The notes under the pieces: model-generated | Told to the model about the DNA's origin: nothing | The model's input: only the letters and a program-made list of their open reading frames with translations | The model's database searches: none | Translations under genes and position numbers: made by a program | IMG/VR virus record: IMGVR_UViG_2526164662_000035 | Span: 1-19,618 of that record | Strand: one strand, 5' to 3' | From: a virus | Taxonomy: Duplodnaviria > Heunggongvirae > Uroviricota > Caudoviricetes | Length of the DNA: 19,618 nucleotides | Shown: in pieces, positions 1 to 19,618 of the stretch | How the letters are laid out: the number at the start of each line of letters is the position of its first letter | How positions within the stretch are numbered: the stretch's first letter is position 1

Positions 1-852
1 AAGAATCCGTTTGGTGATATCAAATCGGATGGCACGGTGAAAACGGCTCTCGAAAACCTTGATTTAACGGACCTGGGTATCGGTAAAAATATCTCTGGTT
101 CTAACATTAACTTGCTTTCGAGCGCAACAAGTTCTGGTTTTTATGCATACGGCGGTAATACAGACCCGGATTTTGGGATTGATTACGGAATGGTGCTAAC
201 GTTGTTGTATGATTCCGTATCAAAACAACGAGTGCAGATTTATCTTCCGCTAGCAAATTCTGCTGGAGCAACACCAATCATTCGTGCTGTAACCGGCAAC
301 ACTACGATTTGGAAGTATAAGCTCTTTTCTGAAAAATATAAGCCAACGCCAGCAGATGTGGGGATGGGGTCTGGTGCGCCAGCTATCGGTGTCCCATTCT
401 TCTGGCCCTCCGCAGCAATGCCGAATACGGTCATAAGCGAATGGTCTGACATGGTGTTTTTAAAATTTAACGGCGCGTCATTTTCTGCTGCGGTATACCC
501 CAAACTTGCACAGGTGTTCCCTGGACTTACACTTCCCGAAGCTCGAGGCGAATTCCCGCGTATCTGGGATGATGGTCGTGGGGTCGATTCAGGAAGGGCA
601 TTGCTGAGTACTCAGGTGGATGCCATCCGAAATATCACTGGTGAAGTCGGTATTGTTCAATATTTTGGGAATACTACAAATTCTGGTGCGCTTTATTCTG
701 GGGGGGCACAAAACTTAACGAACCTCCAGCCAGGCGGAAGCACTGTTGCTCAAAGTATTCTCTTCAGCGCTGGAAAAGACCCATCGGTATCAATTGCAAA
801 CGAGAACCGACCGCGCAACATCGCATTCAATTTCCTGGTGAGGGCAAAGTAA
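1..852 (+). CDS. phage side tail fibre protein, C-terminal part (5' end upstream of window)
   Basis: Frame 1 is open from base 1 (KNPFGDIKSDGTVKTALENL...), so the ATG at 37 is internal. The sequence is Gly/Ser/Asn-rich and ends ...NRPRNIAFNFLVRAK, as in Mu S / P1 S / e14 Stf-type fibres. A TAATG overlap at 850-854 couples it to the downstream tfa gene. Confidence 0.85.
   Translation, partial: KNPFGDIKSDGTVKTALENLDLTDLGIGKNISGSNINLLSSATSSGFYAYGGNTDPDFGIDYGMVLTLLYDSVSKQRVQIYLPLANSAGATPIIRAVTGNTTIWKYKLFSEKYKPTPADVGMGSGAPAIGVPFFWPSAAMPNTVISEWSDMVFLKFNGASFSAAVYPKLAQVFPGLTLPEARGEFPRIWDDGRGVDSGRALLSTQVDAIRNITGEVGIVQYFGNTTNSGALYSGGAQNLTNLQPGGSTVAQSILFSAGKDPSVSIANENRPRNIAFNFLVRAK
47..72. other. possible relic gix/hix-like invertase crossover site inside the tail-fibre gene
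   Basis: The sequence ctctcGAAAACCttGATTTaacggac resembles, from memory, the hix/gix pattern TTCTTGAAAACC-NN-GGTTTT. The left half-site fits well and the right half is weak. No convincing inverted partner was found near the invertase remnant. Confidence 0.25.
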
Positions 853-1442
853 TGAAACCTGTCTTTGATGAAAATGGTCTGGCAACGCAGGCCGGTGATA
901 TTCGTTGTTTTTATTACGATGCAGTGACCATGGAATATGCTGGCTGGTCAGATGAATATATTAACGCTGGCGTCAGCATGCCGGGTAATTCAACAGATGT
1001 TGATCCAGGTGAAATGGTTGATGGAAAGGTTTTTATGTTCACGGGCATCGGATGGCGACAGGATGAAGATCATCGTGGTGAAACGGTATATTCAACCGAT
1101 GATACCTCATCTTCCACTATAGATTATATCGGCCCAGTCAGGAAGGGGTACACAACTGTTGCGCCATCAGGACCATATCAAAAGTAGGGACGGCAAAAAG
1201 TAGGGTAACGAGATACTGACACACAGCACGTTGCCGATGTTGAAGCCGCTGAACAGAAGAAGGCTGCGTTACTGGCTGAAGCGCAGGATAAAATAAGTCT
1301 CTGGCAGACAGAATTGCGACTGGACATCATCAGTGATGGGGATAAGGAAAGTCTGATTGCGTGGGTGCAGTACATAAAAGCCATTCAGGCTATAGATACT
1401 TCATCTGCGCCAAATATCAACTGGCCCACCGAACCAGAATAG
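852..1442 (+). pseudogene. tail fibre assembly protein (Tfa family) interrupted by two in-frame stop codons
   Basis: The 111-aa ORF 852-1187 (MKPVFDENG...HRGETVYST...PYQK*) is a Tfa N-terminal part. The same frame continues after TAG (1185-1187) and TAA (1206-1208) as ...DTDTQHVADVEAAEQKKAALLAEAQDKISLWQTELRLDIISDGDKESLIAWVQYIKAIQAIDTSSAPNINWPTEPE*, ending at 1442. That is the conserved Tfa C-terminus. Confidence 0.8.
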
Positions 1443-1589
1443 GAACGTTTGGGGAAGAGTTAGATTAAGGGATGAACTAATTGATGATTAATGCTTTTAA
1501 TTACAAAAGTGTAACTGGAGGTGTATTATTATAAAATAAAAAACGAAGCGTGAGAAGGGGCAAAATAGACAATGGCAGCGCTTTTTATT

Positions 1590-1618
1590 TGTGCTTTGAG
1601 TGTTTAACTCAAAGCACA
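1590..1618. repeat. perfect 12-bp-stem hairpin (tgtgctttgagt / actcaaagcaca, 5-nt loop)
   Basis: Read directly from the sequence. It lies between the tfa 3' end and the 3' end of the convergent acyltransferase. No clean U-tract follows on either strand, so a terminator role is uncertain. Confidence 0.5.
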
Positions 1619-1657
1619 TGTTCTAAATTATTTACTTTCGTATTTAAGGGGGTTAGG

Positions 1658-2764
1658 TTATGACCATTTGGTCAAACAAAACGTTTTAAAAATTCTGCGA
1701 TGGGTTTTTCTATGTACATATGAATGACGCTGCCAGGCGCACAAACTTATTATAAAGTATATTCCAATATATAGGAATACATTGGAATAATCAATAAGTC
1801 CGAAAGACACAAACATATATGATACCCAAGCTGTAATCAAACCATGCGTCAAATATATACTATATGAAGCATCACCGACGGAAAATAATAAGTTTAGCCG
1901 GTTTTATTTTACCTTCAAGGCTCAACGCTGCCCAGACACCATAAAAAGCGAAAAACCCCCATATCAAAGGACGATGCCATTCCCCCCCCATGTTTGTTGT
2001 AATATTAAAGTATTCACATAATAAGAATGTGGGAATAAACAAAGTTAATATTGTAAGCGCAATTGTTTTTTTTAACATAGCGCCCAGTAAGTATAATCGA
2101 TACATAAACATACCCATAGCAAATACGACCATTTCTGGTCTTGCCAGTGTTTTCATGAACGGAAGAATTTCGAATATGATGCTGTTATTTTGATAAGTTA
2201 AAATATTAGCTACTATGGATATAGTTAAAAATAAGATCTCTATATACTCTAACCTTGATAATTTGATAGCAATAAAAAATGCAAAAGAAGTATAAAACAA
2301 AAATTCAAGTTGTAATGTCCAACCTATACTTAGAATTGCATCGCGATGCCAGTGAGTGAATGTAATACTCTCAAGATACCATTGAAGACTGATTTTTGTT
2401 TCGGGCCACCAATAAGCAATAGGTGGAGTTGGGGAAGATATATAATGTTTTACTATGAAGGCTGATAGAACGCAAAGGGCGGTAATTAAAGCATATACCG
2501 GGATTATTCTTATTACTCTTCGCATAAAAAAGTTCCCTGCAGATATTTTGAATTCTCCTTCTGATTGAGAGCCACCATATGCTACGTAAGGTATAATAAA
2601 CCACTAATTATGAAAAATATAATAACGCCAAATCCTCCCAGAGATGCAAGGATTTCGATATTCCCAATGCCATATTGTCCAAGTTCGGCATGTGCCAAAA
2701 CCACCATAGCTGCAGCAATAAACCTTAGTGCTTGTATATTGAAAAGCGTTTTTCTTTTATTCAT
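1658..2764 (-). pseudogene. acyltransferase-3 family membrane protein (OafA/Oac-like O-antigen acetylase type), disrupted by two frameshifts
   Basis: Three consecutive minus-strand ORFs read as one protein. ORF 2764-2582 gives MNKRKTLFNIQALRFIAAAMVVLAH...FFIISG. A second frame gives ...YVAYGGSQSEGEFKISAGNFFMRRVIRIIPVY... through 1872. A third frame gives VGDASYSIYLTHGLI... to 1658. The frame changes fall near 2580 and 1875. The region is visibly AT-rich, typical of a phage-borne moron. Confidence 0.8.
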
Positions 2765-2915
2765 TTATATACTGACCCAATTTTGTAATTATGAAACTTT
2801 AATTGATAAGGTAAGCATACTAAATAACTGATAAAAATAATAGATCAATTGAAGGGAACACAATCAGGGTTGTGCCATCTGCTAAACTCCAAATATTAAA
2901 AATCACTAATACCAG

Positions 2916-3176
2916 AGCACTAATGGGGCTCTCCATGATGTACTGGGGACAATTGGACAAAATGGAAAGGGAAATGATTGTTGAGCGAACGCAGGCGGGA
3001 TTAGCTGAGCACTCACTGGAGGTTGGATAGGTAGCCGTAGGCCAAACCTAACAGATGAACAATGGGCGCAGGCCGGGCGATTAATTGCATCAGGCGTTCC
3101 TCGCCAGAAGGTGGCGATCATCTATGATGTTGGTATATCGACACTGTATAAGAAGTTTCCGGTCGGAGATAAATGA
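2916..3176 (+). pseudogene. Gin/Pin/Hin-family DNA invertase, 3' remnant with frameshifts (catalytic N-terminus missing)
   Basis: Fragments ...MEREMIVERTQAGL... and, in another frame, GSRRPNLTDEQWAQAGRLIASGVPRQKVAIIYDVGISTLYKKFPVGDK* (stop at 3174-3176) match the C-terminal HTH region of Gin/Pin-type invertases as I recall them. No N-terminal YxRVS catalytic part is present. Confidence 0.75.
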
Positions 3177-3216
3177 AACCGTAGCACGTCGTATGCAAGA
3201 AGATCGTGCTGCGGTT
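3177..3216. terminator. hairpin between the convergent invertase remnant and the GIY-YIG gene
   Basis: aaccgtagcacg (3177-3188) pairs with cgtgctgcggtt (3205-3216). This gives 12 bp including one G-U pair and a 16-nt loop, followed by a short T-rich tail. Confidence 0.45.
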
Positions 3217-3236
3217 TATGCTTATCACTTAAAGAC

Positions 3237-4106
<870 letters not shown>

Positions 4107-4184
4107 CTAACCCTTTGAATTTACATAGCGCAAAAAGATACCTTTCCTCATAATGTGAGCTAATTTTATGTTTCGTTTGATGAT

Positions 4185-4251
4185 CGGGTCGGTCTCGAAA
4201 ACCGGAGTAGGGGCAACTCTACTGGGGGTTCAAATCCCCCTCTCTCCGCCA
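4185..4251 (+). other. partial tRNA-Ser(CGA) (serU-like): anticodon arm to CCA end only; prophage/island att remnant
   Basis: cggtctcgaaaaccggagtaggggcaactctactgggggttcaaatccccctctctccgcca matches my memory of the E. coli serU 3' two-thirds with one difference in the variable arm. The 5' acceptor and D-arm (GGAGAGATGCCGGAGCGG...) are absent upstream. Confidence 0.75.
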
Positions 4252-4381
4252 CTTTATCAATGACTTATCTCCCGACTTCCCGCCTTGCTTTTCCTAAACA
4301 GAACAATCGTAGAATATTCTTGAAGGGTTAGATCGTCACTGTTTTCTGTTCGATACTGTGACATTCAGCACTTGATTCGCT

Positions 4382-4585
4382 ATGGATCTGACAGGAAGGT
4401 TTCGAGCGAAAATCTGCAGTTATTCAGTCGTTTTCTTATCGGTCACCATTATTCTTTTAGACATTGATCCTACAAAGCTGCCGCAAAGTTGGTGGTGGGA
4501 ACTGAAGTTGCGTAGAGAAGGGGTCAATACCCGGAGGCACACATGGGCTGGCAAAAGTGTAGCGGTATTAGGCGCAGCTATTTAG
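4382..4585 (+). pseudogene. possible decayed N-terminus of a P4-type (DUF4102-like) tyrosine integrase
   Basis: The ORF MDLTGRFRAKI...DPTKLPQSWWWELKLRREGVNTRRHTWAGKSVAVLGAAI loosely follows the LTDxxIRxxKP...GSxxWxxKYRxxGK...LGxYP pattern of integrases found just downstream of tRNA genes. It is only about 65 aa and the match is weak. Confidence 0.3.
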
Positions 4586-4835
4586 CCTAGTTATGTTTTA
4601 TGAAAACTTGATATCATATAAGTGTCTTACTTATTGGCTGTAAATAAGTTTTTCCTAAGGAATTGTTTCTTGAGTATCATTTGTAACTGTAACGGAATTT
4701 ATAATCCTTTGCTTTATTGTTACGGTATTTTTTATCACACCCTATTTTTTATGTGGTTTTTTATACTGAAGTTTGGCAAAGTGAACTTTATATGCATATA
4801 CTTCATCCTGGTTTCAGTTAAATTGGGTGGATGAT

Positions 4836-5579
4836 ATGGCAACTACATGTTCAGTTATATTGATTTTGGAGTCCTTTGATATTTATTTCGGAAAAGAGAG
4901 TGTGTTTCTGGAGAGAGGTTCATCTGTACTTGTCGACTCTAGCTCTAGAGATTTTTTCCTGACATATCCTGAAAGAGTGATAGTGGCGGATTTTGGCGCT
5001 GAGTTTATTAGTCGCTATTTGAAAGCTAATAACTTAAGGGATATTTCTGATTGTAGGGAATATCCATCTTATTTAAAAATAAACTTTGCTGACTTCAGTT
5101 TAATTAAAGGATTAATTAGTTGGGCTAATCACTGTGCTGAATACATAGAAATTTTTGATGAGTCTATTGCTTTTACATGTCTCTCTGCATTTTCTTCTGA
5201 AAAACAATTTGGAGTATTTCTGTTTGGATGTTTGAAAAGCACAGGGGCTAAAGTTAAAACGATTATTCATACGGATTTATCTGCACCATGGCGTCTTAAG
5301 GATATATCATCAAGATTATATCTCAGCGAAAGTTTACTAAAGAGGAAATTGAAAGAAGAGGGGATATCATTCAGTAAGATCATACTTGATGAGAGGATGC
5401 AAATGGCTGAATATTTACTCAGCACTCGTTGTTATCCTATTAGTAAAGTAGCTAAGGTCTGTGGTTATGCCAGTGTCTCATACTTTACTTATGTATTTAG
5501 ACGTTATTTTGGTGTTTCTCCAAGTCAATACTCTCAGAGGAGTTCAGAAAGTAAAATTCTTACTCACCAGGGAATCTGA
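4836..5579 (+). CDS. AraC/XylS-family transcriptional regulator (AT-rich, horizontally acquired type)
   Basis: The C-terminus carries the twin-HTH signature ...WRLKDISSRLYLSESLLKRKLKEEGISFSKIILDERMQMAEYLLSTRCYPISKVAKVCGYASVSYFTYVFRRYFGVSPSQY. I prefer the ATG at 4836 to the GTG at 4827. The stop sits about 5 bp from the IS end, so the natural C-terminus may be altered. Confidence 0.85.
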   Translation: MATTCSVILILESFDIYFGKESVFLERGSSVLVDSSSRDFFLTYPERVIVADFGAEFISRYLKANNLRDISDCREYPSYLKINFADFSLIKGLISWANHCAEYIEIFDESIAFTCLSAFSSEKQFGVFLFGCLKSTGAKVKTIIHTDLSAPWRLKDISSRLYLSESLLKRKLKEEGISFSKIILDERMQMAEYLLSTRCYPISKVAKVCGYASVSYFTYVFRRYFGVSPSQYSQRSSESKILTHQGI

Positions 5580-5583
5580 TCAT

Positions 5584-5848
5584 TGTTCTTGCCCCCTTAT
5601 TTCCAGACAGGGGGTGTATCTTAAGTTAACGTTACCCGCTGACGTCGATATTCTCGCGGAGAGCGATAACCCAACGCACTGTGCGGATGGTTTTCATTGT
5701 AATGTTCGATCGCCACTGCAAGATTATGCAATGCCGTTCTTACATTCGGTTTCGGCATGAACGCGATGTAGTCTTCCTTCATCGTTTTCACGAATCTTTC
5801 TGCCATTCCATTACTCTGAGGACTGCTGATTACCCATGAGGAGTACAA
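5584..5848 (-). mobile_element. IS3-family (IS2-like) insertion sequence remnant: transposase C-terminal fragment plus terminal inverted repeat
   Basis: The minus-strand ORF 5621-5848 reads ...[27 protein letters not shown]...[19 protein letters not shown], which is the end of a DDE integrase-type OrfB. After the stop, ...tgtctggaaataagggggcaagaaca resembles the IS2 end (...TGTCTGGAAATATAGGGGCAAATCCA, from memory). The rest of the IS is missing. Confidence 0.75.
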
Positions 5849-6068
5849 TTAAACGGGTTAATCAGTTTCTCCATTTGAAAGAAAAAAGACTTCTGTACTG
5901 TTTGATATCACCGCTATTTTCTTATTTTCTGTGCAGGTCGTAGTGGGACAAAACTGAGACACATAAGGCCTCACAATGGCTTGCAAGGCTTTACATGTTT
6001 TGATGTGGTGGGACGTGTGAGCGCAGTGTTGATGGGGTAATACTTTGAATTAGAAGCGGATTCTTATG

Positions 6069-6114
6069 ATTCGTAATGCGAAGGTCGTAGGTTCGACTCC
6101 TATTATCGGCACCA
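6069..6114 (+). other. thrW: partial tRNA-Thr(CGU) (thrW): 3' 46 nt from the anticodon loop to CCA; att remnant
   Basis: attcgtaatgcgaaggtcgtaggttcgactcctattatcggcacca equals the 3' part of E. coli thrW as I recall it. The upstream sequence does not match the 5' half (GCCGATATAGCTCAGTTGGTAGAGCAGCGC). Confidence 0.85.
6096..6114 (+). repeat. attL core: 19-bp direct repeat (thrW 3' end)
   Basis: It is identical to 19063-19081. Confidence 0.8.
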
Positions 6115-6721
6115 TCAAGAAAATCAATAACTTAGCTTAACTTCTCTAAGAAATTGTATCTTCTGTTATCACTTACAAACGCCTATACGTTGTTATGGGC
6201 TTTGGTAGTGTAACACGTATGGGCGAGTAGTTCCCAGGCTCAACCTCGTAACAAGTTCCTTTGAAGCTGGAAGACGTGCCACCGTCTCTAAACCTTCTAC
6301 CAAAACTCTTAGCAAGATGTTCCACACCTGGCGCGGTGTCCAATGATGCTACACGTCGAGATGACGTCGCAGAGGATAAACAGGCTAAATGATGGGAAGA
6401 GTTTTAAGTGCAATAGTGGATTAAAGCCCACCTCTTCAAAACCTAACTTGATCGGGAAAGAATCAAGCTCTAGCACGGTTTCGTCCACCGGAGTACAACG
6501 GGTGCCTGATAAGAGAAGAACTGCTAAGACTTCATAGCTTTTGTGAAAAAGCCCTTTTTAGTGGATATGCCTACGGCGCTTATTTTTTGGTATAACCATC
6601 AAAGGCGCTTTATGGCTCCTATTGTCTTGAAAATGTATCTTTACTTGTATTGTGTTTTATGCGTAGTCTCCCTGTGTAGTATGTAACTTGTTAATTTTCA
6701 TATGAATACAGAGGCAACACG

Positions 6722-6874
6722 ATGAAAAACATTGCAGCTATAAAACGTAATAACCGCAAGATTCACGCTCGTAAGTTCCTGTCTACGCCAGAGGGAAAAG
6801 CCTGGCTAGAGCGTAAACAGCGAGAGAACGAAGAAAGAAAACTCCTTAGTGAGTTGAAATGGCTTAAGGATTGA
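6722..6874 (+). CDS. small basic hypothetical protein (50 aa)
   Basis: The ORF encodes MKNIAAIKRNNRKIHARKFLSTPEGKAWLERKQRENEERKLLSELKWLKD. A GAGG lies about 8 nt upstream of the ATG, and a strong hairpin follows the stop closely. It falls below the 60-aa cutoff of the ORF track. Confidence 0.4.
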   Translation: MKNIAAIKRNNRKIHARKFLSTPEGKAWLERKQRENEERKLLSELKWLKD

Positions 6875-6883
6875 ATCACCAGT

Positions 6884-6927
6884 AGGCGCATAACACATCC
6901 AGCAATCAAAGATGTGTTTGTGCGCCT
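6884..6927 (+). terminator. long hairpin downstream of the 50-aa ORF
   Basis: aggcgcataacacatc (6884-6899) pairs with gatgtgtttgtgcgcct (6911-6927) across an 11-nt loop. The stem is about 16 bp with one bulge. There is no clean U-tract; T-rich sequence begins about 20 nt later. Confidence 0.45.
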
Positions 6928-7019
6928 GATAGTGAAATTATTAAAGTTTTTTAGTTAATGTAGCCATTGCATGAACGATGATCGCTAGTGAATCGATTTT
7001 ATCTCGAGGGGTAAAATAG

Positions 7020-7115
7020 ATGAGGTATATGATGGTAACAATTACAGCTAAAGTAATTGTGGTTCTGCAGGTTTTTAAAATGGATAAGATAAAGCGCATA
7101 GATACCCCCTATTGA
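7020..7115 (+). CDS. candidate small hydrophobic peptide (31 aa)
   Basis: The ORF encodes MRYMMVTITAKVIVVLQVFKMDKIKRIDTPY, and GAGGGG lies about 8 nt upstream of the ATG. The only support is the SD-like sequence and the peptide composition. Confidence 0.2.
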   Translation: MRYMMVTITAKVIVVLQVFKMDKIKRIDTPY

Positions 7116-7424
7116 TTTAACAACAACAAGGTATCATTTATTTTTTATTGCATGCAATGTGCAAATTTTCACATATAATAGCTTACTATTCACTTTGCAT
7201 GGTGTCAACAAGATGATGTGTTGTTTTGTTTGATTTGTTCAAGATAATATTTCATTTTCTCATCTATATAACTTGTGTTTTAGATAATTTCACTAATTGT
7301 AAAAGTTACGTATTGCTTAATAGCTGCCTTTTTATCTGAAATCGGCGCAAACGTGATCAATGTTTAACGCGAAGATCAGCGGCGTCAGGTCCACGCAGCG
7401 ACAATTCTCAAATATCAGGAGGCA

Positions 7425-7976
7425 TTACGCTTCCTGCTCTTTCTTGATACGTTGCACCGTCTGTGTGCTGACACTGAAATCTTTTGCTACGCTCCGAATT
7501 GATCCACCATTCGCGAGAGCGGCAACAATTCCCGCTCGATCAATTGCTTTTCCATTACCACGTTTTGCTATACGTCCAGCGGCCTTAGCTGCGGCAATCC
7601 CCTCACGTTGCCGCTCAAGCATCATTTCACGTTCCATTTGTGCCACTGCTGCAAGCACTGTGAGCATCATATTCCCTGCGGGAGAGTTCTTCCCTGTCTT
7701 AAAGTCTTCTTTATGGAAATGCACAGACACGCCGCGCTCTGTTAATTGCTCAACCGTTGCCAGTAGGTCGGCTGTATTACGGCAAAGTCGATCAATGCTG
7801 TGAACATGCAAAACATCACCTTCACGCACATAGTTCATCATTGCCTCAAACTGTGGGCGCTGGGTATTCTTGCCTGACGCTTTATCTTCAAAGACTTTAT
7901 CAAGAGTTACTCCAGCTAATTGACGGTCTGTGTTTTGTTGGACAGTCGATACCCTAATGTATCCAATATTAGCCAT
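7425..7976 (-). CDS. serine recombinase, resolvase type (183 aa)
   Basis: The sequence MANIGYIRVSTVQQNTDRQ...GDVLHVHSIDRLCRNTADLL...AVAQMEREMMLERQREG...C-terminal HTH (SIRSVAKDFSVSTQTVQRI) is collinear with Tn3/gamma-delta resolvase. I prefer the start at 7976 because AAGGA lies 8-9 nt upstream, whereas the ATG at 7982 is too close to the SD. The C-terminal linker (KRGNGKAIDRAGIV) looks like a resolvase rather than an invertase (GRPPKLT). Confidence 0.88.
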   Translation of the reverse strand: MANIGYIRVSTVQQNTDRQLAGVTLDKVFEDKASGKNTQRPQFEAMMNYVREGDVLHVHSIDRLCRNTADLLATVEQLTERGVSVHFHKEDFKTGKNSPAGNMMLTVLAAVAQMEREMMLERQREGIAAAKAAGRIAKRGNGKAIDRAGIVAALANGGSIRSVAKDFSVSTQTVQRIKKEQEA

Positions 7977-7990
7977 TTTCATTTTCCTTC

Positions 7991-8110
7991 TGTGTTGATT
8001 TGTGTGTAGTGATTATTGATCGTGTTGATTAGGTGTGTAAATGACTTTTTTCACTACGAAATTCGAAGGTTTTTAGTGTGGTGATTTAGCCTGCTTTATC
8101 ACTACACGTC
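7991..8110. promoter_or_regulatory. repeat cluster upstream of the recombinase gene: candidate res site / operator region
   Basis: The direct repeat gtgttgatt(t/a)g(t/g)tgtgta occurs at about 7993 and 8022. gtgtagtgat (8004-8013) is inverted relative to atcactacac (8098-8107). Degenerate copies are tcactacg (about 8051) and agtgtggtgat (about 8073). The position immediately 5' of the resolvase gene matches the Tn3-family res layout. Confidence 0.35.
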
Positions 8111-8174
8111 TTGCATGAGAATCATGTAGTTATGCTTTGGTAAAATTAGCAAGCTATTAAATAGCGTGTTTATT

Positions 8175-8196
8175 TTGAAAAAATTAATTTTTTCAA
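8175..8196. repeat. 22-bp perfect AT-rich palindrome ttgaaaaaattaattttttcaa
   Basis: Read directly from the sequence. It is flanked by an imperfect extension (cgtgtt...aacacg). Confidence 0.9.
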
Positions 8197-8504
8197 CACG
8201 TGAAAGGAACTTGTTCGACAAATAATAGATTGATTTTTAATCAACAATTTCTGATAGTGCTCTGTAAGCCACATTACACAAGGCGCAGCGAAAGTGATGT
8301 AAAAGTGAAGAAAGCTAACATTGCACTTTTAAGCTACTTTTCATTGAATTTTTAGTATGGAATTACATAGGGATTAATCATCAATTAATCTTGAATTTAA
8401 GCCTGTTTTAGATGTTTAATTTTTGATAGCAAGAAACACTTTTAGAAGATCATTGCACAGATGTTATGTGATAAATGGATGTAACGGTAGGTCACTGTGA
8501 ACTA

Positions 8505-8641
8505 CCCCCCACAGAATTCTGTTATCCTTAACTTTTAAAGAAATATGCACCCTAACAGAAAACTGTTACCCCAACCCTAACAGAATTATGTTAGACACCC
8601 CCACAGAAAACTGTTAGCCACCCCTACAGAATTTTGTTACC
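8505..8641. repeat. five iterons (consensus CCC-N-ACAGAA-WWNTGTTA-NCC): candidate replication origin
   Basis: The copies are acagaattctgtta (8511), acagaaaactgtta (8555), acagaattatgtta (8580), acagaaaactgtta (8603) and acagaattttgtta (8626). Spacings are 44, 25, 23 and 23 bp, and each copy follows a C-run. A strongly AT-rich stretch follows at 8642-8710. Confidence 0.8.
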
Positions 8642-8711
8642 TATTAGATCAACTATCAAACTACAATTAAATTATCTTTTATAAATTCTTTTATCTTTAA
8701 AGAATAATTAT

Positions 8712-8746
8712 AGGGATACCCGTTAGGGGAGTCTTCGACTATCCCT
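8712..8746. other. compact multi-hairpin element next to the iterons and AT-rich tract
   Basis: An outer stem agggata/tatccct encloses ccc-gtta-ggg and agtc-ttc-gact hairpins. This was read directly from the sequence and the function is unknown. Confidence 0.4.
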
Positions 8747-9500
8747 TAATCTATTGGCATTCGCCAGAACCTTGCACAAGTTAGAGTGTTAGTCGTTAGA
8801 CTGCTTGTCATAACACATAGTTTTTTGTTTGTTGATGTTAGTTAGTAGATCTATGTTCGCTAATGCCGCTCACAACGAATATGTAATCTACTATGTGCAA
8901 ATAGCCTACGGCTTGCGTAAGGCTAAATAGTCTTGCGCTGTGCGCAGAACGATAATTAACTAACTACCATCTAACGATCATCAATCTATTTAAGAGAAAA
9001 TCTATTGTGCAATACTCTGACGAGTGCAATAACCTTGTGTGCTACGCGTTAGCGATGTTAGCACATAGACACAGACAACAACCAACAACAAACAAAAAGA
9101 ATGGTTTTAGTAGTTGAAGGTTAAATAAGATTCTACCGCTTAAATCAAGCCGTAGGCGAGCTAAACGTATATAAGGTAGGGAAACACTTAGCGGTAATAG
9201 ATTAGCTCGTTATAGAGTTTCTGAGAGCTTTGCAGGTATTTTATAAGATGTCTGAAATTAGATTTTATCTATCATCATCTTCCCATATACCTAACAAATA
9301 CAAAATAACCCCCTTAAATAAGCCTCTGGCGAGCTAAACAGCCATTACATAAGGGAATGTATTGTTTTTATCAAAACCTCGTTAGAACGCGTTTTAGAGC
9401 GTTTTAGACAATAATAAAGAATAGCACTACACATGAGAGCACGAATTGCTAAGAAATATCATAACTTACTGAAAATGATCAATATTTATATGGATAGGGG

Positions 9501-9529
9501 TTGACAAAAGCTTTTAGTCGTGGTAAAGT
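9501..9529 (+). promoter_or_regulatory. sigma-70-type promoter of the early operon
   Basis: TTGACA (9501-9506) and TAAAGT (9524-9529) are separated by a 17-bp spacer. This is the only near-consensus -35 element upstream of the 9650 operon. Confidence 0.55.
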
Positions 9530-9539
9530 AATATTAGGG

Positions 9540-9558
9540 ACAGAAAACATTCTTATCC
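9540..9558 (+). promoter_or_regulatory. iteron-like sequence overlapping the predicted transcription start (candidate autoregulatory operator)
   Basis: acagaaaacattcttatcc shares acagaaaac with iterons 2 and 4 and ...ttatcc with iteron 1. It lies 11 nt downstream of the -10 element. Confidence 0.4.
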
Positions 9559-9582
9559 TCTAAGTAATTAAACCAATGCACC

Positions 9583-9624
9583 GCACTTTGAAGCCCAAGG
9601 CTTGCAAGGTGTCTTTTTCTTTTA
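9583..9624 (+). terminator. intrinsic-terminator-like hairpin and U-tract in the leader of the early operon (attenuator candidate)
   Basis: The stem pairs 9584-9595 with 9599-9611 (aagcc/ggctt plus 7 more pairs, one bulged G, loop caa). It is followed by tctttttctttt. It lies between the promoter and the AGGAGG RBS at about 9637. Confidence 0.55.
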
Positions 9625-9649
9625 ACCAAATAGAATAGGAGGTTAATTA

Positions 9650-9850
9650 ATGAAGTATTACACTCCACAGGATGTAATCGAAGCCTGGAAACGTGGTGAG
9701 ATCAATCGTTTTAAAGTAAGGATGAACAGGAACACAGCGCGACGCTGTGGTTATCCAGAGCGTGAAAAATGCTTTGACGATGCACTAAAAATTATTGATG
9801 AATTAAGAAAAAATGAAAAAGGATCTGAAAAAGAATCTGAAACAGAGTAA
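9650..9850 (+). CDS. hypothetical protein (66 aa), first gene of the early operon
   Basis: A strong AGGAGG SD lies 7 nt upstream. The protein has a charged C-terminal tail and no motif I recognise. Confidence 0.6.
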   Translation: MKYYTPQDVIEAWKRGEINRFKVRMNRNTARRCGYPEREKCFDDALKIIDELRKNEKGSEKESETE

Positions 9851-9869
9851 AGAAGAGAAGGAGAAAACT

Positions 9870-10040
9870 ATGAGCGAAACTACAGAAAAGAAAAGACAAC
9901 CACGCACTTGCTTTCATATTCCTGATGAAGTATTTCAGGTGTTGTTTAAAGAAGCCAGAAGTAAACGTATCACTGTTACAGATTACATTCTTGATATGTT
10001 GAAAAGAGAGGCTGAAACACTCTCAAACAAAAGCAAGTGA
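9870..10040 (+). CDS. putative ribbon-helix-helix (CopG/Arc-like) DNA-binding protein (56 aa)
   Basis: The start at ATG 9870 follows GAAGGAG. The sequence RTCFHIPDEVFQVLFKEARSKRITVTDYILDMLKRE fits a beta-alpha-alpha RHH layout. The longer ORF from 9813 overlaps the previous gene and lacks an SD. Confidence 0.55.
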   Translation: MSETTEKKRQPRTCFHIPDEVFQVLFKEARSKRITVTDYILDMLKREAETLSNKSK

Positions 10041-10093
10041 TTTTTATCACCATAGTAGCGCCGTAGAGCGTGATTACATCAAGGAGATTTTTA

Positions 10094-10663
10094 ATGATTA
10101 ATGAAGAACAATTTGTAAAAGTTCCTATGTGGATTCTAAAAATAAGCCAAGTAAACGGGCATAAATTTACAGATAGTGCTAAAAACCTTTACTGCTATTT
10201 GAGAGGGTTTGATCGTGCATTTCCCTCTTACGCTAAGATAGGCGATGTTTTTGGCATAACACCAAGAGCAGCAGAAGAAAGGGTTAAGAAATTGCTCGAA
10301 ATGGGATTAATTATAAAAGATGCACGACCAGGAAGCTCTAACCTTTATCGAGTGCTTGATATTCCAAAAGGAGAATCATCACTACCTGATCCTTCTGAGA
10401 AAGAAGACGAATCTAATGAAATATTGAATGTTTCCGAAATCATCGTTGAAGAAGAAACACAGGAATCAGAGTTCCCTGAGCGGCCCGAAATTTTTACTTG
10501 GCTTCTTTCCCTTGATAAGAAGAAACCACCGCACGAAGAAACAGAAGATTTTGTAAAACGTGCATTAGATTCAAAGAATATCTATCTTGAGAAACAGGCT
10601 TTTCACGATCTGATAATATCTCTAAGAGAAAAAAGTGAAATATACGATTCAATACCATTCTAA
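10094..10663 (+). CDS. winged-helix DNA-binding protein, candidate replication initiator / iteron-binding protein (189 aa)
   Basis: The start at 10094 follows AAGGAG. FVKVPMWILK...AKNLYCYLRGFDRAFPSYAKIGDVFGITPRAAEERVKKLLEMGLII resembles the N-terminal wHTH of phage/plasmid Rep and replication-O-type proteins, followed by an acidic linker. It lies downstream of the iterons. The functional call is an inference. Confidence 0.55.
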   Translation: MINEEQFVKVPMWILKISQVNGHKFTDSAKNLYCYLRGFDRAFPSYAKIGDVFGITPRAAEERVKKLLEMGLIIKDARPGSSNLYRVLDIPKGESSLPDPSEKEDESNEILNVSEIIVEEETQESEFPERPEIFTWLLSLDKKKPPHEETEDFVKRALDSKNIYLEKQAFHDLIISLREKSEIYDSIPF

Positions 10664-10672
10664 GGAGAATAA

Positions 10673-10942
10673 ATGACTTATAACATCACTATAGGAAACA
10701 AAACTATTGAAATAACTGAAAGCGGATACAACATTTTAAAAGCTATTTTGGACATAGAGTTCTCACCCCCGACAGTGGTTAGCTTTTGTAGTTTAGGCGG
10801 CTACAGCGCACAACATGTGAATCATTGGTTAAACCATTTTACATCGTTCGGTGTGCTGGATTATGAAGGGATTAACCACACTACATTTCGTCTTTTGAAA
10901 TTAAACAAAGATTTTGAATTGTTTATCACAAACAATCAATAA
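10673..10942 (+). CDS. hypothetical protein (89 aa)
   Basis: An AAGGAG SD is present and the gene is tightly packed after the previous one. No motif recognised. Confidence 0.55.
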   Translation: MTYNITIGNKTIEITESGYNILKAILDIEFSPPTVVSFCSLGGYSAQHVNHWLNHFTSFGVLDYEGINHTTFRLLKLNKDFELFITNNQ

Positions 10943-11038
10943 CAACAGATCGGGCAATACATATGGCAAATGCATTTATGGCGATATTCATCGTAACAAT
11001 GGTATCAAGTTTTTATAATCCACATAAAAAGAGAGAAA

Positions 11039-11422
11039 ATGGGAAGAAAGAAAAAGAACAACTTAAAACGTATTGAAAAAAACAGTAACTTCAATTCAAC
11101 AAGACAACGTCCACCGACACACACCAATAACGAAATTCCAGGGGAAGAGATAATATTTATTCTTGAAACAGAATCCCCTGAAATAAGCGATGAAGAACAA
11201 GAAATAATCAAATCAATGCCAGGCGTTTACTTTCGCCCAAGAACAAGAAAACAAACAATAATTTCTGATGGCACTCTGAAACGTTGGCAGCTTTTAGGGT
11301 TTAGCTCCTATCATCATTTTTTGGGATTTAACGCTTTCAATAATTGTGTAGGTGGTGCATCGGAAGTCGATCTGATGGCTCATTTAGAAGCTACATTAGC
11401 TTCTAACAAACGCTCTAACTAA
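11039..11422 (+). CDS. hypothetical protein (127 aa) with a basic N-terminus and an acidic middle
   Basis: The ORF is on the operon strand and starts MGRKKKNNLKRIEK.... No motif recognised. Confidence 0.5.
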   Translation: MGRKKKNNLKRIEKNSNFNSTRQRPPTHTNNEIPGEEIIFILETESPEISDEEQEIIKSMPGVYFRPRTRKQTIISDGTLKRWQLLGFSSYHHFLGFNAFNNCVGGASEVDLMAHLEATLASNKRSN

Positions 11423-11437
11423 TAAAAGGATGGTCGT

Positions 11438-11683
11438 ATGTATAAGCGCCCAATGAAAATATTCGAAAAAGGAAAAATAATGATTGGCTATATTCAAGAA
11501 ACACAATTATTTCAGATGATCCTGTCTGATGCAAAAAACTATGCTGAGTTAATCCGACTGGCAAAAGAAACAGAAGACTACGAAGCATTAGAGCGTTATC
11601 GTGATGAAGTGCTGACGCTCAAGACACCTTTTAACATCGTATTGAATATGATTAATGATGCATTACAAGGAGAAGCCGCATAA
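11438..11683 (+). CDS. hypothetical protein (81 aa)
   Basis: An AAGGA SD is present, and the stop overlaps the next start (ATAATG at 11680-11685). Confidence 0.55.
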   Translation: MYKRPMKIFEKGKIMIGYIQETQLFQMILSDAKNYAELIRLAKETEDYEALERYRDEVLTLKTPFNIVLNMINDALQGEAA

Positions 11684-11991
11684 TGGAAGAAGATATTAGC
11701 AATGCAATGGAACAACTTTTAGATCTGACTATCTCACTACAAACAAGAATAAATCAAGCCTATTCAGATTTATGCGATTACACGCTCTCTCAATGCGTTA
11801 TTAGCTTAATGAAGGTGAATGTAAGCCTTGACGATTTTATCTCTCTGGTGAGCGATTTAGAGCTAATTGAGGACGATGCCAAGATGTGCACTCAAACCAT
11901 CACAGACACCGCCAGCACGTTAAAGGCTGCAAGTGAAGAGATTCAGCAATTAGTAGATGATTTAGCAAAAAGTGCTATTCCCTCTAAATGA
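11683..11991 (+). CDS. hypothetical acidic helical protein (102 aa), last gene of the early operon
   Basis: It is translationally coupled to the previous ORF. No motif recognised. Confidence 0.55.
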   Translation: MEEDISNAMEQLLDLTISLQTRINQAYSDLCDYTLSQCVISLMKVNVSLDDFISLVSDLELIEDDAKMCTQTITDTASTLKAASEEIQQLVDDLAKSAIPSK

Positions 11992-12263
11992 TAATGAAAA
12001 TCATTTGCATTTATATAATAAAAATGTTATATTTGTATTAAGGGTAGATAAAAAGGTTTTGACTGGTGTTAATCCTTCTACTGTCATAAATCCCTGCATA
12101 TGGAAGGTGATAGCCTCAAGGGTTGAGTGGCATTAACCTCTAACAAATATTACCTTCCATCTCTCAAGAAGTTTTAGAATAATCATAACTCCCTCTTTGA
12201 TTGTTGATTGTTTCTACGTTGTGTTGATGAATGTTGTTAGGCATTGTGCTTAATTTTGATAAA

Positions 12264-12308
12264 AGCGGGTAGGTGTTATCTCCTTGCCCTTCCCGCTCTT
12301 ATTTTTCA
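12264..12308 (+). terminator. possible terminator after the early operon
   Basis: agcggg (12264-12269) pairs with cccgct (12292-12297) and is followed by cttatttttc. The loop is long (22 nt), so confidence is moderate to low. Confidence 0.35.
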
Positions 12309-12734
12309 TCTATGCTTATCCTAAAGCTCCTTATTTTGTCCGAAAACATTAAAGAGCCTTACACTGATAGTTATATTTTATAACTATTTACTAACATCAT
12401 TAAACTCTTATTTAATGACAGAAGTTAGTAACAGAATAATCTATTAAGTTGTTGTCAAAAAACTATCATCTGCATAGCGTTAGCCGCAAGCAGAGAGAGT
12501 TTAGCTAAGAATTGTGCAATAACCTTTGGAAATATTGATAGCAAAACGGGTTTTATAGACTGCAAATCTATAATCTTTGGTTGTAAAAACGCTTTTTCTG
12601 AAACGGTAGATTATTGTTGGTGTAGTTAATCCCTATTAAAATTTAATCTGTGAGTAGATTGGAATAGTGATTCCTTAAAATCTGACTGGTGCATCCACAC
12701 CATGAAAGATAGCGGTTAGCCACCGCACCCGAAT

Positions 12735-12790
12735 AGATATTCCTGATTGATTCCGCATGTTTTCCTAAGAGCATGTTTTCAGGAATATCT
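12735..12790. repeat. 12-bp perfect inverted repeat with a 32-nt spacer
   Basis: agatattcctga (12735-12746) pairs with tcaggaatatct (12779-12790). The spacer contains two copies of gcatgttttc, and a third agcatgttt lies near 12815. Confidence 0.85.
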
Positions 12791-12894
12791 GTTCACCCTT
12801 TAAACCTATCTTTAAGCATGTTTAATAAGCATTCTTAGAGATACGTTTAAAACCTCCTCAAGGTTTTACTTATCGCTGTGTATTGCCCGACACG

Positions 12895-12954
12895 TTAATA
12901 AATCCCCCTCGCTATTCTCAGATTGAACCTCTTATAGCCTGGGGGATTTATTAA
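12895..12954. repeat. 14-bp perfect inverted repeat with a 32-nt spacer, about 30 nt upstream of the capsid-module first ORF
   Basis: ttaataaatccccc (12895-12908) pairs with gggggatttattaa (12941-12954). Confidence 0.85.
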
Positions 12955-12982
12955 ATTCCAACATAATGGAATCGTTATATAA

Positions 12983-13192
12983 ATGAAACAAGAAATTATC
13001 CTGAAATATGGCAATGAAAAGTTAACACTAACTGAAGATGTGTTGAATGCTACAGCCTACGCGCTTGGTATCACTCCCACAGAATTAAAGAAACAGTGTG
13101 AACGTCTTTATAAGGCTGAAAGCAATAAACCATCTCACCAAGATTTGATTAATGCTAAAGCTCAACAAATCAAACAATCTAAGGAAAAATAA
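12983..13192 (+). CDS. hypothetical protein (69 aa) preceding the head genes
   Basis: The ORF is on the strand of the structural genes, and its stop overlaps the next start (TAATG at 13189-13194). No obvious SD is present. Confidence 0.45.
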   Translation: MKQEIILKYGNEKLTLTEDVLNATAYALGITPTELKKQCERLYKAESNKPSHQDLINAKAQQIKQSKEK

Positions 13193-13566
13193 TGGCTATT
13201 TTAAAATTAAGCGATGTTTTCCTACATCGTAAAAGCATCACTGACGTAGTGAGCTATGCAACCGACCCTTACGCGGCTGTAGAAAGCAAAAAATTTGCAG
13301 CACTTGCACAAGATGTAACGTGCGGCGACCTCATTGATTCATCCGGCGCTAAATATGTTAGCGGCGCTGATGTTCTTGTCGTTGTGTCTGACTTCGTAAC
13401 TGCTGATTCAAATAAAACAGTTAACGTGCTTCGTGCTAATGCCGGACTCGTTTGCATCAAAGCTGATGCCCTGAATGCCGAAGGCGCTGTAAAAGAAGCT
13501 GCTATTGCAGCTCTCGCTGCTAAAGGCTTCCAGCTTGAAGGCTTCCACTCTGTTTTCACATCTTAA
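13192..13566 (+). CDS. putative head decoration protein (lambda gpD-like position and size, 124 aa)
   Basis: The protein is small and Ala/Val/Gly-rich and sits immediately upstream of a gpE-like major capsid gene, mirroring the lambda D-E order. The call rests mainly on synteny and composition. Confidence 0.5.
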   Translation: MAILKLSDVFLHRKSITDVVSYATDPYAAVESKKFAALAQDVTCGDLIDSSGAKYVSGADVLVVVSDFVTADSNKTVNVLRANAGLVCIKADALNAEGAVKEAAIAALAAKGFQLEGFHSVFTS

Positions 13567-13582
13567 GAAGGAATAAATAATA

Positions 13583-14611
13583 ATGATTATCGGAAATGAA
13601 GTGGTTGATCTTGCTCCACTGTTCGAATTAAACGACTCACGCAATTACCTACTGTCTACTCTGGATTTTACTGATCCTGTGCCTGTAGAAAGTCACAAAG
13701 TGGCTGTTTCCCAGCTTATCGAGAGCAATGAATCTCTGTTCAACCATCCTACAAGCCGTTTTAGCTCTGAGCATAACGTTACTAAGCGTGAGAACGGGGA
13801 AGAATATCTTATTGAAATCCCGTACTTTTTAAGGGAAGACCTGATCAAACCGCAGGACGTGCAAGGCAAACGCAAAGCCGGAAGCTCTATTGAAGAAACA
13901 CTGCCGGATCTGTATGCGGAATATATCGCTAAACACAATGTTGCATTCCAGCGCACTAAAGAAAGCATCCTCGCGGCTTCTCTGTTCTCTGGCAAGACAC
14001 ACACCCCGAAAACTGACGATGTTCTGATCGATTACAGCACTCTGTTCGGTGTGTCTCCAATGACTGCAACCGTTGACGCATCCAGCACCAACACAATGAC
14101 CGTATTCAAGCAATTTGATCAGATGCATACGGATATGATTGCTAAGGCACAAAGCCAGGCTGCAACCATTGAGCGTGTTGTTGTGTTCTGTAAACCTGCG
14201 GCATTCAACGCTATTCGTTACAGCGTTGGCATGGTTAATGCGTTCCAGTATGCAAGCCCTGTAGACGATGCAAACGTGGTGTTTAATGTGCGTTCTCTGC
14301 TGCCTGGTGTAACTACTTTCACCATTCCAGGAACTAACATTGACCTGATCAAAGTGACTGATCCGCTGCTGCTGGCACATATGACCGCTGACGCTGTAGC
14401 TATTCCTAAACTTGCTAAGGGGGCAGGTGTTTACCAAGCTATTTTTGGTGCGCCTTCCAGTTCATTCGATCTGCTGTCTCAAGGCGCTAAAGAGTATTAC
14501 AGCTATGCTTTCGAATCGAATCGCGGCGACGCAGTGCACGTAGTGACCGAGAATAGCTCGCTTGTGGTTAACCACGGTGTTGGCTTCTCTGTGCAGATCA
14601 CAGTAGCGTAA
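13583..14611 (+). CDS. major capsid protein, lambda gpE-like (Phage_cap_E-type), 342 aa
   Basis: Its length is nearly the same as lambda gpE (341 aa). The N-terminal NYLLSTLDF...VESHKVAV and IEIPYFLREDLIKPQDVQGKR segments follow the pattern of E-family capsids as I recall them. The C-terminal ...GFSVQITVA resembles lambda ...FVSVQLA. A GAAGGA SD is present. Confidence 0.72.
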   Translation: MIIGNEVVDLAPLFELNDSRNYLLSTLDFTDPVPVESHKVAVSQLIESNESLFNHPTSRFSSEHNVTKRENGEEYLIEIPYFLREDLIKPQDVQGKRKAGSSIEETLPDLYAEYIAKHNVAFQRTKESILAASLFSGKTHTPKTDDVLIDYSTLFGVSPMTATVDASSTNTMTVFKQFDQMHTDMIAKAQSQAATIERVVVFCKPAAFNAIRYSVGMVNAFQYASPVDDANVVFNVRSLLPGVTTFTIPGTNIDLIKVTDPLLLAHMTADAVAIPKLAKGAGVYQAIFGAPSSSFDLLSQGAKEYYSYAFESNRGDAVHVVTENSSLVVNHGVGFSVQITVA

Positions 14612-14621
14612 AAAGTGTTAA

Positions 14622-14720
14622 AGACGTTCCCCTACGTCTGGAAATAATCGGGGCAATAAGGGTAAGGGATAATCATATAAGCAAAATATGCGCTGTCTCT
14701 TGCCCTTTTTGTTTTTCTAC
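14622..14720 (+). terminator. hairpin(s) and a long T-tract downstream of the capsid gene
   Basis: A perfect hairpin agacgt/acgtct lies at 14622-14639. In addition, gggcaa (14651-14656) pairs with ttgccc (14700-14705) and is followed by tttttgttttt. The second stem has a very long loop. Confidence 0.35.
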
Positions 14721-14763
14721 TGTCTACAAACCTAAATAAAAATATATATGTGAGAGAAAACCA

Positions 14764-14961
14764 ATGAACACAGAAAATTCACAGGCATTAATTCTTAAAT
14801 CTGTAAAAGAACTGGCAGCTATTAGCGATGACTCAATAATCAATGTCAGTGCCTTATGCAGAATGCTTTCAATTGATGCAAATAATGTGCGTCAGCGTGT
14901 CTTTCAGACTGGATGTAGCACTTTCGAAGCAATCCAATATTATTGCTCTAAAAAACAATAA
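14764..14961 (+). CDS. hypothetical small protein (65 aa), possibly HTH-like
   Basis: The ORF lies between the capsid and tape-measure-like genes and has a weak GAGAG SD. No firm motif recognised. Confidence 0.45.
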   Translation: MNTENSQALILKSVKELAAISDDSIINVSALCRMLSIDANNVRQRVFQTGCSTFEAIQYYCSKKQ

Positions 14962-14995
14962 CAAATAACAATCATAATACAGGGAAACAATTAAC

Positions 14996-16837
14996 ATGTT
15001 AGAGCTAAACGTGGCACGCCTCTCGAACGTTGTCACCTTCGAAGTTAACCGACCATCATTAGAGAAAGCAAAAGCAGAAGTAGAAAAACTTCGTAAACAA
15101 ATGGCGGCGGTGAAAGATATAGAATTGCGTGTTAAGACACATAAACAATCAACCGCTAAAGCAAAAAAAGACGTAGACGATATTGCTAAAAAGCAAGCAC
15201 AGGCTGATAAAGCTAATGCTAAAGCACAATTAGCCGCTCAACGTGTAGTTGCAAGAGAACAAAAAGCCCTGGCAGCACGCAAAGAGAAGGCAGAATTAAA
15301 GCTTTTAGACGTTGGAGCAAGCATTAGTGCAATGCACCGTCTTTCTGTAGCGGAACAATATAAAGCTATTGCACAGGCTAGAGAAATTGCCCTCCAATAT
15401 GAAAGAGGCGCTATTAGTCTGGCACGTATGAATAGCCAAATGAAACGCCTACAACAGCAACAACGTAAGATTAATGGCAATCGTAACGCTCACGCTAAAG
15501 CCTATGCACCTGTTAAGGGTAGCGGGAGTATTGGCGGCGGTGCTGCGGCTGTTATGCTGGGTGGCTTAGGCGCTGGCGCTACGTATATGGCTATGAGCAA
15601 AGCCTCTGAATTTGTTACTAACAGCTTTGCGAATGCTGAAACGCTGGGTGAATTGTATAGCCGTGCGAAGCTGGGCGGTGTAGACGTTAACCAGATGAAC
15701 AATATTGAGCAATGGGCCTACAAAAACGGCGTTGATTCAATGATGGGCGAACAAGGTCGTAGGAAGTATCTCGATCAGATGAAAGATGTACGGGAGAAGG
15801 CTACTAAATCTTATGATGAGGCTGAATATGTAGTTGATAAGAAAACTGGTAAAGGAGAATGGAAGGGCGGCGATAGCGGCATCAATACTTTAATGAATGA
15901 AGGATTCCTAACTAAAAAGGATCTAAAAGACTTTGCTGATAATCCGGCTGGTCTGGTTAGTAAAGCAGTTCAGGGAATGGTAGCTAAAGGCTATTCAGAT
16001 GCACAAATCGGTAGTCGTCTGGAAGATCTGGCTGATGATTTGATGCTCACCTCTAAATACTGGACACGCTCCGCTAAAGAAGTGGAACAATCAGCACGAG
16101 AACAACGAGAATCAGGGCGCTGGGTAACGCAGGCACAACAGGAAAGCGTTATTAAATTCCGTGAACTGAATAATGCACTTAGTGGGCTTTCTGACTCACA
16201 AGGGATCGCCTTTGTTGATGGCTTTATGAAATCTCTTGATCCGAAAGTGATTGAAGAGTTTAAAAAGAGCATGGTTGCAATGCTGCCAATGTTTACCAAA
16301 TTAGGCGAGGCTATCGGCGGATTGGTTAACGCCGTAATGAAAACAATCAACTGGCTGATGAAAAACGACGAGAAGACGGAAGCTATTCAGAAGAATTTAG
16401 GGGATGCACCGCCACTATCTAACGAAGGAATGAAGCAGAATCTTTCTAATCTCACTCCTGATCAATATAAAGGCGCTGGCACCGGAACAACTAAGCCAGA
16501 TAACAGCAATTCCCTGGTTAACACTATTAAAAGCTGGTTTATGCCAGAAGAAACGGTAGGTGGGGCGCAGGCTGTAAATCAATACAGTCTCGAAGGACAA
16601 AATATTGCAAATCTGAAACAGAGTGCAGCACAACAAGCTTTCAAGGCTCCTTCTTACACCTTTGCACCTGTTATTAACTTCAATCCAGAATTACAAGTAA
16701 ATGCAGAAGTGCCGCTAACTATCGAATCAGACACCGGACGATTGAGCGAATTTATCGACTTCAAATCAAAGGCATCTTCCGCTGAGTTTAGCAAGCTATT
16801 AACGCTGGGTGTTATGTCAGGCGGGTCAACCTATTAA
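14996..16837 (+). CDS. tape-measure-like protein (613 aa)
   Basis: It has an N-terminal Lys/Ala/Gln-rich coiled-coil region, a Gly-rich hydrophobic segment (GSGSIGGGAAAVMLGGLGAGATYMAM), a long helical middle and a C-terminal ...FAPVINFNPELQVNAEVPLTIESD block. This is the typical organisation of phage tail tape measure proteins. The call rests on composition and architecture only. Confidence 0.6.
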   Translation: MLELNVARLSNVVTFEVNRPSLEKAKAEVEKLRKQMAAVKDIELRVKTHKQSTAKAKKDVDDIAKKQAQADKANAKAQLAAQRVVAREQKALAARKEKAELKLLDVGASISAMHRLSVAEQYKAIAQAREIALQYERGAISLARMNSQMKRLQQQQRKINGNRNAHAKAYAPVKGSGSIGGGAAAVMLGGLGAGATYMAMSKASEFVTNSFANAETLGELYSRAKLGGVDVNQMNNIEQWAYKNGVDSMMGEQGRRKYLDQMKDVREKATKSYDEAEYVVDKKTGKGEWKGGDSGINTLMNEGFLTKKDLKDFADNPAGLVSKAVQGMVAKGYSDAQIGSRLEDLADDLMLTSKYWTRSAKEVEQSAREQRESGRWVTQAQQESVIKFRELNNALSGLSDSQGIAFVDGFMKSLDPKVIEEFKKSMVAMLPMFTKLGEAIGGLVNAVMKTINWLMKNDEKTEAIQKNLGDAPPLSNEGMKQNLSNLTPDQYKGAGTGTTKPDNSNSLVNTIKSWFMPEETVGGAQAVNQYSLEGQNIANLKQSAAQQAFKAPSYTFAPVINFNPELQVNAEVPLTIESDTGRLSEFIDFKSKASSAEFSKLLTLGVMSGGSTY

Positions 16838-16884
16838 TCATCACTGTGGGGCGGTTTAGCCCCCTTAAATAAGGATTACAAATT

Positions 16885-17562
16885 ATGGCAATGGGTCCGT
16901 TAACCATTGGTCGCCCGACTGAGGCGAAAATCAACAGCACAAGCAACGATAGCAACGGTAGAACAACTAAAGGGGGTAACGGCTTTGCGATCATTACCTC
17001 TAACCTCGGCAGTGGTGCAAATGCTGCTTACAATGACTACCAGGCATTATCATTTGATAGCGTGGAATCGACGAAAATTAGCCGAAATGCAGACGTTACA
17101 AGCTATGCCGTCGAATCAGGATCAGAAGTTAGTGATCATGTTCAAATACGGAATAACAAGTTCACATTACAGGGGCGTATCTCTGAAACAGTATTGAAGC
17201 TCAATCCCGATATGATTAAGAATGCGGGAATTAACGGCAATAGACGTATGCTTATGCTTGAATACCTAAATCAGTTGATGGACAGTCGCCAACCTTTCCT
17301 ACTTGTCACTGAGTTAAAAAATTATGACAACGTTGTGTTAGTTGGCATGTCTTACGAAGAAGAAGCAAGCGAAAGCCTATTGTTTACTCTTGATTTTGAG
17401 CAAATCCGTCTTGTCTCTAAAGCAACTACAAGCGCAATTGCGGTAAAAACAGCACCAAATAAATCTGTAGGAGGTCAGGTTAAAATGCAGGTAAATACAA
17501 CAGAACAGAAAAATCAAAAAAGCCCAGGGCAAGACGTTGTAACGCCAGTATTTAAACAATAG
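16885..17562 (+). CDS. putative tail-tip/baseplate (Dit-like or Mu gp43-N-like) protein (225 aa)
   Basis: It lies directly after the tape-measure-like gene. The segment SFDSVESTKISRNADVTSYAVESGSEVSDHVQIRNNKFTLQGRIS resembles the N-terminal motif of Dit-like / DNA-circulation-type tail proteins (xFxxVxxxxxxxxxxVTxHPVExGxxVxDHxxxxPxxLxLxGxVS), as recalled from memory. Confidence 0.4.
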   Translation: MAMGPLTIGRPTEAKINSTSNDSNGRTTKGGNGFAIITSNLGSGANAAYNDYQALSFDSVESTKISRNADVTSYAVESGSEVSDHVQIRNNKFTLQGRISETVLKLNPDMIKNAGINGNRRMLMLEYLNQLMDSRQPFLLVTELKNYDNVVLVGMSYEEEASESLLFTLDFEQIRLVSKATTSAIAVKTAPNKSVGGQVKMQVNTTEQKNQKSPGQDVVTPVFKQ

Positions 17563-17603
17563 CCTTAAACACCTATGAAACGCTCTGTAACGAGATAATC
17601 ATA

Positions 17604-17635
17604 AAAGAGGCATTAGTCTATATTGAAGCCTCTTT
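17604..17635. terminator. bidirectional hairpin between the convergent structural operon and the integrase
   Basis: aaagaggc (17604-17611) pairs with gcctcttt (17628-17635) across a 16-nt loop. A- and T-rich flanks lie on both sides. Confidence 0.5.
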
Positions 17636-17642
17636 ATTACGT

Positions 17643-18920
17643 CTATAGCGTTGTTTTACGCCTTAAATTTGATTTTTTATTGATTGATAAGCCTTTCTCT
17701 ATTTCAGGGTAGCGTAAAAGCTCAATATATTTTTTAAGCTCTACTGGAGAAGCTGCATTCTTGCTATATGTGCGGAATGTTTCTGTATTGCCGCGCTGAT
17801 GGCCCAAAATTAAAGCTATGCGGTCCTCTGGAATTTGATTTCGATCAAGAAGCTGTGCTACTCCGTGTCTCAGAGAATGAAACACTTTCCTTTCTGTTCC
17901 CTTTTCCCCTAAAGCCTTTCGTTTAGCTCTTGTAAATCGTTGTGTATGCCACGTAGAGCGTTTACCGTCAGCACGTTCTGTAATGCTGGCGTGATAGAAC
18001 AAAAAGCCATTGTGAGGCTTTTCACGAAGAGATAACACCAATGGAGTGATAAGGCTATGCACAGGCACAAGACGTGCCGCAGCTTTCGTTTTTCCCTGTG
18101 TGATTTCAAAACACAGCACACCTTCGATCTCTTTCACATCGTCTATTGTGAGACTTGCTATCTCATTGATCCGCATACCTGTATATAAACCGATAAGACA
18201 CAAAGCCGTCATTTCTTTGTTTTCTGCTGAATTACCGGAAAATACTTGCAACACCTGCAATAGCTCTTTGTTAGAAAATGCCTCGTAGCTCTCTCTACTT
18301 TGTGCCACATCAAGCCTATGCCCTCGCCAGGGGGAGAGCGCCCTTTCTGGCGCATCGTGGTAACGTGATGAAGCTAATTCCCATAGCTGGGCCATTGGGC
18401 TGATATAATTTGCAATTGATTGTTGTGAAAGAGTTTTTTGCATGTGTTCAATCCAGCCTGTAACAGTGGTGCGGCTTACATCTTGCAATGCAATATCAGG
18501 CTTTTTACGGTAGGAGAGAAACATCTCTACCGCTTTTCTTGCCTTAGCTAAAGTGGCTGGCTTCTTCTTCGTGCTGTTAATTGTCAGGTAGATTTCAAGA
18601 ATTTTAAGCAATGACGGACACGAAGACGCTGTATCTTGCATTCTGGTAGCTGTTTTGGCGTATTTAGCCTTACTGCGTAACAGTTCCAGCGTGTTTTCTA
18701 TTGTGCTGTTTACAGGGGCAACACTCTCCCGTAAGCAATGGTATTCATCTGCAATCTGATCACGCTTTCGACGTGCCACACGAAGATTACTTGTGTGTAG
18801 ACTTCTGACAAACGTCCTTTTTCCTTCAAAAAAGGGCTGCATATACACAGGCAGCGTGATCCTTAAATAGTAGTTACCGTAAGAATCACAGATTAAGTAT
18901 TGGTTAGGCTTGTATCTCAT
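17643..18920 (-). CDS. tyrosine recombinase / phage integrase (425 aa from the preferred start)
   Basis: The catalytic signature is present: ...LYTGMRINEIASL..., ...HSLRHGVAQLL..., ...ILGHQRGNTETFRTYSK (R...HxxR...H...Y). I prefer the start MRYKPNQY at 18920, which has GGAG 5 nt upstream; the ORF is open to 19007. The gene lies about 140 bp from the right att repeat. Confidence 0.9.
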   Translation of the reverse strand: MRYKPNQYLICDSYGNYYLRITLPVYMQPFFEGKRTFVRSLHTSNLRVARRKRDQIADEYHCLRESVAPVNSTIENTLELLRSKAKYAKTATRMQDTASSCPSLLKILEIYLTINSTKKKPATLAKARKAVEMFLSYRKKPDIALQDVSRTTVTGWIEHMQKTLSQQSIANYISPMAQLWELASSRYHDAPERALSPWRGHRLDVAQSRESYEAFSNKELLQVLQVFSGNSAENKEMTALCLIGLYTGMRINEIASLTIDDVKEIEGVLCFEITQGKTKAAARLVPVHSLITPLVLSLREKPHNGFLFYHASITERADGKRSTWHTQRFTRAKRKALGEKGTERKVFHSLRHGVAQLLDRNQIPEDRIALILGHQRGNTETFRTYSKNAASPVELKKYIELLRYPEIEKGLSINKKSNLRRKTTL

Positions 18921-19020
18921 AAAATCTCCGGCTAAAGTGTCGGAGCGTTTGTAATGTGAAAATTGATTGTGACGCATAGAAAATGATGATTTTTCTATAA
19001 GATTCAATCAATTAGTAATG

Positions 19021-19081
19021 GTCGTAGGTGATGGCATTAACACGAGATTAATCGAGTGTTTTACTCCTATTATCGGCACCA
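19021..19081 (+). other. attR region: interrupted thrW 3'-end copy (gtcgtaggt + 33 nt + actcctattatcggcacca)
   Basis: Bases 19063-19081 are identical to 6096-6114 and to the thrW 3' end. Bases 19021-19029 (gtcgtaggt) match the thrW nucleotides that precede TCG-ACTCC. The 3-nt TCG is replaced by the 33-nt gatggcattaacacgagattaatcgagtgtttt. Confidence 0.75.
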
Positions 19082-19207
19082 TTAAAATCAAAGAGTTACC
19101 CCATATTTAAATACACCACGTTTCCTCCTGTGCCGCATTTGTGCCATTGTAACCTTGGCAATTCATCAAAATACTGTTCTGACATCAGGCAGTGCAGGTG
19201 CAGCTAT

Positions 19208-19618
19208 TTAAACCAATTGCTGCCGCCATTCTTTGACGTAGTCAATCAGGGCGCGGAGCTTTGGTGCAATATTGCGACGCTGTGGGAAATACAGATAGAA
19301 GCCCGGAAATTGTGGAAGAAAGTCATCAAGCAGCGATACAAGCTTACCGCTTTCAATATATGGCCTGAAAGTTTCCTGAGTGGCAATTGTTATTCCTCCG
19401 CCGGCAAGAGCCAGCCTCACCATCAGACGCAGATCATTAGTCGTAATCTGCGGTTCAATCGCAAGGTCGAAAGTTCTCCCGTTTTCTTCAAATGGCCAGC
19501 GATAAGGCGCAACCTCCGGGGACTGACGCCAGCCGATACACTTATGGGTATTTCCCCCGGAGGCGAGAAAGCGCTCTCCACGCCCGGCCGCAAGGATCAG
19601 GACGACGGGGGCAGGCAT
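19208..19618 (-). CDS. yagP: LysR-family C-terminal fragment fused to an unrelated N-terminal segment (136 aa); chromosomal flank
   Basis: The C-terminal ...GGGITIATQETFRPYIESGKLVSLLDDFLPQFPGFYLYFPQRRNIAPKLRALIDYVKEW is a LysR effector-domain end, and no N-terminal HTH is present. The N-terminal MPAPVVLILAAGRGERF looks like a nucleotidyltransferase start. The 411-bp size and the position just outside a thrW-derived att beside an integrase match my memory of yagP next to intF/ptwF in E. coli K-12. The ATG is the last codon of the window. Confidence 0.6.
   Translation of the reverse strand: MPAPVVLILAAGRGERFLASGGNTHKCIGWRQSPEVAPYRWPFEENGRTFDLAIEPQITTNDLRLMVRLALAGGGITIATQETFRPYIESGKLVSLLDDFLPQFPGFYLYFPQRRNIAPKLRALIDYVKEWRQQLV

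Follow-up and report, generated by a model that had tools for sequence, protein, structure and literature searches.

Distal part of a probable two-element stack at the thrW 3′ end: an SfI/SfIV-like prophage and a putative Phapecoctavirus satellite

Features of the Locus

The window, i.e., the whole 19,618-nt stretch of DNA that we analysed, ends in host chromosomal DNA that is 98.9% identical to K-12 (Table 1). To its left, window 1-6114 (element 1) would belong to an SfI/SfIV-like prophage, whose right end comprises tail-fibre genes, the remains of an invertase and a cargo region. Element 2 would be an integrative element of 12.9 kb that has a tyrosine integrase of its own and a core of 20 bp.

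Table 1. Coordinates of the features identified in the window.
Position	Strand	Feature	Evidence or remark
37..1187	+	Tail-fibre C-terminal part (37-852) and tail-fibre assembly ORF (852-1187)	Weak Collar domain match
1872..2764	-	Acyltransferase-3 family gene, prophage cargo, split (ORFs 1872-2525, 2582-2764)	Pfam Acyl_transf_3 below cut-off
2872..3176	+	Pin-type DNA invertase remnant, more than one frame	ORF 2872-3030 with resolvase-like motif
3237..4061	-	LEM-3-like GIY-YIG protein gene, prophage cargo	Pfam PF22945, E = 2.6e-14; H10407 annotation agrees
4181..4529	+	Captured serU junction: serU nt 20-90 (4181-4251) and 278 bp of native downstream flank	K-12 serU alignment
4827..5579	+	AraC-family regulator gene	Pfam HTH_AraC, HTH_18; H10407 and strain 401651 annotations agree
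5621..5848	-	IS3-family transposase C-terminal remnant	Pfam rve_3, E = 8e-17; partial integrase core domain in other genomes
5877..6068	+	Prophage att arm adjoining the core	Common to different thrW prophages with differing cargo
6069..6114	+	thrW nt 31-76 (46 nt)	attR core of left prophage; exact thrW match
6096-6115	+	attL core of 13 kb element	Last 19 nt of 46-nt thrW copy and next T
6115..19062	+	13 kb integrative element, putative Phapecoctavirus satellite (Barth et al. 2023 family)	Independent insertion; phage-related gene set
7339..7421	+	Noncoding block resembling Phapecoctavirus terminal-repeat left boundary	~81% identical; boundary equivalent 7365/7366
7425..7982	-	Small serine recombinase (resolvase/invertase type)	Pfam Resolvase 1e-38; phrog_125
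8503..8641	+	Five ~23-nt iterons, consensus CCCC-N-ACAGAAnnnTGTTA	Putative origin bound by RepA_N-type protein
9650..10040	+	Two small ORFs before initiator gene (9650-9850, 9813-10040)	Second: weak Arc-like repressor match
10070..10663	+	RepA_N / O-like winged-helix initiator	PHROG replication-initiator families
10673..11991	+	Four small conserved ORFs without assigned function (10673-10942, 11039-11422, 11438-11683, 11683-11991)	
12983..14611	+	Head module: small ORF (12983-13192), decoration-like (13192-13566), major capsid protein (13583-14611)	
14764..17562	+	Small ORF (14764-14961), tape-measure-like (14996-16837), Dit-like baseplate (16885-17562)	
17643..18920	-	Tyrosine integrase: DUF6538, SAM-like, catalytic domains	25% identical to K-12 IntF
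19020..19082	+	attR of 13 kb element	10-mer (19020-19029), 33-nt insert, thrW nt 58-76 and T (19063-19082)
19083..19618	-	Host flank: thrW-distal attB flank and yagP LysR-family fragment	ORF 19208-19618 continues past window end

The tail-fibre genes match genes annotated as phage tail protein or tail fiber assembly in thrW prophages of other E. coli, and their region forms the right end of an SfI/SfIV-like prophage whose tail genes are Mu-like. Window 1-5834 is matched at 99.3% by strains C7 and C3, in which an acyltransferase family protein is annotated at the position equivalent to the split gene, and from 3057 onward the window aligns to the pinE 3′ end of ETEC H10407. Because the invertase is truncated and the acyltransferase gene is split, the prophage copy in the window may be defective. 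Part of the att arm is widespread in E. coli, and window 5877/5944-6400 aligns to the 13 kb element copies L002 and L003 despite different cargo further left.

The same right end is found in H10407; there, the other end of the prophage has proA, intact thrW and an integrase. The latter enzyme is 99.5% identical to the integrase of SfIV, 98.9% to that of SfI and 89.2% to that of P22. This bears out the prophage that the initial annotation had placed on the left, and fits the 46 nt of thrW identity given there as the att core of P22-type integrases. The integrase and intact thrW that belong to the left element would lie beyond the window, as judged from their placement in other strains.

The cargo region also includes a fragment of another tRNA gene. 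The serU-like 3′ end first noticed at 4185-4251 is real and slightly longer, matching K-12 serU at 67 of 71 positions; the alignment extends through the flank (96.6% over 349 bp, ending at 4529), the first 100 nt of which are identical to K-12, and is followed by the AraC-family gene and the IS3 remnant. The junction is a captured fossil of another tRNA locus inside the prophage cargo and not an att site used here, in keeping with the earlier view that the serU fragment and an IS remnant denote captured or rearranged DNA. The host serU DNA would have been picked up via aberrant excision or IS-mediated rearrangement.

Integration Sites at thrW

No intact tRNA was detected by ARAGORN within the window, and the fragments could be matched to thrW and serU, as expected from the initial description of three partial tRNA 3′ ends without a 5′ half. 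The 46-nt thrW end is exact (46/46), with identity beginning precisely at nt 31, and homology to element-only genomes begins exactly at its first position, 6069. A P22/SfI/SfIV-type integrase would recombine within this 46-nt core and leave the orphan copy as the attR of the prophage. The 19-nt thrW end at 19063-19081 is likewise exact (nt 58-76), but the accompanying upstream match, given earlier as 9 nt, is 10 nt long: GGTCGTAGGT corresponds to thrW nt 45-54. Between this 10-mer and 19063, the thrW sequence TCG is replaced by the 33-nt insert. A colinear 10-mer within ~60 nt has a chance of ~0.003 (a rough estimate), and the attR sequence with 10-mer and insert is identical in four of the four element copies compared.

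Together with the next T, the last 19 nt of thrW constitute a 20-bp direct repeat (6096-6115 and 19063-19082; direct-repeat family D6). The similarity seen earlier between the sequences after the two thrW ends was confirmed by direct reading, AAAATCAA being common to both. Read as its reverse complement, 19050-19094 equals the string that Table S6 of PMC10448857 names “att_WT”.

The sequence proposed as a degenerate third att copy, CTCCTATTGTC, is present at 6616-6626; the match is weak and at chance level, with ~0.38 such 10/11 matches to the core expected per window and a second one located at 11305. Comparative genomes place the left-hand limit of the 13 kb element at 6114/6115, and not at ~6626 as was considered. 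The supposed resemblance of 6230-6540 to an integrase was not recovered either: tblastn with four integrases gave E > 3 throughout, and the longest reading frames of that stretch had no Pfam match at E up to 1.

Occupancy of thrW in E. coli Genomes

We surveyed 5,426 complete E. coli genomes, where junctions were counted from megablast alignments of 500-nt queries with a coverage of at least 80%. The empty site, with 100% identity to thrW followed by the window from 19082 on, occurs in 948 of the 5,426, and the 13 kb element lies directly beside intact thrW in 392; the right junction (integrase, attR, yagP) was found in 277 genomes. In strain CAU16175, the element (99.9% identity) stands alone between intact thrW and yagP′/paoD. 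The tandem junction of the window, prophage then element, is rare compared with the element at thrW (24 complete genomes). Neighbours differ by strain: the element occurs beside a Stx1a lambdoid phage or the vat island, strain CU42ET-1 has the reverse stacking order (thrW, satellite, vat island), and in H10407 the prophage type of the window is paired instead with a P4-like element.

Comparison with empty and singly occupied thrW sites, which had been suggested at the outset, found both states, and it upholds the view that 6115-19062 is an independent insertion. The empty, element-only and tandem junctions, as well as the reverse order, support the interpretation of the thrW fragments as att scars of serial site-specific integration. 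In the standard model, the newest arrival occupies the regenerated intact tRNA gene, which would make the prophage the later of the two; the scar of 46 nt also holds the whole core of the satellite, so the order of integration is ambiguous from the sequence.

Gene Content and Conservation of the 13 kb Element

The CAU16175 copy (CP047378.1) appears in Table S6 of PMC10448857, in which Barth, Dunham and Seed (2023) described a putative satellite family, satellite status being assigned by bioinformatics there as here. The element encodes a RepA_N-type initiator with cognate iterons and decoration, capsid, tape-measure-like and Dit-like proteins, and Pfam/PHROG annotation of its gene set found no terminase, portal, protease or other tail genes. 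The major capsid protein matches Pfam Phage_cap_E (6e-18) and phrog_29, the tape-measure-like protein phrog_16051 and the baseplate protein Pfam Dit_like; the label “Dec” for the decoration-like protein is taken from PMC10448857. In L002 and L003, the whole head module is swapped for an allele of ~20-31% identity. Syntenic relatives of 12-13 kb reside at other att sites in K. pneumoniae and Serratia; the capsid proteins of the relatives are 39-98% identical and always 342-345 aa long, and the two small ORFs before the initiator gene are kept in the K. pneumoniae relatives (55-61% amino-acid identity).

Most element genes are under purifying selection (dN/dS 0.0-0.2). The ratio is ~0.00-0.01 for the serine recombinase (versus L002 and L003), 0.03-0.07 for the Dit-like gene, 0.15 for the tyrosine integrase, 0.17 for the tape-measure-like gene and 0.14-0.21 for three of the four small ORFs downstream of the initiator, with ~0.8-1.15 for 11683-11991. 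These values, for the recombinase, tape-measure, Dit-like and integrase genes, make it unlikely that the element is just what decay has left of a cryptic prophage, passed on vertically at thrW and no longer functioning as a mobile element or satellite. Decay would fit the lack of terminase, portal, protease and most tail genes, the long ORF-free stretches (7983-9650 and 11992-12983) and an internal stop in the integrase of L002. It is at odds with a compact gene order and size that are found again at different att sites of Klebsiella and Serratia, where capsid identity falls to 39% at unchanged length, with the precise presence/absence polymorphism and intact att repeats, with the swapping of replicon and head modules between variants, and with a lytic phage that bears near-identical copies of the DNA-binding domain fused to a nuclease.

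Replicon, Terminal-Repeat-Like Block and Helper

The N-terminal 113 aa of the initiator are 99% identical to domain 1 of gp053 of phage Mt1B1_P17 (355 bp at 99.2% identity in DNA), a domain carried by only two distinct phages (3 of 50,697 phage records). Two HTH_36 (RepA_N) domains and a T5orf172/MUG113/phrog_681 endonuclease domain make up gp053, by which it is predicted to be an Odn-like nuclease. For its second RepA_N domain, no cognate satellite allele was reported in PMC10448857; such an allele exists, at 93% nucleotide identity. The iteron array was not found in Mt1B1_P17. The L002 variant has other iterons in the array's place and another DNA-binding domain between conserved flanks; judging from these alignments, array and domain vary together between variants.

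The 7339-7421 block is matched in 65 phage records, all Phapecoctavirus-like, and is retained in element copies L001-L003. It aligns across the start of an exact 328-bp terminal redundancy in the Mt1B1_P17 record; the Phapecoctavirus Schickermooser is reported to have a 328-bp terminal repeat (PMC6563267). The block is a candidate packaging-signal mimic.

In tblastn searches against Mt1B1_P17, the Dit-like protein is 53% identical to gp134 and the tape-measure-like protein 27% and 47% to gp135, in the same gene order, while the capsid protein has 25% identity over its full length to gp145. At 25-27%, the capsid and tape-measure proteins have low similarity to those of Phapecoctavirus. None of the structural and replication proteins of the element matched the homologous neighbouring prophage (tblastn). 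The likely helper is a large lytic Phapecoctavirus and not the neighbouring prophage.

The same homologies could be read as those of a phage-defence island in the main, the capsid, tape-measure and Dit-like proteins poisoning Phapecoctavirus assembly and the element being neither packaged nor transferred. Structural homologues without a packaging machine could be dominant-negative assembly inhibitors, tail-assembly interference has been published as a defence strategy, and a phage counter-nuclease attests to conflict and is no proof of transfer. We consider this improbable: the spread over genera and several att sites implies horizontal movement, the initiator-iteron replicon and the terminal-repeat-like block fit replication and packaging, and defence and satellite lifestyles are compatible, as PLE does both (PMC8263062). 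Least credible is the initial suggestion that the adjacent prophage is the helper of a 13 kb satellite and that the tandem is kept for that reason: the two are adjacent here and in the other tandem genomes counted above, thrW is used by both, and satellite and helper are sometimes co-resident in one cell, but the capsid, tape-measure, Dit-like and initiator proteins all match lytic Mt1B1_P17 and none the prophage, no prophage intervenes in the 392 element-at-thrW genomes, and the partners of both elements vary between strains.

Comparison with Known Systems

The element shares the decoration, capsid, tape-measure, baseplate, tyrosine integrase and modular RepA_N initiator genes of the Barth et al. 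2023 family (PMC10448857), and it is tRNA-integrated with the same att string; nothing essential differs. It resembles PLE of Vibrio cholerae in the PLE/ICP1 system (PMC8263062) in being chromosomal and linked to a lytic myovirus, in the RepA_N-type DNA-binding domain of its initiator, in its iterons and swappable replicon types, and in a phage that fuses the copied domain to a T5orf172 nuclease (the Odn precedent). However, it has no detected sequence relationship to PLE, integrates at a tRNA gene by means of a tyrosine integrase and has capsid, tape-measure and baseplate genes of its own; PLE/ICP1 is experimentally characterised, whereas the element is described here from its sequence. Like capsid-forming PICIs (cf-PICIs), it is integrative, has its own capsid proteins and depends on a phage for the rest, but it is without terminase subunits, prohead protease, head-tail adaptors, alpA and Pri-Rep (also PMC10448857), and its tape-measure and Dit-like genes fall outside the signature cf-PICI genes given there.

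P22/SfI/SfIV/SfV-type phages and thrW islands (CP4-6, vat) likewise repeat the 46-nt thrW 3′ core at attR and regenerate a tRNA gene that is reused, giving stacked elements. CP4-6 of K-12 has an orphan thrW fragment of the same kind beside yagP; the integrase of the 13 kb element is unrelated to its IntF, and the core is shorter.

Interpretation

We estimate a probability of roughly 0.75 that the window is the distal part of a two-element stack at the thrW 3′ end (proA-thrW ... yagP′-paoD), made up of an SfI/SfIV-like prophage and a putative Phapecoctavirus satellite. The two would adjoin through their common use of thrW and not through helping. Lytic Phapecoctavirus (phAPEC8-like) phages would induce the element, which would replicate during infection and be packaged with phage help, and some of these phages would counter it via an Odn-like nuclease that copies the DNA-binding domain of its initiator. 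As a whole, the finding is an ordinary one that was known before, and what is new is small: over PMC10448857, it adds the thrW site with its 20-bp core, the co-variation of iterons and DNA-binding domain, the 7339-7421 block, and the cognate allele for domain 2 of gp053.

Serial Integration at thrW

The window as a whole, searched by megablast against 5,426 complete Escherichia coli genomes, lies at the threonine-tRNA gene thrW, between proBA-thrW and yagP′/paoD. The right flank (19083-19618) is 98.9% identical to K-12 sequence that follows attR of the CP4-6 prophage and enters yagP. ARAGORN found no intact tRNA gene in the window. With thrW taken from the E. coli strains CAU16175 and H10407, both thrW 3′ ends noticed in the initial annotation proved genuine: 6069-6114 corresponds exactly to thrW nt 31-76 and is preceded by DNA unrelated to a tRNA, while 19063-19081 corresponds to nt 58-76 and, together with the next T, forms a 20-bp direct repeat with 6096-6115. 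The short thrW match noted 33 nt upstream of the second end is a 10-mer, GGTCGTAGGT, at 19020-19029 (thrW nt 45-54), followed by 33 nt in place of the thrW TCG. The same layout occurs in all four element copies compared; by a rough estimate, a colinear 10-mer would turn up this close by chance with a probability of about 0.003. We take the 10-mer for a probable relic of a once longer tRNA-like arm in the attP of the 13 kb element (6115-19062).

Although the element and CP4-6 have unrelated integrases, the 33-nt insert (19030-19062) and the arm beside the CP4-6 core in K-12 (35690-35709 of comparison locus L006) have GCATTAACA in common, which could be due to chance or to a shared host-factor site. 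In CAU16175, the intact thrW next to the element (8028-8046 of comparison locus L001) ends in GGCAACA instead of GGCACCA, a change inside the encoded 3′-terminal CCA, and its RefSeq tRNA annotation ends 3 nt early.

The 13 kb element occurs as an independent insertion, as had been proposed. In CAU16175, 6069-19618 is found at 99.9% identity, the element standing alone between intact thrW and yagP′/paoD. The junction of proA-thrW with the left end of the element, searched with a 500-nt query, is present in at least 392 of the 5,426 complete genomes, and the junction integrase-attR-yagP in 277; the prophage-to-element junction of the window occurs in 24. When proA-thrW was joined in silico to the sequence from 19082 on to mimic an empty site, 948 genomes aligned over at least 80% of this construct, with identities of up to 100%. 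These junction and empty-site comparisons uphold serial integration at thrW and insertion by way of the short repeat, and because of them we put the left boundary of the element at 6114/6115, and not near 6626 as had been considered.

The third att copy suggested at 6616-6626 (ctcctattgtc) does match the core at 10 of 11 positions, but a second 10/11 match lies at 11305, and about 0.38 matches with at most one mismatch are expected per window by chance. The adjacent stretch thought to resemble an integrase (6230-6540) has no similarity to four integrases (tblastn, E above 3) and no Pfam match at E up to 1. Folding z-scores of +0.2 and +0.4 gave no signal of a structured RNA at 6215-6560.

That integrations stack up at tRNA genes is textbook knowledge. 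At thrW, stacking is common, its partners vary and both orders exist, as four strains demonstrate: in H10407, the same prophage is followed by a P4-like element (integrase and DUF5906 gene) unrelated to the 13 kb element; in 08-00022, a Stx1a-converting lambdoid prophage precedes the 13 kb element (10683-11909 of comparison locus L017); in YZ3E2001, a prophage of the same kind precedes a variant of the element; and in CU42ET-1, the order is thrW, element, vat island. If the newest element sits closest to the intact tRNA gene, as is usually assumed, the prophage would be the later arrival in the window. The 46-nt scar holds the complete core of the element as well, so that the order of integration is ambiguous from sequence alone.

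The Neighbouring Prophage and the serU Junction

The left element (1-6114) is the right end of an SfI/SfIV-like prophage. In the ETEC strain H10407, the same right end (3057-6118, 99.3% identity) closes a complete prophage with Mu-like tail genes, at the far end of which proA, intact thrW and the integrase follow in that order. Compared with the H10407 integrase, SfIV Int shows 99.5% identity, SfI Int 98.9% and P22 Int 89.2%, which fits the statement in the initial annotation that a 46-nt identity with thrW is the core of P22-type integrases; 6069-6114 indeed has the form of an orphan attR core of the P22/SfI type, 46 nt identical to the 3′ end of thrW. An orphan thrW fragment of the same kind borders CP4-6 in K-12. 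Features of both elements are collected in the table.

Features of the left element and of the 13 kb element
Feature	Element	Position	Strand	Remark
Tail-fibre C-terminus and tail-fibre assembly ORF	Left	within 1-6068		
Split acyltransferase gene	Left	within 1872-3176		
pin-type invertase remnant	Left	within 1872-3176		
LEM-3-like GIY-YIG gene	Left	within 1-6068		
serU junction	Left (cargo)	from 4181		
AraC-family gene, then IS3 transposase remnant	Left (cargo)	within 4181-5848		
Small serine recombinase	13 kb	7425-7982	-	
Winged-helix O-like/RepA_N protein	13 kb	10070-10663	+	
Small ORFs, function not assigned	13 kb	10673-11991	+	
Decoration-like ORF	13 kb	13192-13566	+	position and HHsearch label in PMC10448857 only
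Lambda-E-type major capsid protein	13 kb	13583-14611	+	Pfam PF03864, phrog_29
Tape-measure-like protein	13 kb	14996-16837	+	phrog_16051
Dit-like protein	13 kb	16885-17562	+	Pfam Dit_like
Tyrosine integrase	13 kb	17643-18920	-	adjoins att site

The arm of ~125-190 nt that leads up to the core (5877/5944-6068) is common to thrW prophages with different cargo. The cargo region between the invertase and this arm is a variable slot, since the arm is kept while the cargo differs. Within the slot lies the serU fragment, which the initial annotation had rightly recognised: 4181-4251 matches nt 20-90 of K-12 serU at 67 of 71 positions, and the match runs on for 278 bp into the native downstream flank of serU, the first 100 nt of the flank being identical and the whole 349 bp 96.6% so. 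The layout, a tRNA 3′ end followed by its native flank, is that of an attR-type junction. We take the serU piece to be host DNA from a serU-integrated relative, presumably acquired via aberrant excision or an IS-mediated rearrangement. The block of serU junction, AraC-family gene and IS3 remnant is also present in H10407. At an Rfam threshold of E up to 1, the weak tRNA-like matches in the whole window were confined to the serU fragment, with none in the ORF-free stretches.

With its acyltransferase gene split and only a fragment of the pin invertase left, the prophage end in the window may be defective.

A Putative Satellite of a Described Family

[quoted passage not shown] We found no terminase, portal, protease, sheath or tube gene in the element, and among the scanned ORFs of at least 40 aa no structural or packaging match beyond the capsid, tape-measure and Dit-like proteins. 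The 2023 paper describes 224 putative satellites in E. coli and relatives, mostly beside tRNA genes, with decoration, capsid, tape-measure, baseplate and integrase genes and with modular RepA_N domains. The element is of this known kind, a putative satellite of the described family, because Table S6 of that paper lists CP047378.1, the CAU16175 copy, and the “att_WT” string of this entry, which occurs at least 68 times in the table, is the reverse complement of 19050-19094.

The cf-PICIs, by contrast, carry small and large terminase, prohead protease, head-tail connectors, alpA and Pri-Rep, none of which was found in the element with Pfam and PHROGs; PMC10448857 likewise sets the satellites apart from cf-PICIs. 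P4-like satellites have an alpha primase/helicase, psu/sid/delta genes and a P4-type integrase, whereas the element is without primase, helicase or psu/sid matches. Kinship with CP4-6 was rejected: the integrase is only 25% identical to IntF over 153 aa, and at the DNA level the likeness does not extend beyond thrW and the yagP flank.

Homologues of the capsid protein (342-345 aa, 39-98% identity) occur in Escherichia, Citrobacter, Klebsiella, Enterobacter, Cronobacter and Serratia, and in K. pneumoniae and Serratia syntenic elements of 12-13 kb are located at other chromosomal sites. Comparison of the E. coli variants gave dN/dS values of 0.00-0.01 (recombinase), 0.03-0.07 (Dit-like protein), 0.15-0.16 (integrase) and 0.17-0.18 (tape-measure protein). 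The element is predicted to be functional and not decaying.

The element variants are evidently mosaic. In YZ3E2001 and 401651, the module comprising a small ORF, the decoration gene and the capsid gene is exchanged for an allele ~20-31% identical (12983-14611 in the window against 25705-27336 of comparison locus L002, from YZ3E2001, and 9058-10689 of L003, from 401651), the elements being otherwise 97-98% identical. In YZ3E2001, the N-terminal domain of the initiator is replaced too. The head-module swap may reflect matching to different helper phages.

Two stretches of the element, 7983-9650 and 11992-12983, are AT-rich, without an ORF of at least 60 aa and without an Rfam family, iterons being their one assigned feature. 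Gene calls in the Klebsiella and Serratia relatives leave ORF-poor gaps at corresponding positions.

A Lytic Phage as the Likely Helper

The initial annotation had seen in the prophage a potential helper of the satellite. Among 50,697 phage records, the capsid protein has relatives only in lytic phAPEC8-like phages of ~150 kb and in Pseudomonas myoviruses related to them (~25% identity), and the only long DNA match is one of 355 bp at 99.2% identity to the lytic Phapecoctavirus Mt1B1_P17. There was no DNA match of the element to a temperate phage, the only phage matches being to Phapecoctavirus. A local tblastn against the whole Mt1B1_P17 genome paired the Dit-like protein with gp134 (53%), the tape-measure-like protein with gp135 (27%, plus 47% at the N-terminus), the major capsid protein with gp145 (25%) and the N-terminal 113 aa of the initiator with the Odn-like nuclease gp053 (99%); the capsid, tape-measure and Dit-like genes have the same relative order in element and phage. 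Against the H10407 copy of the neighbouring prophage, the serine recombinase alone gave a match (pinE, 39%). Since the element proteins match Mt1B1_P17 and, the recombinase excepted, not this prophage, the neighbour appears on this evidence to be a bystander and not a credible helper, and the proposed helper-satellite pairing is not supported. The likely helper and target are lytic Phapecoctavirus phages.

Replicon Types, a Phage Nuclease and a Candidate Packaging Site

Five iterons of ~23 nt are located at 8503-8641, in the ORF-free stretch upstream of the initiator operon. At the same position between conserved flanks, the YZ3E2001 variant carries different iterons of the form ACCTAGGAAATGAGTTCC (21290-21403 of comparison locus L002). 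Iterons and DNA-binding domain thus change together, YZ3E2001 differing in both while the flanks are conserved. Relatives in K. pneumoniae have iteron arrays at this position too, in L012 two arrays of four 32-nt repeats (5138-5403 of that comparison sequence).

The phage nuclease gp053 consists of two HTH_36/RepA_N-like domains, followed by a domain that matches MUG113/T5orf172 and phrog_681 “endonuclease” (3e-19); for homologues of this last domain, the annotation in T5-like phages and others is homing or GIY-YIG endonuclease. Its first domain is 99% identical to the initiator in the window. Its second, for which PMC10448857 reported no cognate, is 83% identical in amino acids to the YZ3E2001-type initiator and 93.1% in nucleotides over 261 bp (21081-21341 of the Mt1B1_P17 sequence L008 against 22827-23087 of L002); the YZ3E2001 type thus appears to hold its cognate satellite allele, an addition to that paper. 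Iteron arrays of either type are absent from Mt1B1_P17. With one RepA_N domain fitting each of two satellite replicon types, which have their own iteron arrays, the nuclease may be bivalent.

A noncoding block of the element, 7339-7421, resembles (~81% identity) a noncoding sequence conserved in 65 Phapecoctavirus-like records. In Mt1B1_P17, the corresponding sequence (150846-150926, that is, 846-926 of the phage sequence L016, and 1-52 of L008) straddles the point where an exact terminal redundancy of 328 bp begins; this left boundary of the repeat is equivalent to 7365/7366 in the window. A terminal repeat of 328 bp is described independently for the Phapecoctavirus Schickermooser (PMC6563267), and the subfamily as such is stated to have direct terminal repeats. 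As an independent check on the phage terminus, WPEC4 was excluded on account of its inconsistent gene context. The block may mimic the packaging cut site of the helper, in which case packaging of satellite DNA by the helper terminase would start with a cut at the boundary equivalent, 7365/7366. Alternatively, it could be a promoter or other regulatory site. No terminal-repeat-like block was detected in the Klebsiella and Serratia relatives. Another short similarity, 82% over 34 nt between 271-304 of Mt1B1_P17 and 11738-11771, falls within a coding ORF and is likely to be chance.

Our tentative reading is that 7339-7421 mimics the packaging start of the helper and that the Odn-like nuclease of Mt1B1_P17 is bivalent; for the two together, we put the probability at roughly one in three (0.35).

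Significance

The phenomenon itself is ordinary: tRNA-gene stacking is in the textbooks and the satellite family is in the literature, and to both the finding adds little. Its use is as a clean example, which fixes the thrW site and the 20-bp core for a putative satellite family. The co-variation of iterons and DNA-binding domain is a small addition beyond PMC10448857, and neither the bivalent nuclease nor the packaging mimic, both still candidate readings, features in the 2023 description. Phapecoctavirus phages are widely used in E. coli phage-therapy work. Should elements of this kind really hinder such phages, a strain that carries them might differ in phage susceptibility, and the odn-like gene of Mt1B1_P17 would then mark counter-adaptation.

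Follow-up and report, generated by a model that had tools for sequence, protein, structure and literature searches.

One described relationship between a phage and a satellite is that of ICP1 and PLE, in which the ICP1 nuclease Odn cuts the origin of PLE at its iterons (PMC8263062). On the side of the large phages to which we linked the locus, direct terminal repeats (DTRs) of ~340 bp have been reported for the group from PhageTerm analysis (PMC12210895), and the cryo-EM structure of phi92 shows gp135 as a hexamer that serves as the tube initiator (PMC13450770). Within the window, i.e., the whole stretch of 19,618 nucleotides that was analysed, a unit of 12,967 bp (6096-19062) was flanked by perfect 19-bp repeats of thrW. 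We regard it as likely that this unit is an integrated phage satellite, that it is one member of a family widespread among enterobacteria, and that the helpers of the family's E. coli members are virulent myoviruses of the Stephanstirmvirinae. A literature search found no paper describing such a satellite family, which is apparently undescribed as well as widespread.

The borders of the unit were well marked. The attL core repeat (6096-6114, plus strand; ACTCCTATTATCGGCACCA) forms the last 19 nt of a tRNA-Thr fragment, the 3' 46 nt of thrW (6069-6114, plus strand), and recurs identically as the attR core at 19063-19081 (plus strand); by simple arithmetic, chance alone would give ~7e-4 perfect 19-bp repeats in a sequence of 19.6 kb. 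An earlier note on this DNA had placed the repeat correctly at both ends and derived it from the 3' end of thrW, which held, but the window has no intact thrW, and ARAGORN and Rfam gave 0 tRNA matches in it. In strain CAU16175, a copy of the element that is 99.9% identical sits directly between a full tRNA-Thr gene and a flank with a LysR fragment and paoD. The GC content is 39.7% in the element, 50% in the flank and 37.6% in phi92. In the window, the element stands in tandem with the end of an ordinary prophage.

Both recombinases that the earlier note had proposed were borne out by Pfam and PHROG matches. The tyrosine integrase (17643-19007, minus strand; PF00589 4e-17, DUF6538, Phage_int_SAM_5; phrog_1 1e-32), the coordinates of which are those of the maximal ORF, corresponds to a shorter RefSeq product of ~425 aa with a start near 18920 in window coordinates. 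The second enzyme is a small serine recombinase of the resolvase/invertase type (7425-7982, minus strand; 185 aa; PF00239 1.1e-38; phrog_125 2e-62), which is missing from some E. coli variants of the element; relatives from Klebsiella, Enterobacter and Serratia have a small tyrosine recombinase (183-205 aa) there instead. Near attL there is also a conserved ORF of 50 aa (6722-6874, plus strand), a hypothetical protein in RefSeq and without a match in Pfam or PHROG, that shows 94-100% identity in subfamily B and still 74-81% in elements whose integrase is down to 51-55%. In a circularised element this ORF would face the integrase across attP, and one possibility is that it encodes a recombination directionality factor or a regulator.

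The predicted replication origin (8505-8710) consists of five semi-palindromic iterons of ~22 bp at ~8505-8640, the number that had been claimed, with the consensus CCCyAACAGAAnnnTGTTA, followed by an AT-rich stretch. Downstream of it, the element's best and single strong promoter-like site, a sigma-70-type promoter (9501-9529, plus strand; TTGACA-17-TAAAGT with an upstream TG, 10/12 positions matched), precedes seven ORFs at 9650-11991, in agreement with the promoter-driven operon of seven genes that the earlier note described. The first two, of 66 aa (9650-9850, plus strand) and 75 aa (9813-10040, plus strand), gave no significant profile match and were found in most, though not all, relatives, those in other genera included, at 30-100% identity. 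The third encodes a Rep-like winged-helix initiator of 189 aa from the ATG at 10094 (10094-10663, plus strand; the mechanical ORF starts at GTG 10070), which matched phrog_270, "replication initiation protein", at 1.2e-8 and HTH_36 at 6.8e-4, the latter below the curated cutoff. Among family members the iteron sequence covaries with the N-terminal allele of Rep, each Rep allele having an iteron sequence of its own, and the N-terminal ~105 aa of Rep would be the iteron-binding domain. The four remaining early ORFs, all on the plus strand, encode 89 aa (10673-10942), 127 aa (11039-11422; conserved in all genera at 25-43% identity), 81 aa (11438-11683) and 102 aa (11683-11991), and had no matches in Pfam, PHROG or PADLOC. 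Between the early and structural modules lies ~1 kb without an ORF of at least 50 aa (11992-12982), which holds inverted repeats at 12737-12790 and 12895-12954, gave no Rfam match, and is kept at the same position in relatives. We identified neither a repressor nor an induction trigger in the element, nor a promoter that would serve the structural module.

The structural module, on the plus strand throughout, opens with an ORF of 69 aa (12983-13192; 66-74 aa at this position in relatives) that is translationally coupled to the next gene, the stop/start overlap at 13192 being real, as is the one noted earlier at 11683. That next gene (13192-13566; 124 aa) lies directly upstream of the capsid gene, as does gp123 in phi92, and, from this location and a weakly matching fold, is a candidate for a capsid decoration (cement) protein. 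It had no profile match and no sequence similarity to phi92 gp123, and was 52-69% conserved in most relatives and 35% in the Serratia element. Its AlphaFold model had a pLDDT of 66, and the top four Foldseek hits of the model were chains of ~123 aa, presumed to be decoration proteins, from the capsid reconstructions of Sf14 and Bas63 (probability 0.57-0.95, E 0.06-0.2). The major capsid protein (13583-14611; 342 aa) has the HK97 fold, belongs to the Phage_cap_E family (PF03864 6e-18) and aligned end to end with phi92 gp124 (25% identity, E 3e-14). The head pair, thought earlier to be lambda-type, is of the phi92/rV5 type and not specifically lambda-like. An ORF of 65 aa (14764-14961), matched in all relatives by one of 62-65 aa before the tape-measure gene, showed no similarity to phi92 gp133 and is, from its position, possibly a tape-measure chaperone. 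The tail tape measure protein itself (14996-16837; 613 aa; phrog_16051 6e-31) aligned from N- to C-terminus with phi92 gp134 (659 aa, E 4e-26). The last gene of the module (16885-17562; 225 aa; PF21821 Dit_like 1.6e-27) was 49% identical to phi92 gp135 (E 3e-63) and 52-53% to its homologues in Phapecoctavirus; as a homologue of a myovirus tube initiator, it is better understood as the tube initiator at the baseplate centre, and the reading of it as a siphovirus Dit was rejected. Of the four virion genes proposed earlier, the capsid and tape-measure genes were thus confirmed by profiles, the Dit-like gene was reassigned, and the gpD-like gene can be put forward tentatively. The statement that the element lacks the rest of a virion and lysis programme was upheld, in that no ORF was long enough for, and none matched a profile of, a terminase, portal, protease, sheath, tube, lysis protein, primase or helicase.

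Such a gene set might be what is left of a decaying prophage, and it was the comparison with other genomes that spoke against this. The same architecture with intact genes was found in E. coli, another Escherichia species, Klebsiella, Enterobacter and Serratia, in the order small recombinase, iterons, early operon with the Rep-like gene, gap, ORF of 66-74 aa, ORF of ~120 aa, capsid gene, ORF of ~63 aa, tape measure of ~615 aa and integrase. Every capsid homologue with its context read (39-100% identical) lay in this same architecture of ~10-13 kb, and none of these contexts was a full phage or prophage with the element's gene block; further capsid homologues, detected as the protein, occur in Citrobacter, Cronobacter and Dryocola. 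The integration site is the same thrW site in E. coli and differs in other genera. ORF lengths are constant, and the four structural genes have dN/dS values of 0.10-0.27 (0.10-0.20 for the capsid, 0.17-0.27 for the tape measure), indicative of purifying selection. Because the architecture recurs across genera with such constancy, random prophage decay was rejected, and since the unit recurs in E. coli with the same thrW boundaries and lay in no full prophage among the contexts read, neither does it look like a unique deletion derivative. The proposal of a functional, helper-dependent satellite of new architecture is therefore supported by recurrence and purifying selection, as far as sequences can speak to function. 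Among 5426 complete E. coli genomes, DNA of the decoration and capsid genes was present in 394 (7%) and the origin and early region in 709 (13%). The matches in IMG/VR all look integrated, being mostly provirus calls from isolate genomes, and no attP junction turned up among IMG/VR or JGI metagenome contigs.

The earlier note had not identified a helper group. Three independent links, i.e., virion homology, a copied genome end and phage nucleases with Rep domains, point to the Stephanstirmvirinae (~150 kb). The matches of the capsid, tape measure and tube initiator in the phage collection were overwhelmingly to large virulent myoviruses, the closest being phages of the rV5/phi92/phAPEC8 type (~150 kb). 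To phi92 and Mt1B1_P17, the tube initiator was 49-74% and the tape measure 24-40% identical, a divergence similar to that between these two phages (70% and 44%, respectively); the capsid protein was 22-25% identical to that of the nearest complete phages, compared with 90% between phi92 and Mt1B1_P17.

The second link is a copy of helper genome-end sequence, a candidate packaging/cleavage site (7339-7421, plus strand), that spans a DTR boundary. Its phage counterpart (81% identity over 85 bp), for the most part unannotated, is common to most of 71 matching records, nearly all of the phAPEC8 type. In the records of WPEC1 and WPEC4, this phage sequence lies across one edge of a terminal repeat that is exact over 328 bp, and the cut-equivalent position in the element is at ~7364|7365 (ATGTT|TAACGCGAAG...CAAATATCA). 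The window's allele is that of Phapecoctavirus (phAPEC8-like), and another common allele is that of Justusliebigvirus (phi92-like): over 46 bp, the subfamily-B allele and Justusliebigvirus phages share 95.7% identity, and subfamily-B elements agree with phi92 without a mismatch on both sides of its annotated DTR boundary (343|344), over 14 nt outside and 27 nt inside. The motif occurs once in the window, and 18 E. coli-type element loci likewise have a single copy each, as two alleles and one recombinant, with or without the neighbouring recombinase gene. Of the two DTR boundaries in the phages, the element reproduces just one. No terminus motif was found in the Klebsiella, Enterobacter and Serratia relatives, and a DNA search with one Klebsiella element gave no phage match, so the helper assignment rests on the E. 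coli members.

These features suggest the following cycle. The element would have been placed at thrW by its own tyrosine integrase and, on infection by a helper, would excise and replicate as a plasmid-like circle, with the winged-helix Rep binding the five iterons; because it has no helicase or primase, replisome proteins would be borrowed from the host or helper. Multimers of the replicating element would probably be resolved by the small site-specific recombinase. The divergent, satellite-specific capsid protein and the probable cement protein may assemble on the portal and scaffold of the helper into a shell of a size to hold ~13 kb, although it is uncertain that a capsid protein only ~25% identical to the helper's can do so. 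The element would also supply a tape measure and tube initiator for the helper tail, and since both are near the helper's versions they would fit its baseplate and tail, the length of which would barely change (613 versus 659 aa). The helper terminase would then recognise and cut 7339-7421 and package satellite DNA, and helper-tailed particles would carry the element into new cells.

The third link suggests how the phages respond. Mt1B1_P17, BI-EHEC and muut encode chimeras in which two Rep DNA-binding domains, 85-99% identical to Rep alleles of the elements, are joined to a T5orf172-type nuclease. The Mt1B1_P17 gene, for a protein of 328 aa, shares 99.2% identity in its 5' part with the DNA at 10053-10407. 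The first winged-helix domain of this protein is 99% identical to Rep of the window's element, the second is 85-88% identical to another Rep allele (loci L015 and L019), and the C-terminus is an endonuclease of the T5orf172/MUG113 type (phrog_681 2.4e-18). In the muut chimera, the first domain is 89% identical to the Rep of L005 and the second 93% identical to that of L019. We infer that the Rep domain moved from satellite to phage. The anti-PLE nuclease Odn of ICP1 is the same kind of chimera, and by this analogy the phage proteins most likely cut the satellites' replication origins, so that the relationship between satellite and helper looks to be an antagonistic one, like that of PLE and ICP1.

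The perfect 19-bp direct repeat described in the earlier note, ACTCCTATTATCGGCACCA, was confirmed at 6096-6114 and 19063-19081, and it delimits a unit of 12,967 bp. The repeat corresponds to the 3' end of thrW; of that gene a terminal 46-nt piece occupies 6069-6114, and searches with ARAGORN and Rfam revealed no intact tRNA in the window. Support for the proposed integration at thrW came from comparison with E. coli strain CAU16175, the window on its own having the 46-nt fragment and no whole tRNA. In CAU16175 a 13-kb unit of 99.9% identity stands alone between a complete tRNA-Thr gene and a flank of LysR fragment and paoD, and in an ST131 strain the element is also found alone at thrW. The GC content of the element is 39.7%, versus 50% in its right flank. 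That flank begins, directly after attR, with a truncated LysR-family substrate-binding fragment (19208-19618, minus strand), which in CAU16175 is annotated as a pseudogene and followed by paoD. The thrW of CAU16175 (L001:9043-9046, in the numbering of that locus) has a 3' end at attL that reads GGCAACA and not GGCACCA, a one-base change in the CCA end. The DNA to the left of the element, 1-6068, belongs to the right end of an ordinary prophage and has genes for a StfP-like tail fibre, tail-fibre assembly, an acyltransferase, an AraC regulator and a LEM-3-like GIY-YIG protein. The two stand in tandem, and as only the 46-nt thrW fragment separates them, the att core of the prophage must be longer than the 19 bp used by the element.

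Searches against Pfam and PHROGs upheld most of the gene calls that had been made from the sequence alone. Profile matches identified a small serine recombinase (7425-7982, minus strand), a major capsid protein (13583-14611; Phage_cap_E, PF03864, 6e-18), a tape measure of 613 aa (14996-16837), a PF21821 "Dit_like" protein homologous to a tube initiator (16885-17562) and, at the right end, a tyrosine integrase (17643-19007, minus strand). The replicon consists of five semi-palindromic iterons at about 8505-8640, followed by AT-rich DNA, and a Rep-like winged-helix protein (10094-10663) that matches phrog_270 and O-like replication initiators. The seven-gene operon with its own promoter also proved correct, as the only strong sigma-70-type promoter, at 9501-9529, lies upstream of seven ORFs. 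The remaining small ORFs had no Pfam or PHROG match, and a PADLOC scan for defence genes returned none for the resolvase, the early-operon ORFs or two small ORFs of the structural module. The absences that had been claimed were real: by size and by Pfam and PHROGs, none of the ORFs qualifies as a gene for a terminase, portal, protease, tube, sheath, lysis protein, primase or helicase. Of the features expected of a satellite in general, the integrase, the att repeats and the Rep with its iterons are present, and a full set of virion, packaging and lysis genes is absent.

The attL-proximal region at 6170-6880, including a 50-aa ORF at 6722-6874, is better conserved across subfamilies than the integrase (74-81% versus 51-55% in subfamily D), and could contain an excision-factor gene or a structured RNA, although it has no Rfam match; nor did the long non-coding stretches of the element in general match any known RNA family significantly. 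Between the early and structural modules, about 1 kb (11992-12982) is devoid of ORFs of at least 50 aa, a gap present at the same place in all relatives, and within it are inverted repeats at 12737-12790 and 12895-12954. No clear promoter was seen for the structural module. A T4-type late promoter, TATAAATA, was considered for it and rejected, as the structural genes of phi92 use sigma-70-like promoters and the sole TATAAAT near the module overlaps the start codon. The "LexA family regulator" annotations in related loci were likewise discarded as evidence of a repressor, these being the names that PGAP gives to Rep alleles.

The element is one of many. Its capsid protein has homologues of 39-98% identity in E. 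coli, Citrobacter, Enterobacter, Klebsiella, Cronobacter, Dryocola and Serratia, and every context that was read had the same layout of about 10-13 kb at differing chromosomal sites. The layout opens with the small recombinase, after which come some 1.5 kb of iteron-bearing non-coding DNA, a pair of short ORFs, the Rep-like gene and several small ORFs; there follow the gap, an ORF of 66-74 aa, an ORF of about 120 aa, the capsid gene, an ORF of about 63 aa, a tape measure of about 615 aa, a variable slot and the integrase. The ORFs are intact and constant in length across the family, and dN/dS, taken where dS was not saturated, is 0.10-0.27 for the 124-aa protein, the capsid protein, the tape measure and the PF21821 protein. 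Among 5426 complete E. coli genomes, the decoration-plus-capsid DNA was present in 394 (7%), of which 46 matched at an identity of at least 95% and 346 at 60-80%; every copy was chromosomal, and no genome had more than three. The ori/early region was more widespread (709 of the 5426, or 13%), the ST131 strain being included. That strain (L072, NZ_CP103710) has its family member at thrW, with a replicon/early region of 92.5% identity, more divergent head genes, no annotated recombinase and a Rep allele named "LexA family transcriptional regulator" by PGAP. A scan of genome contigs with a single protein retrieved close relatives only.

This breadth bears on the most mundane explanation of the locus, that it is the functionless leftover of random deletions in a prophage. 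Such decay would account for the lack of most virion genes and for the position at a tRNA hotspot beside another prophage. It would not be expected to yield the same reduced gene set in several genera and at several sites, with intact ORFs of constant length, dN/dS of 0.1-0.27, an intact Rep-iteron module and intact att repeats, in hundreds of E. coli genomes at three or fewer copies each. In addition, a full-length parent phage was not found. The prospect raised in the earlier note, of a unique deletion derivative of a complete prophage, thus gave way to a reduced set that recurs across genera, and we regard decay as highly improbable.

Some members have unusual neighbours or content. In L024, a locus with a subfamily-B element, DNA 91-94% identical to the P4 crr/ori region (L024:2602-2940) lies directly upstream of that element, so that two different satellites stand in tandem at one site. 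Many of the members on IMG/VR contigs (L013-L039) are at the extreme end of provirus predictions of 35-76 kb, and prophage callers seem to merge the element with the neighbouring prophage. A distant relative in an IMG/VR record (L040, UViG_2869437394_000005, about 2600-6710), whose capsid protein is 29% identical, has small ORFs, the capsid gene and an integrase. It lacks a tape-measure gene, and its architecture may thus represent a variant with the capsid alone.

As to the affinities of the structural genes, the matches of the capsid protein, tape measure and PF21821 protein in the phage collection were overwhelmingly to large virulent myoviruses, the closest being of the rV5/phi92/phAPEC8 type with genomes of about 150 kb. 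The capsid protein aligns end to end with that of phi92 at 25% identity, the alignment of the tape measures, of 613 aa in the element and 659 aa in phi92, runs from one terminus to the other (E 4e-26), and the PF21821 protein is 49% identical to phi92 gp135 (E 3e-63). The cryo-EM analysis of phi92 published in 2026 showed gp135 to be the hexameric tail-tube initiator at the centre of the baseplate, gp134 the tape measure, gp124 the T=13 capsid protein and gp123, encoded just upstream of it, a beta-tulip cement protein (PMC13450770). The gene order of the element is that of phi92 gp123-gp124 and gp133-gp135 with the intervening genes gone. The gpE-like, tape-measure-like and Dit-like assignments of the earlier note were matched by profiles, with the amendment that the "Dit-like" protein is a homologue of the phi92 tube initiator.

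BLAST detected no similarity between the 124-aa protein and phi92 gp123, and a profile built from five sequences had no sequence match in the PDB. The four best PDB matches of its AlphaFold model, which is of moderate quality (pLDDT 66), all with weak scores, are chains of about 123 aa from the capsid reconstructions of Sf14 and Bas63, which are presumed to be decoration proteins, making it plausible, though not secure, that the 124-aa protein has such a role. The 65-aa ORF before the tape-measure gene has no similarity to phi92 gp133.

A comparison of divergence separates the tail genes from the head gene. Against phi92 or Mt1B1_P17, the tube initiators are 49-74% identical, with the two phages 70% identical to each other, and the tape measures 24-40%, with the phages at 44%; the capsid proteins are 22-25% identical, with the phages at 90%. 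At the level of sequence, then, the tail-core genes stay across subfamilies within the range of the helpers' own divergence, which fits tail parts under constraint to match those of the helper, and a capsid shell peculiar to the satellites.

When the non-structural half of the element was searched as DNA against phages, two kinds of match were obtained. The first, at 7339-7421, lies immediately beyond the 3' end of the recombinase gene. It has 81% identity to a stretch, for the most part without annotation, that is common to most of 71 matching phage records, nearly all of them phAPEC8-type. The records of WPEC1 and WPEC4 have exact 328-bp direct repeats at the genome ends, and the stretch in common straddles the edge of the repeat: the phage record starts with AACGCGAATTTT, and the element reads ATGTT/TAACGCGAAG at 7364-7366. 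A search with a subfamily-B element led to several dozen Justusliebigvirus records, at 95.7% identity over 46 bp. In phi92 this 46-bp match is at 318-363, across the annotated boundary of the left terminal repeat at 343/344, and the phi92 end is matched without a mismatch over 14 nt on the outer side of the boundary and 27 nt on the inner side, TTGCGAGAGGTGCT/TAACGCGATTTTCAGCGCCCCCCGAT. Direct terminal repeats of about 340 bp have been reported for this phage group on the basis of PhageTerm (BME3: PMC12210895). For a record end placed arbitrarily in a 150-kb genome, we calculate a chance of about 6 in 10,000 of its landing within an 85-bp window.

The arrangement TTAACGCGA-N(36-37)-CAAATATCA has a single copy in the window and a single copy in each of 18 E. 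coli-type element loci, and is kept with or without the adjoining recombinase gene. Its alleles are Phapecoctavirus-like, Justusliebigvirus-like and, in one case, recombinant; the last, in the family member L019 (4142-4200), has a left half of Phapecoctavirus type and a right half of Justusliebigvirus type. We read this terminus motif as the putative site at which the helper terminase would recognize and cut the satellite DNA. The second boundary of the phage terminal repeat has no convincing counterpart in the element. A 34-bp similarity of 82% at 11738-11771 was considered for it and set aside as probably due to chance, being inside the ORF at 11683-11991 and having the wrong spacing to a GGTGCT-like cut motif. 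The terminus motif is absent from members that are not of the E. coli type (Klebsiella, Enterobacter, Serratia), and the non-structural DNA of one Klebsiella element had no blastn match to phages.

The second match, at 10053-10407, takes in the ribosome-binding site of Rep together with its initial 105 codons, and is 99.2% identical over 355 bp to phage Mt1B1_P17 and 94.6% to phage BI-EHEC. At a minimum, DNA so nearly identical shows recombination between the element and these virulent phages inside shared host cells. The gene product in Mt1B1_P17, of 328 aa, has a first winged-helix domain 99% identical to the Rep of the element, a second (HTH_36, 2.5e-11) that is 85-88% identical to the Rep N-termini of the family members L015 and L019, and a C-terminal endonuclease domain of T5orf172/MUG113 type (phrog_681 "endonuclease", 2.4e-18). 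In the Justusliebigvirus muut, a protein of 332 aa has a first domain 89% identical to the Rep of the member L005 and 64-66% to those of Enterobacter elements, and a second domain 93% identical to the Rep of L019. The chimera genes, annotated as hypothetical or not at all, are at L042:3042-4028 in the Mt1B1_P17 locus, L043:2399-3397 in that of muut and about L044:2508-3497 in that of BI-EHEC; the full-length chimera was found in only six phage records. The isolation host of Mt1B1_P17 was not among the 60 genomes listed with a class-A replicon.

Within the family, each Rep allele goes with an iteron sequence of its own. The iterons of the window are CCCyAACAGAAnnnTGTTA, those of L015 and L019 ACCTAGGAAATGAkTTCC, and those of L005 and the further member L010 TACCCCTATCAAnnnTGATA; Klebsiella and subfamily D have different iterons again. 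A precedent for the chimeras is Odn of ICP1, in which a DNA-binding domain like that of PLE RepA (42% identical) is joined to a T5orf172 nuclease that cuts the PLE origin in an iteron-dependent manner (PMC8263062). By analogy with Odn, and from their architecture, the proteins of Mt1B1_P17, BI-EHEC and muut would be anti-satellite nucleases directed to the origin.

The links to a helper, namely the terminus motif, the homology of tube initiator and tape measure, and the 99.2%-identical DNA of the Rep domain, lead to the same phages, and we consider the element to be probably a satellite of virulent Stephanstirmvirinae. A temperate helper, either the tandem prophage at 1-6068 or another resident, with the myovirus likeness reflecting shared ancestry, would be in keeping with most known E. 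coli satellites, whose helpers are temperate, with the prophage end and its tail-fibre genes that adjoin the element in the window, and with the many IMG/VR members at the edge of provirus calls of 35-76 kb. That adjacency in IMG/VR is probably a detection bias, and in CAU16175 and the ST131 strain the element is alone next to thrW. Moreover, the near-identical DNA (99.2% over 355 bp in Rep, 95.7% over 46 bp at the genome end) comes entirely from virulent Stephanstirmvirinae, the tube initiator is part of a contractile-tail baseplate of phi92 type, and the capsid homologues of at least 39% identity include no phage or prophage from outside the family; a temperate helper thus seems very unlikely.

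From the anatomy, conservation and selection, homologies, terminus mimicry, Rep-iteron covariation and phage chimeras documented here in sequences, we propose a cycle for the satellite of which we infer every dynamic step. The element is integrated at thrW, and infection by a matching member of the Stephanstirmvirinae would lead to its excision and to replication from the iteron origin, for which Rep would act with a borrowed replisome. The capsid and decoration proteins encoded by the element would form, on the portal and scaffold of the helper, a shell for about 13 kb, roughly 9% of the helper genome; by analogy with the small shells of P4, SaPI and PLE, a genome of this length would fit a T=3 or T=4 shell. 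The tape measure and tube initiator of the element would enter helper tail assembly, the helper terminase would cut and package element DNA at the copied end motif, and tails of helper type would deliver it.

The main alternative to this cycle, and one in accord with most of the same evidence, is that the element is an island that interferes with phages without being transduced, its structural homologues serving as decoys, its copied genome end titrating or misdirecting the terminase, and its spread occurring by other routes. The closeness of the tail-core proteins to the helper versions is what a dominant-negative competitor would need, and the apparent counter-measures carried by phages show conflict, not transduction. 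Nor was an excised or packaged form found in public contigs: the attP junction was absent from IMG/VR and JGI metagenome contigs, and the contigs with the terminus motif resemble integrated forms, mostly provirus calls from isolate genomes. The roles are nevertheless compatible, as known satellites both interfere and transduce, and interference explains less well why the unit is about 10-13 kb across genera, with complete integrase-att and Rep-iteron modules that fit a packaged, self-integrating replicon. It also explains less well a capsid-decoration pair under purifying selection, 39-100% identical within the family versus 22-25% to the helper, which fits a working shell better. We therefore regard an interference island as unlikely, if the most serious competitor to a transduced satellite.

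The interpretation of the element as a satellite, first made from the sequence alone, is thus supported by its family and helper links, with corrections as to the thrW tRNA and the Dit-like call, and we classify it as a new family of phage satellites. With somewhat less assurance, we lean to the broader view that this is the first satellite family known to parasitize virulent coliphages, the Stephanstirmvirinae of about 150 kb that are used in therapy cocktails, and that it is present in about 7-13% of complete E. coli genomes, ST131 included. It would combine its own capsid shell with its own tape measure and tube initiator, a combination unseen in described satellites, and copy the end of the helper's terminal repeat in genus-matched alleles, in an arms race like that of PLE and ICP1 in which helpers have repeatedly captured Rep domains into double-headed nucleases. 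Searches of a full-text library from which many subscription papers are missing found no description of the family or of satellites of these phages.

If confirmed, the family would provide an E. coli model for the parasitism of a virulent phage by a satellite, now studied mainly with PLE and ICP1 in Vibrio cholerae. It is common in clinical and animal E. coli, and its likely helpers, of phAPEC8 and phi92 type, are candidates for therapy and biocontrol, so the elements could be a hidden factor in phage resistance and the outcome of therapy, and the chimeric nucleases could mark phages that overcome them. A capsid protein without portal or protease, and a tape measure and initiator without tube or sheath, pose new questions on hijacking, and the proteins with two Rep domains would add to Odn another, independent example of nucleases that attack satellites at the origin, suggestive of a general strategy. 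Our reading predicts that the DNA ends at about 7365, that the phage chimeras cut in an iteron-specific manner and that the capsids are small, and candidate helpers are available in culture collections.

The general layout of the element, with a terminal integrase, a replication module and an incomplete set of morphogenesis genes, is that of satellites at large, and its own capsid gene recalls cfPICI, so it might be regarded as a divergent member of a described family. P4, of 11.6 kb, is similar in size, and has in common with the element a tRNA gene and tyrosine integrase and, as predicted for the element, replication in plasmid-like circular form and a copy of the helper packaging site, which in P4 is a cos site of P2 type. 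The element has no Psu, Sid, Delta, Epsilon, alpha primase-helicase or AlpA detectable with PHROGs or Pfam, and it differs in having its own capsid protein instead of an external scaffold and in its apparent helper being virulent, whereas the P2 of P4 is temperate. Of the characters of PICI, Pfam and PHROGs detected no AlpA/Stl-type regulator, primase-replicase, small terminase or capsid-morphogenesis/redirecting gene, and the Rep of the element is a small winged-helix protein without primase or helicase domains.

The cfPICI too are integrated enterobacterial islands, but the element resembles them only in having a major capsid gene of its own; like them, it would need helper tails. These islands encode portal, protease, head-tail adaptor and connector, TerS/TerL and HNH, and no tail genes (PMC10085698). 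In the element, the head set is the capsid protein (PF03864, 6e-18) and a probable decoration protein only, the other cfPICI head and packaging genes are missing, two tail-core genes are present, and an iteron-Rep replicon stands in place of AlpA and primase-replicase. Tail genes are forbidden for PICI and cfPICI in SatelliteFinder (PMC10085698), which may explain why the family was overlooked, and the exclusion by design of islands with tail genes is a blind spot of satellite detection. The PICMI of Vibrionaceae (PMC10803314) are minimalist islands, small and integrated, with virulent helpers, as the element would also have, and the present family differs in its four to six structural-module genes. 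Together with the absence in Pfam and PHROGs searches of portal, protease, head-tail adaptor/connector, TerS/TerL, HNH, AlpA, primase-replicase, Sid/Psu/Delta and RepA_N, these differences make membership of cfPICI, PICI, P4-like, PLE or PICMI families scarcely credible. Equally, the conserved architecture in several genera, the intact ORFs and dN/dS of 0.1-0.27 set the element apart from defective remnants.

In its predicted way of working the element is most like PLE and ICP1, though it is not homologous to PLE. ICP1 is a strictly virulent myovirus with a T=13 head, as is the apparent helper represented by phi92, and PLE is also an integrated island of a similar order of size. PLE genes have no sequence homology in the element, which instead has a tyrosine integrase at a tRNA gene, a host among the Enterobacteriaceae, a Rep of HTH_36/phrog_270 and not RepA_N type, and a serine recombinase of small resolvase type rather than the large integrase of PLE. 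Its capsid, decoration, tape-measure and tube-initiator genes are a further difference, PLE being described as remodelling the ICP1 coat protein with the scaffold TcaP (PMC10945586). The likeness is in the Rep-iteron replicon, which in both comes in exchangeable alleles (PMC8263062), and in a helper protein that unites the DNA-binding domain of the satellite Rep with a T5orf172 nuclease, the nuclease function being predicted here from architecture. Covariation and architecture are seen in the coliphage system, and targeting of the PLE type is proposed purely by analogy. As in Odn (ICP1 Gp88), the proteins of Mt1B1_P17, BI-EHEC and muut have the satellite Rep domain at the N-terminus and, by architecture, a nuclease of the T5orf172/GIY-YIG superfamily at the C-terminus; unlike Odn, which is 42% identical to PLE RepA, they have two Rep domains in tandem, 85-99% identical to those of the satellites.

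Follow-up and report, generated by a model that had tools for sequence, protein, structure and literature searches.

A swapped iteron array and its matching winged-helix protein as the probable replication origin of an Escherichia coli island related to lytic phages

The question raised by this locus is what five short direct repeats are doing in DNA free of open reading frames, 1.4 kb upstream of a gene (10094-10663, + strand) for a winged-helix protein, here called Rep, which RefSeq labels 'transcriptional regulator' or 'LexA family' and which elsewhere is 'hypothetical'. An earlier note on the same window (the whole 19,618-nt stretch that was analysed) had taken the repeats for a plasmid-style origin of an integrated element. 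Our follow-up led to a fuller explanation that we consider probable as a whole: the five repeats serve an island as its replication origin, they are bound by Rep as one half of a matched pair of N-domain and iterons, and this pair has been swapped between islands and is targeted by phage nucleases. Taken alone, the array would be nothing out of the ordinary, one more iteron origin on an island without annotation; the explanation also offers a function for a protein with such non-committal labels and for a long non-coding region.

The repeats can be read directly from the DNA. A repeat finder run on the window returned one family, five copies of 24 nt that are 71-100% identical to the reference copy, and it reproduced the spacings of 44, 25, 23 and 23 bp that had been given for them. 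The core motif, ACAGAAnnnTGTTA, has a small dyad in each of the five direct repeats and starts at 8511, 8555, 8580, 8603 and 8626, positions on which the count of the exact core and the earlier note agree. That exact core, ACAGAANNNTGTTA, occurs five times in the 19.6-kb window, always on the + strand and always within 8511-8639, when a mean of 0.03 would be expected by chance (0 of 200 dinucleotide shuffles reached five), and a longer, CCC-prefixed pattern finds the same five sites against an expectation of 0.12. The conserved unit of about 24 nt can be written CACCCyNACAGAAwwyTGTTA, with inverted arms, TAACAG and CTGTTA, on either side of a centre that is AAAA, AATT or AATTT; copies 2 and 4 read TAACAG-AAAA-CTGTTA. 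Iteron 1, of A type (8504-8527, + strand), has its core, ACAGAATTCTGTTA, at 8511-8524, and the perfect 12-bp palindrome within it, ACAGAATTCTGT, had already been pointed out, like the dyads of the other copies.

The array is laid out as one copy plus four. An AT-rich spacer of about 23 bp (8528-8547) separates iteron 1 from iterons 2-5 (8548-8642, + strand; 8548-8571, 8573-8596, 8596-8619 and 8619-8642), which are phased at 25, 23 and 23 bp and in which the inverted arms converge on an A/T tract. The offset of 44-45 bp is kept in diverged A-type loci, and the 1+4 layout recurs in three diverged relatives (L005, L006 and L007). Directly after the last repeat, as the earlier note had it, comes an AT-rich stretch (8643-8712), the proposed DNA-unwinding element, whose GC content of 14% contrasts with 40% for both the repeats and the downstream flank, and whose equivalent adjoins the array in every cassette type. 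Two marks of the iteron class are therefore present in the DNA, namely three or more directly repeated units of about 17-24 bp set roughly two helical turns apart, and an adjoining stretch of the unwinding type.

A further mark, a cognate initiator encoded by the element, was met through co-variation, without physical binding data. At the same slot in 56 related loci, between conserved flanks, there are four unrelated repeat families, ACAGAAnnCTGTTA (A), GGAAATnATTTCC (B), GTAACGnnnCGTTAC (D) and TAGGTCACTGTGAACTA (E), all palindromic, with copies spaced in phase by about 22-25 bp or, in D arrays, more widely. The N-terminal type of Rep predicts the repeat family in 55 of these loci (AMI 0.94), whereas its C-terminal type does not (AMI 0.05), and the sole mismatch, L051, combines an A-type Rep with only two E-type units. 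Loci with a 100% identical recombinase and a 94-98% identical orf89 differ in repeats and N-domain together, and A-type N-domains are found with four C-terminal types and on three backbones, including one from Franconibacter, in each case next to A repeats. A half-site variant, CGGTCA for AGGTCA, goes along with substitutions in what is predicted to be the recognition region. Physical linkage was rejected as the cause of the co-variation: the intervening 1.4 kb between array and rep tracks the backbone and not the repeat type, being about 90% identical across types and unalignable between backbones of the same type. Also rejected as repeat binders were the Arc/RHH-like small gene just upstream of rep (orf75, 9870-10040, + strand), orf66, orf89 and orf127, which likewise track the backbone. 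The proposal that the winged-helix protein is what binds the repeats was thus borne out as far as co-variation can take it, the neighbours of rep having no such predictive power. It had also been said that the origin claim would fail if the repeats were not conserved in related elements. As to sequence they often are not, having been replaced by another family, yet the replacement comes with the matching Rep domain in 55 of 56 loci, and it therefore supports the claim instead of refuting it.

Rep itself, encoded on the + strand throughout, begins with a winged-helix DNA-binding domain of A type (amino acids 1-95, 10094-10378), the part that sets specificity and varies with the iterons, followed by an acidic linker predicted to be disordered (amino acids 96-124, 10379-10465) and a helical C-terminal domain (10466-10663) that follows the backbone of the element, not the repeat type. 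It matches PHROG families of replication initiators, although the matches named 'replication initiation O-like' are weak (1e-5 to 1e-4). In Pfam the sole match was a weak one to HTH_36; RepA_N (PF06970) gave no match at E <= 0.1, so that membership of that family cannot be claimed from sequence, and for Rep_3 (PF01051) and Phage_rep_O there was nothing above threshold. The predicted model is a single winged helix, and its fold is nearest to the DnaD-NTD/RepA_N initiators, including the RepA of the satellite PLE of Vibrio cholerae, with generic winged-helix regulators scoring nearly as well. Foldseek against the PDB was not discriminating, and a sequence search of solved structures returned only generic winged-helix matches, TubR among the weak ones (E 0.025). 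The viral structural neighbours of Rep that have functional names are all replication proteins. An exhaustive search with the C-terminal domain alone gave four clusters, all within its own family, and because it is without relatives outside that family the function of the type-1 C-terminal domain cannot be inferred by homology. Its flexible end, by prediction, is the tail ...EIYDSIPF; 92 of 100 full-length Rep homologues end in (I/L)PF, and Y184, P188 and F189 are invariant across the C-terminal types. In SSB-Ct, the tip DDDIPF is known to serve for docking (PMC5872125). We propose, by analogy with this tip, which is used by replication and repair proteins, that the tail is the replisome-recruiting end of Rep, a role that is inferred.

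With phased iterons, the 14%-GC stretch, the PHROG initiator families, the fold and the structural neighbours all leading the same way, the identification of the site as a replication origin has become a strong inference, without being proof. Very probably, then, the repeats are an origin read by the island's own winged-helix protein, both the replication and the binding being inferred. Each iteron dyad would probably be bound by a dimer of the Rep N-domain, and on the five phased sites an initiator complex would come together next to 8643-8712, which would then melt. As had been noted before, neither a helicase nor a primase is encoded (none was found in Pfam and PHROG searches of the island proteins), and Rep is envisaged as having neither activity; its C-terminal domain, with the SSB-tip-like tail (...YDSIPF), may instead recruit replisome proteins of the host or of an infecting helper phage. 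If the tail (...D-x-I/L-P-F) does mimic the SSB tip in this way, it would account for how Rep can work without a helicase or a primase. The best reading is accordingly a RepA_N/PLE-like iteron origin that needs a host or helper replisome, the likeness resting on the fold and the dependence being inferred from the absence of an encoded helicase or primase.

The island that carries this array is about 11 kb long and integrated. Its site in this window is the tRNA-Thr gene thrW, and some relatives occupy a tRNA-Gly site; a tyrosine integrase (17643-19007, - strand) lies at its right end, by the yagP/paoD side of the thrW locus. Of 5426 complete E. coli genomes, 730 (13%) have a match to 8300-9700, and 219 have most of the region; one island-carrying strain, CAU16175, is 99.9% identical over this stretch. 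A search with DNA of the origin region found nothing in phage genomes and only two embedded copies in a plasmid collection, and because there are only these two the array is not a known plasmid replicon. No excised circle junction was found in metagenome or viral contigs, where only 4-kb flanks were available, too short to decide the matter; nor are there any experimental or read-depth data for replication from the array, which has to be counted against the origin reading. CP4-6 of K-12 was considered as the same element and rejected: it occupies the same thrW site with different genes, and for this reason the K-12 annotation is not transferable.

What connected the island to lytic phages of the Stephanstirmvirinae was that it has capsid, tape-measure-like and baseplate-like homologues in common with them. 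In phage Mt1B1_P17 these stand in the same gene order as in the island, where they are the major capsid protein (13583-14611, 25% identity, E 1.5e-12), the tape-measure-like gene (14996-16837, 24% identity, E 7e-21) and the baseplate-like gene (16885-17562, 53% identity, E 2.5e-62), all on the + strand. The 'integrated element' of the earlier note is indeed integrated, but it is not a generic one, being tied to these phages. This small island of E. coli, with its kinship to large lytic phages, is undescribed to date: literature searches on CP4-6/thrW satellites, on satellites of Phapecoctavirus, Justusliebigvirus and Stephanstirmvirinae, on E. coli Odn-like nucleases and on SSB-tail mimics in initiators found no published description of the island system or of the phage genes described below, and a paper on Tai tail interference proved to be unrelated.

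Four of the phages, Mt1B1_P17, BI-EHEC, inny and muut, have genes in which island-type DNA-binding domains are fused to a T5orf172-type endonuclease. Mt1B1_P17, isolated on E. coli Mt1B1, and BI-EHEC have A+B+endonuclease, inny has D+B+endonuclease and muut a new type+B+endonuclease; the Mt1B1_P17 protein is QNJ49226 and that of inny QHR69854. Other Stephanstirmvirinae are without the chimera, phAPEC8 and phi92 being examples. The first domain of the chimera is 99% identical to island N-domains in Mt1B1_P17, the A-type N-domain of this window being its counterpart at that value, and 93% identical in BI-EHEC and inny; at the DNA level a phage chimera gene and the island are 99.2% identical over 355 nt. 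The C-terminal part of the chimeras matches phrog_681, 'endonuclease' (1.6e-18 and 3.9e-18), with MUG113 at the cutoff and a weak T5orf172 match, and the phage genes thereby have the architecture of an origin-directed nuclease, a captured initiator domain joined to a nuclease of the T5orf172/GIY-YIG clan. The genome of Mt1B1_P17 has no iteron arrays. Lytic phages have captured the island's DNA-binding domains and put them onto a nuclease, apparently for attack on the origin site, although cleavage is inferred only, and the chimeras would most likely cut the island at the iterons. On this proposal the iteron array and the Rep N-domain would be a matched specificity pair, exchanged between islands as two separate patches, with at least four such pairs (A, B, D and E), and nuclease attack on the iterons would be what drives the swapping of cassettes. 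The co-variation and the chimeras, both of them observed, prove that there is a cognate DNA-binding pair which matters in the conflict between island and phage. Proof that this site is an origin in particular does not follow from them, and other kinds of site had to be weighed.

The alternative that survives best, though we regard it as unlikely, is a packaging site, a cosB- or pac-like array at which the winged-helix protein would act as a small-terminase-like factor steering the packaging motor of the helper. Lambda gpNu1 binds R sites with its N-terminal winged helix and the large terminase with its C-terminus, and Rep, at 189-226 amino acids and with two domains, would by analogy resemble gpNu1 in size and layout. 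The island needs some packaging route, as it has capsid genes and no terminase, and both the co-variation of domain and site and the targeting by phage nucleases would be equally expected of a packaging site. Yet no terminase family in Pfam or PHROGs matches Rep when several replication-initiator families do, its named viral neighbours are replication proteins, and its tail resembles the SSB tip of replication and repair proteins, not to mention that the 14%-GC stretch kept in every cassette type has a clear role at an origin and none in cosB. We think it quite improbable that the array is a set of operators for a transcription factor controlling the island genes or the divergent recombinase gene, an idea to which the database names of Rep, the near-equal fold scores of generic winged-helix regulators and the palindromic sites, typical of dimeric repressors, lend some support. 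The best promoter-like site (9501-9529, + strand; TTGACA-17-TAAAGT, TG-extended), which precedes the rightward operon, is about 860 bp from the iterons, the recombinase start is about 520 bp away, no promoter-like site on the + strand overlaps the array, and the array is kept in islands without the recombinase; five phased sites by an AT-rich tract, and family matches to initiators only, would be unexpected of operators. Scarcely tenable are a res/hix-like role for a serine recombinase of the resolvase/invertase family, whose gene (7425-7982) lies about 520 bp from the array, and a role in partition, with the array as the centromere of a TubR/ParR-like protein, in favour of which there is the weak TubR match: the recombinase is 100% identical in A- and B-type loci and missing from ST131 islands that keep the repeats, so that its reading is already contradicted by the missing co-variation, and the island has no ParA, ParM or TubZ partner.

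The origin reading can be placed among known replicons, and here the earlier comparison with plasmid and lambda-type origins held for the architecture of iterons and AT-rich tract but not for Rep_3 or lambda O as the closest model, RepA_N-type PLE being nearer. The PLE replicon has a RepA_N-type RepA and an iteron ori in a non-coding region (PMC7145576, PMC8263062), its ori/RepA_N modules have been swapped between elements, and the Odn of phage ICP1, a RepA_N-mimic domain with T5orf172, cuts the PLE iterons (PMC8263062). The iterons of RepA_N initiators, a class that includes the RepA proteins of pSK41/pTZ2162 and PLE, are semi-palindromic direct repeats with inverted arms converging on a poly-A tract (PMC7145576), a description that the island repeats meet. 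Like PLE, the island has an initiator with a winged-helix N-domain, here only tentatively DnaD-NTD-like, and without helicase or primase functions, semi-palindromic iterons with an A/T centre in a long non-coding region away from the initiator gene, swapped modules in which the N-domain and not the C-domain co-varies with the ori, homologues of phage structural genes, and a lytic phage that has joined an initiator DNA-binding domain to a T5orf172-type nuclease. Rep has no detectable sequence similarity to PLE RepA or Pfam RepA_N; PLE RepA, for its part, is reported to show no evident resemblance in sequence (BLASTP) to the RepA proteins of S. aureus (PMC7145576). Other differences are the hosts (E. 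coli and relatives) and the phages (Stephanstirmvirinae instead of ICP1), the integrase (a tRNA-targeting tyrosine recombinase, against a large serine recombinase in PLE), at least four or five specificities against two, two tandem DNA-binding domains in the coliphage nucleases, the SSB-tip-like (I/L)PF tail, and the fact that replication, helper dependence and nuclease cleavage are, for the island, inference only.

The remaining systems are more distant. Ori-lambda has four 19-bp iterons that are imperfect inverted repeats, and an AT-rich tract (PMC7466680); the island is similar in its phased inverted-repeat iterons followed directly by such a tract, in an initiator with an N-terminal DNA-binding and a C-terminal recruiting domain, and in the weak PHROG O-like matches, but its origin lies 1.4 kb upstream in non-coding DNA instead of inside the initiator gene, it has no gene like that for P, the helicase loader, and Rep has no Pfam Phage_rep_O match. 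With Rep_3 plasmids (pPS10, R6K, F and RK2) it has in common direct repeats of about 20 bp, phasing by two helical turns, an AT-rich unwinding element and an element-encoded winged-helix initiator relying on host DnaB and DnaG, the binding and the reliance being inferred for the island; it differs in having no Rep_3 domain, one winged helix instead of two, iterons that are dyads and not asymmetric, no conserved DnaA box cluster, and a chromosomal location, plasmid collections holding only the two embedded copies. In PICI/SaPI elements the ori is immediately 3' of pri-rep (primase and helicase functions) and two sets of iterons flank an AT-rich region (PMC6092414). These, too, are phage-related chromosomal islands with iterons, an AT-rich stretch and a cognate island-specific initiator, but the initiator described here has no enzymatic domain, its ori lies upstream at a distance, and the array has its main AT-rich tract on one side.

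Such comparisons encourage a bolder view, which we offer tentatively and would not yet assert: that this is the E. coli counterpart of the V. cholerae PLE, a widespread satellite or defence island of the Stephanstirmvirinae whose origins are swapped under nuclease pressure and whose initiator has an SSB-tip-mimic tail. Four coliphage nucleases with near-identical DNA suggest that a satellite-phage arms race of the PLE/ICP1 type, hitherto essentially a V. cholerae speciality, takes place in E. coli too, where standard genetics is possible. Since nature has set at least four matched pairs of iterons and initiator in backbones that are nearly the same, there is a natural system for studying how winged-helix initiators read DNA, and phages of Phapecoctavirus and Justusliebigvirus that are under consideration for therapy might find their host range affected.

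The non-coding flanks of the array hold several minor features. A single near-consensus DnaA box, TTTATCACA (8 of 9 positions; 8467-8475, - strand), is of doubtful significance because it is not conserved in all backbones, and searches of the origin region found no IHF consensus site and no conserved DnaA box. Downstream, non-coding DNA that hardly varies (8757-9027), of unknown role, contains long-range inverted repeats nested in one another and would form a hairpin of about 270 nt; both strands, each folded, beat all shuffles, and the paired regions are so nearly invariant among alignable loci that no covariation signal could be obtained. As for RNA genes, neither Rfam, used with gathering thresholds and also with E <= 1, nor a tRNA scan gave anything credible in the region or close to it. 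No helicase-loader-like gene was found on the island either. Copies of orf75, 97-100% identical to island copies, adjoin the chimeric nuclease genes in muut and inny. Lastly, the conserved left flank (8476-8504, + strand) contains single units of two other repeat families, a D-like GTAACGGTAGGTCAC at 8481 and an E-type TAGGTCACTGTGAACTA at 8488, which are probably relics of cassette exchange.

The repeats form part of an island of about 11 kb, located in the E. coli chromosome at the proA-thrW ... yagP-paoD locus, which is the CP4-6 site in K-12, the genes of K-12 at the CP4-6/thrW site differing from those of the island. Its leftmost gene, which is optional, encodes a serine recombinase of the resolvase/DNA-invertase family (7425-7982, minus strand; PHROG 125, 2e-62) and is followed by an ORF-free stretch of ~1.3 kb that holds the repeats (8355-9650), a rightward operon of small genes including that of the wHTH protein, Rep (10094-10663), a second ORF-free gap of ~850 bp (12136-12983), genes for a capsid protein, a 613-aa tape-measure-like protein and a baseplate-like protein, and, at the right end, a tyrosine integrase (17643-19007, minus strand). 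The region 8300-9700 was matched in 730 of 5426 complete E. coli genomes, in 219 of which at least 80% of it was present, and some copies of the island lie at a tRNA-Gly gene beside actS, not at thrW. DNA of the repeat region had no match in the phage collection, and in the plasmid collection island DNA was present only as two embedded copies.

A repeat finder, shuffles and GC content all upheld what had first been noted of this DNA, namely five repeats, their dyads and an adjoining AT-rich stretch. The repeats are a single family of direct 24-nt copies on the plus strand (8504-8527, 8548-8571, 8573-8596, 8596-8619 and 8619-8642), spaced by 44, 25, 23 and 23 bp. Their core, ACAGAANNNTGTTA, matched five times in the 19.6-kb window, always on the plus strand and inside one 130-bp stretch, against a mean of 0.03 matches in shuffled windows, none of 200 of which reached five; a longer motif with the CCC prefix found the identical five sites. 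All the units are dyads, copy 1 reading ACAGAATTCTGT and copies 2 and 4 TAACAG-AAAA-CTGTTA, and the 70 bp directly after the repeats (8643-8712) have a GC content of 14%, versus 40% on either side.

The repeats were followed through 56 informative loci gathered from complete genomes, GTDB genomes, IMG/VR and metagenomes, in all of which the repeat slot is bounded on the left by a conserved flank (...GATAAATGGATGTAACGGTAGGTCACTGTGAACTA) and on the right by an AT-rich stretch and a further flank, the latter (ATAGGGATACCCGTTAGGG...) being common to loci of backbone 1, i.e., those sharing one background of flanking genes and DNA. The slot is filled by one of four mutually unrelated families of repeats, A (ACAGAAnnCTGTTA), B (GGAAATnATTTCC), D (GTAACGnnnCGTTAC) or E (TAGGTCACTGTGAACTA), all small palindromes in direct arrays and ~22-25 bp apart in most of them. 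Rep is modular: its N-terminal winged helix is variable and falls into four types, an acidic linker follows, and the C-terminal domain likewise comes in several types. Its N-terminal type predicted the repeat family in 55 of the 56 loci (A 32, B 10, D 9, E 4), and the adjusted mutual information with repeat family was 0.94 for the N-terminal type and 0.05 for the C-terminal type. Linkage as the cause of this association was ruled out, because A-type N-domains occur with four C-terminal types and on three strongly diverged backbones with A repeats every time (on one of these, that of Franconibacter, the small genes orf89 and orf127 are 0-30% identical to those of the window), because a different array together with a different N-domain is present in loci that match the window at 94-100% identity in recombinase, orf89 and orf127, and because the 1.4 kb separating array and rep gene tracks the backbone, not the repeat type. 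In locus L063, where a half-site variant is present (CGGTCA vs AGGTCA), Rep has substitutions in what is predicted to be its recognition region. An apparent exception, L011, had its repeats displaced by an IS2 insertion, L048 was uninformative, its upstream DNA being unrelated, and the sole real mismatch, L051, has an A-type protein, no A array and two remaining E units. The comparative evidence that the N-domain of Rep is the putative reader of the repeats is thus strong, physical binding being inferred, and it is very probable that the two are a cognate pair.

Some islands (L006:3040-3480, L063:2360-2660) have two tandem origin cassettes, each with its AT-rich tract, yet a single Rep; in L006 the first comprises A, C and B units and the second E and A units. 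The fifth unit type, C (TATCAAnnCTGATA), which is found alongside B arrays, has no identified cognate protein. In L016, L039 and L040 the Rep frame continues beyond residue ~153 into the end part of orf81, which lies downstream (last residues ...NMINDALQGEAA), reflecting a deletion of the Rep C-terminus, orf89 and orf127 that left the A-type iterons intact; because the Rep C-terminus was removed, the initiator of these islands is probably defective.

A structure search led, unexpectedly, to the lytic phage Mt1B1_P17 (Phapecoctavirus, subfamily Stephanstirmvirinae; 151 kb) and one of its proteins. Residues 1-105 of this protein (gene 20722-21708) are 99% identical to the N-domain of the window's Rep, its second domain is a B-type winged helix (88% identical to an island B-type Rep), and its C-terminal domain matched PHROG 681, "endonuclease", at 1.6e-18, with Pfam matches to MUG113 (just above cutoff) and T5orf172 (weak), both of the GIY-YIG clan. 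The gene's DNA matches window 10053-10407, a span that takes in 41 nt before the start codon, at 99.2% identity. Such chimeric genes, with a pair of winged helices derived from islands ahead of a T5orf172/MUG113-type endonuclease, were found in four lytic Stephanstirmvirinae phages (L065:20001-20987, L069:2974-3966, L070:2501-3604 and L071:532-1530): BI-EHEC, also a Phapecoctavirus, has the same ORF, unannotated in its record; in inny, a Justusliebigvirus, the first domain is of the D type (93% identity across 129 aa) and precedes the B-type domain and the same nuclease; and that of muut has a fifth, unsampled domain type before its B-type domain and nuclease, this novel domain being a candidate reader of the type C units. 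The phage locus is syntenic, the exchange is limited to the first domain (A, D or the new type), and the small gene upstream is 100% (muut) or 97% (inny) identical to the Arc-like orf75 of the islands. The island capsid (25% identity, E 1.5e-12), tape-measure-like (24%, 7e-21) and baseplate-like (53%, 2.5e-62) proteins have homologues in the same order in Mt1B1_P17, whose genome contains no clustered A-E arrays. The architecture of the chimeras is shared with the origin-directed nuclease Odn of the Vibrio cholerae phage ICP1, a copy of the RepA_N DNA-binding domain of the satellite PLE fused to a T5orf172 nuclease, which cuts the PLE origin at its iterons and was proposed to drive the swapping of PLE replication modules (PMC8263062). 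By analogy, this parallel supports the N-domain of Rep being a portable site-specific DNA reader, the islands and Stephanstirmvirinae phages meeting and recombining, and the array being both vulnerable and important in the course of infection; it falls short of proving an origin there.

For that identification the evidence is of other kinds. A tract of 14% GC lies beside phased dyad iterons and an AT-rich tract is kept in every cassette type, while Rep matched a PHROG "replication initiation protein" family (1.2e-8) and three "O-like" families, with no terminase or repressor family among its PHROG matches and only a weak match, HTH_36, in Pfam. Family matching of the island proteins found no helicase, primase or polymerase, bearing out the earlier note in its statement that neither primase nor helicase is encoded. 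On balance, the repeats are likely an iteron replication origin read by Rep, replication itself being inferred.

The tail of Rep is also of interest, since (I/L)PF stands at the C-terminal end in 92 of 100 homologues of at least 180 aa (...EIYDSIPF, ...TIYDSLPF, ...VYDDFDIPF, ...GRFGIPF), with Tyr184, Pro188 and Phe189 invariant across C-terminal types that are otherwise unalignable and the last six residues of Rep predicted to be flexible. This resembles the C-terminal tip of E. coli SSB, DDDIPF, the peptide on which many proteins of replication and repair dock (PMC5872125, PMC10018359). Rep bound at the origin would, we infer, display an SSB-like tip and so bring in replisome proteins of the host or phage. 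No precedent for an initiator with such a recruiting tip was found, and the type-1 C-domain had no relatives beyond Rep's own family. The SSB of Mt1B1_P17 (QNJ49289, L066:14863-15795) carries the E. coli-type tip EPPMDFDDDIPF; as annotated it runs 15 residues past it (APIGLQYGRNFLHCF), which may reflect an error of sequencing or annotation, or else a tip that is truly internal.

A cosB/pac-like packaging site read by a TerS-like protein would predict the co-variation and the nuclease targeting equally well, but fits the family matches, AT-rich tract and tail more poorly, and we regard it as improbable. Less plausible again is an operator array, because 860 bp separate the array from 9501-9529, where the operon has its best promoter-like site. 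A recombinase or partition site is scarcely credible, as repeats and recombinase do not co-vary and partner genes for partition are absent. Among known systems, lambda O, Rep_3 and the PICI pri-rep system were rejected, their defining features having been tested and not met. The closest relative in logic to the iteron origin and its Rep is the PLE RepA_N/ori module with its Odn counter-measure; since the Pfam RepA_N model gave no match, sequence provides no ground for assigning Rep to RepA_N, and structure does no more than suggest it. As late as December 2025 a commentary described PLE/ICP1 as the notable exception, a satellite parasitising a lytic phage (PMC12772148). Neither the island family, nor any satellite of Stephanstirmvirinae, nor any Odn-like nuclease of a coliphage was found described in the literature, our coverage of which was incomplete, so that an earlier description is possible. 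The complete picture, a phage-island arms race together with an SSB-mimic tail, is put forward only tentatively.

Just right of the AT-rich tract, nested long-range inverted repeats form a non-coding hairpin of ~270 nt (8757-9027) that is almost invariant among backbone-1 islands and whose folding, on each of the two strands, is far stronger than that of shuffles (z -4.4, -4.0). The same holds for its unalignable equivalent on a diverged backbone (L007:3230-3640; z -4.4), and a small hairpin, TGCGCTGTGCGC, is common to all three backbones. A single-strand initiation or primosome site, a structured RNA and a packaging signal are possible roles for 8757-9027. Further right is a direct repeat (9135-9166 and 9308-9339, ACCGCTTAAATCAAGCCGTAGGCGAGCTAAAC-like) with 173-bp spacing, one unit of which varies in copy number, the segment 9167-9309 being missing in many related loci; others have an insertion of ~97 bp near 8978. 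In the gap that precedes the capsid module there are two strong local hairpins, at 12731-12794 and 12895-12954, and no Rfam or repeat family was found. The serine recombinase gene lies left of the origin in many islands and is missing in others, e.g., that of ST131, and the backbone 2 copy is just 62% identical. A D-type island nearly identical to those of E. coli occurs in a contig labelled "MAG: Bacillota bacterium" (L004, JAEWTL010000083.1), probably a mis-binned Enterobacteriaceae contig. Left of the island, window 1-7400 is a patchwork of other mobile DNA, with a remnant of tail-fibre and tail-fibre-assembly genes (37-1187), an O-acetyltransferase (1872-2525, minus strand), a GIY-YIG-like phage protein (3237-4061, minus strand; PHROG 5356), an AraC-type regulator (4827-5579) and an IS fragment (5621-5848, minus strand); in the nearest complete genome, CAU16175, thrW adjoins the island on its left in place of this patchwork.

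Follow-up and report, generated by a model that had tools for sequence, protein, structure and literature searches.

Organization of the island and its control region

The window, that is, the whole stretch of 19,618 nt analysed here, contains a satellite-like island of approximately 13 kb. From position 6069 on, the sequence is 99.9% identical to relative L001, which adjoins tRNA-Thr, and a 43-nt copy of the 3' end of tRNA-Thr occupies positions 6069–6111. At the far end, homology to the yagP side of E. coli O157 Sakai, a strain without the island, begins at 19065. The products of the island genes include an integrase, an O-like Rep and three structural proteins (capsid, tape-measure-like and Dit-like), and virulent phages of the phAPEC8/rV5-like kind have structural genes similar to those of the island. 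Among the island ORFs, neither a terminase nor a portal was recognised. The features that define the island, its control region and its origin are the following, with the strand given where one was assigned:

6069–19064: whole island, ~13 kb, satellite-like, integrated at thrW, where an Sp1-like prophage remnant lies in tandem with it
7425–7982, minus strand: serine recombinase of the resolvase/invertase type, 185 aa (Pfam Resolvase, E = 1.1e-38), divergent from the non-coding region
7983–9649: NCR1, the complete ORF-free control region, 1.67 kb; the equivalent gap is unannotated in every relative fetched
8205–8495: pre-iteron block, common to both lineages (76–90% identity by blastn)
8504–8642: five iterons of 23–24 nt, each with an internal dyad (ACAGAAnnCTGTTA), from a repeat search
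8643–8710: AT block, 85% A+T by composition, the presumed DNA-unwinding element

The control region was found in 732 of 5426 complete E. coli genomes (~13%), and in plasmids blastn matched this island alone, in its E. coli copies. When the D2 box, a repeat described below, was searched for in one genome per species, a single misbinned MAG was returned, so that the element is essentially confined to E. coli and its close relatives. No description of a satellite of this type, or of the phased-box sequence discussed below, was found in the searchable literature.

The origin that the initial annotation had placed beside this stretch is borne out, with the five iterons followed by the AT block. The arrangement is that of an iteron-type (lambda O-like) origin, in that tandem iterons and an AT block lie near the gene for an initiator which co-varies with the iterons and which, from the sequence, is predicted to bind them. 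This protein, encoded at 10070–10663, matches PHROG replication-initiator families (phrog_270, E = 1.2e-8, plus O-like families). Relatives with another Rep type have other iterons, that is, the iteron sequence tracks the Rep type. No DnaA boxes were found in 7983–9649.

The control region comprises three modules

The region is devoid of long reading frames, as had been noticed at the outset: no ORF of at least 60 aa overlaps 7983–9649, and the only small ORFs touching it are one of 51 aa (8200–8355, plus strand) and one of 44 aa (9534–9668, minus strand). In relatives, the unannotated gap at this position measures 1.7–3 kb. Alignments were made of 46 unique sequences, 29 of type A and 17 of type B, the two types corresponding to two lineages whose capsid proteins are only 72% identical to one another. 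The 1-nt and 2-nt indels among these relatives rule out coding for the stretch. A small protein, specified by a 29-aa ORF at 9240–9329, was considered and rejected: the frame is open in three alleles of type A, the S2 deletion described below truncates it and, by our own reading of the alignments, its start codon is missing in lineage B.

From just upstream of S1 through the leader, every member retains at least ~780 nt, and short conserved islands persist even between lineages A and B. The indels, together with the constraint and the paired hairpins presented below, support the initial view that the non-coding DNA separating the origin of a mobile, phage-related element from its early promoter is functional. 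The accompanying proposal of structured regulatory RNA or an immunity locus fares less well. Positions 8711–9500 are not a single RNA locus and are instead three different modules, S1 (8711–9134), S2 (9135–9310) and S3 (9311–9500); the four structures singled out initially do not form one system, and P4-style immunity does not hold, as explained below.

Rfam, which includes the C4/CI antisense RNA family, gave no match to the window or to a type-B relative, at either the gathering or a permissive (E ≤ 5) threshold. When the whole region was compared to phages by blastn, there was no match at E ≤ 1e-5, and at E ≤ 10 the phased-box element of S3 alone was matched; a blastn search with the type-B cassette matched no relevant phage. 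Within 8711–9500, no sigma-70 promoter scored above background on either strand and no intrinsic terminator was found. A minus-strand hairpin that covers the D2 box is weak (−7 kcal/mol) and unconvincing as a terminator.

S1 is a constrained hairpin cassette

8711–9134: S1, the type-A hairpin cassette, lineage-specific and strongly constrained (fold z, divergence, covariation)
8713–8745: three-stem palindrome directly 3' of the AT block; an AGTC/GACT stem is kept with four different loops
8866–8879: CCGCTCACAACGAA, one of two short islands still common with type-B cassettes; located in L003
8933–8949: TTGCGCTGTGCGCAGAA island, a GCGC-TGT-GCGC mini-palindrome; 1–2 copies in every member of both lineages
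9038–9065: two-tier hairpin TGTGCTA-CGC-GTTA-GCG-ATGT-TAGCACA; three alleles, all 100% paired
12136–12983, plus strand: NCR2, another ORF-poor gap, which precedes the late genes and is far more structured than 8711–9500

S1 is non-coding, 1-nt and 2-nt indels being common in it, and it is without a sigma-70 promoter above background or a terminator of its own. As RNA, positions 8700–9170 fold with a z-score of −3.95 on the plus strand and −3.76 on the minus strand, and none of 100 shuffles folds as well. The consensus fold of S1 has 70 pairs and 5 compensatory ones, compared to 0–2 in column shuffles, and an energy of −47 to −51 kcal/mol, compared to −2 to −5 for the shuffles. Pairwise divergence of S1 in lineage A is 0.019 versus 0.062 at capsid third positions, and the corresponding values in lineage B are 0.023 versus 0.158; S1 evolves 3–7 times more slowly than capsid third codon positions, at a rate equal to that of capsid codon positions 1 and 2. 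The type of S1 changes together with the genes for the capsid, tape-measure-like and Dit-like proteins, and not with Rep, the iterons or the integrase. It thus lies outside the Rep-specific origin module, since it follows the capsid lineage, within which Rep identity ranges from 32 to 100%. The type-B cassette is ~0.8–1.1 kb long and contains 1 compensatory pair, no more than its shuffles.

Covariation, proposed as a check in the initial annotation, gave a divided answer, as it supports the local hairpins and does not support the long inverted arms, the three-stem element or the type-B cassette. In the two-tier hairpin at 9038–9065, 3 of the 9 pairs are changed on both sides, and slid controls pair only 26–48%. 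The three-stem element is present as first described; four alternative loops, 3 or 4 nt long, are found on its retained stem at 8730–8740, and the element is conserved with no covariation. Judging from these alignments, the hairpins of S1 appear to matter more than their sequence. The reported inverted duplication has an exact 13-nt core (tttttgtttgttg at 8822–8834 against caacaaacaaaaa at 9086–9098), and its arms fall short of the ~60 nt claimed, extending over 22 nt at 86% complementarity by the search tool and ~35 nt by eye (8822–8856 / 9064–9098). No compensatory changes were seen in these long arms, where A.C mismatches are as frequent as G.U; counts of G.U versus A.C have no power for strand assignment.

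Motifs of S1 are present in both orientations. The pentamer GTTAG occurs 9 times on the plus strand, where 1.09 copies are expected, and 3 times on the minus strand. Three C-GTTA-G hairpins lie on the plus strand, and the GTTA- and GTAA-loop hairpins together number 4 versus 0.4 expected. The sequence after the AT block starts TAGGGA, and resembles the start of the leader. NCR2 has GTGCAATAACCTT in common with S1. Its fold z-scores are −9.45 (plus strand) and −6.31 (minus strand), it has 13 compensatory pairs versus 2–3 in shuffles, and its consensus energy is −189 on the plus strand versus −161 on the minus strand. NCR2 is almost certainly transcribed.

S2 is dispensable and S3 carries phage-shared boxes

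9135–9166, plus strand: D2 direct repeat, copy 1, with an inverted partial copy at 8904–8915
9167–9307: dispensable core of S2, between the D2 copies; deleted in 10 of 29 unique type-A sequences
9308–9339, plus strand: second copy of the D2 direct repeat, the one that both lineages conserve
9366–9436, plus strand: phage-shared element with three 10-bp-phased boxes, TCGTTAGAAC GCGTTTTAGA GCGTTTTAGA (9379–9408)
17575–17596, minus strand: second, inverted box copy, TCGTTACAGA GCGTTTCATA, just 3' of the Dit-like gene, in the same place and orientation in both lineages

The direct repeats seen initially were recovered as two 32-nt D2 copies with 75% identity, and the inverted partial copy at 8904–8915 pairs with 9146–9157. 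From the sequence, the D2 pair appears to be a recombinogenic duplication. The endpoints of the S2 deletion fall in varying registers inside the D2 repeat, and some of the islands that have lost S2 (e.g. L040 and L072) retain intact capsid, tape-measure-like, Dit-like and integrase genes. The initial annotation held that deletion from otherwise intact copies would tell against a function; such deletion is what was found for S2, and S1 and S3 are conserved.

S3 is conserved in both lineages and is unstructured, the fold z-score for 9171–9500 being −0.36, with no excess over chance. It contains the tandem 10-mer gcgttttaga, present twice at 9389–9408 as first noted and directly preceded by a third, degenerate unit, tcgttagaac (9379–9388). 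Over 45 nt, the phased-box element shares 91% identity with Klebsiella phage KPN4, and over 29 nt it shares 90% with EscoHU1. At E ≤ 0.05, it has matches in 145 phage records, which are mostly T5-like and also include Stephanstirmvirinae and Vequintavirinae. In T5-like phages, including KPN4 and EscoHU1, the boxes are in that part of the terminal repeat which has no ORFs, and in phage non-coding DNA they are always co-oriented with the flanking genes. In the island, the phased boxes are ~92 nt upstream of the −35 hexamer of the early promoter.

The early promoter, its leader and the 56-aa protein

9501–9529, plus strand: early promoter, TTGACA-17-TAAAGT with TG, the sole sigma-70 match above background
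9536–9559, plus strand: 5' hairpin of the leader, with 4 of 8 pairs changed on both sides
9583–9623, plus strand: predicted intrinsic terminator of the leader, a stem at 9583–9612 followed by CTTTTTCTTTT, conserved in both lineages

The early promoter is where the initial annotation had put it, and its score of 14.1 compares to a maximum of 9.1 in 3.2 kb of coding DNA. The leader is ~85 nt long and ends in the predicted terminator. Both the leader hairpin and this terminator have covariation support, and the putative terminator stem is 99% paired in 13 distinct sequences. No complementarity of the leader (9530–9626) longer than 11 nt was found in the window, with all matches at chance level, nor was there extended complementarity to the ORF-free block or to the island genes.

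The early operon encodes a conserved, ribbon-helix-helix-like protein of 56 aa. It is unrecognised by Pfam; its model has a (strand)-helix-helix fold with a pLDDT of 89, and the best PDB matches are Arc, CopG, AmrZ and ParG. Homologues found by tblastn are limited to two Justusliebigvirus phages, with none in T5-like phages, and the early region of phage muut, which encodes a homologue, has no motif in common with the island.

Interpretation

The favoured reading, to which a probability of about 0.4 is assigned, is that 8711–9500 is the cis-acting origin-flank and promoter-control DNA of a helper-dependent island of ~13 kb, that is, a phage satellite. It builds on the established anatomy, constraint, modular inheritance, phage-shared boxes and leader structure; the functions that we infer for S1 and S3 are these. 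S1 would be a structured flank of the origin, placed directly after the iterons and the AT unwinding block. When Rep opens the AT block, the conserved S1 hairpins could extrude, and the motifs in both orientations may provide entry or priming sites for the replisome of the host or helper, by analogy with ssiA/ssiB, the hairpins of IncQ oriV, or with the palindrome beside lambdoid origins. As S1 is co-inherited with the structural genes and not with Rep, it would be matched to the machinery of the helper and not to the island's own initiator. S2 is a duplication of the left edge of S3, and dispensable. S3, which is unstructured, would control the early promoter from upstream. Its three 10-bp-phased boxes, on one face of the helix, form a candidate operator for a small DNA-binding protein, which, from its structural model, may be the island's own 56-aa protein. 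A helper early protein is the other candidate, because T5-like and rV5-like phages have the same boxes in their early or terminal non-coding DNA. Transcription that starts at the 9501 promoter is predicted to stop after ~85 nt at the intrinsic terminator, so early-gene expression would require read-through.

Action at the DNA level is favoured by fold z-scores that are equal on both strands, by motifs in two orientations and by A.C mismatches equalling G.U in the long arms. Several findings pull the other way. That S1 does not co-vary with Rep and the iterons is unexpected for an origin proper, and constraint spread over 260–800 nt is seen more typically in a large RNA than in DNA sites scattered along a sequence. 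NCR2, which is similar, covaries more strongly and has short motifs in common with S1. An ssi-like role sits poorly with an island that encodes no primase, and a simple operator would be expected closer to the −35 hexamer than ~92 nt. It is equally possible that S1 acts as an RNA made from a helper-dependent promoter.

A helper-induced long non-coding RNA is a serious rival, if one that is on the doubtful side. Here, S1, possibly with S2 and S3, would be the plus-strand gene for a structured RNA of 0.4–0.9 kb, starting at ~8713–8716, just after a weak −10-like AATAAT/AAGAAT, and its synthesis would depend on a helper phage that supplies or modifies the transcription machinery. The RNA would act on helper or island gene expression, as does the SviR sRNA of the Vibrio PLE, or as a put-like antiterminator that allows passage through the leader terminator. 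Such a molecule would explain constraint at the level of codon positions 1 and 2 across 260–800 nt, hairpins which survive double changes and loop replacement, the plus-strand bias of GTTAG (9 versus 3), the four GTTA/GTAA-loop hairpins where 0.4 are expected, and the leader-like TAGGGA that follows the AT block. It is also consistent with NCR2 of the same island, which covaries strongly, prefers the plus strand and has GTGCAATAACCTT in common with S1, and with the PLE, in which an abundant sRNA is made from an ORF-free intergenic region upon helper infection (10.1101/2022.04.08.487710). However, the block is without a sigma-70 promoter above background and without a terminator, its fold energies are the same on both strands, the long-range arms lack compensatory changes and have A.C as often as G.U, and the single compensatory pair of the type-B cassette is at shuffle level; in addition, Rfam gave no match and blastn shows no complementarity to sequenced phages. 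A bolder version, in which S1 and NCR2 are both large structured RNA genes, made during helper infection to govern the satellite–helper conflict, with the boxes as a sensor of a helper early protein and the island as part of a widespread family of phAPEC8/rV5-like satellites, seems rather improbable.

The remaining explanations have less in their favour. As the island has a capsid gene, yet no recognised terminase or portal, S1 or the phased boxes might be a packaging signal by which the helper terminase recognises island DNA. The co-variation of S1 type with the capsid, tape-measure-like and Dit-like genes and not with Rep or the integrase would fit, as would the location of T5-like boxes in the terminal repeat and the two inverted island copies that bracket the expressed genes; moreover, 10-bp-phased T-tract boxes would bend DNA, like some small-terminase binding sites. 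This is distinctly unlikely, however, given that no similarity to a sequenced phage was detectable for S1 of type A or type B, that known pac/cos sites are much shorter than 400–800 nt and that the same boxes occur in phage families with unrelated terminases. It is less likely still that the stretch is largely decaying spacer and duplication debris, with the repeats as by-products of recombination. The loss of S2 in a third of the variants, a module of ~100 nt that is duplicated or lost in some, and T-rich tracts which expand or contract are in keeping with decay, whereas evolution of S1 at a rate 3–7 times below that of third codon positions, retention of at least ~780 nt by every member and short islands that survive between lineages are not. 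Immunity of the P4 kind, in which a small RNA from an untranslated leader pairs with complementary repeats to cause premature termination, was suggested by the initial annotation through the seqA/seqB/seqC analogy. A promoter-proximal terminator and short repeats are indeed present, but the repeats (8822–9408) belong to an ORF-free block upstream of the sole strong promoter (9501–9529) and are not in the transcript, no complementary match to the leader exceeds 11 nt in the window, and there is no Rfam match. On these grounds it was rejected as highly improbable. The least credible explanation is an invertible DNA switch flipped by the adjacent serine recombinase at inverted repeats, even though the 185-aa resolvase/invertase-type gene abuts the region and inverted repeats of 20–35 nt flank segments of 170–230 nt. 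It too was rejected, as a single orientation is found in all 29 type-A and 17 type-B unique sequences (0 of 46 inverted), and many members without the recombinase, whose gene is missing in relatives such as L003, keep the repeats.

Approximately 1 in 8 complete E. coli genomes has the island, and its control region of 1.7–3 kb is unannotated everywhere. Should the island be a satellite of phAPEC8/rV5-like phages, which are candidates for therapy, it would provide a tractable E. coli counterpart of the Vibrio PLE–ICP1 pair. Non-coding DNA constrained like coding sequence, a promoter-proximal attenuator and a short, oriented element present in two unrelated families of virulent phages are all testable features. 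They offer handles on how a satellite senses and exploits its helper, and on the choice between a large structured RNA and a structured origin flank.

Comparison with known systems

The origin iterons of the Vibrio cholerae PLE lie in the same region as the SviR small RNA. Like the proposed island, the PLE is a satellite of a large virulent myovirus, and an ORF-free region is tied to the regulation of its interaction with the helper. There is no sequence or protein similarity between the two, and only the PLE has a known transcript. The island also differs in encoding its own capsid, tape-measure-like and Dit-like proteins and a lambda O-like initiator. With satellite P4 it shares an untranslated region with short repeats and early transcription that, here by prediction, ends at a promoter-proximal terminator. 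In P4, the repeats are inside the leader and are mutually complementary, whereas here they are upstream of the promoter and the leader is without a partner.

Repeat Region 3, or the injection-stop region, of T5-like phages is an ORF-free region of 1.2–2 kb packed with direct repeats, inverted repeats and palindromes (10.1101/866236). It has the phased-box element of ~45–70 nt in common with the island, the GCGTTnnAGA element being at its left edge. The likeness is limited to this one element: the paired DnaA boxes and TGTGCRAATCCGACA repeats of the T5 region are absent here, and the T5 region is not beside an origin. A scan with the T5 DRD consensus gave no match above chance, and an impression that TGTGC-containing motifs resemble T5 repeats failed on scanning. 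Operators of the Arc/Mnt, CopG and ParG type resemble the S3 arrangement in that repeats phased at one helical turn accompany an early operon encoding a small protein modelled as ribbon-helix-helix-like; they differ in that the boxes here are ~92 nt upstream of the −35 and not over the promoter.

The oriV of IncQ plasmids (RSF1010) consists of iterons and an AT-rich segment followed by the ssiA/ssiB hairpins, on opposite strands within a large inverted repeat. The succession of iterons, AT segment and hairpins in both orientations is the same here, while the initiator is unrelated and no RepB'-type primase is encoded. Compared to lambdoid origins, the island has its origin outside the initiator gene, no P-like loader was recognised and a further 400 nt of constrained hairpins follow; what the two have in common is the order of iterons, AT-rich block and palindrome (8504–8745), and an initiator whose N-terminal domain is O-like.

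The ORF-free stretch and its features

No ORF of at least 60 aa touches positions 7983–9649 (sequence 7800–9900 and ORF list), as the initial annotation had claimed, and the four structures that it described within 8711–9500 are all present. The 13-nt core of its long inverted duplication is an exact match, with arms that the repeat tool extends to 22 nt at 86% complementarity. The labels given to the flanks, an origin and an early promoter, also hold, as seen from the iterons and promoter hexamers. The features are:

8504–8642: five iterons of 23–24 nt each (repeat search)
8643–8710: A+T block (85%), directly after the iterons (base composition)
8713–8745: three-stem palindrome
8822–8834 and 9086–9098: 13-nt inverted core
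9135–9166 and 9308–9339: direct repeats, with an inverted partial copy at 8904–8915
9379–9388: degenerate third unit, 5' of the tandem 10-mer
9389–9408: exact tandem 10-mer
9501–9529: promoter TTGACA-17-TAAAGT
9536–9559: 5' hairpin of the leader, 4 of 8 pairs changed on both sides
9583–9612: conserved leader hairpin, then CTTTTTCTTTT

Self-complementarity above chance is confined to the left half of 8711–9500. Here, RNA folding gave z = -3.95 (+ strand) and -3.76 (- strand) for 8700–9170, and no folding beyond chance for 9171–9500 (z = -0.36). At the far left, inverted repeats adjoin the start of the serine recombinase gene (7990–8110), for example GTGTAGTGAT at 8004–8013 and ATCACTACAC at 8098–8107, which possibly represent a res-type site together with the promoter region of the recombinase.

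The island and its relatives

The non-coding region is present in 732 of 5426 complete E. coli genomes (about 13%), nearly always as a single, chromosomal copy. One copy, 99.8–99.9% identical, adjoins tRNA-Thr in the relative L001. Homology of the window to this copy begins at 6069, within a 43-nt copy of the tRNA 3' end, and the flanking chromosome picks up again at 19065; the island therefore spans ~13 kb (6069–19064). The DNA to its left (3057–6116) is 98% identical to the right part of Sakai prophage Sp1 and encodes a GIY-YIG-domain protein and an AraC-type regulator (Pfam), and the island therefore stands in tandem with a prophage remnant at thrW. This is the usual insertion site of the family, which is also found elsewhere, such as near yecR.

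The island encodes a serine recombinase and a tyrosine integrase (Pfam), an initiator, Rep (10070–10663), matching the PHROG replication-initiation and O-like families, and a major capsid, a tape-measure-like and a Dit-like baseplate protein (Pfam and PHROG searches). The structural proteins are most closely related to those of large virulent myoviruses, with 52% identity to Phapecoctavirus proteins for the Dit-like protein and ~25% to proteins of Stephanstirmvirinae and Pakpunavirus phages for the capsid protein. Pfam and PHROG searches recognised no gene for a terminase, portal or tail tube. Judged from sequence, this gene content is that of a phage satellite. No description of such a satellite family was found in the searchable literature, and every relative inspected has an unannotated gap of 1.7–3 kb at the same position.

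For comparison, 29 unique type-A and 17 unique type-B versions were taken from E. coli genomes, viral contigs and metagenomes, and blastn between relatives revealed a mosaic. A pre-iteron block (8205–8495) is common to members and the iterons vary. The block after the AT-rich stretch exists in two forms, A (that of the window) and B (~1.1 kb), which are no longer alignable except for two short islands, CCGCTCACAMCGAA and TTGCGCTGTGCGCAGAA. The last ~390 nt (9263–9649) are common to both types at 80–85% identity. The stretch was split into three modules: S1 (8711–9134), S2 (9135–9310) and S3 (9311–9500). Indels of 1 and 2 nt are common across the region, and therefore none of it is coding. Three diverged type-A alleles keep a 29-aa ORF open at 9240–9329 (MSEIRFYLSSSSHIPNKYKITPLNKPLAS), but it is unlikely to be a gene: its start codon is absent in type B, by reading of the alignments, and the common S2 deletion truncates it.

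S1 is constrained and travels with the structural genes

Within each lineage, S1 divergence (0.019 in A, 0.023 in B) is far below that of capsid third codon positions in the same islands (0.062 and 0.158; positions 1+2, 0.008 and 0.029), a comparison in which part of the lineage-A sample was retrieved by a 30-nt exact anchor within S1 and in which recombination can uncouple the histories of S1 and the capsid gene. The S1 type tracks the lineage of the capsid, tape-measure-like, Dit-like and p127 genes. Within one S1 type, identities span 32–100% for Rep and 33–100% for the integrase; thus, S1 remains linked to the structural genes while iterons and Rep are replaced around it. Among islands L001–L072, swaps of the iterons and of the Rep gene occur independently of the intervening 1.4 kb (S1, S3 and the first two genes), which implies either recombination events in pairs or strong selection that keeps S1 and the structural genes together.

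The consensus fold of 26 S1 sequences has 70 pairs at -47 (+) and -51 (-) kcal/mol, versus -2 to -5 in column shuffles, with 5 compensatory pairs on the + strand versus 0–2. The hairpin at 9038–9065 occurs as three alleles with different stems, all 100% paired, with 3 of 9 pairs changed on both sides, and a small stem (8730–8740) is retained with four different loops. Taken as a whole, the three-stem element showed no covariation when alleles were compared. In the long-range inverted arms, among them the duplication with the 13-nt core, pairing is 79–97%, with one-sided changes only and A.C as frequent as G.U. In the type-B cassette, compensatory pairs did not exceed shuffles. Neither S1 type resembles any sequenced phage (blastn).

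S2 is a deletable segment

The DNA between the direct repeats is missing in 10 of the 29 type-A variants, and the junctions fall in varying registers inside the repeat, the signature of repeat-mediated deletion. Two such islands, L040 and L072, keep their capsid, tape-measure-like, Dit-like and integrase genes at 98–100% identity, and S2 is dispensable. Other type-A variants have lost 8946–9037 or gained a ~100-nt duplicated module after 8967. Deletion from intact copies, which the initial annotation named as evidence against its regulatory reading, is thus found for sub-blocks such as S2 and not for the whole: the span from just 5' of S1 through the leader terminator measures ~780 nt or more in every member.

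S3, the phased boxes and a 56-aa protein

S3 is conserved in both lineages, lacks a conserved structure and contains three boxes phased at 10 bp (9379–9408; GCGTTnnAGA). Boxes and flanks (9366–9436; an element of ~45–70 nt) match 145 phage records at E <= 0.05. Most of these are T5-like phages, which have the element in the terminal repeat, within the ORF-free part known as "Repeat Region 3" (Davison, 10.1101/866236). Nothing else of the T5 region is shared: its DnaA boxes and DRD repeats are absent from the island's control region, which rules out Repeat Region 3 as a whole. The element also occurs in the Stephanstirmvirinae phage KP13-26 and the Vequintavirinae phage GEC_vB_MG, in early intergenic DNA near TTGAC-type promoter-like sequences. 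Copies lie at L056:2501–2558 (T5-like phage EscoHU1), L057:2501–2544 (Klebsiella phage KPN4), L073:1501–1526 and L074:1201–1233. Its orientation is that of the flanking genes in every case. A second, inverted copy directly follows the Dit-like gene (17575–17596) and is conserved there in both lineages. The box string was not found in the searchable literature. Separately, tandem repeats resembling Fur boxes occur in non-coding DNA of phage muut (L058:278–362) and EscoHU1 (L056, ~2700–2850): GAGAATGATTATCA; AATGCGAATCATTCTCATT.

Direct repeats phased at 10 bp are a typical target of ribbon-helix-helix-type proteins. The second gene of the early operon encodes a conserved 56-aa protein (9870–10040) with phage homologues only in Justusliebigvirus muut and inny and without recognition by Pfam. 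It models as a (strand)-helix-helix (pLDDT 89), and its best PDB matches by Foldseek are Arc, AmrZ, CopG and ParG (probabilities 0.9–0.99, E-values only 0.05–0.5). The predicted fold is ribbon-helix-helix-like, and the protein is a putative binder of the boxes.

Early promoter, leader and a second structured gap

The promoter at 9501–9529 (score 14.1) is the only strong sigma-70 promoter of the region. The sequence predicts a leader RNA of ~85 nt and attenuation ahead of the first gene (9650). The -35 context (9496–9509; AGGGGTTGACAAAA, in relatives AAGGTATTGACA) recurs at promoter-like sites of KPN4, KP13-26 and GEC_vB_MG (L057:2434–2447; L074, ~1345–1360), which suggests that the island imitates how these phages build their early promoters.

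A second ORF-poor gap, NCR2 (12136–12983), lies upstream of the late (capsid) genes and is found only in lineage A. It is far more hairpin-dense than 8711–9500 (z = -9.45 on the + strand, -6.31 on the - strand), with near-perfect stems of 14–21 bp. Among 15 unique homologues there are 13 compensatory pairs versus 2–3 in shuffles, and by consensus energy the + strand is preferred (-189 versus -161). NCR2 is probably transcribed because it lies between co-directional genes, and the evidence that it behaves like structured RNA is strong. It has GTGCAATAACCTT and GCGTTAGC in common with S1, including a 13-mer.

Function of the control region

Our preferred reading, at a probability of roughly 40%, is that 8711–9500 acts mainly in cis as DNA. 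We infer each role for S1, S3, the boxes and the leader as follows. S1 would be a structured flank of the origin: Rep would open the AT block, and the S1 hairpins and two-orientation motifs could then act as sites where the replisome enters or priming starts. That S1 is linked to the structural lineage suggests that it is matched to the machinery of the helper. S2 would be a dispensable duplication and S3 the upstream control region of the early promoter, where the phased boxes may form the operator to which either a helper early protein or the ribbon-helix-helix-like protein of the island binds. Expression of the early operon would be gated by the leader terminator.

The main rival, to which we give somewhat less weight, is that S1 encodes a large structured RNA induced by the helper. 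The broad constraint, the conserved hairpins, the + strand bias and the behaviour of NCR2, with its common 13-mer, all speak for it. S1 has no sigma-70 match above the coding-DNA background, no intrinsic terminator inside and no Rfam match. The sole hints of its strand are weak: GTTAG has 9 copies on the + strand, versus 1.09 expected, and 3 on the - strand; C-GTTA-G hairpins number three on the + strand, and GTTA- and GTAA-loop hairpins pooled number 4 versus 0.4 expected. Little weight is given to S1 or the phased boxes as a packaging signal, or to the stretch as spacer debris. The P4-like immunity proposed earlier is similarly improbable, as the leader lacks a complementary partner and the promoter position is against it. 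An invertible switch run by an invertase also ranks low, since the 29 type-A and 17 type-B sequences include no inverted copy.

Comparison with known systems

The region is best called the control region of a helper-dependent island. New to us are the degree of constraint over several hundred non-coding bases, the inheritance of S1 with the structural genes and not with the adjacent origin, and a short oriented element common to the island and two unrelated virulent phage families, present twice in the island and inverted. The arrangement is comparable to the non-coding regions of PLE and P4, two other satellites, and to iteron origins that have structured flanks.

Follow-up and report, generated by a model that had tools for sequence, protein, structure and literature searches.

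A conserved promoter-to-terminator unit ahead of the early operon in a family of satellite-like islands of Escherichia coli and related genera

The early operon of a ~13-kb satellite-like island, contained in the 19,618-nt stretch of DNA analyzed here (the window; virus record IMGVR_UViG_2526164662_000035), is preceded at positions 9501–9623 by a self-contained promoter-to-terminator unit, in which an intrinsic terminator probably throttles the operon and yields an sRNA-like RNA of ~85 nt. In the mechanism we propose, a near-consensus, extended −10 σ70 promoter would start transcription around 9536, and the nascent RNA would fold a small 5′ stem-loop (9537–9559), the two arms of which are the sequence earlier supposed to be an operator. 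An A/U-rich single-stranded linker would come next, and a 13-bp hairpin with one bulge (9583–9612), followed by UCUUUUUCUUUU, would form an intrinsic terminator that ends ~14 nt upstream of the Shine-Dalgarno sequence of p1, with which the operon begins. Most transcripts would stop at this terminator, releasing an ~85-nt RNA built like the Hfq/ProQ-type sRNAs of enterobacteria, and p1, p2 and Rep would be made only from the transcripts that read through. In the integrated island, the terminator would thereby throttle both replication and the early functions. The start site, a high termination efficiency and limiting or regulated read-through are predicted features of this model.

The promoter, hairpin, U-tract, ribosome binding site (RBS) and ATG that the preliminary description of this DNA had located here are all present. 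Together, promoter, leader and terminator are the most conserved noncoding feature of the island family, and the leader is best read as a new family within a known kind of RNA.

Promoter and distribution of the unit

The σ70 promoter lies on the + strand at 9501–9529 and consists of a −35 element TTGACA (9501–9506), a 17-nt spacer and the extended −10 element TGgTAAAGT, with TG at 9521–9522 and TAAAGT at 9524–9529. In a consensus scan of the window it scored 10 out of 12 and, among the five sites reaching that score, it is the only one to combine a perfect −35 with the TG. Taken together, promoter-like sites are no more frequent in the window than chance would give (36 found vs. 50.5 expected); what lends credibility to this one is where it lies, which way it points and that it is conserved across genera. 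The −35 reads TTGAC(A/T) in each distinct family sequence listed; the −10 is variable across relatives (TAAAGT, AATAAT, TATTGT, TAGAAT, TATAGT and others). Upstream of the −35, a conserved A/T-rich block, TGAAAATGATCAATATTTAT, occupies 9470–9489 on the + strand, and a sequence beginning with TGAAAATGATCAAnnT precedes the promoter in the E. coli, Klebsiella, Leclercia, Raoultella, Enterobacter and Cronobacter relatives. This block may function as an UP element or as a binding site for another factor. From the promoter geometry, transcription on the + strand is predicted to start at 9536–9537, 7–8 nt past the −10. The consensus scan revealed no other promoter-like site on the + strand from 9530 to ~11450, which leaves read-through of the leader terminator as the only route into the early operon. 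The whole replication and early operon lies behind this unit, and read-through, given a terminator that functions as predicted, would decide whether the island replicates.

The island family is widespread. Of 5426 complete E. coli genomes, 709 (~13%) have the promoter-leader-terminator unit, among them O26:H11 11368 and O104:H4 2011C-3493; CAU16175 and MRE162 are further carrier strains, and relatives of the island occur in Klebsiella, Enterobacter, Citrobacter, Cronobacter and others. The hairpin alone was found at 709 places in 643 E. coli genomes and is unannotated every time. Each p1 homologue examined, whether from Escherichia, Klebsiella, Raoultella, Leclercia, Enterobacter, Cronobacter or Citrobacter, has the unit ahead of it, and all ten contexts retrieved by protein and inspected (from Klebsiella michiganensis, K. 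pneumoniae, Leclercia, Raoultella, Enterobacter, Cronobacter, Citrobacter and one metagenome contig) carry it in that position. A promoter and leader terminator ahead of the first gene are thus conserved, with covariation, in at least seven genera, in line with the proposal under study. Searching PLSDB with the leader and the hairpin gave two matches only; an occurrence in true plasmids was rejected, as both are E. coli records and one of them is chromosome-sized. In the literature searched, we found neither the hairpin sequence nor a description of the island family and its regulation.

The 5′ leader, the supposed Rep operator and the predicted small RNA

The leader RNA opens with a stem-loop at 9537–9559 (+ strand; GGGA.AGAA-AACA-UUCU..UCCU), and both of its arms come from the internal sequence at 9540–9558. 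Of 18 leader variants, 16 fold over their first ~29 nt with p ≤ 0.07 relative to shuffled sequences, with arms that differ from one variant to another (AGAA/UUCU, AGGAA/UUCCU, AGAGAA/UUCUCU, GGGGAGA/UCUCUCC and GAUGAA/UUCAUC); the stem-loop of the window itself is weak (−4.4 kcal/mol, p = 0.07). RNAalifold returned no consensus structure for the 5′ region on a MAFFT alignment, so that support for the stem-loop comes from the folds of the individual sequences, and a convincing 5′ stem-loop is missing in the Enterobacter/Cronobacter clade.

The sequence at 9540–9558 had been described as an iteron-like operator through which Rep would repress its own promoter. In the iteron plasmids pSC101, P1, F and R6K, rep is autoregulated through operator half-iterons, and the island shares with these plasmids a winged-helix (wHTH) Rep whose specificity domain co-varies with the iterons. 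The 189-aa, replication initiator O-like Rep (10094–10663, + strand) matches phrog_270, replication initiation protein (1.2e-8), and, below the curated cut-off, HTH_36; its N-terminal wHTH domain co-varies perfectly with iteron type over five types. Five iterons, exact or near-exact copies of CCnACAGAAnnnTGTTA, lie on the + strand at 8508–8639 and are followed by an AT-rich stretch. The iteron pattern has 13 matches in the window, a number that no shuffle reached, and the region is the presumed replication origin of the island, outside the leader unit.

Unlike the situation in iteron plasmids, however, these iterons lie ~900 nt upstream of the promoter, and the leader does not co-vary with Rep. 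The 9540 site has ACAGAAAAC (9 nt, at +5 to +13 of the predicted transcript) in common with two of the five iterons, which is the one observation to favor an operator. This amounts to half an iteron only. The full iteron pattern, CCNACAGAANNNTGTTA, does not match at 9540 even with up to three mismatches, and the 'iteron-like' label is the weak point of the earlier description. Moreover, ACAGAA is a common string, occurring 32 times in the window. A 5′ leader sequence identical to that of the window is present in elements L128 and L006, together with GTAACGAT-type iterons and a different Rep domain, and the leader sequence was also found with three further iteron types, whereas L134 has the same Rep domain and iterons as the window and carries GGGGUAAGAAAAGCAUCUCCCC instead of its leader. 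As the leader sequence thus fails to track Rep and iteron type, it provides no evidence of an operator at the promoter. We rejected the candidate operator and consider repression by Rep of its own promoter through 9540–9558 extremely improbable. Within the gate earlier proposed for the early operon, the promoter and terminator stand and the iteron-like operator falls, which corrects a tempting mis-annotation, that of an RNA stem taken for a Rep operator.

Downstream of the stem-loop, the A/U-rich linker (9560–9582, + strand) contains UCUAAGUAAUUAAA and is predicted to be unpaired in most variants. This sequence conforms to UCUAARUAAUYAAA in 15 of 16 aligned E. coli-type elements, L153 having UUUAAAUAAUUAAA. 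A leader peptide was considered, as a 20-codon frame starting with the ATG at 9577 runs through the hairpin, and was rejected because neither frame nor ATG is conserved: L003-type elements have the frame shifted, L134 lacks it, and in Klebsiella it comprises only three codons.

The predicted terminated RNA measures ~84–88 nt (9536 to ~9620), and the earlier suggestion that the ~85-nt leader is itself a regulatory sRNA is compatible with its predicted anatomy of 5′ stem-loop, A/U-rich linker and terminator with U-tail. This raises the possibility that the terminated RNA is the main product, a trans-acting Hfq/ProQ-type sRNA directed at host, helper-phage or island mRNAs, and that the same promoter also feeds the operon because the terminator is merely leaky; the leader would then have a dual function, as sRNA and as mRNA leader, like IsrK. 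The build is canonical for enterobacteria, with a 5′ stem-loop from +2, an unpaired A/U-rich stretch, a stable terminator and a long U-tail; the noncoding unit is also more conserved than the neighboring gene, and IsrK provides the precedent of a prophage sRNA with a partly read-through terminator (PMC4825925). A search for targets was less favorable to a trans-acting role. No second copy or complement of the linker above chance occurs in the window, and the best duplex of the linker with the translation-initiation regions of the island (−15.6 kcal/mol) falls inside the distribution obtained with shuffled linkers (mean −14.2, 5th percentile −18.1), none of these regions thus beating the shuffled controls as a target. 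In addition, conservation of the linker, the would-be seed, stops at the E. coli-type elements whereas that of the hairpin goes beyond them, the reverse of the usual pattern in sRNA families. The whole window gave no Rfam match at gathering thresholds, neither to an sRNA nor to a riboswitch or leader family, and only chance-level matches appeared within 7900–9700 at E values up to 10. Weighing these points, we hold a trans-acting sRNA as main product to be possible, on a tentative basis, and prefer a terminator that throttles the early operon and releases the RNA in doing so.

The terminator hairpin and its covariation

In the hairpin at 9583–9612 (+ strand), G9583–C9595 pairs with G9599–U9612 over 13 bp, with 8 bp in the lower stem and 5 bp in the upper, one bulged G (9604) and the loop CAA. 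Its folding energy on the + strand is −15.5 kcal/mol (z = −2.5), a stability equaled by 4 of 200 shuffles; on the − strand it is −10.1 kcal/mol (z = −0.1), which is not above chance. A simple terminator scan of the window did not list this hairpin. Directly after it comes the U-tract UCUUUUUCUUUU (9612–9623, + strand), in which the 3′ end of the RNA is predicted, and a further 13–14 nt lead from the end of the U-tract to the RBS. Within the U-tract, TTTTCTTTTA is invariant across E. coli-type elements, and a U-tract is kept in the Klebsiella, Enterobacter, Cronobacter and metagenome relatives. Only in the Citrobacter/Enterobacter 'C-type' loci (L179, L189 and L190) is it degraded while the hairpin is kept, suggesting that the hairpin may serve a role beyond, or other than, termination.

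The preliminary description had called for folding of the leader and a look at covariation and conservation in related elements, and on all of these counts the hairpin is well supported. It folds on the + strand, is conserved in related elements and, at nine pairs in 15 distinct sequences, is 100% paired (135/135 cells). Compensatory double changes occur at three pairs of the stem (U-A to A-U, U-A to C-G, and G-C to U-A or C-G) and come from a few lineages, namely Klebsiella-type, L193 and C-type; an A-U pair is co-deleted in several lineages, comprising many elements. The covariation score was reached by none of 500 shuffles, and slid controls scored ~0. The loop is 3–6 nt long, or ~19 nt in one clade, and variable in sequence (CAA, GUCA, CAAGA, CAACAA, UUAA, AAUC and the 19-nt insert). 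Three features never vary across genera: the GCAC/GGUGU base of the hairpin, a single U·G pair and the bulged G. When the window is compared with divergent elements of E. coli or Enterobacter, hairpin plus U-tract show 83–88% identity and the p1 coding DNA 54–73%, so the hairpin is more conserved than the adjacent gene.

Since these hairpin features are invariant while the proteins of the elements have diverged to ~35% identity, the sequences suggest that a conserved partner reads the hairpin. This partner would more likely be a host factor (RNA polymerase/NusA, Hfq or ProQ) than an element-specific protein.

The same data bear on whether the hairpin acts as DNA, either as a palindromic protein-binding site or as a signal for single-strand initiation close to the origin. 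It forms an imperfect inverted repeat, the long noncoding region around it also includes the origin, and it persists in the clade with the degraded U-tract, as a DNA element might. However, its conserved G·U/U·G pairs and a bulge on one side only make it asymmetric, it folds on the + strand only, and the single-base changes in the stem are all G-U-compatible on that strand. A loop ranging from 3 to ~19 nt would, moreover, alter the spacing of half-sites, and the hairpin always lies 40–110 nt downstream of the conserved promoter (~50 bases in the window), with a U-tract following in all clades but one. A function at the DNA level is thus very improbable, and the features of the hairpin are those of a structure acting in RNA, as in the intrinsic terminator that we favor.

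The early operon and comparison with known systems

Behind the terminator, the early operon is arranged in the order p1, p2, iteron-type Rep and further small genes. The RBS AGGAGG (9637–9642) and p1 together span 9637–9850 on the + strand; p1 (66 aa) starts at ATG 9650 and extends over 9650–9850. In all loci examined in which a p1 homologue was detectable, the hairpin lies directly upstream. The start codon of p1 is CTG, TTG or ATT in three clades, and these non-ATG starts would be an extra damping of p1. The protein is modeled as a three-helix protein (pLDDT 85) with no fold match in the PDB, and it gave no Pfam, PHROG or PDB sequence match and no detectable similarity to N or Q. The second gene, p2 (9870–10040, + strand), encodes 56 aa that look ribbon-helix-helix-like by eye, with no Pfam or PDB sequence match. 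It was rejected as a promoter-specific autoregulator, since p2, which occurs in two types or is absent, does not follow promoter type.

Read-through could also be the object of regulation, the hairpin being a gate at which a helper-phage or island factor, such as p1, suppresses termination and thereby induces the island. The invariant base, U·G pair and bulged G exceed what a generic terminator needs and are typical of a recognition element. No CI/Cro-type repressor gene adjoining the promoter is recognizable in the island of the window, implying that another off-switch would be needed, and p1, always the first gene after the hairpin, has an arginine-rich stretch. Additionally, a Rep DNA-binding domain 99% identical to that of the island is present in the virulent Phapecoctavirus Mt1B1_P17, indicating recent genetic exchange with a candidate helper.

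Other observations argue against such a gate, however. No competing antiterminator structure appears in the minimum-free-energy or centroid folds of the leader variants, no conserved CGCUCUUA-like (boxA) motif was found in the leader relatives, and the loop varies in sequence and length, unlike nut boxB. Neither the leader nor the hairpin was found in phage records. As for p1, its model is a plain three-helix protein, and p1 and hairpin do not co-vary: the type E2 hairpin is shared by elements with p1 proteins only ~36% identical, and Klebsiella elements have a nearly identical p1 arginine-rich region with a different hairpin stem. Lacking a sequence or fold match and any co-variation with hairpin type, p1 was rejected as a recognizable RNA-binding protein or antiterminator. 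We regard a regulated gate as unlikely. It is distinctly unlikely that two functions are combined, the invariants of the hairpin forming a dedicated site at which a helper or host factor switches termination off and an abundant ~85-nt RNA doubling as an immunity or interference sRNA. If true, this would mean that the island is induced by antitermination rather than by repressor inactivation, a P4-like logic built from unrelated parts, in an island family present in about one in eight complete E. coli genomes.

The terminating leader that we favor has counterparts in several known systems. In E. coli, the leader-derived sRNAs SroA and SroG and the trp-leader RNA rnTrpL illustrate how leader terminators release small RNAs. 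The island unit is like these leaders in having a promoter, a short structured leader, a stem-loop with U-tract before the first ORF and a discrete small RNA as its (predicted) product, and unlike them in that no antiterminator fold, aptamer or conserved peptide was found. The PL-nutL-N region of lambda likewise comprises an early promoter, an RNA hairpin and then a small basic protein as first early gene. In contrast to the lambda N and Q systems, the island hairpin is itself the terminator, its loop is variable, boxA is missing and p1 bears no similarity to N or Q.

In the immunity system of satellite P4, CI RNA pairs with two complementary repeats, seqA and seqC. As in P4, a satellite replication operon lies behind a leader transcribed from its own promoter; P4 is silenced by premature termination, with which the anatomy of the island is compatible, and the P4 leader yields a stable small RNA, as is predicted for the island. 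Unlike P4, the island has no second copy or complement of the hairpin arms or of the linker in the window, and a conventional intrinsic terminator is predicted. It also has no gene homology to P4, encoding an iteron-type Rep rather than the P4 alpha primase and carrying its own capsid gene. The P4 PLE leader, CI RNA and seqA/seqC are summarized in PMC4825925.

IsrK, from the Gifsy-1 prophage of Salmonella, is an sRNA ending at a Rho-independent terminator, and some of its transcripts read through to become the mRNA of regulatory genes further downstream; translation is activated by pairing of the short with the long form (PMC4825925). The island leader would share this mobile-element design of an sRNA with a terminator and a read-through mRNA. 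It differs in showing no sequence or Rfam similarity to IsrK and in that the leader is no more complementary to the p1 initiation region than expected by chance. With a short, defined RNA at its center, the leader unit is a candidate new RNA family for Rfam.

The island is integrated at a tRNA-Thr repeat and also carries, besides the capsid gene, one tape-measure-like and one Dit-like gene as well as genes for a tyrosine integrase and a serine recombinase. Searching genome contigs with the capsid protein gave only three close loci, and a 14-mer scan of viral contigs gave mostly chance matches. Regulation through an invertible segment was considered and rejected, the early module having the same orientation in 18 of 18 capsid-anchored loci. 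A hix-like half-site is present at 9366–9376, with an inverted partner at 12049–12062.

The island and its early operon

The window is E. coli chromosomal DNA, of which ~6069 to ~19083 shares 99.9% identity with an island in strain CAU16175. A partial tRNA-Thr repeat at ~6069 forms the left edge of this island. A serine recombinase/invertase, matching phrog_125 as a DNA invertase, is encoded on the minus strand (7425-7982), followed by a gene-free stretch of ~1.67 kb (7983-9649). From 9650, the plus strand carries the early operon, comprising p1 (66 aa), p2 (56 aa), the winged-helix replication initiator Rep (189 aa; phrog_270 match, 1.2e-8) and small ORFs. A second gene-free stretch (11992-12982) precedes genes for a major capsid protein of the lambda-E type, a tape-measure-like protein (613 aa) and a Dit-like protein, and the gene order ends with a tyrosine integrase. 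Because the island contains no terminase, portal or tail-tube genes, it looks, from its gene content, like a phage satellite; no matching described family was found in the literature searched. Positions 1-6068 constitute a separate, adjoining island, a mobile region with genes for an AraC-family regulator, a GIY-YIG domain protein and an acyltransferase fragment. The window is thus a case of tandem islands at one tRNA site, and ARAGORN detected no intact tRNA in it.

Promoter and terminator hairpin of the leader

The promoter, hairpin, U-tract and RBS of the preliminary description were all recovered at their reported positions. The promoter (TTGACA-17-TAAAGT, 9501-9529) has a TG at -15/-14 and a consensus score of 10/12. 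This score is reached by five sites in the window, but the perfect -35 and the TG occur together only here. As promoter-like matches are not enriched in the window (36 observed vs 50.5 expected), the match alone proves nothing; the -35, however, reads TTGAC(A/T) in every one of >30 distinct family sequences, whose sources were E. coli genomes, IMG/VR contigs and further contigs found via p1 homologues. The consensus scan found no other promoter-like site between the terminator and ~11450, and the U-tract (9612-9623) ends just 13 nt before the RBS, so that the early operon appears to be expressible by read-through only.

In the hairpin, 9583-9595 pairs with 9599-9612, leaving G9604 bulged, and UCUUUUUCUUUU follows directly 3'. 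Its predicted fold (-15.5 kcal/mol) was equalled in 4/200 shuffles, while that of the reverse strand (-10.1 kcal/mol, z = -0.1) is no better than chance; the hairpin is absent from the output of a simple terminator scan. A 321-nt query detected the leader unit in 709 of the 5426 complete E. coli genomes, with identities down to ~70%, and a 50-nt hairpin query found 709 places in 643 genomes, all unannotated. The hairpin lies directly upstream of p1 in all distinct sequences gathered; the capsid-related locus L175, which has a different early module, carries neither. Between the window and divergent E. coli/Enterobacter elements, conservation peaks at the hairpin and U-tract (83-88% identity), the neighbouring p1 coding DNA reaching 54-73%.

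Five stem types were distinguished (lower-case g denotes the bulge): E1 in E. coli, GCACUUUGAAGCC...GGCUUgCAAGGUGU; E2 in E. coli, Enterobacter and Cronobacter, missing one A-U pair from both sides; K in Klebsiella, Leclercia and Raoultella, GCACUAUUAGCC...GGCUgAAUGGUGU; L193, named after one metagenome contig, GCACUUCGAAACC...GGUUUgCGAGGUGU; and C in Citrobacter and Enterobacter (elements L179, L189 and L190), GCACUAUCAGG-19 nt-CCUgGAUGGUGU. Across 15 aligned sequences, pairing is 100% at all nine pairs that can be aligned, three of which show compensatory double changes (9 cells). The covariation score was reached by 0/500 shuffles, and slid controls showed essentially no covariation, although these statistics should not be over-read, as the compensatory events stem from few lineages. 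With the C-type added, one stem position has a third kind of Watson-Crick pair. The elements L002, L005, L129 and L177 carry single stem changes, all of them tolerated by G-U pairing on the plus strand. Loops measure 3-6 nt, or ~19 nt in the C-type, and the invariant parts are the stem base, one U·G pair and the bulged G. Together, pairing and covariation provide good support for an RNA hairpin on the plus strand and argue against a double-stranded DNA binding site. The proposed leader terminator is hence borne out as a conserved, covarying element. The C-type clade has retained the hairpin despite an eroded U-tract, which hints at a second role.

Several further features lie upstream of the promoter. 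A block at 9366-9410, TTATCAAAACCTCGTTAGAACGCGTTTTAGAGCGTTTTAGAC, with tandem GCGTTTTAGA inside, precedes the -35 by ~100-130 nt; E. coli elements show hardly any variation in its 9381-9410 part, and the block is partly kept as ACGCGTTACAGAGCGTTT in Klebsiella and Enterobacter relatives. It could be a binding site for a regulator of the promoter. Most elements have a GATC in this conserved upstream DNA (TATC in L005), and in the Klebsiella/Raoultella relatives L183-L186 and L194 a gene for a phage-type Dam methylase (PF05869) precedes the promoter by ~1 kb, ahead of the same promoter-leader unit. TTATCAAAACC at 9366-9384 resembles a Hin/Gin-type hix half-site, with an inverted partner 2.66 kb away (12049-12062), the pair bracketing the whole early operon. 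No evidence for inversion of the early module was obtained, its orientation being the same in 18/18 capsid-anchored loci.

Rep specificity and the 5' end of the leader

Five iterons, CCnACAGAAnnnTGTTA, at 8508-8639 in the gene-free region are followed by an AT-rich stretch, and together they likely constitute the origin. Comparison with the equivalent regions of elements L003-L006, L129, L131 and L134 revealed different iterons at the same place (GTAACGATnnGTTAC, TAGGTCACTGTGAACTA, CCTACCyAGGAAATGAGTT and CCCCTATCAAnnnTGATA). The five iteron types correspond one-to-one to distinct Rep N-terminal domains joined to a common C-terminal part, which validates the Rep-iteron assignment and is a clear instance of origin specificity being swapped as a module among related islands. 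Remnants of several iteron types are present in L131.

The sequence at 9540-9558 had been described as an iteron-like operator through which Rep might repress its own promoter. This reading is rejected, since the leader sequence does not track Rep/iteron types: L128 and L006 have GGGACAGAAAACATTCTTATCC unchanged although their Rep domain and iterons differ from those of the window, near-identical versions accompany three further iteron types, and L134 shares the Rep domain and iterons of the window, yet its leader reads GGGGTAAGAAAAGCATCTCCCC. Moreover, the full iteron pattern has no match at 9540 even with three mismatches allowed, so that the iteron-like label fails as well, and the window has 32 copies of ACAGAA.

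In predicted folds, the purine-rich left part of this sequence instead pairs with its pyrimidine-rich right part, giving a 5' stem-loop (9537-9559) whose first base is +2 in the predicted transcript. In 16/18 variants, with differing arm sequences, the 5'-terminal ~29 nt exceed most shuffles in folding; among the E. coli variants, the window's own hairpin is the weakest. RNAalifold gave no consensus for this stem-loop on a sequence-based alignment, and the Enterobacter/Cronobacter clade has a 4-bp version at best.

The Rep N-terminal region also occurs in phages. In the virulent 151-kb Phapecoctavirus Mt1B1_P17 (MT496970), the first ~100 codons of a 328-aa hypothetical protein (20722-21708; 1542-2528 of the compared locus L195) show 99.2% DNA identity with the iteron-specificity domain (window 10053-10407), and phage BI-EHEC carries a 94.6% copy of the N-terminal wHTH domain. 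These similarities suggest that the island family has recently exchanged DNA with a phage that is a candidate helper or antagonist. Between origin and promoter, 8700-9340 contains a diverged ~170-nt direct duplication, visible as a 32-nt repeat (9135-9166 vs 9308-9339), and GC-rich palindromes. One of these, TTGCGCTGTGCGCAG (8935-8949), recurs in L003, L005 and L129 within different surrounding sequence. The region could harbour a packaging site, signals for single-strand initiation or additional RNAs.

Possible read-through control and the predicted terminated RNA

In the simplest model, the strong promoter would feed a strong intrinsic terminator, yielding a ~85-nt RNA and only a trickle of p1-p2-rep mRNA. 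The p1 start codon is CTG, TTG or ATT in three clades, which fits selection for very low p1 expression. In the Enterobacter/Cronobacter-type and Citrobacter-type relatives (L151 2864, L144, L191, L192, L193, L179 3355), p1 has no ATG, and its apparent start lies 5-7 nt after a strong Shine-Dalgarno sequence; gene callers miss or over-extend it (109-aa and 75-aa models, for example).

Read-through may also be actively regulated: no recognisable CI/Cro-type repressor adjoins the promoter in the window island, and the invariant non-Watson-Crick features of the hairpin exceed the needs of a generic terminator. Helper-dependent antitermination, as proposed at the outset, would be one such form of control. 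Predicted folds of leader variants revealed no competing antiterminator, and leader comparison among related elements no conserved leader peptide. A conserved host factor seems a more likely hairpin partner than p1, because hairpin type and p1 do not go together: elements sharing the same hairpin have p1 proteins only ~36% identical, and in Klebsiella elements the p1 arginine-rich region is nearly identical while the stem differs. Structure prediction yielded a confident three-helix bundle for p1, and a fold search with this model found no match.

Possibly, the terminated RNA acts as an Hfq/ProQ-type sRNA, having the canonical build of this class and a single-stranded linker (9560-9582) invariant in nearly all E. 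coli-type elements. Unlike the hairpin, however, the linker is not conserved outside these elements, and no island target scored above shuffled controls. A dual role of the kind shown for IsrK of Gifsy-1 (PMC4825925) may apply and would be compatible with the terminator model. Functionally closest to the leader unit are leader terminators releasing small RNAs, the IsrK read-through arrangement and P4 immunity, in which transcription terminates prematurely in the leader of the P4 replication operon (PMC4825925). The unit is not P4-type, since the defining complementary repeats were sought in the window and are absent, nor a nut site, as the loop is variable and boxA is missing; neither a riboswitch nor any other Rfam family matched. 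It is classed as a putative new RNA family, combining an intrinsic leader terminator with a candidate sRNA.

A long inverted repeat at 12895-12954 may form a second gate or regulator site. Its 21-nt arms are 90% complementary and enclose an 18-nt loop, with CCCCC/GGGGG as the core; the first capsid/late operon gene begins ~30 nt further downstream, at 12983.

Follow-up and report, generated by a model that had tools for sequence, protein, structure and literature searches.

Why does an island with capsid genes of its own carry about 1 kb of DNA without genes directly upstream of them, and what are the inverted repeats in this DNA for? The window analyzed here, a stretch of 19,618 nucleotides recorded as a Caudoviricetes virus, contains a 13-kb island whose att repeats (20 bp each) lie at 6096 and 19063 and which is integrated at tRNA-Thr in E. 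coli. Carriers of the island include strain CAU16175 and 272 genomes that were found by searching. Its late operon encodes p69, p124, the major capsid protein, a tape-measure-like and a Dit-like protein, the start codon of the first late gene being at 12983. The product of the gene directly upstream of the gap is acidic, consists of 102 aa and matched no Q family. Our analysis indicates that the gap probably contains a promoter and, downstream of it, encodes a long, folded leader RNA with stop signals, which would control the switching on of the capsid genes of a phage-parasitising island.

A sequence-only reading of the locus had reported that no ORF of at least 60 aa lies between the early operon and the head genes, and this was confirmed for 11992-12982. 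The largest ORFs of the gap are one of 54 aa with a GTG start, which overlaps the end of the gene before it, and one of 43 aa on the minus strand. None of the small ORFs is conserved as a gene, their start codons being lost or their frames shifted in other copies, and a 36-aa minus-strand ORF was rejected on both grounds. Comparison of the gap with 50,697 phage records revealed no similarity; among phages and plasmids only chance A+T-rich matches and two records of the same island (one plasmid, one chromosome-sized) were found. No Rfam family reached its gathering score in the window, the best matches of a permissive E-value search being at chance level (E at least 0.2), and a second gap also gave nothing above chance. 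Covariance models of large structured non-coding RNAs (GOLLD, ROOL, HEARO, OLE and others) produced a GOLLD score of 14.2 bits versus a gathering score of 150 and nothing else, and a search for tRNA and tmRNA was negative.

The inverted repeats exceed chance, as two perfect ones of at least 12 nt with loops of up to 60 nt were observed versus a mean of 0.01 in 300 shuffles, and four of at least 9 nt versus 0.39. The three repeats described earlier are all present and extend beyond their original limits, 12100-12108/12152-12160 to 13 nt (92% complementarity), 12735-12746/12779-12790 to 16 nt (12731-12746/12779-12794) and 12895-12908/12941-12954 to 21 nt (at 90%). The GTGT-N8-ACAC dyad was located at 12878-12893, the repeat within the first loop was recovered as GCATGTTTTC at 12755 and 12771, with AGCATGTTT again at 12815, and the terminator-like element at 12264-12308 does fold as a G+C stem between an A-tract and a U-tract. 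The arms of the two longest perfect pairs are indeed exactly 32 nt apart, but this length is not conserved, the loop of the first (hairpin A in Table 1) measuring 32, 33-35 or 38 nt depending on the allele. A single partner shared by the two hairpins, which had been deduced from the equal loops, is thus not supported: the equality is allele-specific, hairpin A is a covarying hairpin with loop motifs, and hairpin C has the shape of a terminator. An iteron-like string near 12431 (TAACAGAATAATCTATTA) proved to be at chance level, with three mismatches to the consensus of the island's real iterons. Matches with three mismatches number 27 in the window versus 10.7 expected, the excess coming mostly from the true iterons, i.e., five copies of 23-24 nt at 8504-8642, which together with an A+T-rich stretch occupy 8504-8720. 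An iteron-type origin within the gap was also rejected, as 11950-13050 has no family of direct repeats of about 17-24 bp with at least three copies.

Table 1. Predicted elements of the gap between the early and the late genes (positions in the window).
Feature	Position	Strand	Characteristics and basis
Predicted promoter P1	12005-12033	+	Sigma-70 consensus scan; -35 TTGCAT 12005-12010, 17-nt spacer, -10 TATATT 12028-12033
Small 5' leader hairpin	12053-12077	+	Fold; inner stem 12059-12063/12068-12072
Hairpin I5	12100-12160	+	Fold; 13-bp outer stem around a CUCAA-GGG-UUGAG hairpin and an internal loop with CCUCUAACAA
Putative intrinsic terminator T1	12259-12307	+	Fold and energies; A-tract, AGCGGG 12264-12269/CCCGCU 12292-12297, U-tract CUUAUUUUUC
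A+T-rich middle segment	12310-12685	+	Near-invariant; no structure above chance; includes ATTGTGCAATAACCTT at 12511-12526
Hairpin H0	12687-12702	+	Read from sequences; stem UGGUG/CACCA, invariant loop CAUCCA
Hairpin H1	12712-12726	+	GCGGU-uagcc-ACCGC; in folds of every allele
Hairpin A	12731-12794	+	16-bp stem GAAUA.../...U(A/G)UUC; loop with conserved GAUUCC and CCUAAGAGC
Hairpin B	12799-12851	+	~25 bp, imperfect, mismatches at fixed positions
Hairpin Hx	12878-12893	+	GUGU/ACAC, conserved loop UUGCCCG; invariant ACUUAUC just before (12869-12875)
Hairpin C, putative terminator T2	12895-12962	+	Folds; invariant AACCUCUUA in loop
Short hairpin	12955-12972 (element 12955-12982)	+	Folds; AUUCCA/UGGAAU, hides the sole Shine-Dalgarno-like GGAA; start codon after it

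In a consensus scan, P1 was the sole promoter-like site on the + strand from the early genes to 13300, with none detected between it and the late genes. Transcription would start at about 12040 (AAGGGUAG...). The spacer and the -10 differ between alleles while the promoter is kept, as TTGCAT-17-TATATT or TTGCAT-17-TATAAT. The helper-activated late promoter that had been considered for the region is not evident: conservation on the + strand is limited to one promoter, a near-consensus host sigma-70 one at the far 5' end. Other candidates were also discarded. A second internal + strand promoter near 12614-12642 has a -35 confined to the allele of this window, a minus-strand transcript ending at T1 would start from a predicted promoter (12639-12610) that is not conserved, the key A of its -10 being altered in most alleles, and the T4-type late promoter TATAAATA gave no informative pattern in phage or island.

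The production of an RNA, working terminators, regulated read-through and its regulator are all predicted features of the mechanism that we propose. Host RNA polymerase would initiate at P1, right behind the last early gene, and produce an untranslated and highly structured + strand leader RNA. Most transcripts would end either at T1 (about 12307, an RNA of ~270 nt) or at T2, i.e., hairpin C (about 12955). With T2 placed some 28 nt ahead of the first late gene, the capsid operon would be expressed only by read-through. Hairpins H0, H1, A, B and Hx and the invariant loop motifs, including that of C, may constitute a platform recognized by a factor that lets the polymerase pass. Such a factor could be a protein or an RNA and could originate from the helper or from the island; alternatively, it may process or stabilize the read-through message.

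The two terminator-shaped elements differ in their conservation. T1 is identical in all copies (100%) and, on the basis of its modelled fold, probably acts as an intrinsic terminator; because it is symmetric, it is potentially bidirectional. Its GCGGGTAG was compared by inspection with the ops core of RfaH (GCGGTAG) and has one G too many. Hairpin C shows one compensatory change between alleles in its outer stem and one in its inner stem (read directly). The U-tract following C is weak in the allele of this window (AUUUAUUAAAUU) and strong in other alleles (CUUUUUAUUU), so T2 may be leaky here. Upstream of T1, I5 is nearly invariant in all copies and folds at -24.6 kcal/mol on the + strand versus -16.9 on the - strand, and the 5' hairpin carries three linked substitutions in other alleles (GAC->AGT at 12061-12063) that retain A-U or G.U pairing on the + strand. 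A BoxA/Nus motif (GCTCTTTAACAA, up to three mismatches) was rejected, with 24 matches versus 28.6 expected and none on the + strand of the leader.

Evidence for hairpins at the level of RNA comes from the comparison of 45 copies. In an alignment that had been fitted to the model's own structure, 95.1% of the hairpin cells of the E. coli copies are paired versus 82.1% in shuffles, and 15 pairs are changed on both sides, values that none of 500 shuffles reached; slid controls gave 34-48%. Each hairpin is represented by just three independent alleles in the 45 copies, so that the covariation reflects few events, and a metagenome search added none to the known three. Hairpin A is maintained through compensatory changes, its three stem alleles differing in sequence and all being fully paired (10 of 16 pairs changed on both sides, 100% of cells paired), and hairpin B has 5 of 25 pairs changed on both sides with 91.9% of cells paired. 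The stem of H0 becomes UUGUUG/CAGCAA in other alleles around an unchanged loop TGCATCCACA, and that of Hx is different in all three alleles with its loop conserved. In general, the loop motifs stay invariant while the stems change. Furthermore, pairs that depart from Watson-Crick take the form of G.U on the + strand, which therefore folds much better than the other, as seen in the z-scores of 12700-12962 (-9.5 versus -6.1) and in the energies of hairpin A (-28.0 versus -18.3) and of allele b2 of hairpin B (-20.4 versus -6.7). DNA palindromes also keep complementarity, and the specific argument for RNA thus consists only of the G.U asymmetry and the conserved loops.

We hold it to be highly improbable that the palindromes are DNA sites, be it operators or activator sites of a helper-dependent late promoter or sites of a serine recombinase. 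Inverted repeats are typical where dimeric proteins bind, a copy of ATTGTGCAATAACCTT recurs at 9004-9036, near the origin and the early promoter region, and the island does encode a serine recombinase (7425-7982). However, every imperfection is a G.T on the same strand, arms of 16-25 bp and 30-nt loops with conserved motifs are unlike operators, and no promoter-like site follows the hairpins. In addition, none of the best-matching records listed has the segment inverted, the matches being single-piece. An invertible segment between the 12-nt inverted repeat at 10950/12879 was likewise rejected, no inverted copies being present among the assembly matches listed.

By the standards of phage RNase III sites, hairpin A, with its 16 bp and an inner stem, and hairpin B (~25 bp with fixed mismatches) would be long enough for double-strand-specific cleavage. 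The hairpins could accordingly be read as signals of RNA processing or stability, either RNase III sites or protective 3' or 5' stem-loops, setting the half-life and the translation of the late message, and the small hairpin, which hides the sole Shine-Dalgarno-like GGAA upstream of the first late gene, would agree with such a role. We hold this explanation to be quite improbable, as it does not account for two terminator-shaped elements with U-tracts nor for the invariant single-stranded loop motifs.

The layout expected for a regulated leader is also found in other genera. In all relatives examined with an intact upstream flank (Escherichia sp., Buttiauxella, Kluyvera, Scandinavium, Citrobacter, Klebsiella, Serratia, Cronobacter, and Enterobacter), a TTGACA/TTGCAT-type promoter is located at the equivalent place after the preceding gene, in other genera as TTGACA-17-CATAAT, TATAGT or TAATAT. 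The same relatives carry an intrinsic terminator 30-90 nt upstream of the first late gene, and its stem covaries (GGGGC/GCCCC, GGCGAC/GTCGCC, GGGCUAC/GUAGCCC). The order of promoter, structured leader, terminator and late genes is therefore shared by leaders that have no nucleotide similarity to this window. A leader segment of the relatives shows compensatory changes in 11 of 36 predicted pairs, and CUCCUAAGA(G) also appears in hairpin loops of Klebsiella, Enterobacter, and Kluyvera leaders. A covariance model of A plus B found no matches in distant relatives and phage pieces, and homology with the shorter leader of a related E. coli lineage was not significant (z of at most 1.5).

Conservation along the gap is uneven. 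No part of the island is more conserved than the core at 11900-12670. The hairpin part, with its three alleles, is the most variable part of the gap, and similarity between alleles stops at about 12949. Within the core, the middle segment has a mean pairwise column identity of 0.94-0.995, above every coding part of the island, a folding z-score of -0.8 and no conserved ORF. The leader model leaves this segment of about 390 nt, near-invariant and not detectably structured, unexplained.

Extreme conservation of a 600-nt core and a position just upstream of the head genes, as for lambda cos, are what a cos/pac packaging site for the helper terminase would have in its favor, and such a site had been suggested for the gap. 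Nevertheless, we regard it as extremely improbable. The hairpin part being the most variable is unexpected for a site that has to match a helper enzyme, and the gap has neither a similar phage record nor a match of at least 15 nt anywhere in the complete genome of Mt1B1_P17, a virulent phage and the candidate helper; the leader motifs were also sought in this genome and none was found. By contrast, positions 7339-7417 of the island are 81-87% identical to the boundary of the 328-bp direct terminal repeat of Mt1B1_P17, and the match takes in the first 52 nt of the packaged phage genome. We thus believe that 7339-7417 is a far better candidate for the packaging site than the gap.

It has also to be considered whether the gap encodes one or more stand-alone RNAs that base-pair in trans, the downstream genes being secondary. 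Such RNAs would not conflict with the leader model, and both readings could hold at once; we judge this one unlikely. The candidates would be the ~270-nt RNA from P1 to T1 and/or a processed 3' piece ending at C, the target would be the early mRNA upstream of p127, and the models are the CI RNA of satellite P4 and the IIR transcript of PLE satellites. The Hx loop region (12877-12890, UGUGUAUUGCCCGA) is complementary to 10950-10963 over 14 nt with one G.U, and 12201-12213 is complementary to the adjacent 10930-10942. No E. coli copy shows a change in the target, and 13-17 bp of complementarity are kept by all three Hx alleles. Additionally, runs of at least 12 nt against the 140 nt preceding the p127 homologue outnumber those of shuffles in three lineages (3 versus 0.31 expected in the window, P about 0.005; P about 0.0025 in L007; P about 0.03 in L040), those of L040 and L007 covering the ribosome-binding or start region. 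On the other hand, such runs are missing from five other lineages, a sliding-window duplex ranking did not pick out the target, and chance alone would yield about 0.7 matches of 12 nt over the whole island. Partner covariation is absent because the target is invariant, which also counts against pairing in trans, and Rfam families of phage and satellite antisense RNAs (P4 CI, P1-P7 c4, and IsrK-SeqA type) gave no match.

Returning to the proposed leader, several known systems come close to it. The put elements of HK022 are ~70 nt long and consist of two short stem-loops, separated by a single nucleotide, that follow the promoter closely. In the leader, A and B would be two adjacent stem-loops of the nascent RNA upstream of a putative terminator and could act in cis on the polymerase without a dedicated protein; however, they measure 64 and 53 nt, their distance to the promoter is about 700 nt and more hairpins flank them. 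A put-like antitermination RNA was among the earlier proposals, and a termination/antitermination RNA element does fit best, given the hairpin covariation, the better + strand fold, terminator-shaped C before the first late gene and the conserved sigma-70 P1. Taken as a whole, the earlier interpretation is partly supported.

The late control of lambda involves Q, pR', the 6S leader and tR' (mechanism summarized in PMC4825925). Here as well, a strong constitutive host promoter behind the last early or regulatory gene, an untranslated leader, a terminator before the structural genes and read-through are predicted from the sequence. The leader is, however, ~0.9 kb rather than ~0.2 kb long and has two terminators and a series of covarying hairpins, and no Q-family gene lies next to the promoter (Pfam, PHROGs). 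In P4 immunity, premature termination is brought about by pairing of CI RNA with seqA and seqC (PMC4825925). The island resembles P4, with its PLE leader, in being a satellite without a recognizable protein repressor, with a constitutive promoter, an untranslated leader and, as predicted here, premature termination; complementarity of the leader to another site of the element is also possible, here as a statistical lead. It differs from P4 in lacking any sequence or Rfam match and in that capsid genes rather than replication genes would be controlled. In Vibrio cholerae, the IIR non-coding RNA is the transcript that PLE satellites produce in the highest amount; it is located between two gene clusters, between inverted repeats, and is antisense to ORF leaders (PMC7567579). 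Both are satellites of virulent phages with a long gene-free gap, marked by inverted repeats, between two rightward gene clusters, but there is no homology, and the PLE transcript is defined by RNA-seq whereas ours is predicted. Finally, one promoter of prophage Gifsy-1 gives rise to a short terminated RNA, IsrK, and a read-through mRNA, the short form regulating the long one (PMC4825925). The leader differs from it in having no Rfam match to IsrK and in its genetic context.

Our search found no literature on the island family or on satellites of Phapecoctavirus. To our knowledge, only few systems of satellites of virulent phages have been described (PLE, PICMI), and helper sensing in them is largely open. 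As a tentative and rather doubtful extension, the leader could represent an undescribed class of ~0.9-kb regulatory RNAs serving as main switch of undescribed, capsid-encoding satellites of virulent Phapecoctavirus-type myoviruses, in which the capsid operon would remain terminated until infection and a helper or island factor would act via A, B and the invariant loops, possibly with trans pairing to the early mRNA. If true, the island would have a control circuit that is based on RNA and works without a repressor, an analogue of P4 immunity with an independent origin. Confirmation would establish RNA-level control of satellite capsid genes, provide a new RNA family for curation and offer a handle for locating the helper factor that triggers the island. 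Moving the likely packaging signal to 7339-7417 and having a concrete candidate helper, Mt1B1_P17 and its relatives, makes the system experimentally approachable.

The early operon points in the same direction. Searches of the upstream-encoded p197, p89, p127, p81, p102 and small early ORFs against Pfam and PHROGs revealed no Q or other antiterminator family, and no repressor or antiterminator family was recognizable among the island proteins. The early promoter (9501-9529) is followed by a leader terminator (9583-9624), the same plan of promoter, leader and terminator as in the late gap. Given this shared design, the island appears to be silenced by termination and not by a repressor; both operons look gated by leader terminators, the late leader being unusually long, strongly structured and better conserved than any protein of the island. 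A conserved (T)AGGG start region is common to both island promoters and to phage early promoters.

The most fitting description of the ORF-free gap between the early operon and the capsid genes of this E. coli island (see table) is a structured leader RNA that is new and uncurated. The sequence-only reading had found no ORF of at least 60 aa in it, which our analysis bears out, and the smaller ORFs are not conserved. All inverted repeats that it listed are present, each longer than stated, and perfect inverted repeats of at least 12 nt with loops of up to 60 nt are far in excess of chance (2 observed vs 0.01 in shuffles). The 32-nt loop in each of the two perfect repeats was also confirmed for this window. 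However, loop lengths differ in other alleles, and the idea that equal loops mark a shared partner is not upheld; the iteron-like string in the gap matches at chance level.

Conservation and covariation, named in the same reading as a check on its hairpins, came out in their favour. The same hairpin series (H0, H1, A, B, Hx and C) was recovered in folds of every allele of 12690-12982, and helices A and B carry compensatory changes. Six distinct alleles were aligned under guidance of the structure. In this alignment, which is fitted to the model's structure and holds three independent alleles only, 95.1% of the cells were paired vs 82.1 ± 1.5% in shuffles and 15 pairs were changed on both sides, neither value being reached in any of 500 shuffles. 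When partners were moved by 1-3 columns as a slid control, 34-48% of cells paired. In helix A, 10 of 16 pairs are doubly changed and 100% of cells are paired, while in helix B the respective values are 5 of 25 and 91.9%; the stems of H0, Hx and C show compensated changes too. Because the non-canonical pairs are G.U on the plus strand, this strand folds much better than the minus strand (z-score for 12700-12962 of -9.5 vs -6.1). The loop motifs CAUCCA, GAUUCC, CCUAAGAGC, UUGCCCG and AACCUCUUA are invariant while the stems change, and CUCCUAAGA(G) is also found within hairpin loops of Klebsiella, Enterobacter and Kluyvera leaders.

Features of the island and of the late leader (window coordinates; promoters and terminators as predicted from sequence)
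Feature	Position	Strand	Remarks
Direct repeats	6096-6115, 19063-19082		20 bases, ACTCCTATTATCGGCACCAT
Serine recombinase	7425-7982	minus	
First gene-free gap	7982-9650		
Early promoter	9501-9529		TTGACA-17-TAAAGT
Early leader terminator	9583-9624		stem 9583-9612, U-tract 9613-9624
Early operon			p197 (helix-turn-helix, replication-initiator-like), then p89, p127, p81, p102
Gap under study	11992-12982		after early operon
Promoter P1	12005-12033	plus	TTGCAT-17-TATATT
Hairpin I5	12100-12160		
Terminator T1	12259-12307		A-tract, G+C stem, U-tract
Hairpin A	12731-12794		
Hairpin B	12799-12851		
Hairpin Hx	12878-12893		
Hairpin C (terminator T2)	12895-12962		
Late genes			3' of gap: p69, p124, Phage_cap_E major capsid protein, p65, 613-aa tape-measure-like protein, Dit-like protein
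Tyrosine integrase			last in island order, after Dit-like gene

P1 is the sole plus-strand promoter-like site of the gap. A short variable patch (12016-12040) covers its spacer and -10 element and other alleles read TTGCAT-17-TATAAT there, so the promoter is kept while its sequence changes. At the other end of the leader, hairpin C ends about 28 nt 5' of the p69 start codon, no promoter was found between the two, and CUUUUUAUUU follows the hairpin in two of the three alleles, the U-tract being weaker in this window. T1 has the classical terminator shape and is 100% conserved. Relatives were retrieved via the capsid protein (from Escherichia sp., Buttiauxella, Kluyvera, Scandinavium, Citrobacter, Klebsiella, Serratia, Cronobacter and Enterobacter). 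At the corresponding place, each of them carries a gap of 300-750 nt that lacks nucleotide similarity to that of the window. A near-consensus promoter, e.g., TTGACA-17-CATAAT, opens the gap in those with an intact upstream flank, and an intrinsic terminator with covarying stems lies 30-90 nt 5' of the first late gene in all of them. The early operon follows the same design, with a near-consensus promoter and a leader terminator that lies just 5' of the ribosome-binding site for its first ORF, and no repressor or antiterminator family was recognisable among the island proteins. The most economical reading is that termination and read-through would control both operons, the late leader being the elaborate case; the earlier suggestion of a termination/antitermination RNA is supported in its general form. 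The late leader is best described as a variation on the known promoter-leader-terminator control of late genes. The PLE IIR transcript (PMC7567579) and the P4 CI RNA (PMC4825925) are precedents from satellites and IsrK (PMC4825925) from a prophage, none with Rfam homology to the gap.

An action of the leader RNA in trans was also considered. Two stretches, the Hx loop region and 12201-12213, show complementarity to neighbouring sites 5' of p127 (10930-10963), and such complementary runs exceed shuffles in three lineages and are absent in five. Duplex ranking did not support this pairing, which we regard as a lead only.

A cos/pac site had also been proposed for the gap, which is very probably not the case. 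No similarity was found to phage records, nor any of at least 15 nt to the complete genome of the virulent phage Mt1B1_P17, a candidate helper, and the terminal-repeat boundary of the phage matches another part of the island. Specifically, 7339-7417 shares 81-87% identity with the segment of Mt1B1_P17 that crosses the left boundary of its 328-bp direct terminal repeat, 7366-7417 aligning to the first 52 nt of that genome, and an 81-85-bp piece (7339-7421), just 3' of the serine recombinase gene, has an approximately 81% identical counterpart in more than 100 Phapecoctavirus genomes. Judged by these matches, 7339-7421 is the best candidate for the island packaging signal. A replication origin in the gap was ruled out, since iterons and an A+T-rich stretch sit in the first gene-free gap. 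There, 8504-8720 holds five 23-24-nt direct repeats (CCC-TAACAGAAnnnTGTTA) followed by the A+T-rich stretch and is likely the origin. Only some island copies have this iteron pattern, so that iterons and the N-terminal domain of p197, which is variable, may covary.

Further links to this phage were found. The 344 nt at 10064-10407 (5' untranslated part and about 105 N-terminal codons of p197) match Mt1B1_P17 20692-21035, where a 328-aa hypothetical protein begins, at 100% identity, and phage BI-EHEC at about 95%, which points to recent exchange between island and virulent phage. Within the Dit-like gene, 17113-17148 and 17395-17465 share 86% identity with a Mt1B1_P17 gene. The capsid protein is closest to major head proteins from Phapecoctavirus and related myoviruses (about 150 kb), with 25% identity over its full length. 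Given these likenesses and that of the terminal-repeat boundary, the island appears to be a satellite of virulent phages of the Phapecoctavirus type, from a family as yet undescribed; no published description was found in the literature. It encodes its own capsid, tape-measure-like and Dit-like proteins, with no terminase, portal or recognisable repressor among its genes. About 20 early promoters of Mt1B1_P17 (1.7-12.3 kb, minus strand) read TTGACA-N17-TAAGAT/TAAAGT/TAAACT-N8-TAGGGCGGC, and both island promoters (9501-9545, 12005-12050) share this arrangement and have (T)AGGG in their start regions. They may mimic those of the helper.

In all, 272 complete E. coli genomes carry the gap, at 87-99% identity and without annotation, and it also occurs in IMG/VR and metagenome contigs. 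In an alignment of 12 copies, no other stretch of the island is as conserved as 11900-12670 (mean pairwise column identity 0.94-0.995 vs 0.3-0.9 in the flanking genes), while 12670-12982 falls into three diverged allele types. Two very different capsid modules follow the same leader core: islands of the other type (e.g., L003, at a tRNA-Gly) keep the gap up to about 12949, within the right arm of hairpin C, and thus the gap travels with the early side and the mosaic junction lies at the end of this hairpin. Between the other type (L003, L012-L016) and the window (12983-14611), the p69 homologues share 31% identity, and tblastn does not detect the capsid protein. The end of similarity at about 12949 marks a recombination hotspot at the hairpin C terminator.

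No structure was detectable in the near-invariant middle segment (12310-12685). It contains one copy of the motif ATTGTGCAATA(ACCTT), at 12511-12526, and two more lie in the origin/early-promoter gap (9004-9014, 9024-9036); the motif is possibly a protein-binding site joining both non-coding regions. Otherwise invariant, the leader core varies in length only through a 14-nt tandem duplication, TTGATTGTTGATTG, in L017 (NZ_AP045173) at the equivalent of 12197, which lengthens a U/G-rich heptad repeat between hairpin I5 and T1.

Starting at 6069, the window matches E. coli CAU16175 at 99.9% identity, in the part of that genome downstream of the tRNA-Thr gene adjoining proA. Of 5426 complete E. 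coli genomes, about 400 carry the island of about 13 kb (6096-19082), which also occurs in several further genera of enterobacteria. Its flanking repeats correspond to the 3' end of tRNA-Thr. The window lacks an intact tRNA gene, and so the insertion at the thrW site is tandem or composite. Left of the left repeat, 1-6068 belongs to a different element with an acyltransferase-like fragment, a GIY-YIG domain protein and an AraC-type regulator. Finally, a contig labelled 'MAG: Bacillota bacterium' (L005, JAEWTL010000083.1) has this E. coli island with 92-100% protein identity and is probably a binning contaminant.

Follow-up and report, generated by a model that had tools for sequence, protein, structure and literature searches.

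Elements of the kind described here were published as putative satellites by Barth, Dunham and Seed in 2023 (PMC10448857). According to that work, they carry genes for a decoration protein (Dec), a major capsid protein (MCP), a tape measure protein (TMP) and a baseplate protein, and they are without genes for terminase, protease and adaptors. Table S6 of PMC10448857 includes CP047378.1 (strain CAU16175), with a length of 12,897 bp. The phage nucleases treated in the same study (PMC10448857) were reported to have a second RepA_N domain with no detectable match. A related conflict is known from Vibrio cholerae, where the nuclease Odn of phage ICP1 cleaves the origin iterons of PLE, the satellite of ICP1.

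The window analyzed here, a whole stretch of 19,618 nt, is 99.9% identical to E. coli CAU16175 (CP047378) over 10.6 kb, and the size of the element within it agrees with the length given for CP047378 in Table S6. The element is real, ordinary for its family, and already known. A preliminary description of this DNA had suggested that such an element might use the portal and scaffold of a helper to co-assemble the coat and decoration proteins that it encodes and that this would be a distinct hijacking strategy. The observation behind this suggestion is real; it is not new, because already in 2023 a prediction assigned the element as a satellite to large lytic phages of the phi92/phAPEC8 type, and the satellite interpretation itself is likewise already present in PMC10448857.

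Boundaries and content of the element

Repeats derived from thrW, which in strain CAU16175 is located at the position of the left repeat, delimit an element of 12.97 kb (Table 1), in accord with the size of about 13 kb proposed earlier. The same att core flanks family members at four other loci. The left repeat forms the junction with an upstream prophage remnant, and a tail fibre remnant of lambdoid type also lies upstream. For the integrase of CAU16175, PGAP gives a shorter start (425 aa); in the Klebsiella and Serratia relatives a short tyrosine recombinase occupies the position of the serine recombinase.

Table 1. Positions of the features of the thrW element in the 19,618-nt window
Feature	Position	Strand	Basis
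Left attachment repeat, 3' end of tRNA-Thr (thrW)	6091..6118	+	Direct repeat with 19058-19085, 89% over 28 nt
Non-coding stretch	7339..7421	.	~81% identity with non-coding DNA of >60 phapecoctavirus genomes
Small serine recombinase (resolvase/invertase type)	7425..7982	-	Pfam Resolvase 1.1e-38; phrog_125 2.3e-62
Five ~23-bp iterons (ACCCYNACAGAAWWCTGTTA)	8504..8642	+	Repeat search, family comparison
Rep-like winged-helix protein (RepA_N type per Barth et al.)	10094..10663	+	HTH_36; phrog_270 'replication initiation'
Terminator-like stable hairpin (12895-12954) and small second hairpin	12895..12972	+	Folding against shuffles
69-aa ORF	12983-13192	+	ORF listing; no family match
Head decoration protein (from modeling), 124 aa	13192-13566	+	AlphaFold/Foldseek, profile links, dN/dS 0.20
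HK97-fold major capsid protein, 342 aa	13583-14611	+	Pfam Phage_cap_E 6.3e-18, full length; dN/dS 0.106
Terminator-like hairpin 3' of capsid gene	14650..14715	+	MFE -34.4 kcal/mol, z -4.55
65-aa ORF	14764..14961	+	ORF listing; no family match
Tail tape measure protein, 613 aa	14996..16837	+	phrog_16051 6.3e-31; PDB 21vq_V; dN/dS 0.17
Tail-tube initiator (Dit-like baseplate protein), 225 aa	16885..17562	+	Pfam Dit_like 1.6e-27; dN/dS 0.12
Tyrosine integrase	17643..19007	-	Pfam Phage_integrase 4.3e-17, DUF6538 and SAM-like domains; annotation of a family locus
Right attachment repeat, partial thrW copy	19058..19085	+	Adjoins truncated LysR gene yagP

The recognizable virion genes of the element are just four, encoding the decoration, major capsid, tape measure and tube initiator proteins. 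No ORF of the element matches a portal, protease, scaffold or terminase family in Pfam, PHROG or NCBIfam, and the largest unassigned ORF encodes 127 aa, where a portal or large terminase would need a larger one; profile searches and ORF sizes therefore agree with the earlier claim that these functions are missing from the element. A search with PADLOC defence models and NCBIfam returned nothing useful. The phage-like stretch of about 81 bp at 7339-7421 has no Rfam match and folds no better than shuffled sequence (Rfam finds no RNA family anywhere in the window). Its counterparts near the ends of several phage records had brought it into consideration as a packaging site; the 'second copy' in WPEC4 proved to be a 328-bp assembly overlap. 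The stretch is only a speculative candidate for a packaging signal, and no such signal was identified in the element.

The head module

The preliminary description centered on three packed ORFs of 69, 124 and 342 aa, all on the + strand in the ORF listing, and their coordinates and packing are reproduced in full. The stop codon of the first ORF (TAA, 13190-13192) overlaps the start codon of the second (ATG, 13192-13194) as TAATG, and the second and third are separated by a 16-nt gap at 13567-13582, GAAGGAATAAATAATA, which contains the Shine-Dalgarno sequence GAAGGA. The block had also been described as flanked on both sides by ORF-free DNA and terminator-like elements. This holds upstream, where an ORF scan finds zero ORFs of at least 50 aa between 12137 and 12982 and where the larger hairpin has an MFE of -30.6 kcal/mol (z -5.67, equalled by 0 of 200 shuffles); a terminator stands in the same place in another locus of the family, and the hairpins insulate the head module from the upstream genes. 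Downstream, a hairpin is also present, its stability reached by 0 of 200 shuffles, and phAPEC8 has an annotated terminator in the matching position 3' of its capsid gene, but the ORF-free DNA on this side amounts to just 152 bp.

Beyond that interval, a 65-aa ORF and the genes for the 613-aa tape measure protein and the 225-aa tail-tube initiator follow the capsid gene on the same strand. Because these tail genes follow, the head pair is not an isolated block, and the term "orphan" originally applied to it falls away. The 65-aa ORF has counterparts of 62-67 aa in all family loci and shows no similarity to phi92 gp133; its product may be a small protein of the helix-turn-helix kind, perhaps with a role in regulation or excision. 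Inspection of the DNA 5' of the head module revealed no clear promoter. A special late-promoter motif common to helper and element was considered and set aside, because the structural genes of phapecoctaviruses use ordinary sigma-70-like promoters.

The capsid, decoration and 69-aa proteins

Profile searching confirms the earlier view that the 342-aa protein is gpE-like, placing it in the HK97-type capsid family: it scores 65.3 bits (E 6e-18) against Pfam Phage_cap_E (PF03864, the lambda gpE family), for which the gathering cut-off is 22.9, and its residues 19-341 align with positions 14-329 of the 329 in the profile. Among PDB sequences it matches 21uy_N (Phi92_gp124) and 9zbi_A, and it is 25% identical to phi92 gp124 over the full length. 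Its identity to any sequenced phage capsid is only 25%, and consequently its compatibility with a helper portal and scaffold is uncertain and the true helper could be a phage that is as yet unsequenced.

Direct Pfam and PHROG searches with the 124-aa protein gave no match. An AlphaFold model built from a deeper alignment (pLDDT 84.6) replaced an unusable one from a shallow alignment (pLDDT 60, Foldseek E >0.2). With the newer model, the top four Foldseek matches are accessory chains of 123-124 aa from the capsids of phages Sf14 and Bas63 (probability 1.00, TM 0.59-0.63), and the next match has an E of 0.41. From their size and place, these chains are taken to be decoration proteins. The profile of the 124-aa protein also reaches phrog_2680 'head decoration' and lambda gpD (Pfam HDPD), in both cases transitively; against HDPD (PF02924) the protein itself has no match, and two of its distant profile relatives score 20-25 bits where the cut-off is 29.1. 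Sequence and profile comparisons with phi92 gp123 are not significant, the sole feature common to the two proteins being a C-terminal ...VFTS. On the strength of the model, the 124-aa protein is assigned a head-decoration fold.

A 66-74-aa ORF occupies the slot of the 69-aa ORF in the Serratia, Klebsiella and E. coli loci, with identities of 13-30% among the four loci compared. The ORF at this position is fast-evolving yet positionally conserved across the family. A word-based homologue search finds near-identical copies only, Pfam, PHROG, PADLOC and NCBIfam give no match, and there is no similarity to the phi92 scaffold; that the ORF encodes a mini-scaffold or a size determinant is only a guess.

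Kinship with phi92/phAPEC8-type phages

The recognizable virion genes of the element are distant homologues of the corresponding genes of the virulent myoviruses of the Stephanstirmvirinae, such as phi92 and phAPEC8, and not of those of lambda. The tape measure protein is 26% identical to phi92 gp134 over 559 aa (E 4e-26), and the tube initiator is 49% identical to phi92 gp135 and 53% to phAPEC8 gp103, with PDB matches to 21vq_N and to 9cuy_K, a 'tube initiator'. The structural module of phi92 is mirrored in two pieces, Dec-MCP and then TMP followed by the tube initiator. Like the element, the phi92/phAPEC8 module has this order, the corresponding homology and a terminator 3' of the capsid gene; unlike the element, it has the full set of TerL, portal, scaffold, neck, sheath, tube, chaperones, hub, wedges and fibres. 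The element keeps four genes of that module, diverged to 25-53% identity.

As first framed, the locus would belong to a satellite of lambdoid phages that uses a lambda-type portal and scaffold. The capsid protein does fall in Phage_cap_E, the family of lambda gpE, distant relatives of the 124-aa protein do touch HDPD, the family of lambda gpD, and the tail fibre remnant upstream is of lambdoid type. Nevertheless, this explanation is highly improbable: the best phage matches of the capsid, tape measure and tube initiator proteins are myoviruses of about 150 kb or their relatives, none of them lambdoid, the DNA that the element shares with phages is phapecoctavirus DNA, and the counter-nucleases discussed below are located in Stephanstirmvirinae. 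What stands of the gpD/gpE-like pair is that there are coat and decoration genes; kinship with lambda does not stand, the link existing only at the superfamily level. Lambda gpD and gpE resemble the element in the Phage_cap_E coat family and in a decoration gene directly upstream of the coat gene, but they are no more than distant relatives; in structure the 124-aa protein is nearest to the Sf14 and Bas63 chains, and it does not match HDPD.

Conservation of the family

The same gene layout is found in Serratia, in Klebsiella, at a second site in E. coli and in eight further species-level genomes, and the family extends to at least ten other enterobacterial genera. Element sizes range from 12 to 14 kb across genera, and capsid identity among family loci, from Serratia to E. 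coli, ranges from 39 to 98%. In 20 family loci, including flanks of up to 10 kb, there are no homologues of TerL, portal, scaffold, sheath, tube or hub. Among 5426 complete E. coli genomes, 393 (~7%) have the capsid gene, always on the chromosome. The four virion genes have dN/dS values of 0.11-0.20 and are under purifying selection across Enterobacterales. The possibility that the head genes are pseudogene-like relics, allowed for at the outset, is ruled out by dN/dS values of 0.1-0.2 together with the full length of 378 of the 393 capsid copies. The Dit-like gene is absent from the Klebsiella and Serratia relatives and hence is not essential to the family.

It might be argued that the element is what remains of a decayed prophage, phi92-like or other, in which a few structural genes were left by chance, given that another prophage remnant adjoins the element and that damaged copies exist, such as the decaying one in ST131, where IS1 stands in place of the tape measure gene. 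Such an origin is very improbable. A compact gene set recurs in the same order from Serratia to E. coli across the whole span of capsid identities, its virion genes are under purifying selection, and random decay would not repeatedly spare the same four. In addition, Stephanstirmvirinae are virulent phages of 145-150 kb, with no integrase in the regions examined.

Rep alleles and phage counter-nucleases

The iterons upstream of the Rep-like gene are the probable origin and Rep-binding site. Across the family, iteron sequence covaries with the allele of the Rep DNA-binding domain, Rep alleles being modular; the iterons that accompany allele B, for instance, are of the TAGGAAnnnnTTCCTA type. Some records carry the PGAP label 'LexA family regulator' for the Rep-like protein, which could be a repressor instead of an initiator.

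The N-terminal 105 aa of Rep are identical at 104 of 105 residues (99%; 99.2% in DNA) to the N-terminus of the nuclease QNJ49226 of the phapecoctavirus Mt1B1_P17. In this nuclease, the domain that copies the Rep N-terminus of the window is combined with another winged-helix domain, and the C-terminal part is an endonuclease (phrog_681 2.4e-18; weak matches to Pfam MUG113 and T5orf172). Nucleases of three phages, Mt1B1_P17, Inny and Muut, carry alleles of the Rep DNA-binding domain of this family, those of Inny and Muut differing from the allele in the window, and all of the carriers are Stephanstirmvirinae. The second RepA_N domain of the nucleases is 83-91% identical to a circulating satellite Rep allele. 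By analogy, phage nucleases that copy Rep alleles resemble ICP1 Odn and may be the signature of an arms race.

A probable satellite that may supply its own coat

Taken together, these comparisons make it likely that the genes for the 69-aa, decoration and capsid proteins are the head module of a 12.97-kb thrW element that is a satellite of phi92/phAPEC8-type phages, and a coat-supplying satellite is the best reading of the element. In the proposed mechanism, infection by a phage of the Stephanstirmvirinae type would lead to excision of the element and to its iteron-driven replication. The element's own coat and decoration proteins would then assemble into a shell sized for about 13 kb, while the helper would supply the portal, the terminase, any scaffold or protease, the sheath, tube, baseplate and fibres. 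Co-assembly on the helper portal and the smaller capsid are both inferences. Finally, the tape measure and tube initiator proteins of the element would prime the tails, and the element would therefore spread at the expense of the phage. Experiments that show the element to be induced, packaged or transferred were not found in the literature searched; the evidence for a satellite is indirect and consists of the phage counter-nucleases, the DNA shared with phages and the set of genes. Matches in IMG/VR are prophage-region calls from genomes, with no free 13-kb element contigs among them, and a 12.3-kb Logan contig has no terminal overlap of at least 11 bp that would mark a circular form.

A more specific version, in which the element operates in a hybrid mode undemonstrated in any satellite, is put forward tentatively, at somewhat less than even confidence. 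Here a small shell of the element's own coat and decoration proteins would be built on a stolen portal, its own tape measure and tube initiator would seed a stolen sheath, tube and baseplate, and the phage counter-nucleases would have dual specificity, given the similarity of their second RepA_N domain, too, to a Rep allele in circulation among satellites.

An island that interferes with phages without being packaged would account for part of the evidence. In that case, the diverged capsid, tape measure and tube initiator copies would poison phage assembly and so protect the bacterial population. At 49-53% identity the tube initiator is close enough to enter phage baseplates, interference of satellite genes with tail assembly is a known defence theme (PMC11364771), and counter-nucleases would be selected against any harmful island, mobile or not. 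However, with 25% identity between the capsid proteins, co-assembly with the phage coat is unlikely, PADLOC defence models do not match, and the integrase, att sites, replication module and tight 12-14-kb range fit packaging in a small head. Moreover, the family occupies several integration sites in many species, which indicates that the element moves. Interference as the sole function is thus unlikely.

If the coat-supplying satellite reading is true, the element represents in E. coli what PLE with ICP1 represents in Vibrio, namely a satellite that exploits large virulent phages. Its capsid gene occurs in ~7% of complete E. coli genomes and in many Enterobacterales besides. Phapecoctaviruses and phi92-like phages, which are the likely helpers, are often isolated for possible use in therapy and biocontrol, and a resident island that hijacks or blocks such phages would affect their host range and efficacy. 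The satellite would also lend itself to experiments on the way in which foreign coat proteins engage the portal and packaging motor of another virus, in that it would bring just four virion proteins of its own (coat, decoration, tape measure and tube initiator).

Comparison with described satellites

Like the element, cf-PICIs encode their own HK97-fold capsid protein, which goes beyond remodeling that of a helper. Unlike the element, they have their own terminase, prohead protease, head-tail adaptors, alpA and Pri-Rep; tails are all that they draw from their helpers, which are temperate (PMC10448857). The element has two tail genes of its own. Of the set that characterizes cf-PICIs (terminase, portal, prohead protease, adaptors, alpA, Pri-Rep), none is matched by any ORF of the element in Pfam, PHROG or NCBIfam.

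PLE is likewise small and integrated and exploits a large lytic myovirus, as is predicted for the element, and it too has a RepA_N initiator, iterons and exchangeable replicon alleles. ICP1 counters PLE with a T5orf172/GIY-YIG nuclease, a chimera whose DNA-binding domain comes from the PLE Rep, and similar nucleases are seen here. According to PMC10945586, however, PLE takes over the coat protein of ICP1 and makes the capsid smaller by means of a scaffold of its own, TcaP; it has no capsid gene. The element, in contrast, has its own coat, decoration, tape measure and tube initiator genes, a tyrosine-recombinase integrase and an E. coli host, so that the absence of a capsid gene, remodeling by TcaP and specificity for Vibrio and ICP1, which mark PLE, do not describe it.

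The satellites of Barth et al. are the same kind of element in every described feature, with no difference in the element itself. Both are about 13 kb, att-flanked and tRNA-adjacent, with a tyrosine integrase and a RepA_N Rep that matches the Mt1B1_P17 nuclease; both have Dec, MCP, TMP and baseplate genes, and both are without terminase, prohead protease, adaptors, most tail genes, alpA and Pri-Rep. The element shows the Rep/nuclease similarity, the size, att sites, tRNA (lysR being the other option in the family) and integrase, and the virion set by which that group was described, as well as the entry in Table S6. What is added to PMC10448857 is the per-gene homology to phi92/phAPEC8, the purifying selection and the decoration fold, together with the occurrence in at least ten other enterobacterial genera and a cognate satellite allele for the second RepA_N domain of the nucleases.

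Genomic setting and layout

The window is E. coli DNA, and bases 9000-19618 are 99.9% identical to CAU16175 at the thrW / yagP-paoABCD locus. Repeats of the thrW 3' end delimit the element, which also contains several small ORFs with no assigned identity. Its right end adjoins a truncated LysR-family gene (19208-19618; yagP-like, substrate-binding domain only); this gene is likewise truncated beside the element in CAU16175, whose annotation lists it as a pseudogene.

Features of the window and of loci compared with it (window positions unless a locus is named)
Feature	Position	Strand	Remark
End of a different prophage	1-6090		Integrated in tandem at thrW
Tail fibre C-terminus	37-852		Prophage remnant
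Tail fibre assembly protein	852-1187		Prophage remnant
O-acetyltransferase fragment	1872-2525	-	Prophage remnant
LEM-3-like GIY-YIG protein	3237-4061	-	phrog_5356; prophage remnant
AraC-family regulator	4827-5579		Prophage remnant
thrW 3'-end repeat, 28 nt	6091-6118 and 19058-19085		Bounds the 12.97-kb element
Serine recombinase	7425-7982		
Five 23-bp iterons	8504-8642		
Rep-like winged-helix gene	10094-10663		
69-aa ORF	12983-13192	+	ORF call
124-aa ORF (Dec)	13192-13566	+	ORF call
342-aa ORF (MCP)	13583-14611	+	ORF call
Tyrosine integrase	17643-19007		
Phage nuclease genes	L008:3042-4028; L021:1438-2541; L022:1399-2397		Mt1B1_P17; Inny; Muut
Rep allele matching second nuclease domain	L014:6641-7309; L015:7179-7910		Family loci

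The preliminary description had presented the 124- and 342-aa ORFs as an orphan lambda D/E-type head pair, packed behind a 69-aa ORF and flanked on both sides by ORF-free DNA and terminator-like elements. The positions of the three ORFs hold, as do the TAATG at 13190-13194, in which the stop of the 69-aa ORF overlaps the start of the 124-aa ORF, and the 16-nt gap with GAAGGA ahead of the 342-aa ORF. The reported absence of portal, protease, scaffold and terminase also stands: the element has no ORF big enough for a portal or large terminase, and none of its ORFs matches a family of these four kinds. The flanks are as described upstream, where the 846 bp 5' of the head module (12137-12982) lack any ORF of at least 50 aa and are closed by a very stable hairpin (12895-12954; z -5.7). 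A terminator-like hairpin (14650-14715; z -4.6) does lie 3' of the 342-aa gene, but the ORF-free flank there is only 152 bp. Beyond it a 65-aa ORF, a 613-aa tape measure (TMP) gene and a gene for a 225-aa Dit-like protein continue on the same strand, so the pair is not an orphan.

The sequence TTATATAAATG occurs at 12973-12985, where it overlaps the start codon of the 69-aa ORF, and again at about 9400-9413 of L006, the 73%-type E. coli element. The two loci share it even though the small proteins they encode there are only 28% identical; it looks like a -10 or T4-late-like TATAAAT box, which suggests a candidate promoter overlapping the annotated start of this ORF.

Identities of the encoded proteins

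By profile and sequence comparison the 342-aa protein is the major capsid protein (MCP). The capsid fold claimed for it is borne out by a full-length match to Pfam Phage_cap_E (65.3 bits against a cut-off of 22.9) and by a match to the solved phi92 capsid chain 21uy_N; phi92 gp124 aligns with it end to end at 25% identity. For the 124-aa protein no family is matched directly, and aligning it with phi92 gp123 gives no significant similarity. It is identified indirectly, along two lines, as a decoration protein (Dec). A search of 1.84 billion representatives with its family profile brings up proteins of 111-122 aa, some of which match phrog_2680 'head decoration', to which phi92 gp123 belongs, and others Pfam HDPD (lambda gpD), below threshold. 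Once the profile-found sequences are added to the alignment, its AlphaFold model attains a pLDDT of 84.6, and the sole credible Foldseek matches are 123-124-aa chains in the Sf14 and Bas63 capsids (prob 1.00, TM about 0.6; next match E 0.41), which from their size and place are taken to be decoration proteins. For the gpD-like identity first proposed, the links to phrog_2680 and to HDPD are both indirect, the latter below threshold.

Over its length the 613-aa protein is a homologue of the tape measure phi92 gp134, and it matches PDB 21vq_V. The 225-aa protein shares 49% identity with phi92 gp135 and 53% with phAPEC8 gp103, and matches chains named tube initiator by their depositors. No relatives of the 69- and 65-aa ORFs are detectable outside the element family, and a similar-sized ORF lies at the same position in every member examined. 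The small ORF between the capsid and TMP genes occupies the place of a phage tail chaperone gene. In the window (14764-14961) and in its counterparts in the family loci L003, L004 and L006 it has a helix-turn-helix-like core, e.g. INVSALCRMLSIDANNVRQRV, and its product may act in regulation or excision and not form part of the virion.

Relationship to phi92-like phages

Among 50,697 phage genomes, the best MCP and TMP matches lie with virulent myoviruses of ~150 kb and phages related to them, namely phi92, phAPEC8, other phapecoctaviruses and justusliebigviruses. The phi92 order is scaffold, decoration, MCP ... chaperones, TMP, gp135, so that the element mirrors two separate pieces of the phi92 module. 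The lambda kinship first assumed is not sustained, lambda being related only at the level of Pfam superfamilies, and a lambdoid helper is most improbable.

Two stretches of DNA are also shared with these phages. Within the Rep gene, 355 bp are 99% identical to DNA of phapecoctavirus Mt1B1_P17. Next to the 3' end of the serine recombinase gene lies a non-coding stretch of 81 bp (7339-7421; core CGTCAGGTCCACGCAGCGACAATTCYCAAATATCA) whose counterpart, at about 81% identity, falls within a ~1.7-kb non-coding region in more than 60 phapecoctavirus genomes. This stretch is present in the thrW-type elements L001, L012 and L013, only partial in L014 and L015, and might act as a packaging, origin or regulatory site common to phages and elements.

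Conservation and selection

The capsid proteins of the family fall into 51 clusters, all of whose named sources are Enterobacterales species, and the full-length members have 341-348 aa and are 39-98% identical. Loci from Serratia, Klebsiella and the second E. coli site have one layout in common: small recombinase, iteron-bearing non-coding region, Rep-like gene, small ORF-Dec-MCP, small ORF-TMP, tube initiator (present or absent) and integrase. A species-level genome scan adds Buttiauxella, Kluyvera, Scandinavium, Citrobacter and Enterobacter. In tblastn searches of 20 loci with flanks of up to 10 kb, no homologues of phi92 TerL, portal, scaffold, sheath, tube or hub were found. The Klebsiella relative L004/L005 has a Dam-like methylase gene and no tube-initiator gene.

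Of 5426 complete E. coli genomes, 393 carry the capsid gene, always on the chromosome and in at most three copies per genome. A decayed prophage, with the head genes as relics, would be a very improbable source of the element: between the two E. coli types dN/dS is 0.11 for MCP, 0.12 for the tube initiator, 0.17 for TMP and 0.20 for Dec, and the capsid gene is full length in 378 of the carrier genomes. By these measures the virion genes are working genes. One thrW copy, in ST131 (L031; NZ_CP103710.1 3725713-3744067), has IS1 replacing the TMP gene and a tube-initiator gene reduced to a fragment; this copy is decaying.

Published status and proposed mechanism

The element essentially certainly belongs to a family already published (Barth, Dunham and Seed 2023; PMC10448857). 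That search began from the RepA_N-T5orf172 proteins of Inny, Muut and Mt1B1_P17 and found ~13-kb att-flanked elements next to tRNAs or in lysR, with Dec, MCP, TMP and a baseplate gene; terminase, prohead protease, alpA, adaptors and Pri-Rep were noted as absent. The 224 elements listed, named putative satellites, include CP047378 (CAU16175; Table S6, length 12,897). The family and its satellite reading are thus known, as a bioinformatic prediction; no later experimental work was found in the literature covered, which leaves out most subscription journals. What the present analysis contributes beyond that paper is the homology of each virion gene to its Stephanstirmvirinae counterpart, the dN/dS values, the predicted fold of Dec, a broader range of hosts with prevalence figures, the covariation of iterons with Rep alleles, and a satellite allele cognate to the second RepA_N domain.

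These comparisons give good support, short of proof, to the view that the elements are satellites or parasites of Stephanstirmvirinae. The element would build a shell from its own coat and decoration proteins on a borrowed portal, have its DNA packaged by a borrowed terminase, and seed tails with its own tape measure and tube initiator; this mechanism as a whole is probable. The main rival, an island that only interferes, its diverged virion proteins poisoning phage assembly, is distinctly less so. The earlier proposal of co-assembly on a helper portal and scaffold was of the right class, but it named the wrong phage family, overlooked the tail genes and was not new.

Rep alleles and phage nucleases

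Across the family the Rep proteins are modular, and iteron sequence varies with the DNA-binding allele. At 5138-5403 of Klebsiella L004/L005 there are two adjoining sets of four 32-bp iterons, which differ in core (GGTGTCAAAATGGCACC vs ACATACATCAAAATGATGTA).

The Mt1B1_P17 protein QNJ49226 (328 aa) has three parts: an N-terminal domain identical to the window's Rep at 104 of 105 residues, a second winged-helix domain, and a C-terminal endonuclease (phrog_681, 2.4e-18; Pfam MUG113 and T5orf172 matched weakly). The justusliebigviruses Inny and Muut have homologous nucleases with different first domains, that of Muut being 64-74% identical to the Rep allele of family locus L016. The second RepA_N-like domain, for which PMC10448857 reported no detectable satellite match, is in all three nucleases 83-91% identical to the N-terminal domain of the L014/L015 Rep allele; because of this match, the nucleases may aim at two satellite replicon types. 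This arms-race signature follows the pattern of ICP1 Odn: that nuclease has a copy of the RepA_N domain of PLE, a satellite of ICP1 in Vibrio cholerae, and cleaves the iterons at the origin of PLE. The family would be an E. coli analogue of PLE/ICP1 that lends itself readily to experiment.

Follow-up and report, generated by a model that had tools for sequence, protein, structure and literature searches.

A tRNA-Thr island of Escherichia coli with its own tape measure and tail-tube initiator genes, a probable satellite of Stephanstirmvirinae phages

The DNA analysed here, hereafter the window, is a stretch of 19,618 nt (IMG/VR record IMGVR_UViG_2526164662_000035, Caudoviricetes), and it contains a mobile island of about 13 kb located at tRNA-Thr in E. 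coli (6091-19085). The two tRNA-derived repeats that delimit the island (direct repeat D6) share 89% identity, and the genome NZ_CP047378 matches the window from position 6069 onward, the match beginning within the tRNA-Thr annotated in that record. The integrase is 98% identical among islands whose tail and capsid alleles are 30-40% different, and shows a dN/dS of 0.085. The invertase gene keeps its position in islands found at the ETT2 site, and the sequence of the iterons co-varies with the Rep allele in the loci L006 and L034. The longest open reading frame of the Rep-like gene starts at 10070, slightly upstream of the RefSeq start adopted in Table 1. Searches of Pfam, PHROGs and the PDB gave no match for the 127-aa core protein, and its AF2 model was unusable (pLDDT 55). 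The island thus combines an integrase with att sites, a replicon of its own and a partial set of virion genes, the traits by which satellites are recognised.

Table 1. Features of the island and their positions in the window.
Feature	Position	Strand	Basis or remark
attL, 28-nt copy of the tRNA-Thr 3' end	6091..6118	+	Left boundary of the island
83-nt segment common to phages	7339..7421		Present in 63 Stephanstirmvirinae phage records at about 81% identity
Small serine recombinase / DNA invertase (185 aa)	7425..7982	-	PF00239 Resolvase 1.1e-38; phrog_125 2.3e-62
Iteron array, five repeats of about 23 nt, core ACAGAAnnCTGT	8504..8642		Putative origin, candidate target of the Rep-like protein
Rep-like / O-like winged-HTH replication initiator (189 aa, RefSeq start)	10094..10663	+	phrog_270 'replication initiation protein' 1.2e-8
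Core family protein (127 aa)	11039..11422	+	Homologues 30-49% identical in E. coli, Kluyvera and Citrobacter islands
Small ORF at the head of the capsid gene pair (69 aa)	12983..13192	+	Position kept across variants, 29-43% identity
Probable capsid decoration/cement protein (124 aa)	13192..13566	+	Directly 5' of the MCP gene; weak profile and Foldseek matches
Major capsid protein (MCP), HK97 fold / lambda gpE family (342 aa)	13583..14611	+	PF03864 6.3e-18
Conserved small protein, probably (winged) HTH (65 aa)	14764..14961	+	Keeps this position in islands of E. coli, Kluyvera, Citrobacter and Klebsiella
Tape measure protein (613 aa), homologue of phi92 gp134	14996..16837	+	phrog_16051; PDB 21vq_V; end-to-end BLASTP
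Short GC hairpin (GGGGCGGTTTAGCCCC) and motif CCCCCTTAAATAAG between TMP and initiator genes	16848..16873	+	Sequence reading; repeat D2
Tail-tube initiator (225 aa; Pfam Dit_like), homologue of phi92 gp135	16885..17562	+	PF21821; PDB 21vq_N
Hairpin in the gap where the initiator and integrase genes converge	17604..17635		MFE and z-score (see text)
Tyrosine integrase (454-aa ORF)	17643..19007	-	PF00589 4.3e-17; DUF6538
attR, second copy of the tRNA-Thr 3'-end repeat	19058..19085	+	Direct repeat D6

The three open reading frames of 65, 613 and 225 aa were confirmed where the initial annotation had located them. The 613-aa product, proposed there as a tape measure protein (TMP), does fall in a virion family, with matches to PHROG 16051 'tail length tape measure protein' (E 6.3e-31) and the solved TMP of phage phi92, gp134 (PDB 21vq_V, E 4.5e-20). 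The BLASTP alignment with the phi92 protein takes in residues 1-33 and the C-terminal tail, the central domain is common to both proteins, and the homology is full-length. The Gly-rich hydrophobic segment described before is present (Gly/Ala-rich, at about residues 175-200) and is also found in phage TMPs, while composition and alignment suggest an N-terminal coiled coil. The label Dit-like given to the 225-aa protein stands with regard to the family, PF21821 Dit_like (E 1.6e-27, 96.5 bits for a cut-off of 24.2), and to the nucleation of the tube on it; it does not stand in the sense of a siphophage distal tail protein, since in these myophages the protein forms the hexameric ring that initiates the tail tube (phi92 gp135; PMC13450770). 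The match to phi92 gp135 (PDB 21vq_N) has an E value of 1e-53, and the weaker matches among solved structures were 9cuy_K 'tube initiator' (3.4e-10) and Pam3 gp17 (6.6e-4). In the cryo-EM structure of phi92, the tube initiator is a hexamer of gp135, the TMP is a trimer of gp134 with its C-terminus within the baseplate, and the tail has 24 tube rings (PDB 21vq; PLoS Pathog 2026, PMC13450770).

The adjacency and order of the two genes are those of gp134 and gp135 in phi92, including the hairpin between them (helper-type phages likewise have a hairpin terminator behind the TMP gene); unlike in phi92, the island pair stands alone, without TAC, tube, sheath, plug, hub and spike genes. The second hairpin, said to close the pair in both directions, is real (MFE -19.3 kcal/mol, z -2.4, computed on a 96-nt stretch around it) and lies between an A-run and a T-run; a bidirectional terminator is plausible at this place, where a simple terminator scan made no call. 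The Kluyvera homologue of the 65-aa ORF has a weak match to a wHTH Pfam family (3.4e-4), and the dN/dS of the ORF is 0.2-0.3. A role of this ORF as tail chaperone seems unlikely, as it is unlike phi92 gp133 and resembles a small (winged) HTH protein.

The lack of tail tube, chaperone and fibre genes around the pair, noted from the start, was borne out by further searches. Pfam and PHROGs on all island ORFs detected no tube, sheath, hub, chaperone, fibre, portal or terminase, and tblastn with 23 structural proteins of phi92 matched only the MCP, the TMP and the Dit-like protein in L005, a proxy for the window island, with island proteins 98-100% identical to those of the window. The TAC of phi92 gave no tblastn match in any island, a highly divergent chaperone being possible, and the profiles of the 65-, 124- and 127-aa proteins had no chaperone match in the PDB; since no TAC was found, the island TMP would have to rely on the chaperone of the helper. 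Neither a terminase or portal gene nor a recognisable pac site was detected in the island: the gene set of cf-PICIs (terminase, portal, protease, head-tail connectors) had no Pfam or PHROG match, and the portal, terminase and connectors of phi92 were negative by tblastn. Neither P4 genes (psu/sid/delta, alpha primase) nor classical PICI genes (alpA, primase-rep, capsid-remodelling) were detected by Pfam and PHROGs among the scanned island ORFs of at least 50 aa.

The MCP of the island is 25-27% identical to the MCPs of Stephanstirmvirinae from end to end, with a dN/dS of 0.10. The 124-aa gene adjoins the MCP gene upstream, as gp123 does in phi92, and probably encodes a capsid decoration protein: the best PDB match of its profile is a head decoration protein (E 0.27, weak), and the top five Foldseek matches of its AF2 model are decoration proteins of about 123 aa from Sf14 and Bas63 (E 0.07-0.13, TM about 0.4, also weak). 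Its dN/dS is 0.1-0.2. The 69-aa ORF that precedes it matched no family in Pfam and PHROGs.

Comparison of the alleles showed that the TMP is 608-623 aa long in all islands, at 28-87% identity to the TMP of the window, and a natural A/B mosaic allele retains this length. The phage TMPs have 659 and 662 aa, so that the island TMP is 46-49 aa shorter, and it lacks the stretches rich in Gly and in Arg/Glu that the phage proteins have. In the type B TMP the first 50 residues are 65% identical to phi92 and 21 of 22 residues at the N-terminus are the same, whereas identity is 9-35% along most of the chain and reaches at most 41% in the central domain; at the C-terminus, the motif LTLxxxSGQS is retained in the island TMPs. 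A length that is constant across diverged alleles, together with helper-like residues at both termini, fits a structural ruler, and the superinfection-exclusion or pilot-protein role offered earlier as another option found no specific support. The dN/dS of the TMP is 0.18-0.23 and that of the initiator 0.06-0.12. Initiator allele A, the one of the window, has its best phage match in Phapecoctavirus (52.6%) and is short of 9-12 residues near the N-terminus, and allele B has its best phage match in Justusliebigvirus (61.5%). The initiator gene was not found in the Klebsiella and Kluyvera islands, which do carry the TMP, indicating that it is dispensable in part of the family.

The best phage matches of the MCP, TMP and tail-tube initiator are all members of the Stephanstirmvirinae, virulent myophages of 150 kb. 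Identity to sequenced phages is low (initiator 45-57%, TMP 23-31%, MCP 23-27%), and the genera Phapecoctavirus and Justusliebigvirus are much closer to each other (MCP 90%, TMP 47%). The fit of the island proteins to the hubs, tubes and portals of Stephanstirmvirinae is thus presumed, and the actual helper may be a relative that has not been sampled. The Phapecoctavirus phages Mt1B1_P17 and BI-EHEC encode a protein of 328-329 aa in three parts, with two Rep DNA-binding domains and an endonuclease domain. Its first part is the DNA-binding domain of the island Rep (protein identity 99%, DNA identity 99.2% across 355 nt); in the window, the segment that is 99.2% identical to part of Mt1B1_P17 is 10053-10407, from 41 nt 5' of the Rep start to about codon 105. 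The second part is the DNA-binding domain of another island Rep allele (88-90% identity), and the C-terminal domain is of the GIY-YIG type (phrog_681, 2.4e-18; MUG113/T5orf172 marginal). In addition, the 83-nt segment shared with the phages lies directly 3' of the invertase gene and is 85-100% conserved in many island variants. DNA was recently exchanged between the island and Phapecoctavirus.

The chimeric phage protein is built like Odn of ICP1, an origin-directed nuclease that cleaves the origins of PLEs (Barth et al., eLife 2021, PMC8263062), and is a predicted endonuclease. In both, a DNA-binding domain of a satellite Rep is joined to a nuclease domain; the Phapecoctavirus protein differs in having two tandem domains for two island replicon types, whereas Odn has one, with 42% identity. 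The fusion of a nearly identical island Rep domain to an endonuclease implies that island and phage meet in the same cells by co-infection, and that the phage is under selection to target island origins.

Satellites with a tape measure of their own were not known to the initial annotation, a view that is outdated, as PLEs, some cf-PICIs, PLE-like elements and EPIPs carry actual or putative tmp genes. The PLEs of V. cholerae encode a TAC, a TMP and BhuB and form chimeric tails on ICP1, in which the TMP and BhuB of the PLE replace those of ICP1; the tail of PLE11 is 10 nm shorter than that of ICP1, and deletion of tmp lowers transduction by 96-99.9% in three PLEs tested (Mathur, Boyd et al., Nature 2026, PMC12987554). 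Putative tmp genes were also reported in some cf-PICIs and PLE-like elements (PMC12987554, Extended Data Fig. 10), and all EPIPs of Mycolicibacterium have a putative TMP (PMC12822802). We found that BhuB of ICP1 (gp78) belongs to the same Pfam family as the island initiator (PF21821 Dit_like, 1.2e-17), which gives the pairing of TMP and Dit_like genes in the island a direct precedent.

The parallels with PLEs extend further. Both are chromosomal elements linked to a virulent myophage, with their own TMP beside a PF21821 baseplate-core protein, and their copies are strongly diverged from those of the phage (20% and 41% in PLE, 23-31% and 45-57% in the island). In both, the satellite TMP is shorter than that of the helper and occurs in several exchangeable alleles, the replicon consists of a Rep gene and iterons with modules that are swapped, and the phage bears a chimeric nuclease made from a satellite Rep domain; the tail-gene order of ICP1 is also that of phi92. 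There are differences as well: BLASTP detected no similarity between the island proteins and ICP1 gp78 and gp79, PLEs encode a chaperone and none was found in the island, and the island has its own MCP and probable decoration protein, whereas PLE reshapes the ICP1 coat protein via TcaP. The island moreover has a tyrosine integrase at a tRNA gene, another host family and other candidate helpers, and its Klebsiella and Kluyvera members are without the initiator. The cf-PICIs and EPIPs resemble it as satellites with their own HK97-fold capsid protein; in contrast, the head and packaging genes of cf-PICIs make up a complete module (terminase, portal, protease, connectors), and EPIPs have an adaptor, a stopper and a scaffold besides a small terminase subunit; none of these components was found in the island. 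Most likely, the island is a satellite that assembles chimeric tails in the manner of the PLEs.

We are fairly confident that this element parasitises phages as a satellite and is tied to Stephanstirmvirinae. It would be an integrative, self-replicating satellite of about 13 kb, from a family that parasitises the large virulent phages of this group (Phapecoctavirus, Justusliebigvirus/phi92-like), and its TMP and tube-initiator genes would be a minimal 'tail-core' module. During helper infection, the trimeric TMP and the hexameric initiator ring of the satellite would displace the gp134- and gp135-type proteins on the baseplate hub of the helper, and the tube and sheath subunits of the helper would polymerise onto the satellite core. 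The resulting chimeric tails would fall short of helper tails by about 7 nm, or roughly two tube rings, and for the heads the satellite would supply its own capsid protein and its probable decoration protein. Homology and the PLE analogy suggest that the element depends on a helper and that its proteins enter tails and virions, and we hold the whole statement, a Stephanstirmvirinae satellite with its TMP and initiator in chimeric tails, with moderate confidence. A re-specified helper tail is the best supported of the options proposed initially; the change in tail length and a benefit to the element are what we infer.

More tentatively, the island may be the E. coli counterpart of the PLE-ICP1 system, that is, a widespread and undescribed satellite family of virulent Stephanstirmvirinae. 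Its virions would be fully hybrid, with their own capsid lattice and decoration protein on the helper portal and their own TMP and initiator inside the helper tail, and the two sides would be in an arms race involving dual-specificity Odn-like nucleases. If true, satellites would have a new route for redirecting capsid assembly, a replacement MCP supplied with no gene for a portal, terminase or scaffold. Stephanstirmvirinae are often isolated as therapy candidates against pathogenic E. coli.

The mechanism could be right and the helper wrong, the island being a chimeric-tail satellite of an unsampled phage group for which Stephanstirmvirinae are only the nearest sequenced relatives or antagonists. 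The low identities (MCP about 25%, TMP 23-31%), set against those between the two phage genera (90% and 47%), speak for this, but it seems unlikely given the 99.2% identical Rep domain fused to an endonuclease in Phapecoctavirus, the island segment in 63 Stephanstirmvirinae records, the two initiator alleles that follow two phage genera and the type B N-terminus nearly identical to phi92. Just as improbable in our view is that TMP and initiator act mainly as dominant-negative decoys that poison helper tail assembly, as a population-level defence and not as particle parts. Satellites and prophages do block tail assembly, as with the Tai systems (PMC11364771) and Rta of PLE11 (PMC12987554), divergent homologues of core-assembly proteins could cap or mis-nucleate helper tails, and in some relatives the TMP occurs alone. 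However, a poison subunit needs neither the conserved length across such diverged alleles nor helper-like termini, and the adjoining genes for the capsid protein and the probable decoration protein, on which purifying selection is just as strong, point to particle building. PADLOC assigned no defence family to the TMP, initiator, 65-aa ORF, MCP and five other island proteins (the Rep-like protein had only a weak Csa3-like HTH match, E 1.2e-3), and in PLEs the satellite TMP is structural and a separate protein interferes (PMC12987554). Structural and interference roles are mutually compatible, and incorporation into chimeric helper tails remains our preferred reading.

The distribution of the island was also analysed. 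The region is matched, in part or all, in 555 of the 5426 complete E. coli genomes (about 10%), 182 of which carry at least 80% of it, and the same gene order occurs at the second integration site, ETT2, with a different integrase. Related islands are present in Kluyvera, Citrobacter and Klebsiella, making at least four genera with E. coli. Integrase-less contigs of 13.6-13.8 kb from independent runs are circular permutations of one another, showing that some relatives are free circles of about 13.7 kb; all IMG/VR matches were prophage-style calls from isolate genomes and none a virome particle. Every gene tested is under purifying selection (dN/dS 0.06-0.23, over dS up to about 2). The initial annotation would have given up its claim for proteins of non-virion families or for homologues always set within complete tail modules; both proteins are in virion families, and no complete tail module surrounds any of the island homologues examined, the only locus with a full one (L033) being a genuine phage contig in a MAG. 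A deletion relic, in which the pair would be a functionless remnant of a degraded myovirus prophage, could explain a structural module present only in fragments and the IS insertions seen in the region in some genomes, but this highly improbable reading is already close to refuted by the low dN/dS (0.06-0.23 for the genes tested), by the same minimal order recurring at two or more sites and across genera and free circles, by the lack of complete tail modules or of any complete prophage found with these genes, and by the closest sequenced phage homologues, which are all virulent myophages.

The 65-, 613- and 225-aa open reading frames were found exactly where the initial annotation had placed them, and the 613-aa protein, which it had read as tape-measure-like, matches known tape measure proteins (TMPs) in PHROG, PDB and BLASTP searches. 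These include PHROG 16051 'tail length tape measure protein' (E 6.3e-31) and chain V of PDB 21vq, Phi92_gp134 (E 4.5e-20); the BLASTP alignment with gp134 takes in residues 1-33, a central stretch and the very end of the C-terminus. The 225-aa protein was hit by Pfam PF21821 Dit_like with 96.5 bits (cut-off 24.2), so that its reading as Dit-like stands, but the term here denotes the protein that initiates the tube in a contractile tail. The protein matches Phi92_gp135 (E 1e-53) and, more weakly, other solved 'tube initiator' proteins, and the meaning of 'Dit-like' in the phi92 lineage follows from the cryo-EM structure, where gp135 is a hexameric tail-tube initiator seated on the trimeric hub (PMC13450770). 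In the same tail, which has 24 tube/sheath rings, gp134 is a trimeric tape measure whose residues 631-656 lie inside the baseplate (PMC13450770). The hairpin said to close the pair does exist (17604-17635), but a terminator scan gave no terminator call there.

The window lies at thrW, a tRNA-Thr locus of an E. coli chromosome, and its features are listed in the table below. The first 6068 nt are a separate island in tandem, upstream of a partial tRNA-Thr copy.

Features of the window in order of position
Feature	Position	Strand	Remark
Acyltransferase-like fragment	1872-2525	minus	In upstream tandem island
LEM-3-like GIY-YIG protein	3237-4061	minus	In upstream tandem island
AraC-family regulator	4827-5579		In upstream tandem island
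tRNA 3'-end repeat, 28 nt	6091-6118 and 19058-19085		Delimits the ~13-kb island
Small serine recombinase (invertase)	7425-7982	minus	
Five iterons	8504-8642		Small ORFs next in order
Rep/O-like winged-HTH protein	10094-10663		Several function-unassigned proteins next in order
69-aa ORF, 124-aa ORF, major capsid protein (MCP)			Structural gene set 1; MCP by PF03864, 6.3e-18
65-aa ORF, TMP (14996-16837), initiator (16885-17562)			Structural gene set 2
Tyrosine integrase	17643-19007	minus	

As had been noted, the pair comes with no tube, chaperone or fibre gene, since none was found by Pfam, PHROGs or tblastn with phi92 proteins. Terminase, portal, protease, connector, sheath, hub and spike genes were likewise absent by Pfam and PHROGs, and none of these genes was recovered by tblastn of 23 phi92 structural proteins against L005, a relative locus with island proteins 98-100% identical to those of the window. 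Between the replication and unassigned genes and the capsid genes lies a 1-kb stretch (11992-12982) in which every ORF is shorter than 50 aa, and a similar gap is seen in relatives; an Rfam scan of the whole window, this stretch included, gave no match.

The 124-aa protein is probably a decoration/cement protein, judging from its position, a weak profile match and the top fold matches, all weak; BLASTP found no similarity to phi92 gp123. The AF2 model of the 127-aa core protein was unusable (pLDDT 55). At least three very different MCP alleles were detected, one without any Pfam or phage match. At L006:6433-7862 and L003:7586-9025 a different pair replaces the 124-aa ORF and the MCP next to near-identical TMP and initiator genes, which indicates that the capsid genes are exchanged without the tail genes. 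The protein in the MCP position of that pair (343-344 aa) shares only 20% identity with the MCP of the window, and neither Pfam nor the phage records gave a match for it.

A deletion relic, with homologues always lying inside complete tail modules, was one explanation to be weighed for so incomplete a set of tail genes. The relatives argue against it, since no other phi92-type structural gene was found in any of 23 IMG/VR loci, all of which carry the TMP, and also the initiator and integrase wherever the sequence reaches far enough. The TMP-initiator region was matched in 555 of 5426 complete E. coli genomes, 182 of them with at least 80% of the region; CAU16175, KL53 and RM14721 are examples of island-positive strains. 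The same gene order, with a different 406-aa integrase, occupies a second chromosomal site beside the ETT2 secretion-system genes, and it recurs in Kluyvera georgiana, a Citrobacter and Klebsiella variicola; the reach of this cross-genus survey was limited, as a scan of GTDB species representatives yielded five loci only. The Kluyvera and Klebsiella islands have a TMP (618 and 623 aa) and no initiator, which makes the TMP the core component and the initiator a lineage-specific one; the slot after the TMP holds a 157-aa protein with a weak HEPN-like match in Kluyvera (L029:11908-12381) and a 42-aa ORF only in Klebsiella (L041:13622-13951). Pairwise dN/dS values are low for all genes analysed (see the table below), and the islands are a family, not a relic. 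The TMP family itself is small, with 69 clusters at 50% identity among 1.84 billion representatives; its best full-length matches have 596-625 aa, and the weaker ones, which match only in part, mostly have 630-668 aa, the size range of phage TMPs. Integrases 98% identical (dS not above 0.14) coexist with TMP, initiator and MCP alleles at dS above 1.5, showing that the structural modules are old and have been exchanged between backbones.

Pairwise dN/dS, and identity of island proteins to phage proteins and of phi92 to phAPEC8
Gene	dN/dS	Island vs phage	phi92 vs phAPEC8
TMP	0.18-0.23	23-31%	47%
Initiator	0.06-0.12	45-57%	70%
MCP	0.10	23-27%	90%
124-aa ORF	0.1-0.2		
65-aa ORF	0.2-0.3		
Integrase	0.085		

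Relatives without an integrase were found as contigs of 13.5-13.8 kb from several independent runs (L003, L039, L040 and L004; SRR31140684, ERR5014346, GCA_949767545.1 and SRR33527599). Two have k-1 terminal overlaps, and the contigs are circularly permuted, with different start points, which points to a circular molecule; in PLSDB no circular 13.8-kb relative is deposited as a plasmid. They share the capsid and tail genes, with a TMP 87% identical to that of the window in the relative seen as 13.6-13.8-kb contigs, and encode in addition a helicase-like protein of 489-492 aa with a C-terminal HTH and an Imm_superinfect protein (PF14373). The Klebsiella contig L042 (ERR6294094, 13,884 bp, integrase included) was considered as an excised circle and rejected: it is explained by assembly breaks at the 43-nt att repeats, with which its 17-nt terminal overlap agrees; it cautions against reading similar island-sized contigs as excision.

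To find the closest phage proteins, the structural proteins were compared by tblastn with 50,697 phage records. The best matches of the MCP (~25%), TMP (~30%) and initiator (52.6%) were all in Stephanstirmvirinae, namely Phapecoctavirus and Justusliebigvirus/phi92, virulent myophages of ~150 kb that share with the island the local gene orders decoration protein to MCP and TMP to initiator. Alleles of types A and B are found among the tail genes of the islands; the window initiator, of type A, is nearest to Phapecoctavirus, and the type B initiator (237 aa) to Justusliebigvirus (61.5%). The divergence between island and phage proteins far exceeds that between the two phage genera, indicating that the island genes are old satellite lineages and not recent captures. 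Since promoters between the structural genes of the helper-type phages are sigma-70-like, there is no distinctive late-promoter motif to be sought upstream of the island structural genes.

The strongest link to these phages emerged when the half of the island without structural genes was used as the query. A 355-nt stretch of Phapecoctavirus Mt1B1_P17 shares 99.2% identity with window 10053-10407, which holds the 5' part of the Rep-like gene and the 41 nt before it. This segment contributes to QNJ49226.1 (L043:3042-4028), a 328-aa protein of three parts: residues 1-105 are identical at 104 of 105 positions to the DNA-binding domain of the island Rep, residues ~119-210 are 88-90% identical to that of the Rep allele of L006-type islands, and residues 230-326 form an endonuclease domain (phrog_681, 2.4e-18; Pfam MUG113/T5orf172 marginal). 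An intact, unannotated version of 329 aa was found in phage BI-EHEC (L045:1511-2500). Islands that are nearly identical in other respects have swapped Rep alleles, and the iterons, which have a spacing of ~23 nt in the window and at L006:1834-1947 and L034:3387-3432, change with them, the core being ACAGAAnnCTGT in the window and AGGAAATGAGTT elsewhere; Rep and origin thus behave as one swappable module. A comparable fusion is known in ICP1, the helper of the V. cholerae satellite PLE, whose origin-directed nuclease Odn joins the DNA-binding domain of PLE RepA to a T5orf172 nuclease, cleaves the origins of PLEs and is considered a driver of replicon-module swapping among them (PMC8263062). QNJ49226.1 likewise fuses a satellite Rep DNA-binding domain to an endonuclease domain, and its domain composition makes it a candidate dual-specificity, Odn-like anti-satellite nuclease. 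These data are indirect but strong evidence that such phages encounter the islands within the same cells and that the phage is under selection to attack island origins.

The initial annotation knew of no satellite family with a tape measure of its own, which does not hold: chimeric tails built with a satellite-encoded TMP and BhuB/Dit_like protein have been published for PLEs (PMC12987554), and the same principle has been put forward for some cf-PICIs, PLE-like elements and EPIPs. Identity to the ICP1 counterparts is 20% for the PLE chaperone, 20% for its TMP and 41% for its BhuB. In PLE11 virions the PLE TMP and BhuB are present and the ICP1 copies absent, PLE11 tails are 10 nm shorter than those of ICP1, and in three PLEs tested the loss of tmp lowered transduction by 96-99.9% (PMC12987554). 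ICP1 BhuB (gp78) is a PF21821 Dit_like protein (1.2e-17) and the order of the ICP1 tail genes matches that of phi92, hence the E. coli pair comprises the same two kinds of protein as the PLE pair, and most likely it works in a similar manner. Compared with the ICP1 counterparts of the PLE proteins, the island proteins show no detectable similarity. The island also fails the defining features of cf-PICIs, P4-like elements and classical PICIs. Tai tail-assembly-inhibition systems were rejected as a match, as they involve neither TMP nor Dit homologues (PMC11364771).

The TMP has 608-623 aa in every island allele and 659 and 662 aa in the phages. Resemblance to the helper is greatest at its two ends and in a central domain; the type B N-terminus is identical to phi92 at 21 of 22 positions, and the C-terminal LTLxxxSGQS motif corresponds to the portion of gp134 located within the baseplate. 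This fixed length and these segments agree with a ruler that cooperates with components of the helper. With 46 TMP residues fewer, and 0.15 nm per residue, tails would be ~7 nm shorter, or about two rings. No tail chaperone was found by comparing the 65-aa ORF with phi92 gp133, by tblastn with the phi92 TAC or by profile searches of PDB sequences with the 65-, 124- and 127-aa proteins; the island TMP would thus depend on the chaperone of the helper. The TMP at L015:3990-5831, also present in L016, is a clean mosaic that keeps the length, with residues 1-50 and 426 to the end of type B and ~100-425 of type A, and it adjoins a type B initiator. This combination of type B C-terminus and type B initiator fits a functional pairing, and simple genetic linkage explains it equally well.

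The literature searched, with incomplete coverage, held no description of this island family or of any satellite of Stephanstirmvirinae. If the pair is confirmed to act as in PLEs, chimeric tails made by satellites, so far reported for V. cholerae PLEs only, would prove to be a general strategy, having arisen here in another host and in an element unrelated to PLEs. E. coli would then offer a tractable model for a question raised by the PLE work, namely what a satellite gains from a ruler and a tube-initiator ring of its own, and how both are sorted into satellite particles. The double Rep-domain endonuclease would in turn be a second, independent use by a phage of a satellite origin-binding domain against the satellite. 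Practical interest is high because of the prevalence of the family, found in roughly one complete E. coli genome in ten, and its link to the candidate helpers Phapecoctavirus and Justusliebigvirus, frequent isolates in the search for phages for therapy or biocontrol of pathogenic E. coli; in applied settings, phage yield, transduction host range and resistance could all be altered by the island.

Several smaller observations were made. The 65-aa ORF keeps its position across all genera with a conserved alignment, and its Kluyvera homologue has a weak wHTH match; from sequence it looks like a small HTH protein and may have a regulatory role. Just 3' of the invertase gene, a non-coding segment of 83 nt (7339-7421) is kept in many island variants. 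A ~81% identical segment is present in 63 Stephanstirmvirinae records, frequently close to an end of the record; it may serve in packaging or regulation, or as an RNA element. Several 'Campylobacter phage' records of ~146 kb (e.g. MG065639) match these E. coli phage tail genes no less well than the Phapecoctavirus and Justusliebigvirus records, and their host labels may be wrong. Finally, the motif (C)CCCCTTAAATAAG occurs at 9306-9322 and 16857-16873 (also 9135-9166 / 9308-9339), upstream of the early small ORFs and again directly upstream of the initiator gene, and may be a shared regulatory site.
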